Positions 1 through 64,000 of a stretch of DNA of 64,000 nucleotides are shown here, piece after piece; position 1 is the first letter of the stretch; the number at the start of each line of letters is the position of its first letter. The translations under genes and the position numbers were made by a program. This DNA is from Carpediemonas membranifera BICM (taxonomy: Eukaryota > Protista > Fornicata), in NCBI GenBank assembly GCA_019828565.1, contig JAHDYR010000025.1:620001-684000 (forward strand), given 5' to 3'. Under the pieces are notes generated by a model. The model worked only from the letters and a program-made list of their open reading frames with translations, was not told the origin of the DNA and did no database searches.

Positions 1-1089
1 GCCGAAAACATTGCCCCCGCCAATCATCTGGCGGTCACCCATTCCGAGCACAGCAACGAACTCACCCGCCAGGGCAAGTGTCGGGACGAAGTCAGTCGGC
101 AGGGGCACGGTGTGGAAGGCTGTTCTCTCGGCAAGGGCGACGTCTGGGCCGACGATGTTCTGCAGCACCCAACCTGCGGCAACCACGCCGGCCTTCGTAA
201 TTACAATACACCCCCCTCCAACCGCTGCTTCGATGACAAGCTCATCCTTGTGCCAGTGCGGAAGAGCAGCTTCGAACTCGGCCACGACCGGGCACTGGGC
301 GAACCTGACGCGGACCGGGACTGTCATGGCAGAAAACATGCTGAAGTCTGGGTCAGCCTCGTCGAACTGGAGGCTGAATTCCGTCGCCCGGTCGAGTCCG
401 AAGACGCCACGGGGAGTTGAGACCAGCACAGTGGGTGACCCAAGGCCGAATGCCCGGCAAACGGGAGGAACGCGGACCCTGATGTAGCGGGTGATGTCGC
501 TGAGGGGCATCGCCTCGAATAGCCTGCCCGAAACAACGCAGTGCCCGATGTTGGTTTGGCGGTCGAACACAACCTCCCCATCCTCCGCCGCCCGTAAACA
601 GCTGGCGTAGGTCTTCTTGCACATGAACCACCATAGCTTGTCGCGCTGCCGGTAGTCTAGCTGAAGGTCCCATAGCTCCTCGTCGGTCCTATTGAGATCC
701 GGGTCCGACCCAGCCTCGAGGAAGAGGGCGAAGAGGACAGTATGGGGCAGGTTGGCCAAGCCGCTGCCATGTGGTGCTAGCTCAGTGCCATTTGCAAGAG
801 CTCGGGCACGTTGTATGAACGCCAGCGCTTGTAGGCCGAGCCTATTTGAAATATTGGTCAGCATTGTTGCCAGATCGGTGATAGTTTTCCCGCTAATTGA
901 TGCATATTCGCGCTTGCGTACAGGACTCGAGGGCATGTTTGTTCCGAAGGAGCTGAAGTAAGCCCGACGGATGAGGGTGGGGATGCCATTGCTATCATTC
1001 GGGATATCGGGCACAACTGACAGCGAAAGCGCGTACGCAGACATGATTGCCCTCTGAATATCTTCTTCTTGGACCATTTCACGGGTCAT
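1..1089 (-). CDS. Family member F1 (F-box-like/RCC1-like family); 3' end runs off the window; absent from the ORF track
   Basis: Manual translation from ATG at 1089 is open to base 1: MTREMVQEEDIQRAIMSAYALSL...IPTLIRRAYFSSF...LANLPHTVLFALFLEAGSDPDL...LWWFMCKK...GRLF...RVRVP...TPRG...FAQCPVVAEFEAALPHWHK...VPLPTDFVP...LGMGDRQMIGGGN. The motif series matches F2-F6. Confidence 0.9.
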   Translation of the reverse strand, partial: MTREMVQEEDIQRAIMSAYALSLSVVPDIPNDSNGIPTLIRRAYFSSFGTNMPSSPVRKREYASISGKTITDLATMLTNISNRLGLQALAFIQRARALANGTELAPHGSGLANLPHTVLFALFLEAGSDPDLNRTDEELWDLQLDYRQRDKLWWFMCKKTYASCLRAAEDGEVVFDRQTNIGHCVVSGRLFEAMPLSDITRYIRVRVPPVCRAFGLGSPTVLVSTPRGVFGLDRATEFSLQFDEADPDFSMFSAMTVPVRVRFAQCPVVAEFEAALPHWHKDELVIEAAVGGGCIVITKAGVVAAGWVLQNIVGPDVALAERTAFHTVPLPTDFVPTLALAGEFVAVLGMGDRQMIGGGNVFG

Positions 1090-1395
1090 CAATTTGTGTA
1101 CAATTCTGGAGCGCAAGACAACAGCCAAAACTGCACATCAGTCCATTCTACCTCGACCACATAAGTCTCAAATGCTTCATCAATGACACCACTGGGCACC
1201 ACAACGCTGGGATATAAGGACGTGAAGCGAGACCCAGCTCGCGTGGGTGCCATAAAGCAACGGACAGGTCGAATGATGCATATTTTCACAGCATTACTCT
1301 GGCTGCAACCCTGGTTCGCATGAACGCCATGGTAGAGGAGATGTGCCGGTTTGAGTTTTGATTAGCTCCATTTCTTCAGACTAACATAACGTGCC

Positions 1396-1968
1396 ATGGC
1401 GAACGAAGCCACGGATTCTCGTCAGCGGCGGAGAAAGTCTGCTTGTTCACACAGTACAACAAACAAGCAACTGAGTCACCAAAAAGGATCATCTTCGCGG
1501 GAGGGACCGCATAGAGCACATAGTGCCCATAGATCAAGAACAGAAGCAAGCGAGCCCCCGCGTTCCCCGATCAATGCGCCTTTAACCCTTCAAGTACCAC
1601 ACGGTTCTTCTCCAAAGCGTGTCAGACGGCATTCATCGCCATCGAGGGACCACGCACACCGCATTCCATCCGCCGAACACTTCGAAGACCCACAAGGGAA
1701 CATCTCCCCCGCTTCCAAGCACCATAGAGCAAGAAAGCTCTTCTCGGAGCAAGTATTTGTGTACTCGACCGCCTACCGAGCGAAGTTCGTCACCAAACGA
1801 CCGGCGTGGGAGCTGCTGCCGTCTTGGGACGACTCTTTCGCCATCGGGTCCCCGAGATGCTCGAATAGGAGCCTGGAAGAGCCCGGGGGTGAGGCGGTTC
1901 GTGGCCAGGAGAGCGCCTGCCCTGATCTTGAAGCCCTTCCATTGGACACCCTCAACCGGCCTTTCTAG
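1396..1968 (+). CDS. Hypothetical 190-aa protein
   Basis: ATG in GCCATGG context, fills a gap in a compact genome, and has AATAAA ~23 nt after the stop. No recognisable domain; S/H/R-rich. Confidence 0.35.
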   Translation: MANEATDSRQRRRKSACSHSTTNKQLSHQKGSSSREGPHRAHSAHRSRTEASEPPRSPINAPLTLQVPHGSSPKRVRRHSSPSRDHAHRIPSAEHFEDPQGNISPASKHHRARKLFSEQVFVYSTAYRAKFVTKRPAWELLPSWDDSFAIGSPRCSNRSLEEPGGEAVRGQESACPDLEALPLDTLNRPF

Positions 1969-2114
1969 CGGAGTTACTTAGTGTGCTGCTAATAAATTCC
2001 ATCACCAACAGTGTATGTAACACAGGGTGCCATCTCCTCACCCGGCACCAGTCGGGCCGGGCCGCCCCATTGTCATCTGCTTGTTTACACTACCTAGTCC
2101 CTAGCCCGCCGCTC

Positions 2115-3722
2115 TCACGTGAGCAGATCGGCATGGCCCACTGTCATCTCCACGCCGAGCACCGTGCCTGGCGCCTCTATGTCGAGTCCACGGGATGCAA
2201 AGAGCGCCCTCGCCTCTGCCTGCTTCCCGTTCAGCTCGTACCACGTGCCCAAACAGCACAGGTCATCCTCCGTCATCTCCCCAGGAGCCATGGCAGCCAG
2301 CTTAGCGATGAGCTCATCCATGGCCGCGGCCTCGGGTCGGGCTGGGGTCACCGCGGCGTCCTGGGGCAGGTCGAGTGCGGCCCGACAGAGACTGACAACG
2401 CCGTCCTCGTCGTCCGCCCCGGCCTTGGACATCACTGCGATCAGCGCCGCGCGGGACTTGAGGAGGGTTGCGAGGCTGAACGCCATTTCGTACAGCCGAT
2501 GGTCCAGCAGGGCCAGGAACATGGGTGCGGTCGCCTTGGCCATGGTGCCACCGCTAGGGTCAGCTCGCGAGTCACTGACAGCCACGGTGAGGCGGGCTGC
2601 CATTGTACACATCGCACGGAACAGGAAGGACAGATGGCGGACTTGCCCGCCCGCCGTGGAGGCGATGGAGAGCTCCCGGATGATCAGGGCGAGGCTCTCA
2701 GCAAGACATGACGGCTGTGACATGGCTAGTGCGACCACAGATGGGTATCTCTCGTGCATTAGCAGCTCTCGCACGCGACACCGCGTCTGACGGTCAATGG
2801 CGTGCGGCGCGATCGCCGTGAGTGCGAATACAGGCCCCCGCTCGCACACCACGCCCACAATGATGTGATCGGGCAGCTGCGACACTGCGATCGCGGCAAT
2901 GTGGGTATTCAGGTCCGTTCTTGCGCTGAGGTCGAGCACGTCAACCGGGTTGTCACCCGTGCTCGTCGTGATCCCCACAGGATGGGCTGCGGAGTCTATC
3001 ATGGCCAGGTTGCCGCCGTCCAGGCCGACGGCGATGTATATCCCGACGACGGCAACAGCTTTGATACTGGTGCGGGGGTATTCGCGGTAAAAAACGCCGC
3101 CGCTGCGATGCTGGAGAGCGTACACAGTGCTGCCGACCGCTGCGGCTGTGATATCACCAGCGGTGTGGACAATCGACGCAGGACCGGGGGTAGTGAACTT
3201 CGTCTGGAACACAACCTCAAGGCCCGCCGTCAGGATCTCGTAGTTGGTGGCAGTGATAGCGTGTGTGTCTGCGTTCTGTGTGACGACAGTCAGATTGGTC
3301 GGAGAGTGGCCGCAGATGCTGACGATTGCGTCCGTCGCCGAGTCTGGGAAGACGTGCGTGACGAGGCCGCGCTGGAGGTCCGTGATGGGCGCTAGGAGGA
3401 AGGACGCGTTGTTCCAGCAGACGTAGAGGTCCTGCGTGCACTCAGAGGCGGTGGGGGAGAAGGGAAGCTGGAGGACGAAGCGCTTCTTCGCGGTGGCGAT
3501 GTGAAGGCTGGCCCTTACAGCCGTGATTGTTACTTCAGGGTGCACATCTATGCATTTGATCGTGTCTTTCACGTCTATTCGAGTTGAGGACTCAAGCTTG
3601 CCATTGAATTGGTACTTTAAGCAGCTTCCGTCTAATAGCGCAATGCTAAGCTTATTCTGAATACAACTAGCGCTTCCTATACGAGCAGGGGGTAAAGTTC
3701 TCGCCAATTCTGCCAGCTGCAT
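2115..3722 (-). CDS. WDPCP: WDPCP/Fritz-like CPLANE ciliogenesis protein
   Basis: Beta-propeller-like N-terminus. AVGLDGGNLAMIDSAAHPV, CERGPVFAL and MFLALLDHRLYEMAFSLA resemble WDPCP motifs as recalled (VGSNQGELQIFDMALSPI, FERGPLGVL, FFHHLLRYQRFEKAFLLA). First in-frame ATG at 3722. Confidence 0.6.
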   Translation of the reverse strand: MQLAELARTLPPARIGSASCIQNKLSIALLDGSCLKYQFNGKLESSTRIDVKDTIKCIDVHPEVTITAVRASLHIATAKKRFVLQLPFSPTASECTQDLYVCWNNASFLLAPITDLQRGLVTHVFPDSATDAIVSICGHSPTNLTVVTQNADTHAITATNYEILTAGLEVVFQTKFTTPGPASIVHTAGDITAAAVGSTVYALQHRSGGVFYREYPRTSIKAVAVVGIYIAVGLDGGNLAMIDSAAHPVGITTSTGDNPVDVLDLSARTDLNTHIAAIAVSQLPDHIIVGVVCERGPVFALTAIAPHAIDRQTRCRVRELLMHERYPSVVALAMSQPSCLAESLALIIRELSIASTAGGQVRHLSFLFRAMCTMAARLTVAVSDSRADPSGGTMAKATAPMFLALLDHRLYEMAFSLATLLKSRAALIAVMSKAGADDEDGVVSLCRAALDLPQDAAVTPARPEAAAMDELIAKLAAMAPGEMTEDDLCCLGTWYELNGKQAEARALFASRGLDIEAPGTVLGVEMTVGHADLLT

Positions 3723-3832
3723 TGCCAACCAGCGAGGTCGCGTTCAATGCCGAGCAGGCTAAAGCATCGCGCGACGGAGGCCTGAAGCACACCGGTGTGG
3801 TGAGCATAACCCCTTCTATTGGCATTTACCCA

Positions 3833-5503
3833 TCATTCGATCGGATCGATGTCGACCCGAAAGAAAGTCTTCACTCGCCACTCGGTCGGGTCAATATCGG
3901 CCGGTTTCACCACGCACTCCTCAGCCATCAAGTACGTTCTGACCACTCTCCATATTCCATCCACGCCCAAAAAGCAGAGTCTTCGATCAACGACCCCCAT
4001 CGCCGCCGCCTCAAAGGGCAGCGTGTAGTTGAACGCAACGTTGAATGTGCAGCAGTGCGTCTTACCACCGCCAACCCAAACGAGGTCGGTGTTATCGCAG
4101 TAGAACTGAGTTACCCTCTCAGGGAACCGGAGCGGGGTGGGTGTAGACCGGATCGTGTCCTCGCGGAAGGGAAGAACGCCTGACTTCACAGCAATGCTGG
4201 GGACCTTGCCAGAGAATAGCAGCTGGGTGCCGCTCATAACTATGTTGAAATAGAACTCGTTGGCGACGGCTATGCTCACCGGCAGTGGAGCCTTGACGAA
4301 GCCGCGCATCCAGTCATGATGACCCAACCCGAGCTGGCCGGAGTCATTTCGCCCCGAGAGCATCTGTTGCCGCCCCATGGTCAACAACACGAGGTACTCC
4401 TCACATATTACATGGTCAGGGAAAAACCCAGCGGGCAGGTCGACCTCATTGAAAGTATACGGGTTGGCCACCGCGCCAGTAAACCAGCTGTGGTTGTACC
4501 CAGCTACTATCAACCCTACTCTCGTGAGTACCAGTGTGTGTGTCGCCCTGATGTGGACGGATCGAACAAGCTCATGCTTGCCCCAGGCAGGCAGCCGAGC
4601 CTCTTCTGAACTCACCTTTGTACAGGCAGGGAATGTGATCCGGATCGGGTTGGCCACGTCACCACCCTCGAGGCCGAGCCTACTCCGGTAGTTGTCACCC
4701 AACCCGAACTGCCCGTGTGGGGTCTCTAGAATGTACGACCCGCGGTATCTATGGACATGTAACACACGAGGGACGACGAGTCGGGTAAACTTGACGGGCT
4801 CGACCGAGCAGAATCCACGGTTGACCGCGAAACGGTCCACAAAGTGTGCATGGTGGTGTGTGATGTCAGTTGTTGCTTTGAACATTATGCCAGCATACAA
4901 ATAGTGGGCCACGACTGTCTGGTTTCCACCCGAGAAGTGGAAGCTTTCGCCATCATGCGTCGCAACATGAAGACTAAAGAAGAACTTCTTACACAGAAAC
5001 CAGAGGCACTTATCAGCTGTCTGATAAGCATACTTGACTCGCTGGAGGGCCGGGTCGTCGCCGAGGTCTGGGTCAGCCCCCCCTTGCACCAGAGTTGCCC
5101 AGACGGTGCTCTGGAGAAGTGTGTGCAGCCGATCAGGCAGATGTTGCCCTTCATTGAGCTCGACGTTCATGCTCAGCTCCGGACCGTATGCGAGGATGGC
5201 GATGGCGCGGTTGATGATGGCTTGGGAGGCCGTGGGCAATGGGGGCAGAGACCGGAGCATGTCAAGGAGAGTATCAACGGAATTTGGTGAGGAGTTGTGC
5301 TCTAAAGGCCAGTTTTGCGCGTTTGAGTTGTGTTTGGGCTTCCATCCGAGCGTATTGCAGGCCTTAAGCAATAAGGAAGGCACATCCCCGGCAATATCAT
5401 CTGTCGCAGCAGCAGAAAGCTCATAGGCTGATAGTAGAACTTTCTGTGCTTTGTAGTCATGAAACCTGGCGAGAATAGCGCTGAAGGTGTTTCTCAATGC
5501 CAT
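3833..5503 (-). CDS. Family member F2
   Basis: GDVPSLL, GPELSMNVEL, LHTLLQSTVWATL, GADPDL, LWFLCKKFFF, and RCC1-like GLGDNYRSRLGL and SGRNDSGQLGLGH. The track start is TTG; first in-frame ATG at 5503. Confidence 0.9.
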   Translation of the reverse strand: MALRNTFSAILARFHDYKAQKVLLSAYELSAAATDDIAGDVPSLLLKACNTLGWKPKHNSNAQNWPLEHNSSPNSVDTLLDMLRSLPPLPTASQAIINRAIAILAYGPELSMNVELNEGQHLPDRLHTLLQSTVWATLVQGGADPDLGDDPALQRVKYAYQTADKCLWFLCKKFFFSLHVATHDGESFHFSGGNQTVVAHYLYAGIMFKATTDITHHHAHFVDRFAVNRGFCSVEPVKFTRLVVPRVLHVHRYRGSYILETPHGQFGLGDNYRSRLGLEGGDVANPIRITFPACTKVSSEEARLPAWGKHELVRSVHIRATHTLVLTRVGLIVAGYNHSWFTGAVANPYTFNEVDLPAGFFPDHVICEEYLVLLTMGRQQMLSGRNDSGQLGLGHHDWMRGFVKAPLPVSIAVANEFYFNIVMSGTQLLFSGKVPSIAVKSGVLPFREDTIRSTPTPLRFPERVTQFYCDNTDLVWVGGGKTHCCTFNVAFNYTLPFEAAAMGVVDRRLCFLGVDGIWRVVRTYLMAEECVVKPADIDPTEWRVKTFFRVDIDPIE

Positions 5504-5887
5504 TGCCCATGACAACCACAGTCGCAGAGTCTAACTCGACTGCCGCGGGCATTTCCAGATCAATGCAGTCGGCTCATGCGCCTCTGAAAGTCGCCTTGCA
5601 TCATCATATGTGCACTGGGAAGACGGGAATGACTTGACTTGATTTGTTGACAAAAGCACACGTGACACAGCGATTCCAGGGCGGCCTGCAGTCACATCCT
5701 GGCAGACCGAATCCCATCTTCGCGGACGAGTGCATGCTTGACTGGCAAATCTTAGATTTTCTTAGATTCCATTACCGAACGTTTGTCCACGAATCTCGGC
5801 CCAACTCGCCTAACTCGCGATCGGATAGAGTTAACACCAGCGATAGACAACTACGGTATCAAACAGTTTAAACTGGAGCACATGAAC

Positions 5888-8800
5888 CTATTCATCCTTG
5901 TTCAGCCCCGGGGGCTTGATCCCAGGCAGATTCATCGGACTGAGCATGAGCTTGGCCCCGGGCCGCGGCATGCCGTTCATCGGGGGCAGCACCGGCAGGC
6001 CCGACTTACCCAAGGACGGAGGCGGTTTGGGAAGCCCACCCGGAGTGGATAGCGCAGGTAGGCCGAGCTTGTGGCCAGCTCCGCTGAGAGCAATCGGCGT
6101 GCCACTCATAGGAGGCTTGATGGAGGGCAAGACGGGCTTGGCGCCAGCGGGGACATGGAGGCCGGGGCCCATGGGCTTGGCTAACGGCGTGGCGCCAGGC
6201 AGCATCGGGAGCGGCGGGAGGGGCGACGTCGGCTTGAGCTTCATCGGGGCTGGAGTCACAATCGATGTCGGCTCATGCTCTTCGTCATCGCCGGTTTGCC
6301 GCTTCTGAAGGATGAAAACAGAGATGGCCTCGCCCGTGAGGAAGAGGCCGAGGCTTCCGACAATGCAGACGCCGGCCATGCAGCAGAGAAGGATGAGCAG
6401 CACAGCCCCAATGCCCGGAATGATCGCATAAAGTGCATCTACCGTGTTGATGATCTCAGAATCTGACACAATCTCCTCGTCGTCAAACATCGCCGAGACA
6501 GACCTGGTTTCCGAGTATATGTACGCGGTTGTGAGGTCGGCTGCGGCGTCATCGGCGTCGTCGAACGTGCAGATGCTGCCGTCAACGAGTCTCACAGGAT
6601 GGGCTGTGCCATCCACGACGATGCTGAACGAGCCAACGCTGCTGATGGCCGCGCCCTCGATCGACGCGCAATATGTGCCGTTATCAAGCCGCGTGACAGT
6701 CGGAGAGAAGTGGTATCTTATCATGGCCGCGTTCACCGTCGTGGTGGCCAGACAGGTGGACGGCCCACTGGTGTCGACGCCAGTTAAGGGGCGCGTGCCC
6801 ATGCCGCTGAAGTCGAGGTTGCTGGGACAGACTGCCGACTCCATGGCCGCAGTCATCGTCGTGCCGGAAAGAGTCAGAGTCGTGTCCGGAGTCTCGAAAT
6901 CTGCCGGAATAGTTAGAGTCGTCGACTCAGTGGTTGAGTCATCGAACTGGATCTCGAGCGTGTAGTTGCCAGGTGCGATGACGCCATCAGGGCTTGGGAG
7001 GACGGGGACGAGCGTGATGGGGTTGGTGCCGAGCACCGTGGCTGCGATTCCATCAATTGTCACGCCAGATATGTCTGTCCGGCTTGTGACAGTCACAGTG
7101 GACTCTGAGTCGTCGACTTCGGCGAGGCAGGTGGTGTGGGCAGCCCCGTCGGCGTCGTTGGTGGTGCCAAAGGCGCATGTGGAGCAGCTCGAGGCTCCAG
7201 TACCGATGGTGTAGTGCCCGCCGTCGCAGGGGGTTGGTGTAGCCTGGCCGCCAGCCGAAGATGTACCCAGAGGCGCTGGGAGACACTGACGCTGGCCTGC
7301 AATTGCCGTATAGGTTCCAGCAGCGCAGTCAGCGCAGGTGTGCCAGCTGGTGGCGTATTGGCCGGCGGGGCAAACCATGGAGACGACGTGGACAGTGCCG
7401 ACCCCGTCAAGGGACGACCCTGCTGCCAGGTTGAGAGGTGTGATGGCGAGAGCGGCGCCGAACCCGTCCACGGGGGCATAGCCGGTGTCGGTGAGGTAGA
7501 CATCGGCATAGAGGGAATACGAGCCGTTGTCGTTGAGCTCGAAGAGATGGACCCCGCCCATGACATCAGTGGCCCCGACCAGGGTCCCCGAGACTGCGAT
7601 GGCCTGGCCAAACTGTTGGCCCTGGACGGGGCCGATGTCGAGGGTGTGGAACTGCGTGGTGTAGACCCTGACGGTGCCTGCGTCGGTGACTTGGTTGAAG
7701 TCGCCCGTGGGTCGCTCCGAGTTGGCGGTGGCAACCACGCCGGTTAATATGTCCGTGGCTGCAGCGCTGAATCCGCTGAACTCGGGGGCAATAGTGCAGG
7801 TGGCGTCCGACAGATCGGGGGTGTAAGCGCACCGCAAGGCGATGGCGCCCAAGCTGATAAAAACGTTGACTGGGTCGTGGGTACTGCCGATGAAGAGCGA
7901 GCTGGCCGATAACGAGAACACCGTCTGGTCGATGTGCGCATGCTCGACCCATGTGTCTGCTGAGAGCTCGAACAGGACAACCGTGCCAGTGTTGGTGAAC
8001 TCAGTGGAGCCAGGCGCGAGGACGGCGAGCAGGGTGCCCTCGAGGGCGATGGCGGCGCCGAACTCGAAGCCAGGGCCGCTATTGGCGCCCTCGAGGACCG
8101 AGTGCTCAGTGAAAACACCTGCGGTTCGACTAAACATGTACACGCGACCAACCTCGGAGCAGCCCGACACCGCACACGTGTCTGGCGCCCCCACGGCAAG
8201 CCAGTCGTCCCGAATCACCATCGTTGCGGCGAACTGGTTGTTCGGGACGGCTACCAGGGGAGAAATGCTGCCCGCCGGAGTCCATACAGCGCTGTCGTCG
8301 CTGTACACAAAGATCGCCCCGTCACTGGGCGATCCGACGAGGAGTTCGGGCCCGTCGAGGGCCACAGAGGCGCCGAAGAGCTCAGAACCCGTGATGGTCT
8401 GGATCTCATATGATCTGGAGCAGTAGGTGGCACCGGAGCCGGCTTGGGCGGTTGCAAGGGGGCATTCGATGGCAGCAGTGTGAGGATAGCCGTCCGCTGG
8501 TACAAAGGAGCCAGCCGGGGCAGATTCGCATGCCGTGGCGCTCTTGTTCGGCTGGTACGTGCCAGAATCACAGGGGAGACAGACCGTGGCTTCAAGGGCG
8601 TAGGAACCGTTCGGGCATGTGTGGTAGCTGTTGGAGTAAGCGATAGCGCCGCTGGGGATGGCGCCGCAGGCCGACCAGGCGGTGACCACCTCATCTGAGT
8701 CGCAGTTGTATGGGGCGAAGATGACAGCATCGCTCCCACCCAAAACCACGAGCCCGAAGTCGGTCATGAGGAGGTCGACCCCCATCTTCTCGTCAGCAAC

Positions 8801-11800
8801 GGAGTCAGGGATGGTGAGAATGCCAGCGGCGGCCCAGAACCCCGGCCCGAGGCGGTGGACCATGGTCACGAGGCTGGTATAGAAGTCACTGATGAAAAGA
8901 ACATCCTTTGCCATGGCGAGGGTGCTCCTGCTGCTCCCCGCGGCCGCGTGGATGACGAAGAGGTCCCCAGTCGCGAGGACGAGCTCGCTGTAGACGGTGC
9001 TGGTGCTGCTGTCATCTTGGTATGCGATGACGACGCTTGCTTCGTCAGTGGAGACGGCTACGTCGCGGACCGTGCCGGTGAAGTCGGCGGGCGACAGCAG
9101 GCTATATTGGCCGGCCGTCTCGAGCGAGAGGCGGTACACAAATACAGCGTCGTTCGATGCAATGGCGATGGTGTCCCCGACCGCGTCGATGACACGCCCA
9201 AACTTGGCCGAGGGCGTCGGCGTGGGCTGGAACAGTGCTTGGTGGAGCTCCCATGTCCCGTCGACAAGGGCATAGAGGTAGACGCCGCCCGCCAAGGATA
9301 GGGACCCTGCATACGCCAGGTTGCGGTCGGGCACAGCGATGAGGTCATTCCTGAGACGCGCCATGCTCCGCGCGAACTGGTCAGAGGCGTCGTGCCCGTC
9401 GTCTGGTGGGGTGACCAGCTGGGTTGGCTCGAGAGTCACCCTGTCGTACGCGATGAATGCGCCTATGAAGCCCCGGAGAGTGCGGACGACCACCTGCTGG
9501 TCTGTGACGACGATCGCCTGGCCGAAGCGGTAGTCTACGCCGTCAGTGAGCGTACCGATCATACCCCAATCGGTGGAGTACTCGAACAGACGCACGGCAC
9601 TGCCTGACGCGTCGGCCATGTACCTGAACGCGGCGAGACCCTCATTGACATCGCCCGCGAGCGCGTGGTTTGGGTTCTGGGGGTGGTTGTACCCGTCCAC
9701 ATCGACCCGTTCGCCGCTGTAGTCCTCTATACACGCAGTCTGGGCGTCATTAGGTGAGGTGCCCTCGGGACAGGCGTGGCACACGAGAGAGTTCTCCTGG
9801 GAGACGGTCCCTGCCTCACACGCGGCGCACGTGTGTACTGTGTCGGGGTATTGCCCAGCAGGACACTTGTAGAACGTCAGCATGACAGAATCAGTGCCAG
9901 GGGAGCCGATCACACAAGCCCCACCTGACGCGGCGGTGGCGTCGTACGAGTAGGGATATGACTTGAACGCGTCGATCCAGACACCGTCCTGACGGATAAA
10001 CCAGCTGGTAATGGCCGCAAAAGGCTCTCCCACACCGATCACATCGTCGGAGAGGAAGTACACAGAGTTCCCAAAGCCAGCCGCCTGGGCTACCGCGTCG
10101 AGGCCCTCTTCCACGAGGACCTGGAGGAGGGGGAAGGCGGCGGCCTCGTCGTTGCTGTACATGAACACGCCGCCGACTGACAGGGAGTTGCCGACGCCGC
10201 TATCCGAGGGGGCGCCGACCAGTATGAACTCGTGGTTGATAACAATCGACGTAACCTCAGTGCTGGGCTTGAGGATGGGCTCGACGAAGGTAAACGGGGC
10301 GCTCCAGAAGTCCGGGTAGATGCGGACGGCGCCGACCTGACTTGTCATGACAATCATGTCGCCGTAAACTGCGAAATTATGACCATATGCGTCGATGGCG
10401 ACCTCGGCGTAGTTGTCGGGCGAGGTCGTGAGATCAAGCGTGTACAGCTGCCTGTCGGTGTCGGAAGAGGCAATTGCTGTGGCGTAGAGCGTGGTGCCGC
10501 TGAGGTCGACTTGCCAGCCAAAGTACGTTTCGGAGCCTGGCGGGGCGATGAACTCCGGATCTTGGAAGATATGGCCCGATCGTTGGATCACACAGACTCT
10601 GCCGGTGTTGCCAGAGTAGTTGGGGTCGCCGACGACAATGTATTCCTCCCCAATGGCGATACGCGTGGCGCGACCGTTGAGGGTGAGCACGTCGGGGAAC
10701 GTCGCGGCTGGCTCCCACAACAGCGAATAGGGGTTGAACCGAGCGAGTGCGAGGGATCTGCCGATCATGTCAGACGCCGCGAACAGGTTGGCATCAGTGC
10801 TGACGGCGACGGCGTTACCAAGCGTTGCCGACGACGAGAGACCGAGCTCAGCACCCGTCCGCACCTGTACGTCCAGCCCGAACGGGCTACATGTCCCGTC
10901 CGGCCAATACACGAGCCCAGCCCGGCACGGGGCGCAGTACAGGTCGTGGGAGACCTGGTCAGCGGGGCAGCTGGCGCACTCGTACCATGACGCGGTGTAC
11001 TGGCCCGCCCCGCAGTACTGGGAGGCAACGGACACGCGACTAGATAGTGACGCGGTGCCGAGTGCTGGGGCGCCGCATACTAGGAGCTTCTCGGTGGCCG
11101 CGACGGAGTGCCCACACTCCGAAGAGGCCACGCCGTTGATGGTGACGCCACTAAAGGACCAGGCGAGGCCATCGTGGAAGAGGGGGGCCATGACCGACGC
11201 GGCGGGAACGCCCACGACTACAGTGCTGTTGCCTGCGGCGGCAATGGACGCGACATCGCCGGCCGGACATGATACAACCTGACTAAGGTGCCATGCCGGA
11301 TCAGATGCGGAGCTCGTCCTGAGGAAGACCTCGATCTCGTCAGAGGACGGTTGGGTGGCGAAGAGCGTGCCATCGTCCAGCAGCGCGAGAGATTCGCTGT
11401 CGGAGGCGGCTATATTGATGTAGCAGTCGGTCTCAGTGGAGAAGTCGCAGTCGCCTGGGTACGAGTAGACGCGGATGGTGCCACTCTGCCCGACAGCAAA
11501 GAATTCGTCGTTCACAGCGATCGATCCGGTGTGAGTAAACGCGGTCTTCGTCCAGGAGCCTGCCGCGTAGGAGAAGACGGCGCCGAATGAAGCCGGGTCG
11601 CCATATGTGGCGACGATACGGTCGCCGCTGACCTCCACAACACTGAATGACTCGGTCGGCTCCAGGTTTGTCTCGAGCAGATATGACCGGAGCCTGTTCG
11701 TGTAAACATAGATCCCAGCCCCATCCAGTGCAAGCACGAGCCAGCGGTCGTCCATGGCCACGTCCCTCACTGGGTTGCTGCCGGCGAACCAGAACTGCTT

Positions 11801-14800
11801 GATCTCGACCCAGGACCCCTGCCAGCGGGCAAACAGGGATGCGGCGCTTCCATCCTCGCTTCCCGTGAGGACGAGGTTGTCATGCACGGCAACGGACGTA
11901 CCGAAGTGGACCGAGCCTGCCACACTGCCTGCTGGTACGTGGTACGTGGGAGCGATCGCCAGTGATGTGCAGCCGGCCTTGTCTGACGTGGGCTCGAAGC
12001 CTGGGGCGCACACCGAACAACGCCGGGCACCGTCCTCGCTGTAGGTCCCGTCGGGGCACTCTGCGCATGTGACCATACTGTCAGCGTAGGTTCCGGCAAC
12101 GCAGTCGGCGGTGAAGCCTGTGACCTTGCCGTCTGTGGTGTCGAGAAAGCCCGCAACGGCGAAGTTGTGGGAGACAACACCGCTCATCCCGGCACCATCG
12201 GTAGTGAGCGTAGCGATGTTCGTCTGGCCGTAGCGACGAGTTACAGGGTTAAACTGCATCATGGTCAAGCCGCTGACTGTAGCGTCCGTGTAACCAGTCA
12301 TCAGCAGGCCCGCCGAGGCCGAGAGTGTCGTCCCGAAGTGCACCGAGGGATCCTCGCCGTAATTACGGACCCACGTGAGCTGGGTCCACTCGCTGGTGTC
12401 TGTGTCGAGTTCAAAGGCGACCACGGCGCCCTGTGCGGTGCCAAACATGTCGGCGTCGGGGTCAGAGAACAGGAGGAGGTCGTAGACGTCGTCGTAGGCC
12501 ATGGATGACCCGAAGCTGACAGTCGCCGTGGGCAAGGTGGCTGTGATGACCTGGATGACGGCGCTCCAGTCGGACTCGTGGACGGCATAGACAGTGTTGG
12601 CGCTGGGGGCGCCGATGAAGAGCGTGCCGTCGTGCTCGAGCAGGCTGGACCCGAGGGCGTCCGCGCCCCGGCCAGGCTTGTCGGCCAGCGTAATAAATGT
12701 CACGCCAGTGAACGAGCCAAGAGCATGATGCCGGATCTGAACCTTTCCAGCACCGGCAACGGCAGAACCCCCGATTGTTACATCCGCTGCCGGCTGACCA
12801 ACGGCGAGGTAGTCGCCCCACGCGGCAATGGCCTGGCCGAATGATGAATCGCCGCCGAATACCGTCGTGAACGCCTCGACCGACGGCCCGAGCCTGCGGT
12901 AGACAAAGACCGCGCCATCAGCACCGACGTACAGCCAGCTGTCTGCCAGTGCGAGGGACCGCCCGAACATGTCGTCGGTCTGGCCTGACCCGAGCTTGGC
13001 ATACTCGGAGAGCGTGGAAGCCGAGTCCGCAAAGAGGTTGAGGACGGCGACACCGTTCGCGTAGGCGGAGTTGTCGACAAACTGAGTGGCGATCACGATG
13101 GTGTCTGCCTCTACCGCAACGACAGAGCCGTACCGCCCGTCGGGGCTCGCAGTGAACGGCGAGGAGTAATCTACGCGGGACACCAGCTGCTTACAGCCCG
13201 TGTCGTCGCTGAGGGGCAGGTTCGGGGCACACGCGTTGCAGCCGGTGCGCCAGCTGGCCATGTGGTCGGACAGCTCGGTGCAGGGCTGGTATACCACCGA
13301 GACACCTCCCATAGTGCTGTCGAGGGCGGGGGCACCGAGAGCAATGAACTGCGGCGTGAGGGCGACCGATGATCCGAGGCGGTCGTCGTCTGAGGCGGGC
13401 TGGGCGATGATCTGGTCGAACTCCCAGTCGCCAGTGCCGGTGAGGACGAAGAGATGGGCCCGGCCGGCGATGTGGGCGCCGTCGTAGTACTCAGGGGCAC
13501 CGGCGATGATGGTATCGTCAGCAATGGCAACAGAAAAGCCGAACGCCTCTGCTGCGGGGACGTGGGCCTCGAGAGTGGTCGAGATCGCCCAGACGTCGCC
13601 GTCCAGGGCCAGGACAGTGACAGTGCCGGCCCCGGGGATGCCGTTAACAGTGGCAGCGGGGGTTCCGACGACGATGGTCGTCTCTGTCGCGGCAAGGGAT
13701 GTGCCAAAGCTGGTACCGCCCTCGATGAGCTGGGTCTCGGTGACGTCGCCCGTGAGGCCGCTGTTGTATGCGAGGATGGCGACGATGCTGTTCGTAGCGG
13801 GATCAGAGGCCGCAATGAAGGACGAGTCTGGCGCCACAGCCACTGCGGAGCCGAATGCGTCACCGTGGGTTGACATGGTCGTCCTGAACTTAAACTGCTC
13901 GGCCCAGAAGGACCCGGTAAAGGAGTACACGACTACCACGCCGCTGTCAGAGTCGGGGGCGCCTACAGCAAGCACGGATTCTGAGAGAGCGACCGCGGTG
14001 CCGAAAGATGTTGCCGTTTCGCCCAACACCAGTGTGTCCACAAGGTCGAAGGAGTGGTCCGAGCGGGAGTAGACGTATACGGTGCCGAGCGCTGGGGACC
14101 CGAGGGCAAGCCAATGCTCGGTCACATCAAATGATGCGGGGAACATGGACGGGGCAAGCGTACCCGGGTCGGCGGCATGGAACAAGTCGACCGCCCACAC
14201 ACTGCCGGAGAACGATATCTGGTACACCGCGGGCAGGGTGTCGGCCTCCGAGCTGAGGGCGAATATGTGGGTGCCGAATGCCTTGACAGTGGAGCCAAAC
14301 TTGTCTGCAGCGGCTCCCCCGACGACTGTGGCGATGGAGTAGTCGGGGATGCAGGCCGTCTGGCCATCGTTGGCAGTGGAGCCGACCGGACACGCGGTAC
14401 ACGCCTCCCAGCCGGCCTCGGAGTAGAACCCGGCAGAGCATGTCTCGCACGAGTGCCAGGAGACCGGCTGCTGTCCGGCCTGGCAGGAGATGGACGCGAC
14501 AAACACGGCATCGGCCATACCGGTCGCAACCTCGGGTGCAGAGGAGAAAGCCATGAGCGATCGTCCCACACCGACCTGCTGGCCGATGTACATGCCGCCA
14601 ACAGGGCTGGGGGTGGTGACGGAGGAGGACTCGACCCACCATCCGTCCTCGATGCGGAAGGAGACGACGACACCGGTGTTCGGGAGGGTTGTCGTGGTGG
14701 AGGGCGACCCGGCGACGACAGCGGTGCTGTCCATCGCGAGGGAGGCGGGGATATTGTAGCCGTCGATAGCACCCTCCTGATAGACGGTGTTCTCGAGGTG

Positions 14801-17800
14801 GAACTCGCCATTCTCGAGGAGGAAGACCTGGACCGCACCGGTCACCTGGCCATCGACCGTGGCCCCAGGACAACCCACTGACAGACGGACCGCGGATGCA
14901 GTCTCAACAGCAGCAAGAGTGTCGCCGAAGCGTGTTTCCGTGCTGACGACGGTGGCTACAAGCGCCAGATCCATGGTGTAGACGTAGACCATGCGGATGC
15001 TCGGGGCGCTGATGAAGATGTAGGTCTCGGTGACGGCCATGGCGGCGCCGTACTCGTCAGTGTCGCCCCCTTCAAACAGCAGCGTCGGCTCGTCGGCCCA
15101 CGTGGTTCCGTCGTGAGAGAAGGCGTAGACTCCACCGGATGTGGTGGCTGCAGCGGCGAGGAGGAGGGTGTCTGTGATTGCAACCTGGGTACCCAGGTGG
15201 TCTGCGGTGTCAAAAGTCAGCGTTCTATGGGACTCGAACGCATACCCTTCTCTGCGATACACTACCGCAGCCCCCTGCCCTGCATAGTCGTCGGGCGAGC
15301 CGACAACGAGCCAGGAATCGCTGAGGGCGACGGACAAGCCGAAGCCGGTGACATCAGATGTCTCGAGGAGCAGTTCCTCGAAGTATGAGGCCGTCAGAAG
15401 CCCCTTGCGGCGGTACATGGCGACTGTGGCGCCATTCGACCCGATTGCGATGATGTCATCGAGCACGGCCAGCGCTGAGCCAAAGCCAGCTATGTCTCCA
15501 GCGCTGGGTGTGATCTGGAACACCAGGTACTGGCTGACGCAGGCGCTGGCGTCGTCATTCGGCCAGTATCCCGTGGGACAGGTGTAGCAGGCAAGGCTAT
15601 GCGCGGGTGCGTATGTCCCGAACGGGCAGTGCAGGCACGAGAACCAGCTGTCAGAGTAGTACCCGGCCGGGCACTCCGCGTTCCACTCCGCGTGCCATGT
15701 GTCTATCCCGGCGGTATAGTGTGATGCGGCGATGATGGTCAGGTCAGACACGGCGATCAGCCCGCCCAGCGGTATCACGGCGTCGGGGTCGGTGTAAACT
15801 GCGGTCTGCTGCCAGTGATCATCTGTATCCTTGTCGAACATGAGAACACAGCCAGTGGAAGAGCCGACGACACACGATGTCCAGCCCACGGCAACGTGGC
15901 CGTCGTGGATGGCGATGCTGGACGGGAAGGCGCCGTTCTCGACAGGGTCGTTGGGGGTTACCGTCGCCCTGAGCACCCAGTCGGAACCGTCGAAGCCGTA
16001 TTCGTAAATGACGCCGCTCCCCTCATCGGGGGCACCGACCAGCATGGTGATGCCCTCAACGGCCACCGTGTTCCCGAAGGCGTTGTTCCCGAAGACTGTC
16101 CCGAAGAACTGCCAGCCCGACGTGTAGCGGAGGATGTCGACGGACTCCTCGTCGACCAGGCCAATGATCGCCCAATCGCCGCTGATGTCAATACACTCAG
16201 AGGTGTGAGTGGTCGCGCCCGTGTAGGCCTCCTCCCAAACTTCGCTGTGGGTGTAGACGGCGTATGCCGTACCAGAGCCGGAGACAGATGCTACCAGGAG
16301 GTTATCGCCGTCCACAGCGACGAGCACGGTGTGGAGTCCCGTGGCGACAACCTCTGGGCCATCCCACCTGATGCCGCTACGACTGTAGACGACCGCGTCA
16401 GCTGAACCGGAGGCAGAGAGCCCACCGACGGCGATCCAGTCATCAGAGAGAGCTAGGCTGTACCCAAAGCCCTTGGTTGCCCCAACATCGCCTGGTACCT
16501 CCGTGAAGCTTGCACTAACCCACGATCCTTCACCGTGTATAAAGAAATAGATGGCTCCGTCGCCGCTGTGCGAATGCGGTGTGCCCAGCACCGCGAGCAG
16601 GCCGTCAGTGGCAACACTACGGAGAGACATGCCGTCTGCTCCAATGAGTTGGTTCCTATTGGAGATATACGTCTTGTTCATGCAGGAGAGGCCGTCGCCC
16701 ACAGTGTATGGGGGACAATCGGCGCAGGAGTACCATGTGTCTGCGTGTTGGCCCGCCGCACATCCCGGGTAGATGCAGGAGAGGGCGGTCGACTGGGCAT
16801 CCGTGGTGAAAATGACGCCGTCATTCACAACAACAGGAGCCCGGCCAAAGCCGAGGCCCTCAGCAATCGAGTCGGCGTTGGGGAGGATATACCCGACGTC
16901 GGCCATGTCGTAGCTCGAAGACACGGGTACCCGACCCGAAAAAGTCATGGCGCCCGTCTCCCGGCCATAGAGGTGGTAAGCATCGGCCGACGTGACCATG
17001 TTATCGCCAAAGGAGCCGAGCGCGGAGACGTAGCCGTCGTCTGCGGTGAAGTCGGTGGTGACGAGCCGGGGGGAGTCGGGACTGTTGTCGTTGAGTCTGA
17101 TCTGGTAGGCGCTGGCACCCTCTGAAACGTAGACCAGCGTACTCGAGGCAATTGTGACGTCTGAGCCAAACCCGACACCGCCTACGCTCGTTCCCGCTGG
17201 AGCAGACCACGTGGGAACGTTGTAGTAGTATATGGTGTTGGTGCCGAGCTCGCTGACCGCGGCAGTCACGCTCCCGTCAAACTCTCGGGCGGTTACGAGG
17301 CCACCGAAGAACCCTCCCGAGACGGGCGACGGCGCCTCAATGCTTGGCGTCGCTTCAGCCGCCCATGCGGTCGAGTGGTGGTAAATGAACACCATGCCCG
17401 AGCTCGGACCGTTAGCGGAGGATCCTGGTGCGCCGACGAGGAGATAGCTGCCTGCCACCTGGATGGTCGACCCGAACTCTGCATAGGACTCCGAGCCCGA
17501 GAACGCTGTGTTGTACGTCATCGCTGCGTTGATCCGGGAAAAGATGAATACGGCGCCCATATTATCGTCAGTGTAGGCCGACACGGCCAACCAATCGTCA
17601 CTCAGAGTGAGGGCCCTGCCCAGGCAGAAGGAGGGGGGGATGAGGCCGGCATCGAGCGTGACTGTGTCGGCGAGGGTCCAGGTTGCGCCAGAAAAGGCGT
17701 AAATGTCGACACGGCCCGTGTTGTCGGTCTGGCAGGTAGGTAGAGAAGCGTACTGCGGCGACACAGCGAGAACAGCGCCACTAGATGCGAGGGCCATGAC

Positions 17801-20800
17801 GTCGACACCAAGGTCGACCTTGCTGATCGTAAAATCTGGAACACAGGCCGTGTGGCCAGTGTTCGAGGCATAGTGCGGCGGGCACTTGGTGCACAGCGTC
17901 TGGAGGCCGGGGGAGTAGTACCCGTCGGGGCATGGCCTGCACAGTCCAGGGGCAAGGAACTCGTGGCCCGCCGCACACTCGGACACTGGGGGGAGCAGCA
18001 GACCGAGGTCCGACGTGCTCAGCTCGACGATGATGGGCAGGCCGTCCAGGAACTGAAGCTTCTCAGCGCCAAAGCTGTTGGTAGAAAGGGAACCGTGGCT
18101 GTGCTTGTCGAGGAAGTGCGTGGTGACCGAGAGCCTGGATGACATGGGTATCCGATAGTACAGCTCCCCAGCATAGTACGTCAGCAGAATCTGGGTCGAC
18201 GCGAAAAGCATAAAGTTCACAGGCACGAGGACCGCCTCGCCGGGGGCCGATCCCTTCCTGTAAGCGGTGGCAGTGATGGCGGACGTTCCACTGGTGATCA
18301 GAACCGTGTCTGTGATGGGATCTGGGACAATGGTGTGGCCAAAAGACACGTCTGATCCCTGAAGCGCGGTCGACTGCGCTGGGGTCGACCCGTAGTCGGC
18401 GATGACGAAGACAAAGGACGTTGTGACAGCCGTGTTGGTTCCGTAGACGTAGAGGTAGTCGTGGTCAATGGCCAGGTATCTGCCGGTGTCGGCAACAACC
18501 ATGCTCGTCATGACGTTGTGATCGTCGCCGCTGATGGTGACCTTCGTCCAGTCGGCGGTGTTGTAGACGTCGATGAAGTTGCAGGCCGACCCAGGGGCGC
18601 TCACGGCCACGTAGTCGCCGTATGTCTCGATAGCAGTGCCATACTCGCAGTTCGCTGCATATTCGAAAAAGGAGCGGACGTATACGACGTCGTTATGTAC
18701 CAGCTCGTAAATGGAGATGCCGTGGGCTCCAGCAGTGGCCGTGGCTGACCCAACTATGACGTGACCAGCGTCTGTAATAGCCAAGTCGGACCCAAAGTAG
18801 GCCGAGGGCGTCACAGACCCAGGTCTCGTGACAGTGGCGAGGCGGGTGAAGCCGTTGTTGTCGACATCGAAGACACCAAACACAGAGCTGTCTGACGGTG
18901 AAATGGCGACAACGTGGTTCTTGGCAGCGAATACGGTCGCTTTCATCCCAGCCTTGTAGTAAAACTCGGGCAGAGTCGAATGGTCTCTCACTATAGCTGC
19001 ACGGTTGCCGTTCTCGATGACTGCACCAAACGGCATGACGTCGCACTCGACCTTGTAGTCTGCCGCAAACGTGTTGAGCGGGCAGATGGCGCAATCGTGG
19101 AAGCGGGGGCTGTACATGCCGTATAGGGTGGACCCCGTGTCCGTGCCGCACGTCGTGTGGTACACGTTGTTGGACCCAGCCATGTCGACAAGATGGAGGG
19201 AGTTGGATGCGATGGCGAGGTGCTCGACGTTGCTGGCGGTGCTTGTGGTGAATCTTGGGGCGACCTCGCTGATACCAGCATTCGAGATCTTGTAGACAGT
19301 TGCAGTGTCGTCGTCGCTGTCAACGTGGGCGACCGCGCACATACCATTCATAGTGTCGCATGCGATGGGCATCTCAGACGAACTCGTGGCTAGTTGTGTG
19401 ACGGAGTATGACCCCGGTGTGGAGAGACTGGTAGCAAGAAGAACCATGCTGGTAGGACCAATGCAATTGAACAGCAGCACGTCGTCTGTCCCTCCAACGT
19501 GGGAACCACACCCTGTGTAAGTCCCGCCCGGTGCAACGTCGTTCTTCGTCCATGGTATAGAGAGGTCGACGTCGAAAACGTAAACCTGGTGCTCTCCGGG
19601 ACTGCCGACAAATAGATGCGACTCAGTGAACTGGAGGCCCGCGCCGTAATCTGAACCGCCCGTCGGAACATCGTCGGCTACGAGGGTATGGATGAGGGTT
19701 GATCCGTGGAATACGAATACGAAGTTCGAGCTGCCGTCATTCCCCGTTGCGGCGACCAGGAGCTCTGTGGGGTGGATGTCCATGCCCCTATGGCCCAAGT
19801 ACGTGAGCCCCGCGGGCTGGCGGAGGGTCATGTAGACCGACGTTGGGTCGATGAGCGCGTCGATGATTACAATGCTGAGGTCGCCGTCGGGTGGGGCGTA
19901 GTAGCTGCTAACAGCGACGTACTGTCCATTCGTCGCAATCCTGGCGCCGAAGTATTGGTCAACGGAGCTTTCAGCCCCCCTCATCGACGGGGCGGTGCTG
20001 GAGTCGATAATCGAGACGGGATCACGGTTGATGACATCGTCTAGGGTGGTAATGTACACAGCACCAGAGTTGCCGTCGTACGAAGGCATGCTCCGGGCAT
20101 ACGTGTTCCCGGCCACGGCCACCTGTGAATACCCGGGGCCGTCGGCGACGAAGCTCTCCTCCAGCAGGTTAGGGTTGGCAACAGGATCGATGCAGGTTGA
20201 CGCATGCATCCGTTTAACCCTGCCAGCACACGCTGAGCACGTGCTCGAGGCTGTCCAGGCGGTTGGAATGGTCTCATCGGGCCCGGGGCAGAGCGGGAGG
20301 ACGATCAGCTCGCCCATGCTGCCTGTGCTGAAAGCGACGTAGTCCTCTGTGATGGCGAGGGTCTCGCCGATGCCAGGATGGGGATCTTCGGTCTCCGCAA
20401 CCATGTACTCGATCACCGCGGTCGTGTACGAAAGCATATCACCGCCCGCAGCGATGGCGACGATGACTGCACTTCCGCCGCTCTTCAAGAGCGACGTGCT
20501 GGCCACAAGAGAGCAGGAGGGCGTCCAGGCGCTGGCATGTCGGGAAAGGCCCGTCAGGGCGAACGTTGTGACGTCCGAGCTCATGTCGACAGACAGGATG
20601 TACCCGACGTCCGTGCCGGTAACTAACAGGAGATGGGGGCACGAGTCCATGCTGATGAACTGATCGCTAGCCATGACGAACGTGTCTAGGTAGCGGCCGT
20701 CGCGGTCAAAAGCGTCAACATAGCCGTCGGTGGCCCCGTTCGAGCCAATGAACACTCTTGTGTCGGTTATGGCGACGTCTATCACCGTCTCAGTCCGGGG

Positions 20801-21352
20801 GGGTGCTAGGAAGTGTAGGTCGAAGTCAAGACCTCGGGGACGGAGGATCGAGGCGGACGTGGGGTCTATATCGTACATATGGGCGGTGCTATCATCCTTA
20901 GAGGCGGCTATGAGGAGAGTTTGGTCCGGTGATGCTTTCATCACCAGGGGCAGCGTCAGGGCCGTGTGATCGAGGGACACTGTCGAGAGCATGCTGGGCG
21001 TGACGTCATGGTCGTATATCATGATGTAGCCCGTTGCGGAGACGAAGAGGTAGTCGTCAGTCGCGACAAGAGCGGTGCCGAAGTCTCTCATGGAGAGATC
21101 GAATGGGGATAGGATTGCTGTAGAGGAAAGGTGCGGGGCATCCCCGTATTCCACAAAACCCGTCGGATAATTCACATTTCCAGCGGTAGCGCCGACAAAC
21201 ACGGTCTCTCCAATGATACAGAGAGAGGTACCAAACAATGTGGCTGGATCTCGAGAAATAATCGCGCCAGTCTCAATATGCGGGGTGCTACTAGCAACAG
21301 TAGCACAGAGAAGTGTAAGGAGTATCGGAATGATACGCAGCATGCGCTCCAT
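5888..21352 (-). CDS. Giant type I membrane protein with about 12 tandem FG-GAP beta-propeller + Cys-rich (GCC2/GCC3, ephrin-receptor-like) units, a TM segment and a Pro-rich tail
   Basis: 5154-aa ORF with a signal peptide (MLRIIPILLTLLCATVAS), many FG.xV/A...GAP/GSP motifs, 12 CxxG...CxxC linkers, a hydrophobic segment (AIIPGIGAVLLILLCC...) and a PxxP-rich C-terminus. Confidence 0.9.
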   Translation of the reverse strand: MERMLRIIPILLTLLCATVASSTPHIETGAIISRDPATLFGTSLCIIGETVFVGATAGNVNYPTGFVEYGDAPHLSSTAILSPFDLSMRDFGTALVATDDYLFVSATGYIMIYDHDVTPSMLSTVSLDHTALTLPLVMKASPDQTLLIAASKDDSTAHMYDIDPTSASILRPRGLDFDLHFLAPPRTETVIDVAITDTRVFIGSNGATDGYVDAFDRDGRYLDTFVMASDQFISMDSCPHLLLVTGTDVGYILSVDMSSDVTTFALTGLSRHASAWTPSCSLVASTSLLKSGGSAVIVAIAAGGDMLSYTTAVIEYMVAETEDPHPGIGETLAITEDYVAFSTGSMGELIVLPLCPGPDETIPTAWTASSTCSACAGRVKRMHASTCIDPVANPNLLEESFVADGPGYSQVAVAGNTYARSMPSYDGNSGAVYITTLDDVINRDPVSIIDSSTAPSMRGAESSVDQYFGARIATNGQYVAVSSYYAPPDGDLSIVIIDALIDPTSVYMTLRQPAGLTYLGHRGMDIHPTELLVAATGNDGSSNFVFVFHGSTLIHTLVADDVPTGGSDYGAGLQFTESHLFVGSPGEHQVYVFDVDLSIPWTKNDVAPGGTYTGCGSHVGGTDDVLLFNCIGPTSMVLLATSLSTPGSYSVTQLATSSSEMPIACDTMNGMCAVAHVDSDDDTATVYKISNAGISEVAPRFTTSTASNVEHLAIASNSLHLVDMAGSNNVYHTTCGTDTGSTLYGMYSPRFHDCAICPLNTFAADYKVECDVMPFGAVIENGNRAAIVRDHSTLPEFYYKAGMKATVFAAKNHVVAISPSDSSVFGVFDVDNNGFTRLATVTRPGSVTPSAYFGSDLAITDAGHVIVGSATATAGAHGISIYELVHNDVVYVRSFFEYAANCEYGTAIETYGDYVAVSAPGSACNFIDVYNTADWTKVTISGDDHNVMTSMVVADTGRYLAIDHDYLYVYGTNTAVTTSFVFVIADYGSTPAQSTALQGSDVSFGHTIVPDPITDTVLITSGTSAITATAYRKGSAPGEAVLVPVNFMLFASTQILLTYYAGELYYRIPMSSRLSVTTHFLDKHSHGSLSTNSFGAEKLQFLDGLPIIVELSTSDLGLLLPPVSECAAGHEFLAPGLCRPCPDGYYSPGLQTLCTKCPPHYASNTGHTACVPDFTISKVDLGVDVMALASSGAVLAVSPQYASLPTCQTDNTGRVDIYAFSGATWTLADTVTLDAGLIPPSFCLGRALTLSDDWLAVSAYTDDNMGAVFIFSRINAAMTYNTAFSGSESYAEFGSTIQVAGSYLLVGAPGSSANGPSSGMVFIYHHSTAWAAEATPSIEAPSPVSGGFFGGLVTAREFDGSVTAAVSELGTNTIYYYNVPTWSAPAGTSVGGVGFGSDVTIASSTLVYVSEGASAYQIRLNDNSPDSPRLVTTDFTADDGYVSALGSFGDNMVTSADAYHLYGRETGAMTFSGRVPVSSSYDMADVGYILPNADSIAEGLGFGRAPVVVNDGVIFTTDAQSTALSCIYPGCAAGQHADTWYSCADCPPYTVGDGLSCMNKTYISNRNQLIGADGMSLRSVATDGLLAVLGTPHSHSGDGAIYFFIHGEGSWVSASFTEVPGDVGATKGFGYSLALSDDWIAVGGLSASGSADAVVYSRSGIRWDGPEVVATGLHTVLVAVDGDNLLVASVSGSGTAYAVYTHSEVWEEAYTGATTHTSECIDISGDWAIIGLVDEESVDILRYTSGWQFFGTVFGNNAFGNTVAVEGITMLVGAPDEGSGVIYEYGFDGSDWVLRATVTPNDPVENGAFPSSIAIHDGHVAVGWTSCVVGSSTGCVLMFDKDTDDHWQQTAVYTDPDAVIPLGGLIAVSDLTIIAASHYTAGIDTWHAEWNAECPAGYYSDSWFSCLHCPFGTYAPAHSLACYTCPTGYWPNDDASACVSQYLVFQITPSAGDIAGFGSALAVLDDIIAIGSNGATVAMYRRKGLLTASYFEELLLETSDVTGFGLSVALSDSWLVVGSPDDYAGQGAAVVYRREGYAFESHRTLTFDTADHLGTQVAITDTLLLAAAATTSGGVYAFSHDGTTWADEPTLLFEGGDTDEYGAAMAVTETYIFISAPSIRMVYVYTMDLALVATVVSTETRFGDTLAAVETASAVRLSVGCPGATVDGQVTGAVQVFLLENGEFHLENTVYQEGAIDGYNIPASLAMDSTAVVAGSPSTTTTLPNTGVVVSFRIEDGWWVESSSVTTPSPVGGMYIGQQVGVGRSLMAFSSAPEVATGMADAVFVASISCQAGQQPVSWHSCETCSAGFYSEAGWEACTACPVGSTANDGQTACIPDYSIATVVGGAAADKFGSTVKAFGTHIFALSSEADTLPAVYQISFSGSVWAVDLFHAADPGTLAPSMFPASFDVTEHWLALGSPALGTVYVYSRSDHSFDLVDTLVLGETATSFGTAVALSESVLAVGAPDSDSGVVVVYSFTGSFWAEQFKFRTTMSTHGDAFGSAVAVAPDSSFIAASDPATNSIVAILAYNSGLTGDVTETQLIEGGTSFGTSLAATETTIVVGTPAATVNGIPGAGTVTVLALDGDVWAISTTLEAHVPAAEAFGFSVAIADDTIIAGAPEYYDGAHIAGRAHLFVLTGTGDWEFDQIIAQPASDDDRLGSSVALTPQFIALGAPALDSTMGGVSVVYQPCTELSDHMASWRTGCNACAPNLPLSDDTGCKQLVSRVDYSSPFTASPDGRYGSVVAVEADTIVIATQFVDNSAYANGVAVLNLFADSASTLSEYAKLGSGQTDDMFGRSLALADSWLYVGADGAVFVYRRLGPSVEAFTTVFGGDSSFGQAIAAWGDYLAVGQPAADVTIGGSAVAGAGKVQIRHHALGSFTGVTFITLADKPGRGADALGSSLLEHDGTLFIGAPSANTVYAVHESDWSAVIQVITATLPTATVSFGSSMAYDDVYDLLLFSDPDADMFGTAQGAVVAFELDTDTSEWTQLTWVRNYGEDPSVHFGTTLSASAGLLMTGYTDATVSGLTMMQFNPVTRRYGQTNIATLTTDGAGMSGVVSHNFAVAGFLDTTDGKVTGFTADCVAGTYADSMVTCAECPDGTYSEDGARRCSVCAPGFEPTSDKAGCTSLAIAPTYHVPAGSVAGSVHFGTSVAVHDNLVLTGSEDGSAASLFARWQGSWVEIKQFWFAGSNPVRDVAMDDRWLVLALDGAGIYVYTNRLRSYLLETNLEPTESFSVVEVSGDRIVATYGDPASFGAVFSYAAGSWTKTAFTHTGSIAVNDEFFAVGQSGTIRVYSYPGDCDFSTETDCYINIAASDSESLALLDDGTLFATQPSSDEIEVFLRTSSASDPAWHLSQVVSCPAGDVASIAAAGNSTVVVGVPAASVMAPLFHDGLAWSFSGVTINGVASSECGHSVAATEKLLVCGAPALGTASLSSRVSVASQYCGAGQYTASWYECASCPADQVSHDLYCAPCRAGLVYWPDGTCSPFGLDVQVRTGAELGLSSSATLGNAVAVSTDANLFAASDMIGRSLALARFNPYSLLWEPAATFPDVLTLNGRATRIAIGEEYIVVGDPNYSGNTGRVCVIQRSGHIFQDPEFIAPPGSETYFGWQVDLSGTTLYATAIASSDTDRQLYTLDLTTSPDNYAEVAIDAYGHNFAVYGDMIVMTSQVGAVRIYPDFWSAPFTFVEPILKPSTEVTSIVINHEFILVGAPSDSGVGNSLSVGGVFMYSNDEAAAFPLLQVLVEEGLDAVAQAAGFGNSVYFLSDDVIGVGEPFAAITSWFIRQDGVWIDAFKSYPYSYDATAASGGACVIGSPGTDSVMLTFYKCPAGQYPDTVHTCAACEAGTVSQENSLVCHACPEGTSPNDAQTACIEDYSGERVDVDGYNHPQNPNHALAGDVNEGLAAFRYMADASGSAVRLFEYSTDWGMIGTLTDGVDYRFGQAIVVTDQQVVVRTLRGFIGAFIAYDRVTLEPTQLVTPPDDGHDASDQFARSMARLRNDLIAVPDRNLAYAGSLSLAGGVYLYALVDGTWELHQALFQPTPTPSAKFGRVIDAVGDTIAIASNDAVFVYRLSLETAGQYSLLSPADFTGTVRDVAVSTDEASVVIAYQDDSSTSTVYSELVLATGDLFVIHAAAGSSRSTLAMAKDVLFISDFYTSLVTMVHRLGPGFWAAAGILTIPDSVADEKMGVDLLMTDFGLVVLGGSDAVIFAPYNCDSDEVVTAWSACGAIPSGAIAYSNSYHTCPNGSYALEATVCLPCDSGTYQPNKSATACESAPAGSFVPADGYPHTAAIECPLATAQAGSGATYCSRSYEIQTITGSELFGASVALDGPELLVGSPSDGAIFVYSDDSAVWTPAGSISPLVAVPNNQFAATMVIRDDWLAVGAPDTCAVSGCSEVGRVYMFSRTAGVFTEHSVLEGANSGPGFEFGAAIALEGTLLAVLAPGSTEFTNTGTVVLFELSADTWVEHAHIDQTVFSLSASSLFIGSTHDPVNVFISLGAIALRCAYTPDLSDATCTIAPEFSGFSAAATDILTGVVATANSERPTGDFNQVTDAGTVRVYTTQFHTLDIGPVQGQQFGQAIAVSGTLVGATDVMGGVHLFELNDNGSYSLYADVYLTDTGYAPVDGFGAALAITPLNLAAGSSLDGVGTVHVVSMVCPAGQYATSWHTCADCAAGTYTAIAGQRQCLPAPLGTSSAGGQATPTPCDGGHYTIGTGASSCSTCAFGTTNDADGAAHTTCLAEVDDSESTVTVTSRTDISGVTIDGIAATVLGTNPITLVPVLPSPDGVIAPGNYTLEIQFDDSTTESTTLTIPADFETPDTTLTLSGTTMTAAMESAVCPSNLDFSGMGTRPLTGVDTSGPSTCLATTTVNAAMIRYHFSPTVTRLDNGTYCASIEGAAISSVGSFSIVVDGTAHPVRLVDGSICTFDDADDAAADLTTAYIYSETRSVSAMFDDEEIVSDSEIINTVDALYAIIPGIGAVLLILLCCMAGVCIVGSLGLFLTGEAISVFILQKRQTGDDEEHEPTSIVTPAPMKLKPTSPLPPLPMLPGATPLAKPMGPGLHVPAGAKPVLPSIKPPMSGTPIALSGAGHKLGLPALSTPGGLPKPPPSLGKSGLPVLPPMNGMPRPGAKLMLSPMNLPGIKPPGLNKDE

Positions 21353-21663
21353 CGGGCACTGGACAAACGTCGCGATGTTGCTTGCCGATTACATGGTATA
21401 CATACCCAGCATGTATCGACCCCGCGCACCCGGGTCTGCCCGAGCAGCTCGACTGGCCTTATGACTATGAGCGTTGCTGCCAATGACGCCAACGAAGCAG
21501 AGACAGATTTTCTCGGGTGCCTTTGTCGCAAGAAGAAAGCTCGATCATCATCATACGCGTGTGACGTCGCCTACTCATCTCAACCACTGGCCTACGCCGA
21601 CCCAACTCCAGGTCGGTGCCTGGCGAATATCTTGGTTTAATAGAACACACGAGCATTCGGACT

Positions 21664-22173
21664 CTACTGAACATAACGGGTGGGAACGTCGACCGTGGGC
21701 ATGCCAGCCGCCTGATAAGCACGGAAACCACCGACCAAATCAGTTGCATGCACTAGGCCGAGCTCCCGCAAGTCTCTGGCAGCGAGCGAGGAGTGGAAAC
21801 CCTCATTACAGACAACAACAACCTCGTCGGCTGGCTCAGGCGCACCGGCCATCCGCCATGCCCCACGGGGGTCGAGGCGCCAGTCCATCACCAGGCGCTC
21901 GATGACGACGGCGCCAGGGATGTGTCCCTCGACGTCACGGGTGACGGCGGAACGAACGTCGATCACATGCGCACCACGGGCCTGGGCAGCGGGGAGATCT
22001 TCAGGCTCCACGCGTGTGATGCCCTTGCGGGAGTCAGCAAGGATTTCCTCGACGGAGCGGCCGGGAAGTGTACCGTTGGACGCCGAGCACTTTGCGCCTG
22101 CTTTCCTGGAATCATTGCAGCAGTTATTCGAGATATTGCAGTCATTTTCGCTGGTTTTAGCGCTGGAGGTCAT
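21664..22173 (-). CDS. Single-domain rhodanese/sulfurtransferase, bacterial (actinobacterial-like) type
   Basis: VIDVRS, GHIPGA, active-site loop VVVVCNEGFHSSLAA and LVGGFRAY motifs. First in-frame ATG at 22173. Confidence 0.85.
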   Translation of the reverse strand: MTSSAKTSENDCNISNNCCNDSRKAGAKCSASNGTLPGRSVEEILADSRKGITRVEPEDLPAAQARGAHVIDVRSAVTRDVEGHIPGAVVIERLVMDWRLDPRGAWRMAGAPEPADEVVVVCNEGFHSSLAARDLRELGLVHATDLVGGFRAYQAAGMPTVDVPTRYVQ

Positions 22174-22625
22174 TGCTGTGATGATGGGCAACGTGGGAAG
22201 CTTGGTATCGGGTCAAGATTGGTCCTGAGTCAATCCGAGACTTGACTGCGCCCGCCCCCAGTGTGGATCTTCACGCCATCGCACGGGTACTGCTTTCATG
22301 ACAAGGCAGTGTCGGGCGACAGCTCTTCTGAGCGATGCCGTCTGGATCTCACCTGATGAGGAGCGTCAGTTCACATGGGGATCTCAATGAGTAGAGAACT
22401 GTAATTCCTACTATTCACTTTGACCCGCGCGGCTTTTCTTCAGGGTGAACAGATGTGACATCGACACGATGAAGGCACGATGAGCCGAGAGGTTACTGGT
22501 GGATTCATAGGGCAGGCTGATTACTTTTGTATTCTGGATATTCTTGATACTCGCAGATTCTTGATTGTGTCCCAAATGAGATATTCTTGACACTTCGAGA
22601 CCACAAGATATCCAACAACAAGACA

Positions 22626-22820
22626 ATGATGGCAAGAACGGCCCTTTGCCTGCTACTGCTACTTGCAATGGTTATGGCCTTCCGTACGGCCCAGATAACA
22701 ACGATCCCTTCAATAGCACAGTGTATGTGCAGTTTATGGCACATTCAGCTTGGCGATGGAGCATCGCATCCTAGAGATCTCGAACCTGCCTTCAGACGCG
22801 ACGACAGAAGATATTTTTAA
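22626..22820 (+). pseudogene. 5' remnant of a signal-peptide gene cut at the duplication junction (22721)
   Basis: MMARTALCLLLLLAMVMAF is a clear signal-peptide pattern. After 32 codons the frame enters duplicated, presumably non-coding DNA and stops at 22820. Confidence 0.5.
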
Positions 22821-23438
22821 GCACTTTGGCCAATTCGGGCCAATCGTGCAGATCCGACGGTTTGTTCATTAGTTTCGGCGTTTATCCAGCGGAAATGCCC
22901 CACATACCCTCGGCAAGGCATACTGTGTGTATAAGGAGGTTAGCGATGCTGTTAAAGCGCGTCGAGAGCTTTCCGGAAAGCCCTTTCACCACCGCTTCCT
23001 GACGATGAAGCCCTATCAGGTCCCCAGGACCGTGAAACCCGAGCTGTGAGGCACTGCGACCTGTAATAACTGTGGCAGTGATTGCTACCATTGGTATGAT
23101 CACACCAATCGGAATACTGCATGCCGGTATTGTGTCGTTTACCTCGAAAGGGTTGGGTGGTAAAACGCGCTTTCAATACTTCATTAGTCCCAGTGTCTGC
23201 TTTCGCTTCACAACCAGCATAGGATAGCCATGTGGGTATTTCTGAGCATTCCTCTCAGTCGCCTGACGCCTCAGAGCGATGGCGCGCCGTTGCTTGGCAT
23301 TGGCGTCCTCCATATCTTTGGCTGCCGAGTGCAGTGGATGCTGGGAAGTCAGCGCCCAGGTCAGAACAGCGCCCAGTGCACTCAGGGGTGGCCAATCAAA
23401 CGGAATTTTGATCGGGAGAACGTGCTTGTCAATATCAT

Positions 23439-23933
23439 ATGCTTGCGGAGCCATTAAAGGGCACCGGCTCTGCACTTCTGTGGGAAACATACCTTGAGGA
23501 TTCCCGTGAATGCCAGAGAGCTATCGAAAACGCCGAGAGTTGCCTCCAGGGACTCGATTCCACTCAAAGGAGGGAAGAGGACGAGATGAGGAGAAGACAA
23601 CAAGAGATTGCAAGGCTGAAAGCTGCCATCCGTGAACTGGAGCAGAAGGAGCGCTCAAGACAGGCTTCCAAGAGCAGTGAAATCAAGCTCCGTCGCGCGC
23701 AACAGACGGAACTCGCAGACCTCGACGCCAAGTACAGGAGAGAGATCGCTTCACGCCGCTGTGTGATCGATGAGCTTCAGAAGGCCGGCGAGCGGGCGGG
23801 CCGAAGCACGGACGCCATCCAGCAGAGACGGATCGAGCGAGAGGAGGTGCTGCGCGGCCTCAAGAAGAAGATGCGGGCGCTCGATGAGGCGACATTCATG
23901 ATCTTGGAGGCTGAGAAGCAGCTCAGCGGGTAG
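23439..23933 (+). CDS. Small coiled-coil protein, copy 1
   Basis: 164-aa ATG ORF with E/R/K/Q-rich heptads. The differences seen versus copy 2 are synonymous. AGTAAA lies downstream. Confidence 0.7.
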   Translation: MLAEPLKGTGSALLWETYLEDSRECQRAIENAESCLQGLDSTQRREEDEMRRRQQEIARLKAAIRELEQKERSRQASKSSEIKLRRAQQTELADLDAKYRREIASRRCVIDELQKAGERAGRSTDAIQQRRIEREEVLRGLKKKMRALDEATFMILEAEKQLSG

Positions 23934-24058
23934 GGCATGTGAGTGTTGAAGCCCACCCTTGAAGCCGACCTTGACGCTGATCCCGAGTAAAGCAGCTTAC
24001 TGTTCACTGGTGAGGCGGGGACGCCGGTAGTGGCGGGTGCAGGCAGACCCAGGGTCGG

Positions 24059-25831
24059 ATGACGAGTTCAAGGAGGAGAACACAAACAATGGCCGACGAG
24101 GACGAATTCAAAGACGTACAGCTGTCAGACTCGTCCGATAGCGACGAAGACTCCTTGAAACAGCTGAAATTGGACATGATCTCCAAGGATGTCGAGAAAT
24201 TTCAGATGACCGAATCGAACACTGTCGTTCCGAAGCCGCCGAGGCCCGCGCAGGACGGAAACCGCCCCGACACGATTGAGGACTTCATCAGAAACTTCCT
24301 GTCTCGCACAAACATGTCTGAGACGCTGGAGGCGTTCCAAGAGGAATGGCACGACGCGCAGGCGCGGAACGCTGGCATGATGGACGAGGCGCTGAGCCTC
24401 CCGAGCGTGTACGCGGAGAACCAGGCGCTGGAGGAGCGCATCCGCGCCATGCAGCAGGAGATGAGGCGGCTGCAGGCCCTCGCGGCAGACTCGAAGAAGG
24501 TGTACAGCCGGCTGTCGAACGCGCGCGACTACCAGAAGATGAACCACCGTCGCGTCGTCCTCGACAAGCACAAGATCATGCGCCAGGTCAAGCAGAAGCT
24601 ACACAAGATCGACGCGGCCGAGCCCGAGCTCCTCGAGATGACGCGCAAGTACGAAGTCGCGATGCGCGAACGCATGGTCACGAAGCTTGAGCGTGACCGT
24701 CTTGCTGACCGTCTGGCCACGCTGGAGAAGAGCGTCGCTGTCGAGGAGCCCAAGGAGGAGACGCCTCCCCCGCCTGACCGCACGCCGAAGAAGAAGAAGC
24801 GCAAGACGCTGACGATGGGGCCCGACGACGAGGAGCGCATCTACGAGGCGTGGGATACCGCGTACAACATGGAGCGCACTCGCGTCGAGATGTTCCACTG
24901 CGTGCGGTCGATCACGGCGCACGACAGCGGCGTCAACGGCATCTACACGCTCTGCAACAACGGCGAGGACGTCATGCTGCTCACGGCTGGTAACGACGGC
25001 ACGTGGAAGCTCTTTGACGGCACGCCTGGCGGCAGCGACACGCCCGTCATCGTCGGCCACGGCCACGCGGACTGGCTCTCGTCCGTGAGCATGGGCATCC
25101 ACGACGGCGGCACCAAGGCCACGATCGTGTCGACCGGCGGCGGTGACAACCGTGTGATCATGTACGACGCGACGACGGGCCTTGGGAGCGTGCTGGCGAC
25201 CGAGGAGGCGCCGCTGTGGGCGTCGGACTTCCACCACTCGGGCGAGTTCTTCTTGACCGCGGGGCACCGCGTCGTCAAGCTGTGGGACGTCGAGCGCAGC
25301 TGCTTCAGCACTCGCGAGCACACGTGCGCCGTCAACTCGGTGCGCTTCCGGCCGCTCAGCAACCTCTTCTGCACGGCGTCTGCCGACAACTCAGTGTCCA
25401 TCTGGGACCCGCGCGTCGACGCCAGCTGCGTCGCCACCATGTTCCACAGCACCGCTGTCAACGACGCCATCTTTTCGCCCGACGGGCAGCGGCTGCTTTC
25501 GTGTGATGCGTCAGGCTACATCGCTGTGCACGACATTCGCGCGACGAAGACGGCGCTCGACACAATCCCGCCTGTCGCGTTCCCCACCTCGCAGGGCGGC
25601 TACGGCGCCAACTCGATCGCGGTCGACCCGAGCGGGCAGACTGTCGTCGTCGGCACTAACGCCAACGAGATCCGCGTGCTCAACCTCGAGGGCGAGCAGA
25701 ACTCGATCAGCACGCTCGACTCGTCGCCGCACGTGGACGCGGTGAACGCTGTTCGGATCCACAGCGACGCGATGCGGACACTTCTGTACACCGCGAGCAG
25801 CGACGGCAGCGTCAAGATCTGGAGCACGTGA
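24059..25831 (+). CDS. SPAG16: PF20/SPAG16 axonemal central-pair WD40 protein, copy 1
   Basis: IEDFIRNFL...ETLEAFQEEW, RDYQKMNHRRV and KYEVAMRERMVTKLERD match the PF20 N-terminal coiled coil. C-terminal WD40 repeats. Start may be ATG 24089. Confidence 0.88.
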   Translation: MTSSRRRTQTMADEDEFKDVQLSDSSDSDEDSLKQLKLDMISKDVEKFQMTESNTVVPKPPRPAQDGNRPDTIEDFIRNFLSRTNMSETLEAFQEEWHDAQARNAGMMDEALSLPSVYAENQALEERIRAMQQEMRRLQALAADSKKVYSRLSNARDYQKMNHRRVVLDKHKIMRQVKQKLHKIDAAEPELLEMTRKYEVAMRERMVTKLERDRLADRLATLEKSVAVEEPKEETPPPPDRTPKKKKRKTLTMGPDDEERIYEAWDTAYNMERTRVEMFHCVRSITAHDSGVNGIYTLCNNGEDVMLLTAGNDGTWKLFDGTPGGSDTPVIVGHGHADWLSSVSMGIHDGGTKATIVSTGGGDNRVIMYDATTGLGSVLATEEAPLWASDFHHSGEFFLTAGHRVVKLWDVERSCFSTREHTCAVNSVRFRPLSNLFCTASADNSVSIWDPRVDASCVATMFHSTAVNDAIFSPDGQRLLSCDASGYIAVHDIRATKTALDTIPPVAFPTSQGGYGANSIAVDPSGQTVVVGTNANEIRVLNLEGEQNSISTLDSSPHVDAVNAVRIHSDAMRTLLYTASSDGSVKIWST

Positions 25832-25960
25832 GCGGTGTGTATATAGATGTTTTTTAAACCGTGTCAGGTCCTTTATGTAATTATGTAATTCCCTTTTGGG
25901 AGTGATCGCAGACGCTTGTTACAGCTGTGGTTTCAGTGAAGAGGCAGCACCGGTATGCCT

Positions 25961-26104
25961 CTAGCGCGCCTCGTCTACCTCTATTTCCGGCACCGCCATC
26001 CAGCAGGTGTCGTCTGGGACGGCCGTGCTGGTCACCTCGGGCATGGCGAGGGGGTCCCGACCCAGCCAGATGAAGCGGGTCAGCATTGATCTCTCAAGCC
26101 TCGA
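25961..26104 (-). pseudogene. 3' fragment of the actin-like gene at 35271-35909
   Basis: Near-identical to 35271-35414; homology stops at the duplication boundary. Confidence 0.9.
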
Positions 26105-26246
26105 CAGACGGGCATGACACTCCTTGTACGTTTGGATTCACTGCATGGCTAAGCGAGGCAGGGTTCTATTTATTGGGCACGCTTGTACACGAAAACCAGA
26201 ACTTACGTCGTATCACAAGCGGCCGGCTGAAACCAGCCATTCCTCC

Positions 26247-26330
26247 GTGACCCTGCCCGGCTGCGCTAGTGCCCGCAACCGTACTTCTGCGAGCACTTGG
26301 CCAGAGTGATAGCCATATGATGGGAGTTGC
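26247..26330. repeat. 84-bp dispersed non-coding element with hairpin, copy 1
   Basis: GTGACCCTGCCCGGCTGCG...GCCATATGATG.GAGTTGC recurs at 58998-59081 in unrelated flanks. Confidence 0.9.
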
Positions 26331-26788
26331 ACCTTCTCCTGCCAACAGTATCAACAACCAACTCAACGATAGCAGGGCGGCCAGTGGTCTTCCCAACGCG
26401 GCATGCCATGATATCTTGAGCAAGATATGACTGCTGGGCATCGACTCCCGGACAGAAGCAGCCGAGTCACACAAGCCATTTAGTGGTGTCAGGAAGCTCC
26501 GGGCTGGGTCGAGTCTGCAAGAGAGGAGACATGATCCGTCTCGACTGGGGCAAACTCGACTGCCCAAAAAGCCCGTTCTTCTAAGCACACACACCCGCCC
26601 CCGGATGCCGTTGCGTTGACGGGCGCATTGCTTGAACAAAATGGGTTGAGAAAAAAGAGAAACGGCCTAAATGAAGCTGGAATGCCCCAACCGCGACTCT
26701 GACCAGAGTTGACCTGTCGACTTTTGACGACTTTGGGACTTGACGTCCCTGTGAGAAGACTACACAGATTTGCACAAACCACGCGGAA

Positions 26789-28468
26789 ATGACAGCTAAA
26801 GCGCCAGAGATAAGCAAAGATGAACTTGTTGAGTTGTATAGTATTGCTAGTACCGTCACACGGGACCTTCCCGGCAACATTCCCGGCTTCCTCAAGGCAG
26901 CCTATGAAGCACAGTTCAAAGCCCGTTTCCCGAAGAAAATTGCGGCAGTCGAGACAGATATGTCAAAGAGCGATCTTGTAGCCACGCTTGAGGCGCTCAA
27001 AGGCTTTAACCCAGAGGCCCAAGCATCTATTGACCGAGCTTGCACAGTATTGACCGACGGCGCAGCGCTCTCCATGAATATCGAGCTGAAGGAGGGCCAA
27101 GGCCTCCCCGTAGCACTGCACACGCTGCTCCAGGGCACTGTGTGGGCGATCCTCATGTGCGGCATCGCCGACCCGGACTTCACCCCCAGCAAGCTCCGTC
27201 ATCGGGCCCCCGCCAGAAAGAGAGATCAGTACACTGCTAAGGCTAGACACCTCTGGTTCATGTGCAAGAAGTTCTACTTCGCCCATCAGATGTCGGAGAA
27301 GGACGGCTGGCAGTCAGCCAAATGGCCCTGCTCGCGCTTGTACTCCGGCCGCCTCTTCGTCAAAGAAGGTCACGTACAGTTGCCCGAGTATGCCCACAGC
27401 TACTTCAAGTACACCCGTGTCCGCGTCCCGGCCGTCTTGGCAGTCGAGATGTCCGCCAAGCCGATGGACTGGCCCGTTTTGGTCACATCAAAGGGACTTT
27501 ACCTCTGGAGTATCGCCCATAACGAAGACGAGGGTCGCAATGAGGATCTTGCCCCAAGACTGATGGAGTTCCGCCACTGCAACAGCGCTGTCGCGTCCTT
27601 TTACGACAGTCTGCCCGTCTGGCACAAGAATCGAATCGTGGTCGACCTGCAGGTGAGGAAGCACGCTCTCTTGTGCACACCAGTTGGCGCGTGCTTCACA
27701 TTACCCGGAGAACCCTTCTTCTTGACCGCTCACGACATGCCACCCTCCTTCATACCCACGAAAGCCCGCATGACGCGCTACGTCGATGTGTTCTCCTCAG
27801 AAACGACCCATATGATCACTGGATACAACGAGCGCGGGGAGCTCGGCTTTGGCCAGCAGCTGGGGTATCGGCAGGATCCCGTCCGGCATTACAAGAAGTT
27901 CCCCCTGCCGTTCGAGGGATTTGCCGGAGACAGCCAGGGGCAGGGCTTCAACGTCTTTGTGCTCGGCGGCCGGGTGTGTTACGCGGGGGTCGTGCCCCAG
28001 TACCGCGAGCTCGGGGAGCTACACACCGTGTTCCGCCACTTCCTCCACCTTGAGTGCAACGACGGGCTTCACCGGATGGAAGACGGGGAGATAGTGATGC
28101 CGCTGACCGAGCTGACGTTCCCGGAGACCGTGAAGCGCTTCTGGTGCACGAGCATCGCAGTCTACTGTGTTTACGAGGGCCGCACCGAGGTGACCCTCGA
28201 CAACAACTGCAGCGTCCCCCCTGCACCCGATACGGTCACATACAGCCTCCCCTTCGAGGCCACGGGGGTGACTGCAGCGGCACGTGGCGAGGAAGACGGC
28301 GACCGGTTCTTCAGAGACAGCGAAGCAGTTTGGTGGTGCGTTAAGGAGGAATGGAACGTCGACATGCCGACGTTCGGGGAGCCCATGGCGATGGATGACG
28401 GCAGCATGGACGAGCTCCTCTTCGTGCTTCGGGCCGACGAGATTGTGCCTGTCAACCACGTGGTGTGA
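26789..28468 (+). CDS. Family member F3
   Basis: GNIPGFLKAAY, LSMNIELKEG, LHTLLQGTVWAIL, DPD, LWFMCKKFYF, LPVWHK and RCC1-like TGYNERGELGFG. Confidence 0.9.
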   Translation: MTAKAPEISKDELVELYSIASTVTRDLPGNIPGFLKAAYEAQFKARFPKKIAAVETDMSKSDLVATLEALKGFNPEAQASIDRACTVLTDGAALSMNIELKEGQGLPVALHTLLQGTVWAILMCGIADPDFTPSKLRHRAPARKRDQYTAKARHLWFMCKKFYFAHQMSEKDGWQSAKWPCSRLYSGRLFVKEGHVQLPEYAHSYFKYTRVRVPAVLAVEMSAKPMDWPVLVTSKGLYLWSIAHNEDEGRNEDLAPRLMEFRHCNSAVASFYDSLPVWHKNRIVVDLQVRKHALLCTPVGACFTLPGEPFFLTAHDMPPSFIPTKARMTRYVDVFSSETTHMITGYNERGELGFGQQLGYRQDPVRHYKKFPLPFEGFAGDSQGQGFNVFVLGGRVCYAGVVPQYRELGELHTVFRHFLHLECNDGLHRMEDGEIVMPLTELTFPETVKRFWCTSIAVYCVYEGRTEVTLDNNCSVPPAPDTVTYSLPFEATGVTAAARGEEDGDRFFRDSEAVWWCVKEEWNVDMPTFGEPMAMDDGSMDELLFVLRADEIVPVNHVV

Positions 28469-29736
28469 GTGACTCTTCCTGCATGCACGCGTCAGCTATA
28501 AAGCAAACTGGGTTTGATGAGTTCTTTTATGCCAACCACGCTTCAGGCGCTCCAGCGTCTGAAGGCTCATTCAGATGCCCGTCTCGGCCGGGGTCCACGG
28601 GTCGACGTCGACTGGGGTAATCTCACGCTCTTCTCGAGAAGATGGCGGCACACACGCGACCAGCTCAGCCACCCCATCTGACACTCTGCCCACTTTGAAC
28701 CACTGGTCGGTGGGGTCGCGGAACGAATGGACACACTGGCCACCTGACATTCTTCTGCCAAGTGCTGTCGCCTTAAAGGGCACAGAGCACTGCTTGTCGT
28801 AATCACACAGATGAGTGCTGCCCTCATTGACCCAGACGAGAGTCAACTGGTCACAAAAGAACCCCTTGACCCTCGCAAGGAAGCGGAGCGGGGTGGCTGT
28901 GAGGCACCTGTCGCCCTCTCTGTATCCTGGCAGCAGGCCAGACTGGACGATATGAGAGAGGACTTGCCCGGCGAACAGCAGCTGACGGCTGCTGAGGAAG
29001 ACATGGAAGGATTGAGATGGCATGATCCGGTCGACTCTGAAAGGAAGCTCCTCGAAGCCAGCCATATCATTCTCGTGCCCGAGTCCCAGCTGGCCATGAC
29101 AGTTATTGCCACTGATCACATACCGATTGCACATGGAGAGTATGACAATATCATATTCATGCACGATGTGATCTGGGATAAATCCAGCGGGCACAGTGAC
29201 TGGGTGGAAGCGGTTATCGTATTCTTGAACAAGGTCTGTATACCATCGTGTCTCGTCGCCCGCCATGACAGTGCCGACCGGGGTGACTATGAACGTCTGC
29301 CATCCCTTCATCGACACATCAGTCACCATCGTATGCTTCTCCCAAGGGGGCAGGCTGGCCTCGAGCTCGGCGACCTTGGTACAGGCGGGGAAGGTGAGGC
29401 GGGTCGGGTCGACGAACTCAGATGACTTGAACCCCAGCTGGCCATTTCCGCTATACCCCCATCTCCACATGCCCTTGGGCGTCCTGGCGATGTGGGTGAT
29501 CACGTTGCTCTCGACCTCGAGGGCCCTGGGCATCCTGGCCCTGGTGAGGGCGGTGTGGTTGGCAGTACTGAGCATGAAGAGTCGGCCCATGTACATGCGG
29601 TGGTGGTGGCATATGTCGTGCCAATTCCACTGATAGCTCTCGCCGTCCTTCTCTGCCACATTCAGCGCGAAGAAGAACTTGCGGCAGAGGAACCAGAGGC
29701 ACTTGGCCTCGGGGGTGAGAGCCTTGCGGATCTTGT
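28346..29736. repeat. Segmental duplication B, copy 1 (3' ends of F3 and F4; direct repeat of 56946-58336)
   Basis: Offset 28600; only three nucleotide differences noticed. Confidence 0.97.
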
Positions 29737-30256
29737 TATGCAAATCGGTTGCGTCTGGGTACATTGCTTGGGATCGTGTCAGCAAGCGGTCTTGTATATC
29801 TGGGTTGGCCCCCGCCTCGACGAGTAGGGCCCATATTGTACCCTGCAGGAGGGTGAAGATGCGCTGCGGGAGGTCCTCGCCGGGCGCCAGAGGGATGTTC
29901 ATGCTCAGCTGGGGCCCGCGCGTGAGTATCGCTGTAACCCTGTTGACAAGGTCGATGGCGCTGCAATGGTGGAGGTCGAGGGCAGCGAGTGCGCTGGCGA
30001 CTTCATCGGCCGTGGCTGGCTCGGCTTCGCCGTCATCGTCCGGAATCTCCCCGCCGAACTCGTGGGTGAAGGCGCTTCGCATGAGTGCGAGAACTTCGCC
30101 GCGACATTTGGCAAAAATGCGGGAGTTAGCAGTGATAAAAGCGTCGCGCTGGATGCTCTTGCTGCTCATAGACATTGATGAGCGCATTGCGGCGAGACGA
30201 GCACGTGAAGCGTCCATTCTCGCGATGCGGGCATCGATCTCATCATCAGGAAGCAT
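28571..30256 (-). CDS. Family member F4 with an N-terminal coiled-coil extension
   Basis: GPQLSMNIPL, TLLQGTIWALL, GANPD, LWFLCRKFFF, and RCC1-like WGYSGNGQLGF and SGNNCHGQLGLGH. First ATG at 30256; the frame stays open to 30436. Confidence 0.88.
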   Translation of the reverse strand: MLPDDEIDARIARMDASRARLAAMRSSMSMSSKSIQRDAFITANSRIFAKCRGEVLALMRSAFTHEFGGEIPDDDGEAEPATADEVASALAALDLHHCSAIDLVNRVTAILTRGPQLSMNIPLAPGEDLPQRIFTLLQGTIWALLVEAGANPDIQDRLLTRSQAMYPDATDLHNKIRKALTPEAKCLWFLCRKFFFALNVAEKDGESYQWNWHDICHHHRMYMGRLFMLSTANHTALTRARMPRALEVESNVITHIARTPKGMWRWGYSGNGQLGFKSSEFVDPTRLTFPACTKVAELEASLPPWEKHTMVTDVSMKGWQTFIVTPVGTVMAGDETRWYTDLVQEYDNRFHPVTVPAGFIPDHIVHEYDIVILSMCNRYVISGNNCHGQLGLGHENDMAGFEELPFRVDRIMPSQSFHVFLSSRQLLFAGQVLSHIVQSGLLPGYREGDRCLTATPLRFLARVKGFFCDQLTLVWVNEGSTHLCDYDKQCSVPFKATALGRRMSGGQCVHSFRDPTDQWFKVGRVSDGVAELVACVPPSSREEREITPVDVDPWTPAETGI

Positions 30257-30502
30257 CGTGCCATTCAAACGAGCAATATCGGCATCAATGTCGGAGATGT
30301 GGGCGTCCAGCCGCTGAAGAGCCTCTTGAGCATCGTTATCGAAAGAAATGACTCGCTTGCAGTCGCCCGACTTGGACCATCCCGATGCAGTCGCTGAACA
30401 TCCGAGCGCCAGTGCCGACTCCACCGGTTGAATCAAACTACATCGACACGAGACCCAAGGAACTCAGCGCGGGCCTCTCCCAGAGAAGATCCAAGCGGCA
30501 CC

Positions 30503-31903
30503 CTAGATCTTCGTCGGGTACGGCGCCCCGTCCAGCGTCAACTCCCCGCCGGCCTCCACAAGTTTCCACGCCTCGCGCCGCACCTCCTCGGTCAGCCTCG
30601 CCCACAGGTCCTGGAGCTGCGTGTACTCCGCCTGTGCGGAGACCCGCTCGGGCCCGGTGAGGATCGGCCGGCCGGTATGTACGCCCAGAGACTTCTCCAG
30701 AGTCGCGATCTGGACCTTCAACTCCTCCCGTCGCTTGACCGTTGCCACTGCCGCTTCCCAGAGTGTCAGGTCAGTTTCAAGCTTAGTGACCGTCGACAGG
30801 TGCATGTATGGAGCCACCATAGCGATCTTCTGCCCCAGCGGCATTCGCAGCGCTGTCCACACGGTCGCCACGCGGGGCCAGATGCCGTCCAGGGGCCTTG
30901 CATCGGGGACCACGACCTCGCTGGACTCGAACTCGGCCTCGCGGTACTGCTTGGAGTACGCCTCGAACAGCTGCCGAAAGCTGAACGACTCCGGCAAATT
31001 GAGCGTCTTAACCGGCGTGTACTGCCGCCAGATCCTCTCAAACGTGGTCGGCTGGCTGTTACTCTGGCCGAATGTCGCGTTTACCGCGGTCGTGAGCAGG
31101 TCCGAGGGGGCTGGGCTGGGCGGTGTGGGTGGGAACGTCGTGACGCCAAGCCCCGCCTCCTCCAGGGCGAGGACGAACTTGGACTTAGGGCGCATGGCGG
31201 GCGCAGTCCCCTCGTCCGTCTCGGCCTCCACTTGTTCTGCCTCGCTGGCTTTCCTAGACGAGGCCACCATCGCCTCAAACAGCCGCTGCTCCTCCCTGAT
31301 CAACCGGACGAGCACCTCCTGGGCATGATCAAACCGCAGCTCGCCCGCCTTGAACTCAGTGCCGTCGGGCGGTCTGTCCGAGACCTCCTCGACCAGTGAC
31401 CCGTACCGCCACGCCATCTCGGGCTGGACTGTAAACGGCCCCGTATAGTCTGCCACAGTGTACTCGTAAACCTCGGGCAGGGGCATCGTGGCGGCCATGG
31501 CCTTGAGTTGCTGGTAGTCACACACCACGGGGAGCAGTCCATGGTCAAGGTGCTCGACCCCGAATAGCTCGTGGAGTGTCTTGGGCTTGGGCGGGGGCGG
31601 GTGCTCGGGCTGGTCCTCTGGAAGAAGGGTAGGAGTGTCTCGGGCGACCTTGAGGGGGGTGTCGAGACCGTTCGCCATGCGGAGGAAATGAGACGTTGCG
31701 TTAGCAACAACTTGCTTTCTGGCTTCATTGACGTCTTGAACGCTCAATTCGTTTGTGCTTTCGCGATTCTTGCCATTAACGAATTCAATGAACTGCTTGC
31801 GTGCTTCTACGTCCTGCTTGACCTTCTTCTCCGCATCCACAACCCCAGATCGTATTTCTTTCAGCCTTTCACGCACTAGAGTGCGGATGCTGTTCGTTTC
31901 CAT
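30503..31903 (-). CDS. CCDC87-like coiled-coil protein (MAP65/Ase1-related C-terminus)
   Basis: VWTALRMPLGQKIAM, LWEAAVATVKRRE and LTLDGAPYPTKI resemble CCDC87 C-terminal motifs as recalled. First ATG at 31903. Confidence 0.6.
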   Translation of the reverse strand: METNSIRTLVRERLKEIRSGVVDAEKKVKQDVEARKQFIEFVNGKNRESTNELSVQDVNEARKQVVANATSHFLRMANGLDTPLKVARDTPTLLPEDQPEHPPPPKPKTLHELFGVEHLDHGLLPVVCDYQQLKAMAATMPLPEVYEYTVADYTGPFTVQPEMAWRYGSLVEEVSDRPPDGTEFKAGELRFDHAQEVLVRLIREEQRLFEAMVASSRKASEAEQVEAETDEGTAPAMRPKSKFVLALEEAGLGVTTFPPTPPSPAPSDLLTTAVNATFGQSNSQPTTFERIWRQYTPVKTLNLPESFSFRQLFEAYSKQYREAEFESSEVVVPDARPLDGIWPRVATVWTALRMPLGQKIAMVAPYMHLSTVTKLETDLTLWEAAVATVKRREELKVQIATLEKSLGVHTGRPILTGPERVSAQAEYTQLQDLWARLTEEVRREAWKLVEAGGELTLDGAPYPTKI

Positions 31904-32748
31904 GATCAGGATATTGTATTTCGATGAAGTTCGCTCGTTGTGAGAAATGAACAACTCCTATCGAGATCTAACTTGTCCTAGCCGTGCACCCTGCTCACAG
32001 CCTGATACGGACTAGAAAGGGTTAAAATTGTGTATGTGCAGTTTATGGCACATTCAGCTTGGCGATGGAGCATCGCATCCTAGAGATCTCGAACCTGCCT
32101 TCAGACGCGACGACAGAAGATATTTTTAAGCACTTTGGCCAATTCGGGCCAATCGTGCAGATCCGACGGTTTGTTCATTAGTTTCGGCGTTTATCCAGCG
32201 GAAATGCCCCACATACCCTCGGCAAGGCATACTGTGTGTATAAGGAGGTTAGCGATGCTGTTAAAGCGCGTCGAGAGCTTTCCGGAAAGCCCTTTCACCA
32301 CCGCTTCCTGACGATGAAGCCCTATCAGGTCCCCAGGACCGTGAAACCCGAGCTGTGAGGCACTGCGACCTGTAATAACTGTGGCAGTGATTGCTACCAT
32401 TGGTATGATCACACCAATCGGAATACTGCATGCCGGTATTGTGTCGTTAACCTCGAAAGGGTTGGGTGGTAAAACGCGCTTTCAATCCTTCATTAGTCCC
32501 AGTGTCTGCTTTCGCTTCACAACCAGCATAGGATAGCCATGTGGGTATTTCTGAGCATTCCTCTCAGTCGCCTGACGCCTCAGAGCGATGGCGCGCCGTT
32601 GCTTGGCATTGGCGTCCTCCATATCTTTGGCTGCCGAGTGCAGTGGATGCTGGGAAGTCAGCGCCCAGGTCAGAACAGCGCCCAGTTGCACTCAGGGGTG
32701 GCCAATCAAACGGAATTTTGATCGGGAGAACGTGCTTGTCAATATCAT

Positions 32749-33243
32749 ATGCTTGCGGAGCCATTAAAGGGCACCGGCTCTGCACTTCTGTGGGAAACAT
32801 ACCTTGAGGATTCCCGTGAATGCCAGAGAGCTATCGAAAACGCCGAGAGTTGCCTCCAGGGACTCGATTCCACTCAAAGGAGGGAAGAGGATGAGATGAG
32901 GAGAAGACAACAAGAGATTGCAAGGCTGAAAGCTGCCATACGTGAACTGGAGCAGAAGGAGCGCTCAAGACAGGCTTCCAAGAGCAGTGAAATCAAGCTC
33001 CGTCGCGCGCAACAGACGGAACTCGCAGACCTCGACGCCAAGTACAGGAGAGAGATCGCTTCACGCCGCTGTGTGATCGATGAGCTTCAGAAGGCCGGCG
33101 AGCGGGCGGGCCGAAGCACGGACGCCATCCAGCAGAGACGGATCGAGCGAGAGGAGGTGCTGCGCGGCCTCAAGAAGAAGATGCGGGCGCTCGATGAGGC
33201 GACATTCATGATCTTGGAGGCTGAGAAGCAGCTCAGCGGGTAG
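32749..33243 (+). CDS. Small coiled-coil protein, copy 2
   Basis: Protein identical to 23439-23933. Confidence 0.7.
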   Translation: MLAEPLKGTGSALLWETYLEDSRECQRAIENAESCLQGLDSTQRREEDEMRRRQQEIARLKAAIRELEQKERSRQASKSSEIKLRRAQQTELADLDAKYRREIASRRCVIDELQKAGERAGRSTDAIQQRRIEREEVLRGLKKKMRALDEATFMILEAEKQLSG

Positions 33244-33368
33244 GGCATGTGAGTGTTGAAGCCCACCCTTGAAGCCGACCTTGACGCTGATCCCGAGTAA
33301 AGCAGCTTACTGTTCACTGGTGAGGCGGGGACGCCGGTAGTGGCGGGTGCAGGCAGACCCAGGGTCGG

Positions 33369-35141
33369 ATGACGAGTTCAAGGAGGAGAACACAAACAAT
33401 GGCCGACGAGGACGAATTCAAAGACGTACAGCTGTCAGACTCGTCCGATAGCGACGAAGACTCCTTGAAACAGCTGAAATTGGACATGATCTCCAAGGAT
33501 GTCGAGAAATTTCAGATGACCGAATCGAACACTGTCGTTCCGAAGCCGCCGAGGCCCGCGCAGGACGGAAACCGCCCCGACACGATTGAGGACTTCATCA
33601 GAAACTTCCTGTCTCGCACAAACATGTCTGAGACGCTGGAGGCGTTCCAAGAGGAATGGCACGACGCGCAGGCGCGGAACGCTGGCATGATGGACGAGGC
33701 GCTGAGCCTCCCGAGCGTGTACGCGGAGAACCAGGCGCTGGAGGAGCGCATCCGCGCCATGCAGCAGGAGATGAGGCGGCTGCAGGCCCTCGCGGCAGAC
33801 TCGAAGAAGGTGTACAGCCGGCTGTCGAACGCGCGCGACTACCAGAAGATGAACCACCGTCGCGTCGTCCTCGACAAGCACAAGATCATGCGCCAGGTCA
33901 AGCAGAAGCTACACAAGATCGACGCGGCCGAGCCCGAGCTCCTCGAGATGACGCGCAAGTACGAAGTCGCGATGCGCGAACGCATGGTCACGAAGCTTGA
34001 GCGTGACCGTCTTGCTGACCGTCTGGCCACGCTGGAGAAGAGCGTCGCTGTCGAGGAGCCCAAGGAGGAGACGCCTCCCCCGCCTGACCGCACGCCGAAG
34101 AAGAAGAAGCGCAAGACGCTGACGATGGGGCCCGACGACGAGGAGCGCATCTACGAGGCGTGGGATACCGCGTACAACATGGAGCGCACTCGCGTCGAGA
34201 TGTTCCACTGCGTGCGGTCGATCACGGCGCACGAAAGCGGCGTCAACGGCATCTACACGCTCTGCAACAACGGCGAGGACGTCATGCTGCTCACGGCTGG
34301 TAACGACGGCACGTGGAAGCTCTTTGACGGCACGCCTGGCGGCAGCGACACGCCCGTCATCGTCGGCCACGGCCACGCGGACTGGCTCTCGTCCGTGAGC
34401 ATGGGCATCCACGACGGCGGCACCAAGGCCACGATCGTGTCGACCGGCGGCGGTGACAACCGTGTGATCATGTACGACGCGACGACGGGCCTTGGGAGCG
34501 TGCTGGCGACCGAGGAGGCGCCGCTGTGGGCGTCGGACTTCCACCACTCGGGCGAGTTCTTCTTGACCGCGGGGCACCGCGTCGTCAAGCTGTGGGACGT
34601 CGAGCGCAGCTGCTTCAGCACTCGCGAGCACACGTGCGCCGTCAACTCGGTGCGCTTCCGGCCGCTCAGCAACCTCTTCTGCACGGCGTCTGCCGACAAC
34701 TCAGTGTCCATCTGGGACCCGCGCGTCGACGCCAGCTGCGTCGCCACCATGTTCCACAGCACCGCTGTCAACGACGCCATCTTTTCGCCCGACGGGCAGC
34801 GGCTGCTTTCGTGTGATGCGTCAGGCTACATCGCTGTGCACGACATTCGCGCGACGAAGACGGCGCTCGACACAATCCCGCCTGTCGCGTTCCCCACCTC
34901 GCAGGGCGGCTACGGCGCCAACTCGATCGCGGTCGACCCGAGCGGGCAGACTGTCGTCGTCGGCACTAACGCCAACGAGATCCGCGTGCTCAACCTCGAG
35001 GGCGAGCAGAACTCGATCAGCACGCTCGACTCGTCGCCGCACGTGGACGCGGTGAACGCTGTTCGGATCCACAGCGACGCGATGCGGACACTTCTGTACA
35101 CCGCGAGCAGCGACGGCAGCGTCAAGATCTGGAGCACGTGA
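33369..35141 (+). CDS. SPAG16: PF20/SPAG16, copy 2
   Basis: Identical to copy 1 except AHDS versus AHES. Confidence 0.88.
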   Translation: MTSSRRRTQTMADEDEFKDVQLSDSSDSDEDSLKQLKLDMISKDVEKFQMTESNTVVPKPPRPAQDGNRPDTIEDFIRNFLSRTNMSETLEAFQEEWHDAQARNAGMMDEALSLPSVYAENQALEERIRAMQQEMRRLQALAADSKKVYSRLSNARDYQKMNHRRVVLDKHKIMRQVKQKLHKIDAAEPELLEMTRKYEVAMRERMVTKLERDRLADRLATLEKSVAVEEPKEETPPPPDRTPKKKKRKTLTMGPDDEERIYEAWDTAYNMERTRVEMFHCVRSITAHESGVNGIYTLCNNGEDVMLLTAGNDGTWKLFDGTPGGSDTPVIVGHGHADWLSSVSMGIHDGGTKATIVSTGGGDNRVIMYDATTGLGSVLATEEAPLWASDFHHSGEFFLTAGHRVVKLWDVERSCFSTREHTCAVNSVRFRPLSNLFCTASADNSVSIWDPRVDASCVATMFHSTAVNDAIFSPDGQRLLSCDASGYIAVHDIRATKTALDTIPPVAFPTSQGGYGANSIAVDPSGQTVVVGTNANEIRVLNLEGEQNSISTLDSSPHVDAVNAVRIHSDAMRTLLYTASSDGSVKIWST

Positions 35142-35270
35142 GCGGTGTGTATATAGATGTTTTTTAAACCGTGTCAGGTCCTTTATGTAATTATGTAATT
35201 CCCTTTTGGGAGTGATCGCAGACGCTTGTTACAGCTGTGGTTTCAGTGAAGAGGCAGCACCGGTATGCCT

Positions 35271-35909
35271 CTAGCGCGCCTCGTCTACCTCTATTTCCGG
35301 CACTGCCATCCAGCAGGTGTCGTCTGGGACGGCCGTGCTGGTCACCTCGGGCATGGCGAGGGGGTCCCGACCCAGCCAGATGAAGCGGGTCAGCATTGAT
35401 CTCTCAAGCCTCGAAAGATGATCCAAATTCAACCAATACTGCTCCAGAGCCTCCTCCAAGGCCTCGCTATCGGGTTCTGAGCTCGCGATGAACACGGCGT
35501 GCTTGTCGAGGATTGATCCGTGCATACAGGGGATGAACGCCGTATACTTGGTAGTGGAGACAACCACCGTGGATATGCGGAGGCCAACCGCCAGTGGAAC
35601 GCTTCCTTCGCGGGCGTACAGCGTGTGATCGATGCCGAGTGCCGTGAAGACAGTGGCGAGGGATGCTCCAAGCATGCTGGGAGCTAATGCTGGGACAAGG
35701 ATTGTAACTACCATCACATCATCCGGATTGATGTACATCTTGGCGATTTCTGGCACGAGGACGTTCATATTGTAAGTGTGAAGAGCGTGCTCGCTGACAC
35801 CAGGAGCAATCGCAAATGACGGCAAGGAGAATATTTCTATACATGAAGGGACCGCATACATGTGCATGCTACTCTCCGTAACATCCAGGATCACCTCAAA
35901 CACGGCCAT
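35271..35909 (-). CDS. Highly divergent, short actin-related protein (Arp10/Arp11-like?)
   Basis: EVILDV (phosphate-1-like), LATVFTALGI and IPCMHGSIL (cf. actin VPIYEGYAL). Only 212 aa, so the family call is tentative. Confidence 0.45.
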   Translation of the reverse strand: MAVFEVILDVTESSMHMYAVPSCIEIFSLPSFAIAPGVSEHALHTYNMNVLVPEIAKMYINPDDVMVVTILVPALAPSMLGASLATVFTALGIDHTLYAREGSVPLAVGLRISTVVVSTTKYTAFIPCMHGSILDKHAVFIASSEPDSEALEEALEQYWLNLDHLSRLERSMLTRFIWLGRDPLAMPEVTSTAVPDDTCWMAVPEIEVDEAR

Positions 35910-35976
35910 CGTCAAGTGCAGATTAAGGTCGAGGGTTGCTCAGTCACTCACTCGTCTCTGGCTGTGGAAGCGCTGC

Positions 35977-36377
35977 TTCCTTGCCGGCCATGAGGCCTGG
36001 TGCATGGGGTACGGCGGGGTGTCCGACTGCAGCCGAGTTGCTTGGCAACGAACGAACGACATGAGCAATGAAGGCAAGAAGACGCGAGAGGCGCTGATCA
36101 CTGCCCATCGGCTCTCAATCACGGCCACGAGCAGCATCGCAGGCGACATCCCCTCGCTCATGGCCTGCGCGTACCAGCGCCACTTCAACGAGGAGATTCC
36201 GCTCAGATCTGGCGTGCTGTCCGCATTAAGGACGTTTATCCACAATCATACAACCACAGACGCGCTGCAAGATGGCCACGATCTCGAATCCCTCATCGCC
36301 ACGCTCTCAGAGATCCCCCCTCTCGAACCATCCGCGCAAGCCCTCCTCGACCGCGCCCGCTCGATCCTCACCAGCGG
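35977..36377. repeat. Duplication C, copy 1: F5 upstream region and 5' CDS (inverted copy at 58516-58919)
   Basis: Reverse complement is near-identical to 58516-58919. Confidence 0.93.
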
Positions 36378-37779
36378 TCCACGCCTAAGCATGAACATCG
36401 TGCTCGCAGAGGGCGAGGAGCTCCCGGTCGCCCTGCACACGCTTCTCCAGGGCACGATCTGGGCGACCCTGCTGCATGGAGGGGTCGACCCGGACCTGGG
36501 GATGACGAACGAGAAGGCTACTGAGCACCACATGCGCCGCAGGGACAGCGATAAGTTCCCCTGGTTTCTCTGCCGGAAGTTCTTCTTCGTCCACGAGGTC
36601 GCCAGCCGCGATTGCCAGAGCCATTGGGCAACGATCCAGTGCCCCGCCTGGCGAATGCTGTATGCGGGTAGACTCTTTGAACGCAGTCACCCCAACCCCA
36701 TCGTACCGGACCTAGCTCCCCAGGACACCGGGTTTTCCTGGATCCGGGCCCCGCCGATCGTCTCCATCTTCAACATGGACTGTGACTCCTTTCTACTGCT
36801 TGCCACACCACATGGTATCTATAGTTATGAGAAAAGCACCTTATTCTTTTCGGTCAGCGGCCGCTTCCCGCGAGACCACGAACTGCCCGCGCGGGTCGAC
36901 TTCGCCAACTGTCCTAGTGTGTCGGGGCTCGAGCGACAGCTGCCACTGTGGCACAAGCACCAAGTGCTTGTCGACATGGCCGCGGACGCGTTTGGATGCG
37001 TCGTCCTGACACCTGCCGGCGTGGCTGCCGCGGGAGGTGTGCAGGACTTTATGCTTGGCGACACTGACAATGAGGTTGGTGAGAATGTGGCCGATGCCTA
37101 CTTCCTGCCAGTTCCCCTGCCCGCACGCTTTGTCCCAACACGCCTGATAGCAGATATTGATTTGGATGTGTTCATTTTGTCCATGGGCGATCGGCAGATG
37201 ATTGCCGGGTCCAATTGGCGCTCCCGTCTTGGCATCGCTGATGAGCATGGCACCTTCGTCAACCTTCCGTTCCATGTCGACCAGATAGTCTTCGTCGAGG
37301 AGACCTTCTGCATTTTTCGTGACGGCAAAACGCTCCTGTTCGCCGGCGCAATTCATGATATTTTTGTGAATCCAAGCATGATTTCATTCGAGACGGTTGA
37401 AACCACCCACCCCCACCCGACGCAGTTCAAGACCCCAGTTAGCCGACTCTTCATGGATCGCAGGGACTTGCTGGCCGCAGCTGTTGTTGCTGAGGGCAAG
37501 ACCCACTGCGCCTTGATGTGCCTCCCCCCAGGCATCACTGACGTCGAACCTGGCCCCCACTCGGCCGCACTGTCCGTCTGCCACCGGGTGCTTTCATTTG
37601 AAGTGACCAGCGTGGCCCTGCTCGGGACCCACAGTTCCAGGCTACTCCTGCAGAGACCGGTCGAGGGGAAGGACACCTGGGTGACGGTGGACCTCATGAC
37701 CAGCGAAGACCCGACTCCCGTGGATAGAACCACCCTGGATCGGACACCTTTCATCCTCGACGAGCTTCCTTTGGTGTAA
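36061..37779 (+). CDS. Family member F5
   Basis: MSNEGKK..., GDIPSLMACAY, GPRLSMNIVL, LHTLLQGTIWATL, DPDL, WFLCRKFFF, LPLWHK and LSMGDRQMIAGSNWRSRLG. Start chosen by alignment with paralogues; the longer track start overlaps the neighbouring gene. Confidence 0.9.
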   Translation: MSNEGKKTREALITAHRLSITATSSIAGDIPSLMACAYQRHFNEEIPLRSGVLSALRTFIHNHTTTDALQDGHDLESLIATLSEIPPLEPSAQALLDRARSILTSGPRLSMNIVLAEGEELPVALHTLLQGTIWATLLHGGVDPDLGMTNEKATEHHMRRRDSDKFPWFLCRKFFFVHEVASRDCQSHWATIQCPAWRMLYAGRLFERSHPNPIVPDLAPQDTGFSWIRAPPIVSIFNMDCDSFLLLATPHGIYSYEKSTLFFSVSGRFPRDHELPARVDFANCPSVSGLERQLPLWHKHQVLVDMAADAFGCVVLTPAGVAAAGGVQDFMLGDTDNEVGENVADAYFLPVPLPARFVPTRLIADIDLDVFILSMGDRQMIAGSNWRSRLGIADEHGTFVNLPFHVDQIVFVEETFCIFRDGKTLLFAGAIHDIFVNPSMISFETVETTHPHPTQFKTPVSRLFMDRRDLLAAAVVAEGKTHCALMCLPPGITDVEPGPHSAALSVCHRVLSFEVTSVALLGTHSSRLLLQRPVEGKDTWVTVDLMTSEDPTPVDRTTLDRTPFILDELPLV

Positions 37780-38147
37780 AGCAAGGCACATTGTTAGCGG
37801 CAGCTGGGCGATCTGAGTGTCTGCTCGCTCAGCGTTATCCCGCTCAGATTAACTAGAAACATAAATGGCGATTTGCAAATGATTCCACTCTGCCTGCAGG
37901 TCCGAAGGCCCAGACCGGGCCCGACCGGTCAACGAATGTATGCCAAGGGTGTGGTCCCAACTGAAGCAATGGCAAGTTGAGACACATCCTGTCTGAACGC
38001 CGAAAATGATATATTTATGACTGTTCTTTGCGACCCACGACACCGTCAGCGTCGACCTCAGTGTACGTCTCACCATGCCAGGCTTATCCCAGAGACGGCC
38101 CCACCACATACACTTCACTGAAGCTCTTTACACAGCCACGGTCACCC

Positions 38148-41100
38148 TCATAGGCCACACCCACACGACCCAGTGTCACACTTCTCATGGAACGCATGCC
38201 CGCACATGTAAATGACAACGCTGGGGATCTCTGCCGTCGCTCGGCTCTCATACTGCCCCAGGCCTCGGAGACGCCGGACGGGAATCACGCTGGTGGTGTC
38301 GCAGTTGGCTTCATAGCTAGTGATCAGTGGGTCGCCGCACTTGGCGCAGTCCGTTGCAACACTGACAGGCAGCCGCTGCTCGCGATACAGTCTGTTGAGC
38401 AGGACGATGTGGTCAGCGGCGAGACACAGGCACAGAGTCTCCTGGGCAGAGTGGCGGAAGGACATAGCCTCGAACAGCTGCGACAGCGTGGTCACGATGC
38501 TCGAAAGAGTCAATTCACCCGCCCCGCTCTCCTCGTTCATCACATAGGCGTCCAGCAGGATCCCCACAATTTCACTCGGGTCCATGATGGTCTCTAGCGT
38601 CTCAATAATAACAGCCATGATCTCATGCTGATGCCGCCCTGCCGCCTTGGCTACAGAATCAGGAATATTCGAGACTTCCGAGTCAAACCGCGTCATGGCC
38701 AGAGCCGAGGTGATCGTGCCGGACCAGAGCCGGGGGGCGATGTTCTCGTCCTTGCCGTGCATTTTAACGCCGAGGTCGAGGGAATGAACGACGGACTCGC
38801 GCATGGGGGGCAGGACAAGGTCGAGGGCCTTGGCCACGTCCTCGTCGCTGAGGCCAGTGGTCTCACAAAGCCCGCGGGCGGCAGTGACATATCCGTGTAG
38901 GGCGACGCCGACCCATTCAGTGAGAATCGACTCGGCCTCGACCGGCTTGCCGAGGGAGTAGTAGAACTCCGACAGCTGGGGCTTGAGATCATACCGTTTG
39001 CAGACTTCGATGACTGTAGTCGATTGCATACTCTTCATGTGCCGCCGGATGAAGGCCTCGATGAAGTTGGCGTAGTCTTGTGAGGTCGACCCGAGATCGC
39101 AGAGGAGGTTGAGGAGCGGGCTGATGTCCGTGTCTCGCATGCTGTACGTTACCTGGGATCTGATCTCGTCAAACGGCTTCTGAGACCGCTCGACGATGAA
39201 CTGCAGAGCTTCACTGCTCTTGGGCACGAGACTGAATGCAGAGGCAGTGAGCACGAGCACCAGGTCCAGCTGGGTGTGGCGGCACTCGTCCCTGTTCAAC
39301 GCATGCACTGCCTGCTCGACGCTGTGGGGGAAGACGGTCATCGCCATGAGTACGGTGCGGTGGCGGTCCCGGTCAGAGAGCTCGACACAGTGCTCGAGGA
39401 ACATCTCCTGCATGTCGGACTCGTGGTAAACTGCACAGGCCGCCATGTAGTCGAACACCAGGCCAGGGAACTCCTTGGCGTCAAGGGCAAGGAGGTGGGT
39501 GAAGCACTCGGGCGTCTTTCGAACGAGGTCACAGAGTACGGCCGCCGTGACGTGGTTGTCGGCAGCCTGCGCCATGACAATGGCGTTGGGCGCCGACATA
39601 GACGGCTTCTGCGTGTCCTCAGCCCGACCCAGCACGCCCGCGTAGTACAGGCGGAGCAGGCTCTGCTGGTGCCAGCCCATCGCCTCATGCAGCGCGGGAC
39701 TGGCATCTGTGAACCCCGCGAGCGTCAGCAGTGCGCTGTGGTGGTATGGGACCATTGGCCCAGAGACCAGGCGGGAGGCCAGGATGGCAGGGGCGTCGAT
39801 GGAGAGCTTGGCGATGTCCGAGGCGGCGAGAGGCGGGTTGAGTGCGGCCAGACTCTCTTCAGAGACAGTGGCGCCGCCTGTGATCACGATGGAGATGATC
39901 GTGGCAAGCTCGATGGGCTTGAACTTCGGCCGGACCTCACTGTATCTGCCGAGGGCGAGGGCGATGAAGCTGGCGAACTTGGCAACGGTCTGTGGGCCTA
40001 GCGCTGTCCTCGCGGATGCTGTTCCTATAGTAATGCGGGCAATCTGCGGGAGCTGGACAGGGTGGGCGCGGACGATTGCCTCGACCAAGCCGAGTGTCCT
40101 CTCTGGCCTCATCCGGAGCATGTCGAGCAGGGCGGGGTTCGTCTCATTGAGGATGAAGTCGTACACGTTGGTAAAGAGGAAGGAGAGGACCGTCTGGGGC
40201 AGGGCGTCGGTGCGGACGGGGTCCTTGGTCAGCCGGACGGGCACGAGCAGCTTACCCGTCGTGCTGACTGAGAGAAAGTCGAAGAGCGAGTCGACGAGGA
40301 AGGGGTCGGGCTCTGGGTCGTCTGCCAGACAGCGGAACACGGCGAATGCCTCCTTGGTGCAGTCTGCGATCGACAACTCCACGAATGACCGTTGGGTCGT
40401 GTCGGTTGTAAGAAGCCGGGCAAGGCCATCCTGGAGCTGCAGTGGGACGAGCCCGAGGGTCTTATACATGTGGAGCATGGCCTCGGCGGGGCGGACGTCG
40501 TTGAGTGCAAGGCAGCACGCGACACGGCATGCTTGATCGACACCAGAGGCGGCCTTGACGTACTGGAGGACGCGTGTGAGCACGGGCACGGGAAGGGTCT
40601 GGAACTTCATGTCCCCGGCGTATGACGCGAATACCGCCAGCATCGCGTTGGCCGACTTTGGGTGCAGTTTAAGGTCACCAGCATCAGACAAATATGTGTT
40701 AAACAGGTCAGAAACAAGAGATGCAGCCTCCCTCATGTCAGCTGTGAGGATGAACGCCTCGGCCAACACTACGGCGGCCACCCTTGCCTTGTCGACTCTG
40801 GCGTCCGACGGCTCCGTCCCGAGCCCCTGTGCGCTCGTGACAAACTTCGGGACGAGCTGCCGGGTGTTCTTGAGCAAGTCACTGCGCAGCGCCTGTTTCT
40901 CTGCGTCCGAGGACTCCAGTGCGGCAAACAGGTGGTCGACGGCCTCATACAGCTGTCTCTTCGCCATAAGCTGCTCGACGACGTCACCCCATGTCTTGAG
41001 CGTAGAGCTGAACACAACTGTCTCCGTCGGGGAGGCGAGAAGGATGGTGATGCCGTCACACAGCGCCCAGTCCTTCGCCCCCGAGATCGTCCGCGTCAGG

Positions 41101-42332
41101 TTAAGTGCTGCTAGGGCGTTGTCGTGGGATGTCCAGGGCGGCATCACTGGAACTGCGGCGACACTAACGGGCAGCGGCTCGTTGCCGACAACGGGGTCCT
41201 CGGCTGCCTTGACATCGAGCAGCAAGACCCTGGACGAAACGAACGAGGTCTGGCCGGGAGCGACTTGGGAGATCGTGCAGGTTACGAACTCCTGGTCTGG
41301 GTATGATATGTTCGTGATAAACTCCCCCGGGCCGAGGTCGAGCGGGATCTGCCTGTCAGAGTGGCGTTCGATCGTGCCAATGCCGTTCTTGCCCTCGCGG
41401 AGGATCTGCTGCGAAACGATCCCGCCGAGTCCTAGGGCGATTCTAATATTCGGCCGGACGACCGTGACGGAGATGGTCGCCCCCTGCGGCTGGGGAGGGA
41501 ATGGGGCGTCGAACAGATGCATGATTGTCCCGCCCCGAATGTGGATCACGTTGAAGGAGGACTTGAACGCCACAGCAAGGAGGCCGCCGCCCTCTAGGTA
41601 AGTGAGGGCGAAATCCGAGGGCGGGCCAGCCTTGTTGTCGAGGGGGTAGCCGACGGGCTTGACCTTCCCGAACTTGCCGAGTTTCTTCAGGTCGAACGTA
41701 TACACGAGCACGGGGCCTTGGCTCAGCTGGGCGGCGACAGTGGCAATGGAGGTCTCCACGGATGTGGTGATGCGGATCTTGGCGATGGCCGTGGGGTCCT
41801 TCCGCACCTCTGACGACCCGCGCAGCGTGAGGCAGACACGGGTGCCGTCCAGGATCTGCACGATGTACACCCGCCCGGTGGCCATCGCTACGACGGCCCA
41901 GGGGCCACAAGAGTCGATGGCAGTGATGCCTTCGCCGCGCGGGAACTCTAGCGCGGTGAGGCGGATTGGCGGGGGCTGGGAGAGGTCGAAGAGCTCCAGT
42001 AGGCCGGTAGAGGAGCCTACAAGGACGAAAGGATGGCCCTGGACGCCGCAAGCGCAGGATGCGGCTGGGGGGCAATGCTCTGATGACAGGAGCGGAGCGA
42101 TGCGGAGGCGAGATGCGCTGCTGGAGGTCACTTGGTCAATAAGACGAGAGAGATTGATGTCTTGGAACGCTACTTGAAGAATCCGGGAGCGTGTCGGGAA
42201 TCTACCGCCGACGGCGCCATCGTCTTCGTTCGCAGCGGCCAGATGGTCCATTAGGGGCGTGTCTGGAACAGAATATGCGGTGGATGCAGTGGATTCCGCG
42301 TCACTTGATTCGGGATCCTCCCCGAGGTTCAT
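38148..42332 (-). CDS. VPS8: Vps8-like CORVET subunit (propeller, alpha-solenoid, RING-H2)
   Basis: N-terminal WD-like region, LKTWGDVVEQLM motif, and C-terminal CAKC...CGHAFHEKC. First ATG at 42332. Confidence 0.7.
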   Translation of the reverse strand: MNLGEDPESSDAESTASTAYSVPDTPLMDHLAAANEDDGAVGGRFPTRSRILQVAFQDINLSRLIDQVTSSSASRLRIAPLLSSEHCPPAASCACGVQGHPFVLVGSSTGLLELFDLSQPPPIRLTALEFPRGEGITAIDSCGPWAVVAMATGRVYIVQILDGTRVCLTLRGSSEVRKDPTAIAKIRITTSVETSIATVAAQLSQGPVLVYTFDLKKLGKFGKVKPVGYPLDNKAGPPSDFALTYLEGGGLLAVAFKSSFNVIHIRGGTIMHLFDAPFPPQPQGATISVTVVRPNIRIALGLGGIVSQQILREGKNGIGTIERHSDRQIPLDLGPGEFITNISYPDQEFVTCTISQVAPGQTSFVSSRVLLLDVKAAEDPVVGNEPLPVSVAAVPVMPPWTSHDNALAALNLTRTISGAKDWALCDGITILLASPTETVVFSSTLKTWGDVVEQLMAKRQLYEAVDHLFAALESSDAEKQALRSDLLKNTRQLVPKFVTSAQGLGTEPSDARVDKARVAAVVLAEAFILTADMREAASLVSDLFNTYLSDAGDLKLHPKSANAMLAVFASYAGDMKFQTLPVPVLTRVLQYVKAASGVDQACRVACCLALNDVRPAEAMLHMYKTLGLVPLQLQDGLARLLTTDTTQRSFVELSIADCTKEAFAVFRCLADDPEPDPFLVDSLFDFLSVSTTGKLLVPVRLTKDPVRTDALPQTVLSFLFTNVYDFILNETNPALLDMLRMRPERTLGLVEAIVRAHPVQLPQIARITIGTASARTALGPQTVAKFASFIALALGRYSEVRPKFKPIELATIISIVITGGATVSEESLAALNPPLAASDIAKLSIDAPAILASRLVSGPMVPYHHSALLTLAGFTDASPALHEAMGWHQQSLLRLYYAGVLGRAEDTQKPSMSAPNAIVMAQAADNHVTAAVLCDLVRKTPECFTHLLALDAKEFPGLVFDYMAACAVYHESDMQEMFLEHCVELSDRDRHRTVLMAMTVFPHSVEQAVHALNRDECRHTQLDLVLVLTASAFSLVPKSSEALQFIVERSQKPFDEIRSQVTYSMRDTDISPLLNLLCDLGSTSQDYANFIEAFIRRHMKSMQSTTVIEVCKRYDLKPQLSEFYYSLGKPVEAESILTEWVGVALHGYVTAARGLCETTGLSDEDVAKALDLVLPPMRESVVHSLDLGVKMHGKDENIAPRLWSGTITSALAMTRFDSEVSNIPDSVAKAAGRHQHEIMAVIIETLETIMDPSEIVGILLDAYVMNEESGAGELTLSSIVTTLSQLFEAMSFRHSAQETLCLCLAADHIVLLNRLYREQRLPVSVATDCAKCGDPLITSYEANCDTTSVIPVRRLRGLGQYESRATAEIPSVVIYMCGHAFHEKCDTGSCGCGL

Positions 42333-42459
42333 CGTATTGCTATGAAATGAAGACGTCAAACGAGGTCAGCGGTGCCCCACAAGTCAGGCCGACGCACCCA
42401 GACGCCCATACGTGTCTAAAAAGCGTCTTTATTTGCATATAAAACTATCGAACCGGCCC

Positions 42460-43572
42460 TCAAACCCGCTCATACACCAGCATCACCGGGCGGCACCGCA
42501 ACTGATCCTCAATGGGCACAGCGTCGCTCATAGTGCTCGTCACACGGTGGAGCACACCTCCATGGGACACCCAGGTCTCCTGCCCAGCCCCAGCCCTCAC
42601 CGTCGCAGCTCTCAGTCGGTACGTCACCTCCTCCTGTGAGACGGAGAACGAGGACGACTTGAGGCGACTGGAGAGCTCGAGCACACCTTCCCTGGCCACA
42701 GTGAAGATGACTACCTTGGGCAGACGGGTTACGGTGAGAACCTCGGCCCTACGCCCCTCACCCCTGTACTTCGAGACCACGCTCTCCACGGTTGCCGCAC
42801 GCGGCACAGCATGCTCAGCATGCACGGGCGGGGCCTCTGGGACGTCTACATCCAGTCTGGTAAACTTCTCCTCCCCCACCCTGGTCGGTGTGTTCACTGC
42901 AAGCGTCCCCTCGACGGCTGGCCGGACAACCGGGATTGACGCCACCACCCAGTCGACCGCCTCAGCCACAGTCTTCGCGCCGGACTGCCTGAACGTGTTG
43001 TTGAGGGCGATGGTGCTCACCGTGCGTCCCTTGGCGTATGGGTTCCACAGCCTTTGCATGAAGGAGGCGAGGTACGTATTCATGATGTTCGACGAGTCGT
43101 CCTCCAGGAGCTGGTCGCGGAAGACATGGCATCTGCCCAAAGAGGCGAGCACGGCGTCGAGAGGAGGACTTGCGTTCACGGCCAAAAGGCTGGCAACCGG
43201 CCGTGTGACATCAGCGGAGCCGCGGGTGAGCTGGAGCTTGTCAATGGAGGCTAGGTAGTCTTGCGGGAACGTTGGGTGCAACGCGCGCTTGACATCCTCG
43301 AGATCATCCGAAGCATCGTCGAGATCGGGCAGAGAAAGGACTTTGCCGCCCAACAGCTGGGCAAAGAAGCTATGCCCGGTGTCCAGAAAGTGTGTGAAAG
43401 TCTTTGAAAGCTCGGAGGTACCTTCGCACTGCTTGCCACAGCATAGACAGACCGTAGGCTCCGCGATGGCGCCCAAAAGATGAGGGCTAAAAGGATCAAC
43501 ATCAAAGTCAACAGATGAAAGGTTGATACTGTCCAAAGCATCATTTGTCTCACAGTTGCTTCGCTTAAACAT
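42460..43572 (-). CDS. USP39: USP39/Sad1 tri-snRNP protein (ZnF-UBP + pseudo-USP)
   Basis: LDSINLSSVDFD, CLCCGK, SLPD, LEDVKRALHPTF and FMQRLWNP match USP39 motifs. First ATG at 43572. Confidence 0.85.
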   Translation of the reverse strand: MFKRSNCETNDALDSINLSSVDFDVDPFSPHLLGAIAEPTVCLCCGKQCEGTSELSKTFTHFLDTGHSFFAQLLGGKVLSLPDLDDASDDLEDVKRALHPTFPQDYLASIDKLQLTRGSADVTRPVASLLAVNASPPLDAVLASLGRCHVFRDQLLEDDSSNIMNTYLASFMQRLWNPYAKGRTVSTIALNNTFRQSGAKTVAEAVDWVVASIPVVRPAVEGTLAVNTPTRVGEEKFTRLDVDVPEAPPVHAEHAVPRAATVESVVSKYRGEGRRAEVLTVTRLPKVVIFTVAREGVLELSSRLKSSSFSVSQEEVTYRLRAATVRAGAGQETWVSHGGVLHRVTSTMSDAVPIEDQLRCRPVMLVYERV

Positions 43573-43802
43573 TCGCTGCCTTGTTCGGTCTTCTCGATGG
43601 CAATTGTACCAACCAGCCGACTCTGCCGAGGTCGCCCGTTTTGGAAGCCGCCAGAATGCCTTGATAGCGCACGCAAAGTGTCCTATTGATCGTACAAGAC
43701 TCGGTCGACCTGTCTTTTGATCGAGAGGCCCCAATCAGATGAGATTGATCAGCCTCTCGTCAACAAAGTCGCGGCGCGGTGACTTTATCTACCAGCCCCG
43801 CC

Positions 43803-44735
43803 TCACTTGGCCGGCCCGTCCAGTGACTCCCGGAACACCTTGACGGCCGTGAATGCCGTCTGGCTCTGTGAGTTCTCGGCCACAGAAAGCATCCTGTCGC
43901 ACGTCTCGATCGCCACCTTCTCGGCGTGGGCTGTCTTCAGCCTACCACGCACATCCTTGGCATCCAGTCGCGCCACCTTCTTTAGCCGCGCCACATGCGC
44001 CTCAAACGCGTCTGAGAACGTCCTGAAGACGGACGGGGTCCATATGGACAGTATGGTCTTCTGCTCCAGGGCCACTGTGGCCATGAACACTTCGTACGCC
44101 GCCACAGGGTTCTTATCGGTGTCTGCGAGGATGCGCTGGACCTCCGCCTTGAGACCTGGCTCCACCAGACGTCTGAGTTGGGCATAAACCGCGCGGACCA
44201 TCCCCTCGAGGGCGGAGAGCTGCTCGTAACGCTCCACCCACTTCTGCAGCACATCCGCCAGTGGCTTGAGTGTCCTCAGGTGCGCTGCGATGGCCGGATT
44301 GTGGACGACGGCCGTGAGCTGATCCGGCTGTCGGGAGGACGATAGGGTGTTTTCGACAAATCGCCGGATGGAGTTCGTGATAATGCTGCAGACGGTGCTG
44401 AATGTGGAGGATAGCAGCTGGGAGTAGCGGAGGAGGAAGAGGTTCGCGTCCACCATTTCTCTGTGGTCCGAGAGGTATTCGATCGAGGAGGAAATGACGC
44501 TGAAGCGGTTGTCAAGCTCCTCAGCGCTGATACGGTTCTGAATAGGTGGTAGCTGGCCGGGAGCAAGGAATATGTTCAGAATATCGCGGCCAGCGTCGAG
44601 TGCTTGTTGCTTCTCGCGCACAGAGTCCTCCAGGTCAATCATCCGAGCACGAATATCGTGCGCTATGAGTTGCATTGAATGAAGAGTACTATCTAAGTCA
44701 TCAAGTGTCAGTTTTGCTGCCTGCAGAGACGACAT
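43803..44735 (-). CDS. COG3: COG3/Sec34-like Golgi tether subunit (short)
   Basis: Coiled coil followed by YLSDHREMVDANLFLLRYSQLL, resembling the Sec34-domain motif. Confidence 0.6.
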   Translation of the reverse strand: MSSLQAAKLTLDDLDSTLHSMQLIAHDIRARMIDLEDSVREKQQALDAGRDILNIFLAPGQLPPIQNRISAEELDNRFSVISSSIEYLSDHREMVDANLFLLRYSQLLSSTFSTVCSIITNSIRRFVENTLSSSRQPDQLTAVVHNPAIAAHLRTLKPLADVLQKWVERYEQLSALEGMVRAVYAQLRRLVEPGLKAEVQRILADTDKNPVAAYEVFMATVALEQKTILSIWTPSVFRTFSDAFEAHVARLKKVARLDAKDVRGRLKTAHAEKVAIETCDRMLSVAENSQSQTAFTAVKVFRESLDGPAK

Positions 44736-44891
44736 TCGCTACAGAACCGTCGTTTTGACATAAAGTGCACCATGTAAAAGGCACAACCAGCGTCTACATG
44801 TGGTGCCCAATGTGAATATGGGGAGAGGCAGGCCCGTAGTGCTTTCAATTGAGCGGGAGCACTTTAAAGCAGTTTCCAAGCATCACAAAGC

Positions 44892-46556
44892 ATGACACGC
44901 ACTAGCACGTACAAACGGCTGTATGGAAAGGACGGGTATCAGAAAATACGCGATTCAAGAATATTCGTTGTTGGTGCTGGCGGAATCGGCTGCGAGCTGC
45001 TCAAGAACATCGCCGTTGTCGGTTTCGGCCACGTGGAGCTGATTGATCTCGATACAATCGACGTGACGAACCTCAATCGTCAGTTCCTCTTCAAGCGCAA
45101 GCACGTTGGCCAGCCTAAGGCTGTTGTCGCGAAGGAAGCTGCCCTGGCGCTCAACAAGGACATGACAATCGTTGCCCATCATGCCAACGTCAAGGACGAC
45201 AAATTCAACATCGCCTTCTACCGCCAGTTCAACGTCGTCATCAACGCTCTCGACAACGCGGACGCCCGCAAGCATGTGAACCGCATGTGCCTCCTCTCCA
45301 ACGTCCCCCTCATCGATGCTGGAACGAACGGCCTCCGCGGCAACGTGATAACGATCATCCCGTATCTCACAGAATGCTACGAGTGCGCCGCCAAGCCCCC
45401 GCCGAAGACTCTCCCCATTTGCACGATCCGATCAGTCCCCTCCAAGCCGGAGCATTGCATCGCCTGGGCTAAGTACCTCTACCAGCGCGTGTTCGGAGAG
45501 ACTGACGACACCAACGTGCTTTCTGATATTACACTGGCCTCGCTTTACGAAAAGGACGCCGACCCGACTGCAGTCGCACACGCTCTTGTAAGAAAACTCT
45601 TCCGTGACGACGTTATCGCAGCACGTGACACAGTTGAGAGCAATATGGTGTGGTCGTTCGGTCCACCCCGGCCGGTTGAGCTCGGGGACGACGACGTGAT
45701 TAAGCCTGTCGAGATCACCACCCTTTCAGACACCGAAGTGCTGGCCGAAGAGATGAACATGAGAGCATTCGTTGAGGCCGTCTGTGTGCTCTACCGCATG
45801 GCCTTCAACCACACTGGAGAGAAGGCGTCGCCGCTTTCGTTCGACAAGGACGAGCCCGTCGGCATGGCCTTCGTTGCCGCTGCAGCCAACTTGCGCATGA
45901 TATGCTACAAGATAGACCCCATCACAATCTTTGACGCCCGAAGTATCGCTGGCAGCATCGTCCCCGCGGTCAGCACCACCAACAGCATGGTCTCGGGCCT
46001 CGCCATCCACCGGGCGGCCACCCTCATCACCAAGGGCAAGCCCACGTCCCTCGACGACCCCGTTCTTCGCACTAACTACGTCACGTTCTTTGGGGCGAAA
46101 CCGTTGCAGGCGATTATTCCTCTTGGGGCGAACCCAGCATGCCAGGTGTGCGGCCGAAAGGCCACTGGAATGCACTGCACAGCAACCTCGACACTGGGTG
46201 ACCTTGTGGATGTGCTGGAGAAGAAGCTCGAGGACGACGATGTCGCCATCGAGGCCGGGGGGACCTTGCTGTGGACCGGAGACGAGACGGCCGCCAGGAA
46301 GCGCACTCTAGTCGACCTCGGCATCGCTGACAGCCACACGATCAACGTGACTGACTCGGACGATAAGGAATACGTCCTCGTCGCCCTCTATCGCTCCCAC
46401 GGGCCCATCGAGCTAGACGAGATGATTGGGTACGACCCCGCGCCGCTCGATGACGACGACGAGGGTCTCGAGATGAAGCGGCAGCCCGAGCCTGGGTCAG
46501 ATTCGGACGTTGAGCTCGAGGAGAGTGACGGTGAAATCGAGGTCATCGAGCTCTAG
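44892..46556 (+). CDS. UBA2: SUMO E1 catalytic subunit UBA2/SAE2
   Basis: VGAGGIGCELLK, NLNRQFLF, CYEC, catalytic PICTIRSVPSKPEHCIAWAK, and CQVC. Confidence 0.95.
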   Translation: MTRTSTYKRLYGKDGYQKIRDSRIFVVGAGGIGCELLKNIAVVGFGHVELIDLDTIDVTNLNRQFLFKRKHVGQPKAVVAKEAALALNKDMTIVAHHANVKDDKFNIAFYRQFNVVINALDNADARKHVNRMCLLSNVPLIDAGTNGLRGNVITIIPYLTECYECAAKPPPKTLPICTIRSVPSKPEHCIAWAKYLYQRVFGETDDTNVLSDITLASLYEKDADPTAVAHALVRKLFRDDVIAARDTVESNMVWSFGPPRPVELGDDDVIKPVEITTLSDTEVLAEEMNMRAFVEAVCVLYRMAFNHTGEKASPLSFDKDEPVGMAFVAAAANLRMICYKIDPITIFDARSIAGSIVPAVSTTNSMVSGLAIHRAATLITKGKPTSLDDPVLRTNYVTFFGAKPLQAIIPLGANPACQVCGRKATGMHCTATSTLGDLVDVLEKKLEDDDVAIEAGGTLLWTGDETAARKRTLVDLGIADSHTINVTDSDDKEYVLVALYRSHGPIELDEMIGYDPAPLDDDDEGLEMKRQPEPGSDSDVELEESDGEIEVIEL

Positions 46557-46620
46557 CTGTGGTACAAATAAATAAAGCAACCCTCATCCTGGCGGTGCTT
46601 TACTGGCGTTTACTAGTGGC

Positions 46621-49050
46621 CTACACGATGTGCCTGATGATGCCCTCGACATGGCCCTTCATCTGCTCCACATCACACCCGACGTATCGCCTGATGACCT
46701 CCGTCCAGTATACGAACAGACTAGCAATGGGGACCGAGATGGGGTCGTTAACACGGTCCAGCGCCTCAGACGCCGCCTCGACGACCGTGTCCGCCTTGCC
46801 GGGGTACATAGCCCGCAGCTTGGCCGCAAACACAGCGAGGATCTCCTCCTTGGCGCTGAGAGTGGTCGTCTCGATCACCGAGTCGTCTCCGATGTCCGTA
46901 AGCTGCACCAGCTTGCTGAAGAATCCCAGCTCTCTCGCCACGAGGAACTCCTCCGTGTCTGAAACGAGGATGACGTGCAGCGCGACCCTCTTGTGCGGGG
47001 GGGAAGCGCTGGCCCTTCATCCACTCGCCCAAGGCGAAGAGGAGCCGCTCGCCGGCGTTGTAGAGGGCGTCGAAGTTGTCGATGACGATGACGCCCCGCA
47101 GCGCGTCTATGGCCTCGTTGAAGACCTCCTCCATCTTCTCCATGAAGCCCGAGCCCTCCCGCATGGCGTTCACGATCTTCACGAACTCCGCACCCGACGC
47201 CCGGGCGAGCTGGACCGCGAACGAGCTCTTGCCGCTGTTCTTCTGGCCGTGGACGACAGTGAGGCCGACGCCCGAGACCATGCCGTGGTTCCTGACGTCC
47301 GCGCCGATGACCTCGCCCCGCTCCTCGACCAGAGCGTTGATGCGGGGGATGTCCACCCAGCCGTTGCGCTGGATCTGCTGCATCTGGACGTAGTCGGAGC
47401 CAAACATGGGGTGTGTCTTGTGGATGGCCTCGAAGATGTCGTCCTTGCTGACGAATATGCTCGTGACGTTTCCCGCGTTCACCTCTGCCATCTGCTCGAT
47501 CGTGAAGTCATCCGCCGACATGCCGAGTGCCTTGTCGACGGCGATGTTGACGGCCTTACCGATGACGTTGGCGATCTCAGCGCCCGTGTAGTTCTCCGTC
47601 TCGGCCGCGAACATGTCCAACACCTCAGCGAGCTCGGCGTCCTCCATTGGCTGGGCCTTGGTGTCCCGTATGAACGTGTTCTTGTCCCTAAGATGCTTCG
47701 TGTGGATCCGGAAGATGTCCGCCCGCCCCGCTCTATCGGCCAGCCGGACCGGGATCTGAACCGAGAAGCGGCCAGGCCGGAGCATGGCTGGGTCGAGGAG
47801 GTCGAGCCTGTTGGTCATGCCGATGACGAGGAAGTTGGACGACTGGTTGACGCCGTCGAGCTTGGTCAGGAGCTGGTTGACGATGCCGTCCTTGACGCCC
47901 GTGTTGTCGCCCTTGGACCCGCGCTTCTGGAAGAGCGCGTCGATCTCGTCGAACACGATGACATGGAGCCGAGACTCGGCGCCCTTCTCCTCCCACTCCT
48001 TCTCTGCGGGCTCGAACAGCTTGCGGACGTTCTCCTCGGACTGGCCGACGTACTTGTTGAGAAGCTCGGGCCCGTTGACGATGATGGGCTCCTCGCAGTC
48101 GAGGAAGGCCGACAGCTGCCGGGCGAGCAGCGTCTTGCCGGTGCCGGGGGGCCGTAGAGCAGCAGGCCCTTCACGTGGTCCTTGTCGCGGTAGAGCCCGA
48201 GGTTGGGCGGGATCATTCGGGACTTGAGGACCTCGGAGAAGACCGAAAAGATCTCCTTGTTCAGCCCGCCAACGCCGAACGACTCGACGTCGAACTTGCC
48301 CCGGTTGAACACGGACATGCTGTAGGCCGCCTGGTAGTCGCCCGACAGGCCCATGAGACGGTGGGTGGCCGAGGCCTTGGGCGACGACGCCGTGCCGAGT
48401 CGCTTGTAATGCTCGCTCAGGTCCTCCTTCTGGACGAGCACCTGGGTCTTGTCTGTGACCGTGTAGAACCTGGCTGGGTCGGTCTCCTCGGTGTCGTCGA
48501 CGCCCACGACGCTGTCGACTCTCACTAGGAGGTCGATGGATGTGGTGGGGCCCTCGTCCATGGGGACGTTCAGCACAAAGAGCGTGTCCTTGCACAGAGC
48601 TGAGGGGACGTCCTTGGCGGCCTTGAAGGCGTCGGGCAGGGCCTGACGGACACCCTGTAGTGAGCCCATGTCCGACCTGAAGGCGTTGACGACGTTGGTG
48701 GTGTTCACAGTGAACTCGGCGGCATATGACTTGATGGAGTGGATGCTGAGTGTCACATGTGCGGCGATGTCCTCGTCAGCGAAGGGTGTCGTGTGGAGTC
48801 GGGAGGTGGGGCCGAGCTTGAAGTCGGTACGCTGCGCCAGGTTGAAGTAGAAGCTGGGCTCGGTCTCTGTGCCTGTAGGATCGTATTTGACTCGATAAAC
48901 CCGGTTGAGAGTTCCAATCTGGTTTGAAAACTTCACCTTGGTGACTGCTCCGGGCTTGAGGGAGTGAGGGCCGCGGGCAAGAACGATATTGGAGTTAGCC
49001 ATTCCATACGCTCCAACAATGTCCTTTTTGTACGATGAAATGGGGTTCAT
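46621..49050 (-). CDS. NSF: NSF/Sec18 AAA ATPase with two frameshifts in G homopolymers (48146-48151 and 46997-47003)
   Basis: Three track ORFs join into N domain, D1 (LLYGPPGTGKT, NGPELLNKYVGQSEENVRKLF, FDEIDA, LRPGRF) and D2 (GQKNSGKS). Adding one G and removing one G restores an ~809-aa frame. Confidence 0.9.
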
Positions 49051-49311
49051 GATGAGATTGGCTTTCAGGTGGGTTCTAATGCCTATCCTGCACAGCCTTG
49101 ACTTCGGTCATAAACAGGAGCTGTGGCGTTGTAGCGGGCTCGTACGAGTCGCACTGAGCCAGTATCCTAATGTGGCCGAAAATAGCAGGGCAAGCAAGGA
49201 GCAGCCAGACTCCTTCAACATTGACTCGCCTGACTCAAGCACCATGGCACCACGTGGTGAATACCACTGCTTTATACACGACTCGTTATATGACCTGTCA
49301 CGGCCTCACCC

Positions 49312-49851
49312 TCACTTGGCGAGCTCCTGCCTGACTATGTTCCCAAAGCCAGTCGACTTTTGCTGACCGCCATGCCGCCCCTTCAACAGCATCTTCTTCA
49401 CGCTACTCTTCAAGTCCTCGCCGTGCTCGCCGTTGCCACTGACGGCGGCGACGTATGCGGCGGGGTTCTCATACCACCGGCACAGAGGCACGGGCGACAC
49501 CTGGGGCATCTGGCGGGCTAGCTCTACTTGGTGGTTGTTCATCAGCTTGTCGTTGACGACGATGAGATGAACAGCGGCGTTTGAACGACAAGTTTCGAGG
49601 ATGATTCCTGCGCCAGCATGGCTGATGATCATGTCTGCGGCGGAGATGTAGGATGAGAGATCTGGAGTATAGTCGAAGAGTTCTACTTTCAGAGTATCAG
49701 TCGATTGAAGCGCTGGCCGCGGCGCTGAGCCATATTGGATCGCAACAGACGTAACACCGACGTATTTGAGAAAATTAGAGAAGATTTCGATTTCACACGC
49801 AGCAGTAAGGGGTGCGAACTCAGTCGTTCCAACGCAAACCACGCACCTCAT
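49312..49851 (-). CDS. ALG13: ALG13 UDP-GlcNAc transferase catalytic subunit
   Basis: VCVGTTEF, IISHAGAG and VVNDKLMNNHQVELA motifs. Confidence 0.92.
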   Translation of the reverse strand: MRCVVCVGTTEFAPLTAACEIEIFSNFLKYVGVTSVAIQYGSAPRPALQSTDTLKVELFDYTPDLSSYISAADMIISHAGAGIILETCRSNAAVHLIVVNDKLMNNHQVELARQMPQVSPVPLCRWYENPAAYVAAVSGNGEHGEDLKSSVKKMLLKGRHGGQQKSTGFGNIVRQELAK

Positions 49852-50023
49852 GCAGTATTCACAACACGCAGTTTATGACAAACTGCGAGAACAACAGACG
49901 ATCGCCCAAACGACCTACTTCACTGTCTCAAGTGACCTGTATGTCTTACTTAGCCCTTGCCTTTGCCGGCCATTATCCATGTCCCGCTGCGGTTTAACGA
50001 TACATCTTCAGCAAAAACTACCC

Positions 50024-51607
50024 TCAAATGGCATACGACCTTGCCTCCCGCTCAAGCCGCTCCAGCTCCCTGTACATTGCCCTGAGCCGGTCCTTCCTCG
50101 CCCCACTCACCATCGGGGAGACCAGCTTCTCGGGGGGCGAATGCTCTGGGGGGACGGTCGACCTGACCGGTGACTGGTGCCGGCTTGAGTTGTCTGGCAT
50201 CTCGGGTGACGTTTCAGCGATCCGCACAGACCGCCGCGGGCTCCCGGCATCTCGAGGTGACCTAAAACTGCTCCGCTGACTCTGACTTTGAGTTGAGTCA
50301 TCAGCGGGCTCAGGACGGCTGAGGTTCTTCAACTTCGGGTTGCTAGGCCCAACCCGCTCAATAGTCTTGCTCAACTCGTCGCGGTCATCGCGAAGCTGGC
50401 CAACGTCTGCCTGAACGCCTCTGAGACCGACCCGGACGTCAGCGAGGGACACCTCGAGCGGCTGGAGGTCAATCGACTCGACCCGCCGCCTGAGAATGTT
50501 CAGCGCCTTGGTTTGCTTGTCATCCGACGCCTCCACCGTGCGGCGGACGGCCTCGATATCTCGCTGGGCCTGGGCGGCTGTCTGGTGTGTCTCCTGCTCA
50601 GTCGCCTTGATCGAGTCGCCGTGAGTCGTCACAGTCGTCCGCAGTTTTAGGATTGTCTCCTCCTGTGCGGTAGACCTACGTTGGAGGCTATCCACGGCTT
50701 CTTGGAACTCCGAGCCCATCGTTGCCTTAGCCTGTTCGATAGAATCGATCCTATAGCCCATGTTATCGATCTTACTGGCGTTCTCGTGGTGTGCCTTGAC
50801 GCTCCGGGCGGCGACGTCCTGGCACTTGGCTCCGATGGCCGGGACGTCCTCGGAGACCTTGGACACCTGGCCTGCGAGGGTGGTGTTAGCTCTTTTCAAG
50901 TCTGAAAGCTGCTGTGTAATGCTGTTGAGCTCATTTGAGAGTCTATCATGAAGCGAGGACATCTTATCCTCCATCAGCTCGGACGCCTGCCGCTCAGCGC
51001 GCCCAACAGCATTCGTGAGGACGTCTTTGGTCACAGTATTAGCCACGAGTGCCGCATGCTTCTCCCCTATCGATTCCTTCAGCCTCGTCATCTCGTCGAC
51101 GACGTCCGTGAGGGCCGTGTCGGTCCGACGTACACGGGCCAACATCTCCTTGATATCATCGCCGGCAGATAGCCTGGCGAGCTTGTCGTTGAGCTGCGTC
51201 ATCTCATCAGCGCGTCTGGTGTCGAGTTCCTGCAGCATGTTGATGAGGTGGCCAAAATTCATCAGACGCTCCTCGTGAAGGGACATTGTCGACTGGATCT
51301 GCTCTATGCGCTCGGAAAACACTTGCACTGTCATACAAGTTGACGAAATACGCTCTAGTTGGTTCTCTAGGTAGGTTATGTAGGCCGAACGATCAGTGAG
51401 GAGCGGTTTCACCTCTGCATCAAAGCGGGAGCCCTTCATTTGCGACCTATCATTCTCTTGTGCTAACTGGCGTTTCATATAGCCTTTTGTATACGTCATT
51501 GGCGACGTCGTTAGCATGATCGCAACTTTCGCCAAATTTCTACCCTGCTCGACGGCCTCGTTGGAATTCTCGGCGCCAGAGAGAAGGCAGGATGGAGCAG
51601 GCGGCAT
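50024..51607 (-). CDS. Long coiled-coil protein of unknown function
   Basis: About 527 aa of heptads with an S/P/R-rich tail. The start is uncertain (later ATGs possible). Confidence 0.8.
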   Translation of the reverse strand: MPPAPSCLLSGAENSNEAVEQGRNLAKVAIMLTTSPMTYTKGYMKRQLAQENDRSQMKGSRFDAEVKPLLTDRSAYITYLENQLERISSTCMTVQVFSERIEQIQSTMSLHEERLMNFGHLINMLQELDTRRADEMTQLNDKLARLSAGDDIKEMLARVRRTDTALTDVVDEMTRLKESIGEKHAALVANTVTKDVLTNAVGRAERQASELMEDKMSSLHDRLSNELNSITQQLSDLKRANTTLAGQVSKVSEDVPAIGAKCQDVAARSVKAHHENASKIDNMGYRIDSIEQAKATMGSEFQEAVDSLQRRSTAQEETILKLRTTVTTHGDSIKATEQETHQTAAQAQRDIEAVRRTVEASDDKQTKALNILRRRVESIDLQPLEVSLADVRVGLRGVQADVGQLRDDRDELSKTIERVGPSNPKLKNLSRPEPADDSTQSQSQRSSFRSPRDAGSPRRSVRIAETSPEMPDNSSRHQSPVRSTVPPEHSPPEKLVSPMVSGARKDRLRAMYRELERLEREARSYAI

Positions 51608-51861
51608 GGCCACTGGGGCTGGTGCGTACCAGGCTGTTCGCTAAAAGTCACGTTTTCTGTCATATGTGCTTTGTGCCACAAGTCGCAGCCGGATTGGACC
51701 CAAGCAACTGCTCTAGTTTTATGGTACCATGCGCCCAACTCGTACGTGCCACACGCACTGGCTATGCTTGTCCAGAGTCATGCTAAATTCACTTCACATC
51801 ATCACGCGGGCTAAGGACACTGTCGAAGAAAGACGTTTTCTCATCTTCCTTGGAGGAGTGG

Positions 51862-54174
51862 ATGTCAGGAACACCTAAGAATGTGGCCACGCCGCATAGC
51901 ATATATCCTCCAAACATGTTTGTTGGCAGCGACTCGCTCCTGCTCACGAATCAGTTCGTCGAATTATTAGAGAACGATGGGCCTCCGGGAACACTTCTAG
52001 GACTGAACAACATATCAGAGCCATCGAGAAACTTCCAAATCCAAGTTTTGAACGGCATCCGCGCTGGTTATCACTTTCCCGTTTCGTCACGGCCCATCAT
52101 CATGGGCCGCGGTTTGGACTCCGATGTGACAATTCCTGATCTCACACTCTCCAGGCACCATGCTAAGGTGTTTGTGAAGGACGGCAATGTGTATATCGCC
52201 GATGTCGGCTCGTCGAACGGCACTTTCATCGGGTCCACACGGCTTGTGCGGAATAAGCCGGCCAGAGTGCCCTTAGCCACTGTCATAACCGTCGGAAGTG
52301 TCCACATCATCGCTCAGTACACCTTGGACAACCCGCAAGGCACTCTCCGCGTCCGTCGAGACTCCGCGGACTCTGCCTCGTCCACTGGGTCGATCAAGCC
52401 CACGCCGCGCCTCAGTGCCCGTGGGGAGCGCCGTCTCTCGCTCACAGACGAGCAGCGGATCCGTGCGGACATAGTCACGGCCGGCCGACGTCTGAACGCT
52501 GTACTGCGGGTCTCTGAGATCCTCGGGCTGCGGTCATTCTCGGAGGACCTCGCAGAGGAGGTTATAATTGACGTTCTCGACGTGCTGCTCAACCTGTTCA
52601 CCAACGCCAAGCAGGTGATGCTCCTACGAGGCCGTTCCGAACGTTCCCTCCGCTTCATCAGCGCCCGCCGCCGCGCAGAGGACCCCGACTCCCTCCTGGA
52701 CGTCGACGGTGAGGACACTGCCCAGTTCGAGTCGACCTCCGAGTTCCACATCCCCCGAGCCCTCCTCACGAGCGCCTTCCAGCGTGCCCGGGTGCTGGCC
52801 CTCCCGCCCCGGTCCCGGAACGACGATCTGGGCCATCGCGCCCTCGGCCATGACCCGGACAGCCTCCCCGCACTCCTATGTATCCCGCTACTGGTCCGTG
52901 CGCCGTCTGGGAGGAACACGAACTCCCTCCACAACACGCTGTACGGCCCCGCTGGGCTGACGACACCCAGGGGCAAGGGGGGGCATGACTTCCTCGGGAT
53001 GGTGTTCGTTGAGGGCATTTCCTCCTTCCAGTTCACGAAGAAGGACATGGAGATCGCCACGGCGGTCGGCCACCAGCTCTCGGTCGCCCTCAAGTCGCAG
53101 CAGCTGGTGTGGGAGGCCACCACGAACGCCAACATCCGCCGCTCCCTGACGAAGTACCTGCCGCAGCCCCTGGTCGACCAGGTGATGAAGGGCAAGAAGG
53201 ACCTCGTGCCCCAGGGCGTCCAAGGCACCGTGCTCTTCTCAGACATCGTCGGGTTCACCGCCCTGAGCGAGAGCATGCCCCCGACCGAGCTGATTGAAGT
53301 TATGAACCGGTATTTCTCGGACGCCGTGCCGTGCATCTCCTTTGAGAACGGCACGATCGACAAGTTCATCGGGGACGCCATCATGGCGCTGTTCGGCATC
53401 TCCCACTTCATCCAGCACGGCGTGTTCGACGCCGAGTCGCCCCTCCGCGCCATCAGATCGGCACTGTCTATGCAGAACCGCGTGTTCGGCTTCCAGCACG
53501 CCTCCCTGATCCACCCCCTCCGCCTCGGCATCGGCATCCACACGGGCCCCATGGTCGCGGGCAACATCGGGGCGGCCGACCGCATGGAGTATACAGTGCT
53601 CGGCGACGTCGTCAACACGACCCAGCGCATCGAGAGTACGGCCATGGCCAGCTCGATCTTGATCAGCGAGGAGACATACCGGGTCGCCCTCGATGCCATG
53701 GCAGCGCGCCACGCCGACCCGGCCCCCCTGTTCGCCGTAACCCGGATGCCGCCGGTCAGGGTGAAGAACAAGACCCACCCCATCAGCCTCTTGTCGATCA
53801 GGGGTCTGTTTGACCGGGACAACCTCTCCATGCTACTCTCCATCCCCGGGTCCATCGACTCGATCCCGGTCCTCATCACACGCCGGGTGGGTGTCGAGAA
53901 CACGTTCGTGCTCGCCCATAGCGCGTGCTGCAGGGTGGGGCCGGGTCCGCTCCACCTATGCCTGCCTGAGATCGACCTGCCGCCCGTGGAGATCACCAGA
54001 GTTGTCCGCACCTTGGCGTGCGAGGCAGACCACACCGACTGCCCCTGCGCCCAGATGTCTACGATGGTCTCCTTGTCGGACCCCACGCTCTCAGGACTGA
54101 TCGACCGTGCTGAGCCGATGCAGTGCGTCAAACCGTGGTCCGAGATGCCGAGGAACCCCCTGGTCGACAGCTGA
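51862..54174 (+). CDS. FHA-GAF-class III adenylyl cyclase
   Basis: FHA motifs (GR, LSRHHA, DVGSSNGT), a GAF-like middle, and cyclase motifs VLFSDIVGFT, DKFIGDAIMA, YTVLGDVVNTTQRIE. Confidence 0.92.
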   Translation: MSGTPKNVATPHSIYPPNMFVGSDSLLLTNQFVELLENDGPPGTLLGLNNISEPSRNFQIQVLNGIRAGYHFPVSSRPIIMGRGLDSDVTIPDLTLSRHHAKVFVKDGNVYIADVGSSNGTFIGSTRLVRNKPARVPLATVITVGSVHIIAQYTLDNPQGTLRVRRDSADSASSTGSIKPTPRLSARGERRLSLTDEQRIRADIVTAGRRLNAVLRVSEILGLRSFSEDLAEEVIIDVLDVLLNLFTNAKQVMLLRGRSERSLRFISARRRAEDPDSLLDVDGEDTAQFESTSEFHIPRALLTSAFQRARVLALPPRSRNDDLGHRALGHDPDSLPALLCIPLLVRAPSGRNTNSLHNTLYGPAGLTTPRGKGGHDFLGMVFVEGISSFQFTKKDMEIATAVGHQLSVALKSQQLVWEATTNANIRRSLTKYLPQPLVDQVMKGKKDLVPQGVQGTVLFSDIVGFTALSESMPPTELIEVMNRYFSDAVPCISFENGTIDKFIGDAIMALFGISHFIQHGVFDAESPLRAIRSALSMQNRVFGFQHASLIHPLRLGIGIHTGPMVAGNIGAADRMEYTVLGDVVNTTQRIESTAMASSILISEETYRVALDAMAARHADPAPLFAVTRMPPVRVKNKTHPISLLSIRGLFDRDNLSMLLSIPGSIDSIPVLITRRVGVENTFVLAHSACCRVGPGPLHLCLPEIDLPPVEITRVVRTLACEADHTDCPCAQMSTMVSLSDPTLSGLIDRAEPMQCVKPWSEMPRNPLVDS

Positions 54175-54317
54175 GGTCTGGGGCGGGTCATTTGCTTCAT
54201 TTACATGTATAAATACTGTTCTTTATGGTGGTTGGATGAACTGTTAGCGGTGGTCAAGGTAGGAGAAACCTGCACATTTGTCAAGTAGGAGGGCCAAAAA
54301 ATTGGAATGGGTAGACT

Positions 54318-56891
54318 ATGTTGCGTCTACGACGCATGGTAGCTGCATGTGAGGCCACGTACATTGCTCAGAGACCTTGTCCATCTCAGTGTATTTTGGG
54401 GGCATCCGAACGCAACCGAATCATGCTCAAGGGGGCTCTCACCATTTCTGCACTTTCTTGGGCGTATGACACATTTCTATACATATTTGGCTTCGAACGG
54501 GGCTCAGTTCTGCAGCTTCTCACCCTGGTGCTGCACGTTGCTCTGTTTCCGCTGTCGTACTTCATTTTCCCCCAGATTACAATCTTATCGGGCCTCATCC
54601 CGTTTGCATTCTACTATCTTCCTCCGCTGTGGCGCTATCGCTCATCCGACACCACACAGGATGTTGCACATCCGACGCTCGACGATATTTCCGATGCCAT
54701 CGGTCTCAAGGCCCAACCACGGACCTTCAGCATGCAGGAGATGGTGAACGCACGCCGCAACACAACACTGAGCGTCATCGTCGCGATTCACGCCGCCATG
54801 ATGCATCTGCTCACCCTCGTCGTCGCGTCGGTCGTCTCCCTAATCGTGCTGACGCCGTGGATCGCGTCCACAATTGTTCGCGCTGTGCTCTTCGGCATCG
54901 CACTGGTCGCTGCAGCCATGTGTTGCGCAGCTAGGCTTCTCCTGGAGCCCACCCTCTTCCGCCTGCGCTCGCCCCTCAGCCCCACGCTACGGGCCGCCAT
55001 TTCCTGGGTGCACACGAGCCTGCAGTACCCCGTTATGCTGCTCACGGTCTGCTTCATCACCAGCTACCCCGTGGACCCCGGCGTGCTGTCGCTAGTCAGC
55101 TACTTCTTCCTCTCGAGCCATGCCACCTTCGCCCTCACGTCCCCAGCCCTCGCCCTGGCCTCCGCGGCGCCCTTGCTCGTGCCATGGGGCTACACAGCAC
55201 CGTTGGCGCTTGTCCTGCGCCTCGTGCTGCCCCGCGTGTCCCGTGTGGTGCGGTCCGTCGTGCTCCACGCCTACTACACCGTCGAGCCCGTTGCGGGCAA
55301 CTCCAAGCCCGCCTGGCGCTATATCTGCCTCGCATACGTGCTGCTAACGCTGCCGCTCCAGCTGCTCGGCCACGTCGTCGCAGGCGTGCTGGGCCTCGAC
55401 ATGTTCCCCCTCAAGGGCATGCCCGTCCTGCTGCCCATGTTCCCCGCGGCCGCCGACAGGCTGCGTGTCTCGGCCGAGTACGACCCCACGCCCCTGGCGT
55501 CGATGTATGCCGTGCTCTCGGCGTCCCTCGTCAGCACCGTCGGCGCGGGCATCACAGCCACCCGAGGCCTCGTGCCCCGCGCCCTCATGACGTTCGCGGG
55601 CCAGCGGGTCGACTGTACGGTCTACTCGCTCGCCCTCGCCCTGCGGTCCCGCCGCGCCATGATCGCCCGCGCGGCCGAGCAGACACTGCTGCTGGTGCCC
55701 CGGCCCTCGCACCCGCTCTTCCCGCAGCTCAGCCTGCACGGGCTCGAGCTCGCCGGGACCAGCTGCCACAGCAGAGAGACCACGCTGCTGGACGAACTGA
55801 TGGCCGGCAAGCGGCGGGGGCTGCCGACCGACGCCGTGTGCCCCGTCGGCGGCGTCTGGTGCACGTGGTACTCGTGGTCGGCCTTTAACGCGGACTACTA
55901 CGTCTCGGACACGGGCATGGCCAACGGGCTGCGGGACTTGCTGCCCGTGACCCTCGGATACGTCATCTCACGCATCAAGCACGACGCCGGCGACGTCAGC
56001 GAGCGCATCGCCGACCGCATCGCCGACGTTGCCGCTGCTGTGGCGGGGCTGCCCGAGAAGCAGCGGCCGCAGAACCCCAAGTGGCGTCAGGCGACGCGCG
56101 GCATCCCCGGCCTGACCGACGCGGATATCGTGCTCGTCGAAGCGATCACCCACGCGGTCAGCGCGTCCCTCGGTGTCCACTCGCTGTCCTCGGCGTGGAA
56201 GGGCACCGTCGGCCCAGGCTCGTGGCTCGACCCACACATGGTCTCCGTCTGGAAACCGACGACGACGACGACGACGACAACCAACGTGCCCACGGCACAC
56301 ATGCTCGCCCCGCCACCACTGGGCATGCCCGAGACTGCTGACGGCGTGCCCAAGTGGCCAATTCCATCCCCCGGGCAAGTGACACCCGCGCTGAATCTGG
56401 TGCATTTGGAGACGGCGAACGCGTTGTGGCCGGCCGCGCTGAGGATCGCGGTGAGGGTCTACATCGACCAGATTCTCAGCACGTTCGAGCCGCCTTCGTT
56501 CGACACGTGGGACGAGAGCACGACCAATAACGTCATCAACGACATCGGCGAGGTCTACGCCTCCTGCTGCACCAACCCCGACACCAGCCGCGTCTGGGGC
56601 CACCAGCTCTCGCGCGGCGTGCCCGACTGCTTCACCCTGGCCCAGTCCGCGACCGGGTCCTGGTCGGCCGACCGCATTTCTGGAGTCAATGATCAAGTTT
56701 CGCTCGCCACGTATGACATGCAGGCGCTTGGTGCCATCTGGGACATGACGATCGCCGACTTCGTTCTGGGTAGCGGTGACGACGAGCGGTATACCATCCA
56801 GAGCCACGCCGGGCTGATGAGGAACCTGGCGGTGCAGGCCGTACCCCTGCCGTTCGGGTACCCGCAGTTCCACGCCAAGGTCTCCGTGTAG
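54318..56891 (+). CDS. Pecanex-like multi-pass membrane protein (PCNX4-like)
   Basis: Multiple TM segments; GLELAGTSCHSRE and DDERYTIQSHAGLMRNLAVQAVPLPFGYP match the pecanex C-terminal domain. Confidence 0.85.
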   Translation: MLRLRRMVAACEATYIAQRPCPSQCILGASERNRIMLKGALTISALSWAYDTFLYIFGFERGSVLQLLTLVLHVALFPLSYFIFPQITILSGLIPFAFYYLPPLWRYRSSDTTQDVAHPTLDDISDAIGLKAQPRTFSMQEMVNARRNTTLSVIVAIHAAMMHLLTLVVASVVSLIVLTPWIASTIVRAVLFGIALVAAAMCCAARLLLEPTLFRLRSPLSPTLRAAISWVHTSLQYPVMLLTVCFITSYPVDPGVLSLVSYFFLSSHATFALTSPALALASAAPLLVPWGYTAPLALVLRLVLPRVSRVVRSVVLHAYYTVEPVAGNSKPAWRYICLAYVLLTLPLQLLGHVVAGVLGLDMFPLKGMPVLLPMFPAAADRLRVSAEYDPTPLASMYAVLSASLVSTVGAGITATRGLVPRALMTFAGQRVDCTVYSLALALRSRRAMIARAAEQTLLLVPRPSHPLFPQLSLHGLELAGTSCHSRETTLLDELMAGKRRGLPTDAVCPVGGVWCTWYSWSAFNADYYVSDTGMANGLRDLLPVTLGYVISRIKHDAGDVSERIADRIADVAAAVAGLPEKQRPQNPKWRQATRGIPGLTDADIVLVEAITHAVSASLGVHSLSSAWKGTVGPGSWLDPHMVSVWKPTTTTTTTTNVPTAHMLAPPPLGMPETADGVPKWPIPSPGQVTPALNLVHLETANALWPAALRIAVRVYIDQILSTFEPPSFDTWDESTTNNVINDIGEVYASCCTNPDTSRVWGHQLSRGVPDCFTLAQSATGSWSADRISGVNDQVSLATYDMQALGAIWDMTIADFVLGSGDDERYTIQSHAGLMRNLAVQAVPLPFGYPQFHAKVSV
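56258..56278 (+). repeat. (GAC)7 microsatellite encoding poly-Thr in the pecanex gene
   Basis: Read directly from the sequence. Confidence 0.9.
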
Positions 56892-56945
56892 CTTGGGCCG
56901 GTGTGCAGTGGACGTTGATGCGTCACCTCACTTGATGTGACCAGC

Positions 56946-57068
56946 GAGGAATGGAACGTCGACATGCCGACGTTCGGGGAGCCCATGGCGATGGATGACG
57001 GCAGCATGGACGAGCTCCTCTTCGTGCTTCGGGCCGACGAGATTGTGCCTGTCAACCACGTGGTGTGA
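56946..57068 (+). pseudogene. 3'-terminal fragment of F3 (EEWNVDMPTF...VNHVV*)
   Basis: Identical to 28346-28468; has no 5' part. Confidence 0.92.
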
Positions 57069-58336
57069 GTGACTCTTCCTGCATGCACGCGTCAGCTATA
57101 AAGCAAACTGGGTTTGATGAGTTCTTTTATGCCAACCACGCTTCAGGCGCTCCAGCGTCTGAAGGCTCATTCAGATGCCCGTCTCGGCCGGGGTCCACGG
57201 GTCGACGTCGACTGGGGTAATCTCACGCTCTTCTCGAGAAGATGGCGGCACACACGCGACCAGCTCAGCCACCCCATCTGACACTCTGCCCACTTTGAAC
57301 CACTGGTCGGTGGGGTCGCGGAACGAATGGACACACTGGCCACCTGACATTCTTCTGCCAAGTGCTGTCGCCTTAAAGGGCACAGAGCACTGCTTGTCGT
57401 AATCACACAGATGAGTGCTGCCCTCATTGACCCAGACGAGAGTCAACTGGTCACAAAAGAACCCCTTGACCCTCGCAAGGAAGCGGAGCGGGGTGGCTGT
57501 GAGGCACCTGTCGCCCTCTCTGTATCCTGGCAGCAGGCCAGACTGGACGATATGAGAGAGGACTTGCCCGGCGAACAGCAGCTGACGGCTGCTGAGGAAG
57601 ACATGGAAGGATTGAGATGGCATGATCCGGTCGACTCTGAAAGGAAGCTCCTCGAAGCCAGCCATATCATTCTCGTGCCCGAGTCCCAGCTGGCCATGAC
57701 AGTTATTGCCACTGATCACATACCGATTGCACATGGAGAGTATGACAATATCATATTCATGCACGATGTGATCTGGGATAAATCCAGCGGGCACAGCGAC
57801 TGGGTGGAAGCGGTTATCGTATTCTTGAACAAGGTCTGTATACCATCGTGTCTCGTCGCCCGCCATGACAGTGCCGACCGGGGTGACTATGAACGTCTGC
57901 CATCCCTTCATCGACACATCAGTCACCATCGTATGCTTCTCCCAAGGGGGCAGGCTGGCCTCGAGCTCGGCGACCTTGGGGCAGGCGGGGAAGGTGAGGC
58001 GGGTCGGGTCGACGAACTCAGATGACTTGAACCCCAGCTGGCCATTTCCGCTATACCCCCATCTCCACATGCCCTTGGGCGTCCTGGCGATGTGGGTGAT
58101 CACGTTGCTCTCGACCTCGAGGGCCCTGGGCATCCTGGCCCTGGTGAGGGCGGTGTGGTTGGCAGTACTGAGCATGAAGAGTCGGCCCATGTACATGCGG
58201 TGGTGGTGGCATATGTCGTGCCAATTCCACTGATAGCTCTCGCCGTCCTTCTCTGCCACATTCAGCGCGAAGAAGAACTTGCGGCAGAGGAACCAGAGGC
58301 ACTTGGCCTCGGGGGTGAGAGCCTTGCGGATCTTGT
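56946..58336. repeat. Segmental duplication B, copy 2
   Basis: Copy of 28346-29736. Confidence 0.97.
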
Positions 58337-58831
58337 CATGCATATTAGTCTTACCTGGCTGCTCCTCTCGAGCCTTCTTCAGCATCCTGCCCTCGAGGTC
58401 GGGGTTGGCCCCGCCACCCACCAGACACGCCCACACCGCGCCCTGGTTCAGCGTGTGCAGCGCGACCGGGAGCTCCTCGCCATCCGCGAGCTCGACGTTC
58501 ATGGACAGCGGGGGGCCGCTGGTGAGGATCGAGCGGGCGCGGTCGAGGAGGGCTTGCGCGGATGGCTCGAGAGGGGGATCTTGCAGAGCGTGGCGAGGAG
58601 GGATTCGAGATCGTGGCCATCTTGCGGCGCGTCTGTGGTTGTATGATTGTGGATAAACGTCCTTAATGCGGACAGCACGCCAGATCTGAGCGGAATCTCC
58701 TCGTTGAAGTGGCGCTGGTACGCGCAGGCGATGAGCGAGGGGATGTCGCCTGCGATGCTGCTCGTAGCCGTGATTGAGAGCCGATGGGCAGTGATCAGCG
58801 CCTCTCGCGTCTTCTTGCCTTCATTGCTCAT
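57171..58831 (-). CDS. Family member F6, a mosaic of F5 (5'), an unknown donor (middle) and F4 (3'); 1-bp frameshift in a G run at 58573-58577
   Basis: ATG at 58831 (MSNEGKK, as in F5). The coding strand has C5 where F5 has C6; restoring one base gives a 553-aa frame. Confidence 0.85.
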
Positions 58832-58919
58832 GTCGTTCGTTCGTTGCCAAGCAACTCGGCTGCAGTCGGACACGCACCCCGCCGTACCCCATGCACCAGG
58901 CCTCATGTCTGGCAGGGAA
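58516..58919. repeat. Duplication C, copy 2 (inverted)
   Basis: Reverse complement of 35977-36377 with few changes. Confidence 0.93.
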
Positions 58920-58997
58920 ACTGTGCCCCGGCCAGAGACAGGCGCCTCGGCATGAGTGTGAAAGAGAGTCTTGGGTGAACAGTGGTGCTGAGGGCGA

Positions 58998-59081
58998 GTG
59001 ACCCTGCCCGGCTGCGCCAGTGCCCGCAACCGTACTTCTGCGAGCACTTGGCCAGTGAGCTAGCCATATGATGTGAGTTGC
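58998..59081. repeat. 84-bp dispersed non-coding element, copy 2
   Basis: Matches 26247-26330. Confidence 0.9.
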
Positions 59082-59220
59082 GACAGCCTCGTCTCGACGA
59101 CGACAAATTATTACATTACAGGGACTGCGGCCAGACCAACTCTTGCCGCTGAAATAAATAAAAAAAATAAAAGAACGATACACCTTTATGTAACATTACA
59201 TGTATACCACCCAACCTCGC

Positions 59221-62200
59221 TCATCCAAACCACGCGTCCAACCGGCACAGATCGTCAAAACTGAGTAGCTCGGCAATATTCGATCCCAGAATCATGTCTG
59301 CTGCGATCTTTGAGCCCAAAATCGACACAACCATATCGACCACAACCCCGGTTCCAATGGAGCTGATCCGGGCATCGGCCAGCAGAATCTGCCACACGCG
59401 ACACGGGTGGGCGGTCTCAGTCAATCTATAGATCGAATCAACCGGATTCTCCAGATCTAATACTGCCTGACACATCTCCTCGAGACTTGTCGCCGCAGCG
59501 TACTTTGTAGCAGCGTCAGGCTCAGCGCCCTCTGGGGTGACTCCAAGAGTCAGGAGCCGGGCGATCGCGGTCTGTCGCAGAGTGTCAGAGCTCGACTCCG
59601 ACTTCAAAATCGACTGTAGCAAGTCAGGGTTGAAGTCGAGGGCGGTGGGCTCGGTCTCAAGGGCGAGGGTGACGTAGGCCTCCTTGACCTCACCCTCGAG
59701 GACGGTGGTGAGCATCTCCGGCGATAGCATGCGTCGGGCGTCGACTAGCACAGGCACATCGTCGATGGTGCATCCGTCGACAAGGATCCGACACGCTTCT
59801 GCGAGGACGTCGAGTCCGCCGGCCGCAGTCAGCTGCTGGACCGGCCCCGGTGTCGCAAGGACCGGCCCATCGATGGCCATGACGAAGACGGGCTCCACGT
59901 GTCTCTTCATCACTTCGAGGAGGGCTGCGAAAGACTTCGGGAGCTTATGTAGGTCTGCATAGGCCATGGCGCGGTGCAGGTCGATAAACTTGGAGTACGC
60001 GCCGATAAACGTGACAAGGGCGTCGTCGTGAGGCGTACCTGGCGAGACTCCAAGGAACGCACCCGACTCGAGAGCGACTTGACACAAACTGCGTATCATG
60101 TCGTCGGCAATGTCCCTAAAGTCCATCTGTTCAAGCCACTCGTGGGGGGCGAAGATCTCATCAAGACGCGCAGGAGTGCACACCGAGAGCCACTGGCACA
60201 AAGTGCTGTGCAGGTGGAAGTTCGAGGGGCGGACGGCCGTGACGTCATAGATGAAACCGGTGTCACCTGGTACATGGAAGATGGCCGCCGTCTGGGCTGC
60301 TGCGAGGCAACCGTCGCCCATGACACCGCTACACACCTTGAAAGCAGACCTGGACAGGATGCCCACGGTCTCACACGAGGCGTATAGAGCCTCCTGGTGG
60401 GGGACGACGCAGGTCCGCTCAACCCGGGCACCTGCGAATGACGAGTAGACCGAGGTAAACTCGTCCTGGTCGACGTACCCCGTGGTGAAGGCGGCCTCCT
60501 TGCGGGGGACCGTGATCTCTCGCATGACGGGCGTCGCGGGTGGCATCATGAAGAGATCGACCACGACTGGGGCGAATTTGTGGATCTGCATCTCCGGGGC
60601 GGGGGGCTGGGGTTTGGACTTGGCCTGGGGCTTCTGGGTCACCTTGGGCGGGTGGTGGGCGAGCTTTGCGGCTACAGCCTTCTGAGCGTTGAGCTGCTTC
60701 TGGGCTGCCTTGACGACGGAGTTGAACCGCGACGTCTCTGGTGCCAACTCCTTTGGCAGGGGCGTGGGGGCAGGTAAGGCCTCCTCGACCTCGGGCTGGG
60801 GTGCGGGCTCCTTCTTGGACGTCGCGTCCTTGGGATCGGGCTGGGGCCCGGTTTCATCTCTCTCCACCTCCAGCTCCGGTACCCTGGCCTCCTTCTTAGC
60901 CTGCACCGGCGTCACCTCGGCCCTGCCCTCCCCCTCAACCCCGACCTCTTCCGAGACGACCGGCGGGGGCGGGGTTGGCGGTTGCTGGGGCTGCTCGGCG
61001 TGGGGGCTGGGTAAAGGAGTCGGCTGGTGCTCCTGGGCGGGCTTGTAGACTTTCTCAGCCGTAGAGTCATCGTCGACTGGGGGTGGTGGGGTCGGCGGCA
61101 GCGGCTCGGGCGGGGTCGGCGCCGACTCGACCAGCTCCGGCTCTTGGGCTTCAGGCACGGGTGCAGGTGCTACGGGGGGAACAGACGCTTGCTCAGGCTC
61201 AGCAGCGGGCTCGGGCTCAGGCTCTCTGATGGGCGGCGGGACTGGCACGGGGCTGAGGATTGGCAGGGCCGAGAGCTGCGGCTTGGACGCGCTCAGGATG
61301 TACAGCCCGCCCTTCATGGACGCGATGAGTCGACCGGCACACCATGCGAAGATCGTGGGGGTCTCAGTGAGGCCCAGGGGGAACCAGCCGAAGACGGTGT
61401 CGAGCGTGTCGGCAAAGACAAGGAGACCCGCAGGGGAGAGTGAGACTACCCGTCCATGCTCTCTATACAGCGTGCCAAGCACAGGCTCACTCGGATCGGC
61501 ACTGATCGCGCTCTCATCGTTACTAGCCTTAAACTGCGCGACTTCAGTCTTGAGTCTATTGAGTCTCACGGTGATCAGGATGGGCTGGATATCGCCTTCC
61601 ATGCTCCTAGTAGTGCTTGCCCCGAATACTCTACGCTGGGGTCTTGCTAGCAGGAGCATGGACTCAAGCGGCTCGTTCAACGTCTCCTGGAGCCCTGGGG
61701 GCGGGGGGAGCTCGCAGACGCCGAGGTCGGGGTTTCCCTTCTTCGGCTTTGACCCTACTACTGCGGGCGGACCACTGGAGAGGAGCACCACGCGAGATGC
61801 CATGGAGATAGCGATGCCGAGCCCGGCCGTGCAGATCTGGACGATCGGTTCCGCAATGGAAGAGTGGAATATGACCTCGGCCGAGCCCTTGTTCGGTTTG
61901 TTGATATTGAGGAGTGTCCGTCGCTCGGGGAGGAGGATAGCGTGGACTGTGCCCGTCGTCGTCCCGAGGAGGAGGCGGTCTGCCACAAAGCCAAAGAAGG
62001 ACGGGACCTCGCCAGCATTGTGCGATAACTCGGCGGTGAAGATGGTCTCGTAGCTGAACGAGCGTGTGGGAACAGTTTCGTAGGTTGTTGAGAGAACGAC
62101 GACGTTACCAGCCTCGGTGGCGAATGCCAGCGTTGCACGGGACATTGTGATCACAGTAACGGGCGACGAGACATTCTTTGTCGAAATAATGGCAAGACGT

Positions 62201-62358
62201 TCGCCATCAAGAGTAAAAACGTAAAGGGAGCCGCTAGAGGCGCCGAGGAAGACAAGATCTCCCTTCGAAGCGCCAGAGACGAATCTAACTCGTCTCGTCT
62301 GGCTTTCTATTATGCTATCTGGTAGCCTTAAGCTCCAGATGTCCAGATCTCGGTCCAT
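59221..62358 (-). CDS. HPS5/TECPR2-like WD40 protein with a central Pro/Glu-rich linker
   Basis: LGASSGSLYVF, VGSKPKKG...GVC and LARPQRRVF resemble the HPS5/TECPR2 N-terminal propeller motifs. Confidence 0.65.
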   Translation of the reverse strand: MDRDLDIWSLRLPDSIIESQTRRVRFVSGASKGDLVFLGASSGSLYVFTLDGERLAIISTKNVSSPVTVITMSRATLAFATEAGNVVVLSTTYETVPTRSFSYETIFTAELSHNAGEVPSFFGFVADRLLLGTTTGTVHAILLPERRTLLNINKPNKGSAEVIFHSSIAEPIVQICTAGLGIAISMASRVVLLSSGPPAVVGSKPKKGNPDLGVCELPPPPGLQETLNEPLESMLLLARPQRRVFGASTTRSMEGDIQPILITVRLNRLKTEVAQFKASNDESAISADPSEPVLGTLYREHGRVVSLSPAGLLVFADTLDTVFGWFPLGLTETPTIFAWCAGRLIASMKGGLYILSASKPQLSALPILSPVPVPPPIREPEPEPAAEPEQASVPPVAPAPVPEAQEPELVESAPTPPEPLPPTPPPPVDDDSTAEKVYKPAQEHQPTPLPSPHAEQPQQPPTPPPPVVSEEVGVEGEGRAEVTPVQAKKEARVPELEVERDETGPQPDPKDATSKKEPAPQPEVEEALPAPTPLPKELAPETSRFNSVVKAAQKQLNAQKAVAAKLAHHPPKVTQKPQAKSKPQPPAPEMQIHKFAPVVVDLFMMPPATPVMREITVPRKEAAFTTGYVDQDEFTSVYSSFAGARVERTCVVPHQEALYASCETVGILSRSAFKVCSGVMGDGCLAAAQTAAIFHVPGDTGFIYDVTAVRPSNFHLHSTLCQWLSVCTPARLDEIFAPHEWLEQMDFRDIADDMIRSLCQVALESGAFLGVSPGTPHDDALVTFIGAYSKFIDLHRAMAYADLHKLPKSFAALLEVMKRHVEPVFVMAIDGPVLATPGPVQQLTAAGGLDVLAEACRILVDGCTIDDVPVLVDARRMLSPEMLTTVLEGEVKEAYVTLALETEPTALDFNPDLLQSILKSESSSDTLRQTAIARLLTLGVTPEGAEPDAATKYAAATSLEEMCQAVLDLENPVDSIYRLTETAHPCRVWQILLADARISSIGTGVVVDMVVSILGSKIAADMILGSNIAELLSFDDLCRLDAWFG

Positions 62359-62560
62359 AGAGCTCAGGACTGCGGTTGTTTTGTCGACGTGAGGTGCAGT
62401 TTAAGGTAAGGCCTGGGCTCTGGCCTAAACCAGCAGCTAACCCTTCCGACAGAGAGACAACGAAACCACAGCCCGGTAGGACGTATTCCGCGGTCTCCAC
62501 AGCTTCGCCCGACTCGATTCGAGTCACATCTAAGTAATAACACAATCGTACACTACAGCT

Positions 62561-64000
62561 TTACTCGTGGTCGACGGTGTACAGGGTGGCGACCATGTGG
62601 AAGATCAGCTTCTGCTTGACCTCGAGGATGTCCTCGGGGAGGGCGTACACGGTGCACAGCTTCCGGGCGGCCGTGATGACGTACTTGGCGTTCGCCATGC
62701 GCTCCTCGTCGTCAGAGCCCTCGTTGATCTCGGCGTGGTCGATGACGCGGTTGTCGATAGCGAAGAGGAGGTCAGCAAGCCACTTCGACGTCTTGAGCTC
62801 CTTGGCTCTGAAGGACCCGATAGTGCTCCCGGCGCGGCCGTTGGCCCAGGACAAGATGCCCTTCTCGTCGAGCCCAGAGACGGAGCCGACGATGTGGTAC
62901 TCCATGAGGCGCCACATGACGGCGAGCGTGTACATCTTGTGGCCCTCGACGAGGTTGTTGCCGTCGATGCCGACGAGCTTCATGCCGAGAGAGTTCTGGA
63001 TGATGTCGATGACCTTGTTGCAGTTTTCGCTCTTCTTCCAAGTGTTGTTGGGAGTCTTGTTCACCTTCTTCCACTCAACGCAGCCGGGCTTGAGGTGGTC
63101 GAGGACCTGGAGGAGGATCACACCGTCGCGGAGGTCGTCGAAGAGGCGATCCACAGTCCCCTCGATGCCGAGGTTGTTGATCCAGTTACGGAAGGCGCGC
63201 TCCTCGCGGCCCATGGACTCGTCATCCTCGTCGAGGACGTCGCGGAGCTCACGAAGCTGCTCCTCGGACTCGATGACCTCGAGGGCGGGCCAGTTGTTGA
63301 ACAGAGCGGCGACGAAGGCGAGGTTGAGCTTGGAGATGCCGTTGGTGATGTCGGAGGGCTGGATGAAGCGCTCAACGCCGAGCTTAGCAGCGCCGGCGAT
63401 GACAGCCTCAGCGCGGTCCTCGGGGGACATGCTGAGGGGGCCGCGGTTGCACTGCTCGGGGGCGATCTGGGCAAGAAGGACGGTGTAGTTCTCGCCGTCC
63501 TTGATGGAGCCGGAGAAGTCCTTAACGCGGCGTTCCCAGCCAGCAGCGGCGAGGTGGAAGTTGAACCAGCGGATGAGGATGTGCTCAGCGGGAAGCTTCA
63601 TGAAGTCGGAGAGCTCCTCGCCGTCCTCGAGCAGGCGGTAGAGCTCGGGGTGATGGGTCAGGTTGATCTCGGAGAAGAGGGCGAGCTTCATCACCTGCCA
63701 GACGAGGCCGAGCACGAGGTGGGGGGTGCCGGCGGTCATGTCCTCGGCGCCGATGTTGACAGTGGAGCAGCCGACGGCCTTGGCAGAGTTGACGGCGACG
63801 TTCTGGTTCTCACCGATTTCGAAGTTGTTGAGGGCGCGGTTCTTCTTGTGGGGCCAGTTGACGGCACGCTCATCGATCGTGTTGGGGACGGCGAAGTTGA
63901 GGAGCTTGCAAAGAAGAGTACCGTCGTGGACAGAGCTGAAAAGGGACTCATCCATGGGATTCAGGGGAAGGAGGTCCTTCAGAGCCTCGTCGGAGCCCAG
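62561..64000 (-). CDS. Fimbrin/plastin (four CH domains); 5' end outside the window
   Basis: DGTLLCKLLN..VPNTIDERAVN, HLVLGLVWQ, PAEHILIRWFNFHL, REERAFRNWIN and NAKYVITAARK. The frame is open to the window edge. Confidence 0.97.
   Translation of the reverse strand: MGSDEALKDLLPLNPMDESLFSSVHDGTLLCKLLNFAVPNTIDERAVNWPHKKNRALNNFEIGENQNVAVNSAKAVGCSTVNIGAEDMTAGTPHLVLGLVWQVMKLALFSEINLTHHPELYRLLEDGEELSDFMKLPAEHILIRWFNFHLAAAGWERRVKDFSGSIKDGENYTVLLAQIAPEQCNRGPLSMSPEDRAEAVIAGAAKLGVERFIQPSDITNGISKLNLAFVAALFNNWPALEVIESEEQLRELRDVLDEDDESMGREERAFRNWINNLGIEGTVDRLFDDLRDGVILLQVLDHLKPGCVEWKKVNKTPNNTWKKSENCNKVIDIIQNSLGMKLVGIDGNNLVEGHKMYTLAVMWRLMEYHIVGSVSGLDEKGILSWANGRAGSTIGSFRAKELKTSKWLADLLFAIDNRVIDHAEINEGSDDEERMANAKYVITAARKLCTVYALPEDILEVKQKLIFHMVATLYTVDHE

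Follow-up and report, generated by a model that had tools for sequence, protein, structure and literature searches.

Carpediemonas membranifera is a free-living marine flagellate, a unicellular anaerobe belonging to the metamonads. A stretch of 64,000 nucleotides of its genome (contig JAHDYR010000025.1, positions 620,001 to 684,000; hereafter the window) carries six related genes in which a short helical box precedes an RCC1-like propeller. A sequence-only reading had proposed that the box is an F-box and that the proteins are SCF ubiquitin-ligase adaptors. The locus raises the question of what this family is, and whether its box can be an F-box.

All six loci (F1 to F6; Table 1) were recovered, and the ordered motif chain is present in them. 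Their kinship lies far past chance (pairwise BLASTP E 1e-21 to 1e-96, 25–39% identity). As had been stated, the six proteins lack signal peptides and transmembrane segments: all 19-residue hydropathy windows were at or below 1.72 and no signal-like N-terminus was evident. The description of six divergent paralogues of ~550 aa applies to F2 to F5 (556–572 aa, intact) but not to F6, a mosaic that combines F5 and F4 and carries a frameshift. Nor are the genes scattered singly, as F3 and F4 adjoin tail to tail with a gap of 102 bases. F1 is truncated by the window edge; the complete protein has 539 aa (P0127). Over its first 436 nt F6 matches F5 at 91.5% identity, and over its last 1175 nt it matches F4 at 99.6%. 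Its frameshift stems from the loss of one base within a C run (58573–58577), and the long frame downstream of it (57171–58502, 443 aa) retains linker, box and propeller. Judged by its sequence, the 1400-base tract shared by F6 and the F3/F4 region is a recent duplication or conversion. DNA tracts are exchanged among family copies on this contig, and F4 is a member of a recently expanded clade whose copies swap tracts.

Table 1. Family genes, domains of F2 and the shared tract, in window coordinates
Feature	Position	Strand	Remarks
F1	1..1089	-	Family member, linker-less F-box-like type; box ~580-762
F2	3833..5503	-	Intact member, 556 aa, majority type
F2 N-terminal four-helix bundle, residues 2-106	5186..5500	-	Fast-evolving, generic fold
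F2 conserved linker, residues 108-125	5129..5182	-	Only in majority type
F2 three-helix box, residues 126-184	4952..5128	-	Candidate divergent F-box
F2 seven-bladed RCC1-like beta-propeller, residues 186-552	3848..4948	-	
F3	26789..28468	+	Intact member, 559 aa; box ~27107-27304
F4	28571..30256	-	Intact member, 561 aa; box ~29645-29869
F5	36061..37779	+	Intact member, 572 aa; box ~36424-36612
F6	57171..58831	-	Mosaic copy, frameshifted; 5' part F5-like, 3' part F4-like
1400-base tract	56946..58345		99.6% identity to 28346-29745 (3' end of F3 and 3' two-thirds of F4)

The six genes are real, but the family is far larger than the six members first proposed. One family motif occurs in 249 exact copies in the genome (control: 0) and, at two mismatches, 400 times compared with 81 in the control; a box profile retrieved 346 candidates. 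The genome-wide count that had been suggested as a check therefore points to a large expansion of ~250–350 loci, of which the six are a sample, and not to few copies. The family makes up about 3–4% of the 8,300-protein genome. Most members are annotated as hypothetical, we found no mention of the family in the literature searched, and no members occurred among the other species sampled. No related loci were found in viral and metagenome contigs, and a viral origin was ranked low. Near the contig end, many of the copies have frameshifts or survive only as fragments. Segmental duplications are frequent in this genome. More than 100 intact clusters at <50% identity each retain the whole fold. In the transcript-like run X1, a 1681-nt contig covers F1 and contigs lie on F2 in pieces (4139–5496). 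The scanned members contained no mobile-element domains.

AlphaFold models (pLDDT 89–91) consist of a four-helix bundle, then the three-helix box, then a seven-bladed RCC1-like propeller. Fold searches confirmed the propeller, with RCC1-like structures closest (Foldseek E 5e-11; VIA Z 15.6, rmsd 5.9, 281 aligned). The RCC1 family PF00415 scores above the Pfam cut-off in F2, F4 and F6 and matches at E<=0.1 in 62 of 80 members. Seven blades are common to our family and to the RCC1-like domains of RCC1, RCC2, UVR8, RPGR, HERC and WBSCR16; however, the family propeller keeps the signature in only one or two repeats, has extra internal helices and yields TM-scores of 0.45–0.50 by target. There was no sign of orthology with RCC1 proper, the Ran GEF, to which identity is only 13–15%. 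The N-terminal model matched only generic four-helix bundles in Foldseek, VIA and Atlas, over residues 2–106 (Z at most 7.3), and we do not read these matches as homology to ferritin. Per-domain dN/dS, another suggested check, showed uneven selection with the box as the most constrained part (box 0.19–0.30, propeller 0.56, bundle 0.72).

Two independent AlphaFold models agree on the architecture of the box: a 3-residue turn, a 2-residue coil, a 10-residue helix, a loop, an 8-residue helix, a 2-residue break at a hydrophobic residue and Cys, and a final helix. In the F2 model the helices span residues 131–140, 162–169 and 172–184, with the variable insert after the first and the break at Leu170-Cys171. 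This appears to be the pattern of the Skp2 F-box. The consensus at the junction of F-box helices 2 and 3 is Val-Cys/Ser-Lys/Arg-x-aromatic, and the family box has such a junction without indels. Box positions 4, 9, 12, 13 and 27–31 agree with the F-box consensus, Cys, Ser and Thr interchanging at position 28. Among 129 members, the insert between helices 1 and 2 ranges from 7 to 53 aa, helix 1 is fixed in 122, and the helix 2–3 junction is free of indels in all. Inserted F-boxes carry inserts between helices 1 and 2 and none between 2 and 3 (PMC9485057), so the placement of indels counts for the F-box reading. The atypical F-boxes of Ctf13, Amn1, Ylr352w and Ydr306c likewise have inserts between helices 1 and 2 only, but these are single-copy LRR proteins with demonstrated Skp1 binding. 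Ctf13 binds Skp1 outside SCF (PMC5771398).

By contrast, every direct similarity search for an F-box failed. Scans of 80 full-length proteins, of 119 N-terminal halves and of 10 excised boxes gave no match to the Pfam families PF00646, PF12937 and PF15966, and F-box HMMs run on the genome found none of the family copies. Box profiles found no F-box protein in the PDB, while a control F-box profile did. For the box, the N-terminal model drew nothing from the fold searches, whose lists were filled by other domains, and Atlas feature searches for the box were blank. Profile-profile and block-scan tests against an F-box reference set were null for the whole family; for the linker-less type described below they were in register, short of significance (P 0.076). 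Since a search turned up no relatives of the F-box encoded in this genome, this set was built from 17–19 bacterial or viral F-box + RCC1 proteins together with that F-box; it is narrow, yet it recovers FBXO4, FBXL2 and FBXL5. F-box profile searches are low-powered here because the canonical F-box of the genome, from its single, barely detectable recognised F-box protein, itself falls under the Pfam cut-off; it also has no PDB matches.

The outlying homologue P0313 (KAG9393432.1) forms a bridge. Its match to the family begins at the box and continues to the end (99.45%, E 4e-22); it lacks the bundle and has canonical RCC1 repeats (110 bits). An F-box-type helix 1 stands right at residue 1; among 478 windows scored with an independent F-box matrix, this helix takes 2nd place, and it aligns in register with the F-box (hhalign P 0.034).

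The F-box-like start that had been cited is that of F1, which belongs to a linker-less minority type (about 12% of members); F2 to F6 are of the majority type (about 88%) lacking the F-box proline. In the linker-less type and P0313, a Leu-Pro start and hydrophobic residues at positions 8, 9, 12 and 13 are largely present, position 16 being the exception. The majority type does not show this pattern, position 16 included: Leu or Asn replaces the proline and Gly the glutamate, positions 8, 16 and 21 carry Thr/Ala, Ala/Gly and Ala/Asp, respectively, and the F-box matrix returns a background score (median rank 133). The linker is present where the F-box-like start is lost. Pro or Ser at position 5 is paired with hydrophobicity at position 8 in 8/12 versus 1/114, the two types are intermixed on the family tree, and residues of helices 2 and 3 are near-invariant in both. 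Likeness to F-boxes and likeness to RCC1 were not correlated among 129 members (rho -0.08).

The genome contains two Skp1 loci and five cullin loci. A Cul1/2-like cullin is present in three copies, too divergent to assign. The metamonad relative Giardia is without Skp1 or Cul1 (PMC7029713).

The order proposed for the family, an F-box followed by an RCC1 propeller, is that of FBXO24, a mammalian SCF adaptor that binds SKP1, CUL1 and RBX1 and degrades a substrate (PMC10932545). FBXO24, however, is one conserved gene whose F-box can be recognised, it has neither bundle-linker nor insert nor repertoire, and no sequence link to our family was found. Giant-virus F-box + RCC1 proteins stood high in the structural comparison, at ranks 3, 5, 8, 10 and 18. 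The two-domain plan proposed for our family is seen in Marseillevirus LCMAC102, Pithovirus LCPAC102/302, Orpheovirus and the plasmid-like contig protein P0192 (L031), but these proteins have canonical repeats and no bundle, and share 9–19% identity with the family at an rmsd of about 10 Å over the whole alignment. Like our family, the F-box families of Caenorhabditis and plants comprise hundreds of lineage-specific copies with a constrained F-box and a variable substrate domain (both of them candidates in our case). Their F-boxes pass Pfam and are partnered by FTH, FBA, LRR or kelch domains, whereas our family is RCC1-like, cryptic and found in a metamonad. Recognition of foreign proteins has been proposed for those expansions (PMC8665587); a defence role of our family would stand by analogy only.

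Could the box be F-box-derived and nevertheless, in the majority type, no longer SCF-active? The linker would then cover the helix-1 surface, and the proteins would be stand-alone or Skp1-only binders or scaffolds. The presence of the linker where the F-box-like start is lost, the pairing of positions 5 and 8 and the interspersed types are in line with this, and F-box proteins acting independently of SCF set a precedent (PMC3814724), but the near-invariant residues of helices 2 and 3 in both types are not; we regard it as unlikely. Improbable, in our judgement, is that the box has no kinship with F-boxes and is instead a helical cap, specific to this lineage, on an RCC1-like propeller, the Leu-Pro/Ser start and Cys/Ser break of the box being ordinary helix-capping motifs. 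The negative searches favour such a cap, yet they are insensitive, as the genome's canonical F-box shows, and the bridge protein, the indel rule and the position of the box directly before the propeller all suit an F-box + RCC1 origin.

The Leu-Trp-Phe-Leu-Cys-Arg stretch might also be a BC-box/SOCS-box binding Elongin C and a Cul2/5-type cullin. Its spacing resembles that of a BC-box, and the divergent cullin C-terminus scores slightly best with Cul2. A BC-box is one continuous helix, however, whereas both AlphaFold models break at Cys, and neither has such a helix followed by a cullin box; Elongin C was not found in the genome by a search insensitive enough to miss Skp1 as well. We consider a BC-box very unlikely. 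The sequence-only reading had itself named a degenerate ankyrin repeat, formed by the helix ending in Gly-Ala-Asp-Pro, as its alternative. Box profiles do match designed ankyrins and tankyrase, but over only 9–22 positions of the helix cap, with scores accruing by summing repeats. The motif is single-copy, the box has no ankyrin Pfam match, the models have no tandem helix-turn-helix-hairpin repeats, and P0162, P0189 and P0313 retain the box without Gly-Ala-Asp-Pro, so that this alternative is largely rejected and highly improbable. Hardly credible, too, is that duplication and gene conversion spread the copies in a mostly neutral or selfish way, without repertoire function: the decayed copies and frequent segmental duplications would fit, but the intact divergent clusters, the purifying selection that the box is under, the transcript-like coverage and the absence of mobile-element domains from the scanned members argue against it.

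We conclude that an F-box identity of the box is plausible, short of proof: helix pattern, indel placement, the strong constraint on the box, the bridge homologue, the presence of Skp1 and cullins and the giant-virus proteins among the top structural matches argue for it, and the failed direct searches and the missing proline of about 88% of members against it. The three-helix box is probably an F-box that has diverged and taken up an insert between its first two helices. The family may well be a set of ~300 intracellular adaptor genes peculiar to Carpediemonas, with an F-box + RCC1 protein as their ancestor. The box, as a divergent inserted F-box, would dock on the organism's divergent Skp1, a putative interaction that we judge about evenly balanced. 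The variable propeller would bind a target, and the bound target would be handed to a Skp1-cullin ligase for ubiquitination. We predict this delivery only tentatively for the majority type and judge it likelier for linker-less members and for the bridge subfamily. Speculatively, and rather improbably, the targeted proteins would belong to invading bacteria, viruses or mobile elements. Doubtful as a whole is the combined picture of a metamonad with a recombination-diversified, ubiquitin-based recognition of intracellular invaders, in which 3–4% of genes would be cryptic F-box adaptors with reshuffled RCC1-like faces, a divergent, duplicated Skp1/cullin machinery and repeated switching between linker-covered and exposed F-boxes.

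If the box is not an F-box, the family is still a large, undescribed intracellular binding repertoire. If it is, a genome in which one F-box protein is recognised, and that one barely, really contains hundreds, protist F-box inventories would have missed whole families, and adaptor expansion of the nematode and plant type would extend to a unicellular anaerobe.

The sequence-only reading described six divergent paralogues (F1 to F6), scattered singly in the window. We confirmed the six loci and their shared motif chain in the sequence, among ordinary eukaryotic genes and with F1 truncated by the window edge, but F3 adjoins F4 and F6 is a mosaic copy: its first 436 nt match F5 at 91.5% identity, and its last 1175 nt match F4 at 99.6%. 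F6 carries a one-base deletion within a C run, identical in three other copies on contig C13 (the window spans C13 620001-684000) and either inherited through conversion or a recurrent homopolymer error. The genome (24.2 Mb, 69 contigs; 8,300 proteins in the published assembly, PMC8516963) contained 249 exact occurrences of a single family motif (control: 0) and 400 at two mismatches (control: 81). A profile of the box, the three-helix module ahead of the propeller, returned 346 candidates, and all 150 that were scored matched. We estimate the family at about 250-350 loci, broken copies included: the supposed six members belong to a large expansion, as the term 'expanded set' had anticipated.

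When 1.84 billion representatives were searched with a profile, more than 100 clusters showed the same domain plan. All 22 divergent clusters looked up were from C. membranifera, the next matches were generic RCC1 proteins, and a search of viral and metagenome contigs found no relatives. The last 195 kb of C13 hold about 30 copies and fragments, many frameshifted. In a set of 22 related copies, the closest copy differs from one part of the gene to another, with identities mostly of 90-100%, indicating tract exchange between copies. Some annotated members (P0099, P0123, P0109, P0021, P0032, P0077, P0125) carry additional WD40, ankyrin, prenyltransferase, Vps37 or TPR domains or are multi-propeller, representing either true fusions or merged gene models. 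In the window, a 3.39-kb block encoding a 164-aa coiled-coil ORF and a 590-aa WD40 protein occurs twice (99.8% identical), through recent duplication or assembly artefact, with a family member (F3, F5) within 700 bases after each copy. A non-coding 84-base stretch (two copies, 94% identical) lies upstream of F3 and of F6 in opposite orientation relative to the two genes, and was absent from the last 195 kb of C13 when searched for there.

Features of the family and its surroundings (window positions unless a locus or contig is named)
Feature	Position	Strand	Remark
F1	1-1089	-	
F2	3833-5503	-	
F3	26789-28468	+	
F4	28571-30256	-	
F5	36061-37779	+	
F6	57171-58831	-	
Bundle-less frame	57171-58502		
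3.39-kb block	22721-26108; 32030-35418		
84-base stretch	26247-26330; 58998-59081		
5,154-aa protein	5888-21352	-	single frame; apparent signal peptide, C-terminal membrane segment, proline-rich tail; apparent giant surface protein
FHA + GAF + adenylate/guanylate cyclase protein	51850-54174	+	unusual domain combination
P0313 (KAG9393432.1)	L018:1474-2955 (G000:C13:901474-902952)		
Near-canonical F-box	L008 (G000:C32:83861-83986)		only one found in genome; within 1,285-aa frame; ~10 kb from next entry
Bridge-subfamily member	C32:72458-73816		
Duplicated Skp1 and three Cul1/2-like copies	L006:1192-1668, L007, L003-L005		

In the F2 model (pLDDT 91, pTM 0.84), four N-terminal helices (the bundle) come first, then a linker, the helical box and finally a propeller of seven blades. 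The predicted RCC1-like propeller was borne out by this model and by sequence and fold searches, whose best matches were RCC1-like throughout. The bundle matched only generic four-helix folds in fold searches. Neither signal peptide nor membrane segment was found, as previously read, which makes an intracellular location probable. Contigs of one presumed-RNA run span F1 and the greater part of F2, ending at intergenic gaps, which fits transcription, in one sample whose RNA nature is a guess. Copies frameshifted upstream could yield bundle-less proteins from the linker's conserved Met, 14 residues ahead of the box; such frames occur in the window and in P0020, P0035, P0037 and P0045.

Both family models show the order turn, coil, helix, helix, break, helix in the box, which we take to be the pattern of the Skp2 F-box. 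Length variation in the box (7-53 aa) falls only between helices 1 and 2, two members having no insert there at all, and the helix 2-3 junction is indel-free across 129 sequences; the same rule is stated for inserted F-boxes (PMC9485057). The junction residues agree with the F-box, the cap being Cys, Ser or Thr. P0313 is homologous over its full length and has canonical RCC1 repeats; its box begins at residue 1, where helix 1 is of F-box type, and its 60 genome matches outline a second, more RCC1-like (bridge) subfamily. P0313 is without bundle, linker or insert. Giant-virus F-box + RCC1 proteins were among the high-ranking fold-search matches; four of the five had alignments of 428-463 columns, compared with 306-385 for RCC1-like PDB entries. 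This line is weak because the counts come without aligned ranges and some phage proteins align equally long. A plasmid-like bacterial contig (ENA k127_399972) with MobA relaxase, ParA and resolvase also carries an F-box + RCC1 gene, whose dozen or so close relatives are probably from protist-associated bacteria.

The F-box-like start quoted for the family holds for F1 but belongs to a minority type, of which F1 is the only window member. The conserved linker is present in about 88% of members, which lack the F-box proline and glutamate; about 12% have no linker and carry Pro or Ser at position 5, paired with a hydrophobic residue at position 8 in 8/12 against 1/114. This coupling suggests that the linker packs against the helix-1 surface. 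Scored with an independent F-box helix-1 matrix, linker-less members fell within the top 2.3% of windows, a partly circular result since position 5 was the basis for choosing them; the majority type scored at background level. On a propeller-only tree (FastTree, long branches) the linker-less type is dispersed, with 12 changes, at least five forced by well-supported branches; repeated switching or recombination would explain this.

Pfam, genome-wide HMM, PDB profile, profile-profile and fold searches all found no F-box in the family. These searches had low power, because the genome's one canonical F-box also falls below the Pfam cut-off and retrieves nothing from PDB, and because bundle or propeller matches crowd the fold-search lists. 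Since no F-box profile matched, we do not class the family as F-box proteins and treat Skp1 binding as a candidate property. The direct searches speak against the F-box reading and the indirect lines for it; we think it rather probable that the box has F-box ancestry.

Selection was uneven rather than uniformly purifying. In 17 related copies, pooled pairwise dN/dS was 0.30 and 0.19 in the box halves, rose to 0.56 in the propeller and reached 0.72 in the bundle, with non-independent pairs and with conversion depressing synonymous divergence near the box. Windows above 1 contain few changes, and for these reasons we claim constraint on the box and not positive selection. Caenorhabditis F-box families (PMC8665587) show a similar pattern, but it would suit any conserved core as well.

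Carpediemonas has two near-identical, divergent Skp1 genes, retaining the C-terminal F-box-binding helices. Of its five cullin loci, one is Cul3-like, another is unassigned, and the other three are copies, one of them truncated, of a divergent Cul1/2-like protein. Skp1 and Cul1 are reported absent from Giardia (PMC7029713). The Skp1 POZ domain is too divergent for Pfam, and the Cul1/2-like N-terminus is unalignable.

As the likeliest mechanism we propose, at about even confidence, that the propeller would bind a variable target and the box would dock on Skp1, that at least the exposed box type would pass targets to a cullin ligase, and that conversion between copies would renew the propeller binding faces. 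FBXO24 passes targets to a cullin ligase (PMC10932545) in a manner like that proposed here. The main rival, which seems less likely, is that the box is an F-box relic no longer functional in SCF. That the box is an unrelated helical cap, a reading to be weighed with the negative searches and with P0313, is more doubtful still. Ankyrin (the degenerate repeat offered earlier as the alternative) and BC-box readings were rejected on structure.

A defence role would rest on analogy. Our literature search found no work linking Carpediemonas with RCC1, and Carpediemonas papers mentioning F-boxes concern other subjects. The family is real, large and undescribed; with its probable F-box + RCC1 plan, it would be an expansion of adaptors specific to this lineage. 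Its scale is surprising, and the F-box link, its central feature, is a candidate open to direct testing.

Follow-up and report, generated by a model that had tools for sequence, protein, structure and literature searches.

A probable whole-gene duplicate and its chimeric neighbours in a family of RCC1-like propeller genes of Carpediemonas membranifera that appears to recombine through a conserved core

The window analysed here is a stretch of 64,000 nucleotides of the Carpediemonas membranifera genome (C13:620001-684000, in an assembly of 24.24 Mb and 69 contigs), and the mosaic evidence presented below comes from the assembled sequence of this one strain. C. membranifera is probably haploid, and its assembly combines nanopore data with short-read polishing (PMC8516963), the long reads having been processed with ABruijn and the result polished iteratively with Pilon using short reads (PMC8516963 supplement). 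The window holds the family genes F4, F5 and F6, the features of which are collected in Table 1; copies beyond the window are named by their position in kb on C13 (g710, g715, g721, g743, g763 and g775). Another family member, at window positions 1-1086, is cut by the window start.

Several other features of the window deserve mention. An ORF of 5154 amino acids (5888-21352), with N-terminal and C-terminal hydrophobic segments and repeated cysteine motifs, is likely to encode a giant surface protein. A 3389-bp direct duplication (22721-26108 and 32030-35418; 99.8% identity), carrying a coiled-coil gene and a WD40 gene, flanks F3 and F4. The ORF upstream of F4 (30438-31928) recurs with 96% identity at C8:963071-964567, and part of it also adjoins a family gene at C8:903.9 kb. 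Finally, an NSF-like ATPase is split over overlapping ORFs in different frames (46766-49050), so that uncorrected indels may exist in the assembly.

Table 1. Family features in the window (window positions).
Feature	Position	Strand	Remarks
F4, subfamily-B N-module and core on F6/g721-type propeller	28571..30436	-	switch inferred
F5, F6-clade N-module on a propeller without close relative	36061..37779	+	switch near 36378
F3 3' tail copy, left end of the F6 block	56946..57068	+	identical to 28346-28468
Spacer separating F3 from the convergent F4/F6-type gene, part of the duplicated block	57069..57170	.	
F6 coding region, probable whole-gene g721-type copy, broken by a 1-bp frameshift	57171..58831	-	
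F6 RCC1-like beta-propeller	57174..58238	-	weak Pfam RCC1/WD40_RLD matches; fold from sister model
F6 helical core (LSMN...PDL, variable loop, KIRKAL...WFLCRKFF), includes the "third donor"	58239..58515	-	
F6 N-module, predicted four-helix bundle; same type grafted onto F5	58516..58831	-	
Patch identical to N-truncated g775-type copies	58569..58610	-	42 bp; carries the C5 frameshift
F6 upstream region common to g721 and g715	58832..59024	-	
g721-type upstream DNA joined to F3-upstream DNA	58998..59081	+	27-bp homology, 20 bp exact

F6 and its full-length sister

A preliminary description of this DNA read F6 as a mosaic of three donors, namely F5 for the front, an orphan source for the middle and F4 for the back. 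The underlying observations were borne out: 58919-58516 repeats F5 in inverted orientation (96.3% identity), 58336-56946 follows the F4 3' part and then the spacer into the tail of F3 with 3 differences, 58515-58337 has no near-identical match inside the window (best F5 at 64%, F4 at 58%), and both joins are in register. The three-donor reading itself arose because only sequence inside the window had been compared. On the same contig, 43 kb from F6, its one full-length sister g721 (C13:720736-722814) matches F6 56946-59024 at 98.9% identity over 2080 bp, with 98.5%, 98.3% and 99.2% in the first, middle and last segments, respectively, and it is a better match to the first segment than F5. The approximately 20 differences between F6 and g721 are scattered, without a step or change of partner at either join, and the alignments of g710 and g715 to F6 likewise cross both joins. 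The closest relatives of the first two segments are g710, g715 and g721, and those of the third are F4 (99.5%) and g721 (99.2%). Thus, a single g721-type parent explains all three segments as well as, or better than, three donors.

The middle segment, for which a BLASTn search for the third donor had been suggested, turned out to be typical of the family, with at least 40 copies at 91-97%, and it matches g710, g715 and g721 at 98-99% along with both of its flanks. The interval 58250-58620, which encloses both joins, has counterparts of 91-97% identity in at least 40 paralogues, spread over five contigs; short-read contigs pile up there, and none spans F6. The supposed third donor is the most widely shared core of the family. 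The two joins are real and were correctly placed; they had been assigned to the wrong gene, since they belong to F4 and F5 rather than to F6.

The 42-bp patch is the sole foreign tract found in F6. It is common to five other copies, and the three of these that were examined are all N-truncated. The F6 indel is a run of five cytosines (C5, 58573-58577); six C13 loci contain the frameshifted 32-mer and none contains its in-frame C6 version, and the haplotype carries C5 at 6/6 loci, whereas copies that share the flanking 5-mer have C6. Given this distribution of the two forms of the 32-mer, the break in the F6 frame is probably genuine rather than a base-calling error. Random nanopore error is disfavoured by the 6/6 haplotype linkage, and carry-over during polishing is the alternative source. 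The frameshift divides the gene into a 110-aa 5' ORF and a 443-aa ORF that starts at the Met of LSMN, the product of the latter being on record as P0001. It follows from the frameshift borne by the patch that F6 is probably a pseudogene, or else yields only the 443-aa product devoid of the N-module. In the tetranucleotide ATGA at 58499-58502, the stop of the 5' ORF and the Met codon of LSMN overlap. Several annotated family members also begin at this Met, and N-less products may be a recurring form in the family.

With respect to the origin of the F6 block, it starts within the F3 tail, and its upstream end consists of g721-type DNA joined to F3-upstream DNA. Next to g721 lies an F3 copy, within a block that matches window 25636-29745 at 99.6% identity. 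At the g721 locus, the two homologous junction sites form direct repeats with a spacing of 4.1 kb. F6 would thus cover the kind of joint that arises in a circle or a tandem duplication, and its upstream junction may be the signature of circular permutation or tandem duplication. The block is inserted 55 bp past the stop of a pecanex-like gene. At its left junction, which is common to g763, a short-read contig continues 30 bases beyond, these contigs possibly being polishing data. The flanks of g763 are near-identical to the F6 locus over 3 kb, and it is F6, not g763, that retains the longer piece of F3-upstream DNA. Despite its F6 flanks, g763 agrees over 425 bp without a difference with g775, which lies 12 kb away, so that this conversion tract has an identified partner.

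The region surrounding these copies on C13 is itself rearranged. The g763 duplication includes a frameshifted pecanex-like copy, the first ~200 bp of which differ from the window copy (C13:765-767.6 kb). At C13:710-722.4 kb, a 5.45-kb tandem unit contains the 3'-truncated family copies g710 and g715 together with two other ORFs. It also includes 127 bp of the F3 tail, which starts at 28344-28346 like the F6 block, next to a different flank; this start is possibly a recurrent break site. Two LTR-retroelement-like inserts with 95-bp terminal repeats (C13:700.7-710.0 kb) lie between g710 and 241 bp of upstream sequence, which shares 99.6% identity with the g743 upstream region.

F5 and F4 as chimeric genes

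The N-module of F5 falls inside the F6 clade in the N-module tree (99/99 support), and at the protein level F5 is 98% identical to g710 in the N-module versus 28% in the propeller. No DNA match to the F5 3' part was found elsewhere among the scored candidates. The DNA switch lies immediately before LSMN. A 4-bp marker upstream of F5 is of the g743/g763 type, not the F6 type, and points to a donor of the former type rather than F6 itself; the F5 N-module copies no single locus.

The F4 core is 96% identical to that of the subfamily-B protein P0003 while the propellers are 48% identical, and compared with g710 it reaches 95% in the propeller and 23% in the N-module. The N-module and core match P0002/P0003, both of subfamily B, until the FFF motif, and the propeller that comes next is of the F6/g721 type. 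For the subfamily-B genes, the F4 donors among them, and for those on C26, the comparison used protein sequences and coordinates, and the switch, deduced from donor proteins rather than donor DNA, probably lies within the 68-bp block 29736-29669. On these comparisons, F4 and F5 are true chimeras and the recipients of the exchanges, so that the donor direction, previously held to be beyond determination, is fixed. An origin of F4 and F5 as reciprocal products of a single inversion was considered and rejected: their cores differ, and the F4 5' part has relatives elsewhere while the F5 3' part has none among the scored candidates.

Protein architecture and family-wide exchange

In a structural model of the intact sister g763 (pLDDT 85), residues 1-106 form a four-helix N-terminal bundle and residues 107-195 the helical core, after which an RCC1-like propeller follows. 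Foldseek searches with this model retrieve WBSCR16, RCC1 and UVR8 as the best matches (E ~1e-10; 1.5e-10), and Pfam RCC1 or WD40_RLD matches are found in 50-53 of the 61 members. Thus, the propeller belongs to the RCC1-like beta-propeller superfamily. The first 195 residues gave no significant sequence or structural match, the best VIA hits being to generic ferritin-like bundles (Z 7.6). The possibility that the core is an F-box adaptor was likewise pursued with Pfam, a PDB profile, Foldseek and VIA (on a model of pLDDT 88), and none of these searches, which could miss a short degenerate motif, returned an F-box. No Pfam match to CRN (LFLAK/HVLV) was detected among 62 N-terminal parts. The model displays no obvious membrane anchor, and the proteins look cytosolic.

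The family appears to be specific to C. membranifera, with well over 100 copies. A profile search recovered 160 clusters at E values up to 1e-30, most of which cover the N-terminal part or the core, and the protein matches (97 and 85), together with 10 distant representatives that were checked, are all from C. membranifera. A viral or other-species origin was rejected, given that the named members checked are all from C. membranifera and that the viral matches are generic RCC1 propellers.

Multiple lines of evidence indicate exchange across the family. Among 26 F6-subfamily genes, chosen for similarity to F6, the PHI statistic is 0.669 versus 0.813 +/- 0.006 in permutations (0/2000, P<0.0005), and in the same genes divergence at 4-fold sites is 0.065 in core1 versus 0.21 in the propeller; the low value in core1 implies homogenisation of the DNA and not protein constraint alone. 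Identical propeller runs of at least 90 nt occur in 31 of 318 divergent pairs versus 1.4 expected. Furthermore, five C26 genes located within 90 kb (332-421 kb) share an N-module and core1 that are 98-100% identical, whereas the propellers of the four compared are only 24-38% alike. In an unbiased scan of 152 proteins for near-identical tracts between distant paralogues, all N-module tracts end at profile columns 99-140, inside the core, in the stretch from LTSG to PDL; for closer genes, tract ends are seen within the propeller as well. Subfamily-A cores can also carry subfamily-B N-modules, and the switch points are then staggered across LSMN...QG.

These results support the view that swaps between distant paralogues end in the core, in LSMN...PDL or KIRKAL...CRKFF, although such an outcome is partly expected from surviving homology and hence is no proof of a hotspot. 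Shuffling of modules at the conserved core is supported for the family, and grafting of the whole N-module is seen in F4, F5 and the C26 cluster; the core is the family's recombination platform. The homology-guided, in-register exchange of N-modules and propellers that had been proposed for F6 accordingly holds for the family (PHI, F4, F5 and C26) and not for F6 itself.

Recombination mechanism and relation to known systems

We consider it highly probable that F6 is a recent duplicate of a single g721-type parent and that the family is a pool of genes recombining by non-allelic homologous recombination. F6 would have originated as a segmental duplicate of a g721-type gene, with its frame subsequently broken by the 42-bp patch; the locus, once formed, would also have been copied again as g763. 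As for the repair pathway and its timing, we infer that these exchanges take place in a haploid organism, probably during mitotic growth, by gene conversion or by break-induced template switching. Exchange would start or resolve where paralogues remain near-identical: close paralogues could swap patches anywhere along the gene, whereas distant ones would retain sufficient identity in the core alone. With identity limited to the core, the whole 5' module would be swapped, in frame by construction, and no dedicated machine would be required for such whole-module swaps. The swaps would involve mostly neighbours on the same contig, as in the cases of F5, F4 and the C26 cluster, and conversion would homogenise the core, which would thereby stay recombinogenic.

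It is unlikely that the mosaics are artefacts of assembly or polishing between paralogues. The assembly was indeed polished with short reads (PMC8516963 supplement), near-identical copies (g721, g715 and F3') contain private 1-bp indels, and an artefact of this kind could account for the 42-bp patch and for the single-site sharing between F4 and F6. However, the swapped modules span 400-1400 bp, exceeding the 150-nt reads, and they join, in frame, genes that are 24-38% alike; nor is the F5 N-module copied from any single locus. Moreover, short-read contigs, albeit perhaps from the polishing data, agree with the assembly at the left edge of the F6 block and in the upstream DNA of the g721 type, and the linkage of C5 to its haplotype at all six loci, with C6 in the copies that have the same flanking 5-mer, argues in the same direction.

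In trypanosome mosaic VSG genes and Borrelia vlsE, segmental conversion produces patchwork genes, and truncated copies can serve as donors. A programmed cassette system of this type, in which silent donors feed expressed genes, is very unlikely here, even though the joins are in register and N-truncated copies exist, one type of which apparently gave the 42-bp patch. Donors and recipients are alike full-length, dispersed genes, the recipients including many intact ones; the only pseudogene-derived tract seen inactivates its recipient; and the tracts track homology. No expression site and no silent or tandem cassette array was seen in 164 kb of contiguous DNA, nor was a single expression site, a silent archive or directional conversion found in the family. 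The analogy with VSG and vlsE drawn in the preliminary description was too strong for exchange between full-length dispersed genes with no cassette array found. Finally, assembly of F6 at its own locus from an F5 front, a third-donor middle and an F4 back is hardly credible: within the window the best match does switch from F5 to none to F4, and a few F6/F4 alleles are absent from g721 (58268-58254, 57612 and 57374), but the same front-middle-back linkage recurs in g721, g715, g710, g763, g743 and distant relatives at graded identities of 80-99%, which makes it ancestral, and the F5 upstream marker, being of the g743/g763 type, is unlike that of F6.

With regard to the biological meaning of recombination among these non-allelic copies, F6 itself is ordinary and the interest lies in the family, which is apparently undescribed, nothing on it having been found in the literature. 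C. membranifera lacks ORC and Cdc6, and replication by homologous recombination, Dmc1-dependent and BIR-like, has been proposed for Carpediemonas (PMC8516963). The shuffling may plausibly be linked to this mode of replication, and given this background, the identifiable donor-recipient pairs could serve directly as markers with which to measure ectopic recombination in clone trees. Our guess at the function is a cytosolic binding repertoire, with the variable propeller binding the ligand and the N-module and core contacting a common partner. It is a tentative and rather doubtful conjecture that neighbours retain one shared N-module, with propellers only 24-38% alike, owing to selection for local sets acting through a common module, as a modular intracellular recognition repertoire of a metamonad reshuffled by ORC-less, Dmc1-dependent replication; if so, sets of neighbours would assemble or signal through the common module, and the unusually high rate of reshuffling would be a by-product of replication.

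The propeller resembles RCC1, UVR8, the HERC RLD and giant-virus F-box/RCC1 proteins by Pfam and by fold; the family differs from these RCC1-like domain proteins in its ~12-18% identity and in its N-terminal 195 residues, which have no significant match, F-box included. In its mode of diversification, the family resembles the Phytophthora Crinklers (CRN), in which similar N-termini are found on unrelated C-termini, the HVLVVVP motif marks the breakpoint, exchanges are short and pseudogenes are many (PMC3726527). Both are lineage-expanded, with near-identical N-termini on very different C-terminal parts and a breakpoint at a conserved motif. The Crinklers, however, are effectors secreted by pathogens, and their C-termini adopt heterogeneous folds, whereas the C. 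membranifera family, that of a free-living organism, has an RCC1-like propeller throughout and no sequence similarity to CRN. In the var genes of Plasmodium falciparum, ectopic recombination is mitotic, with crossovers in 4-48 bp identity blocks that are always in frame and, between paralogues of 63% mean identity, in register with domain order kept (PMC4270465). The in-frame, in-register crossovers between divergent paralogues inside identity blocks are common to both families; unlike the present one, var genes encode surface antigens under mutually exclusive expression, with rates obtained from clone trees. Taken together, these sequence comparisons point to ectopic recombination of the Crinkler or var type, and hence to a free-living protist, probably haploid, that shuffles domains in CRN/var style.
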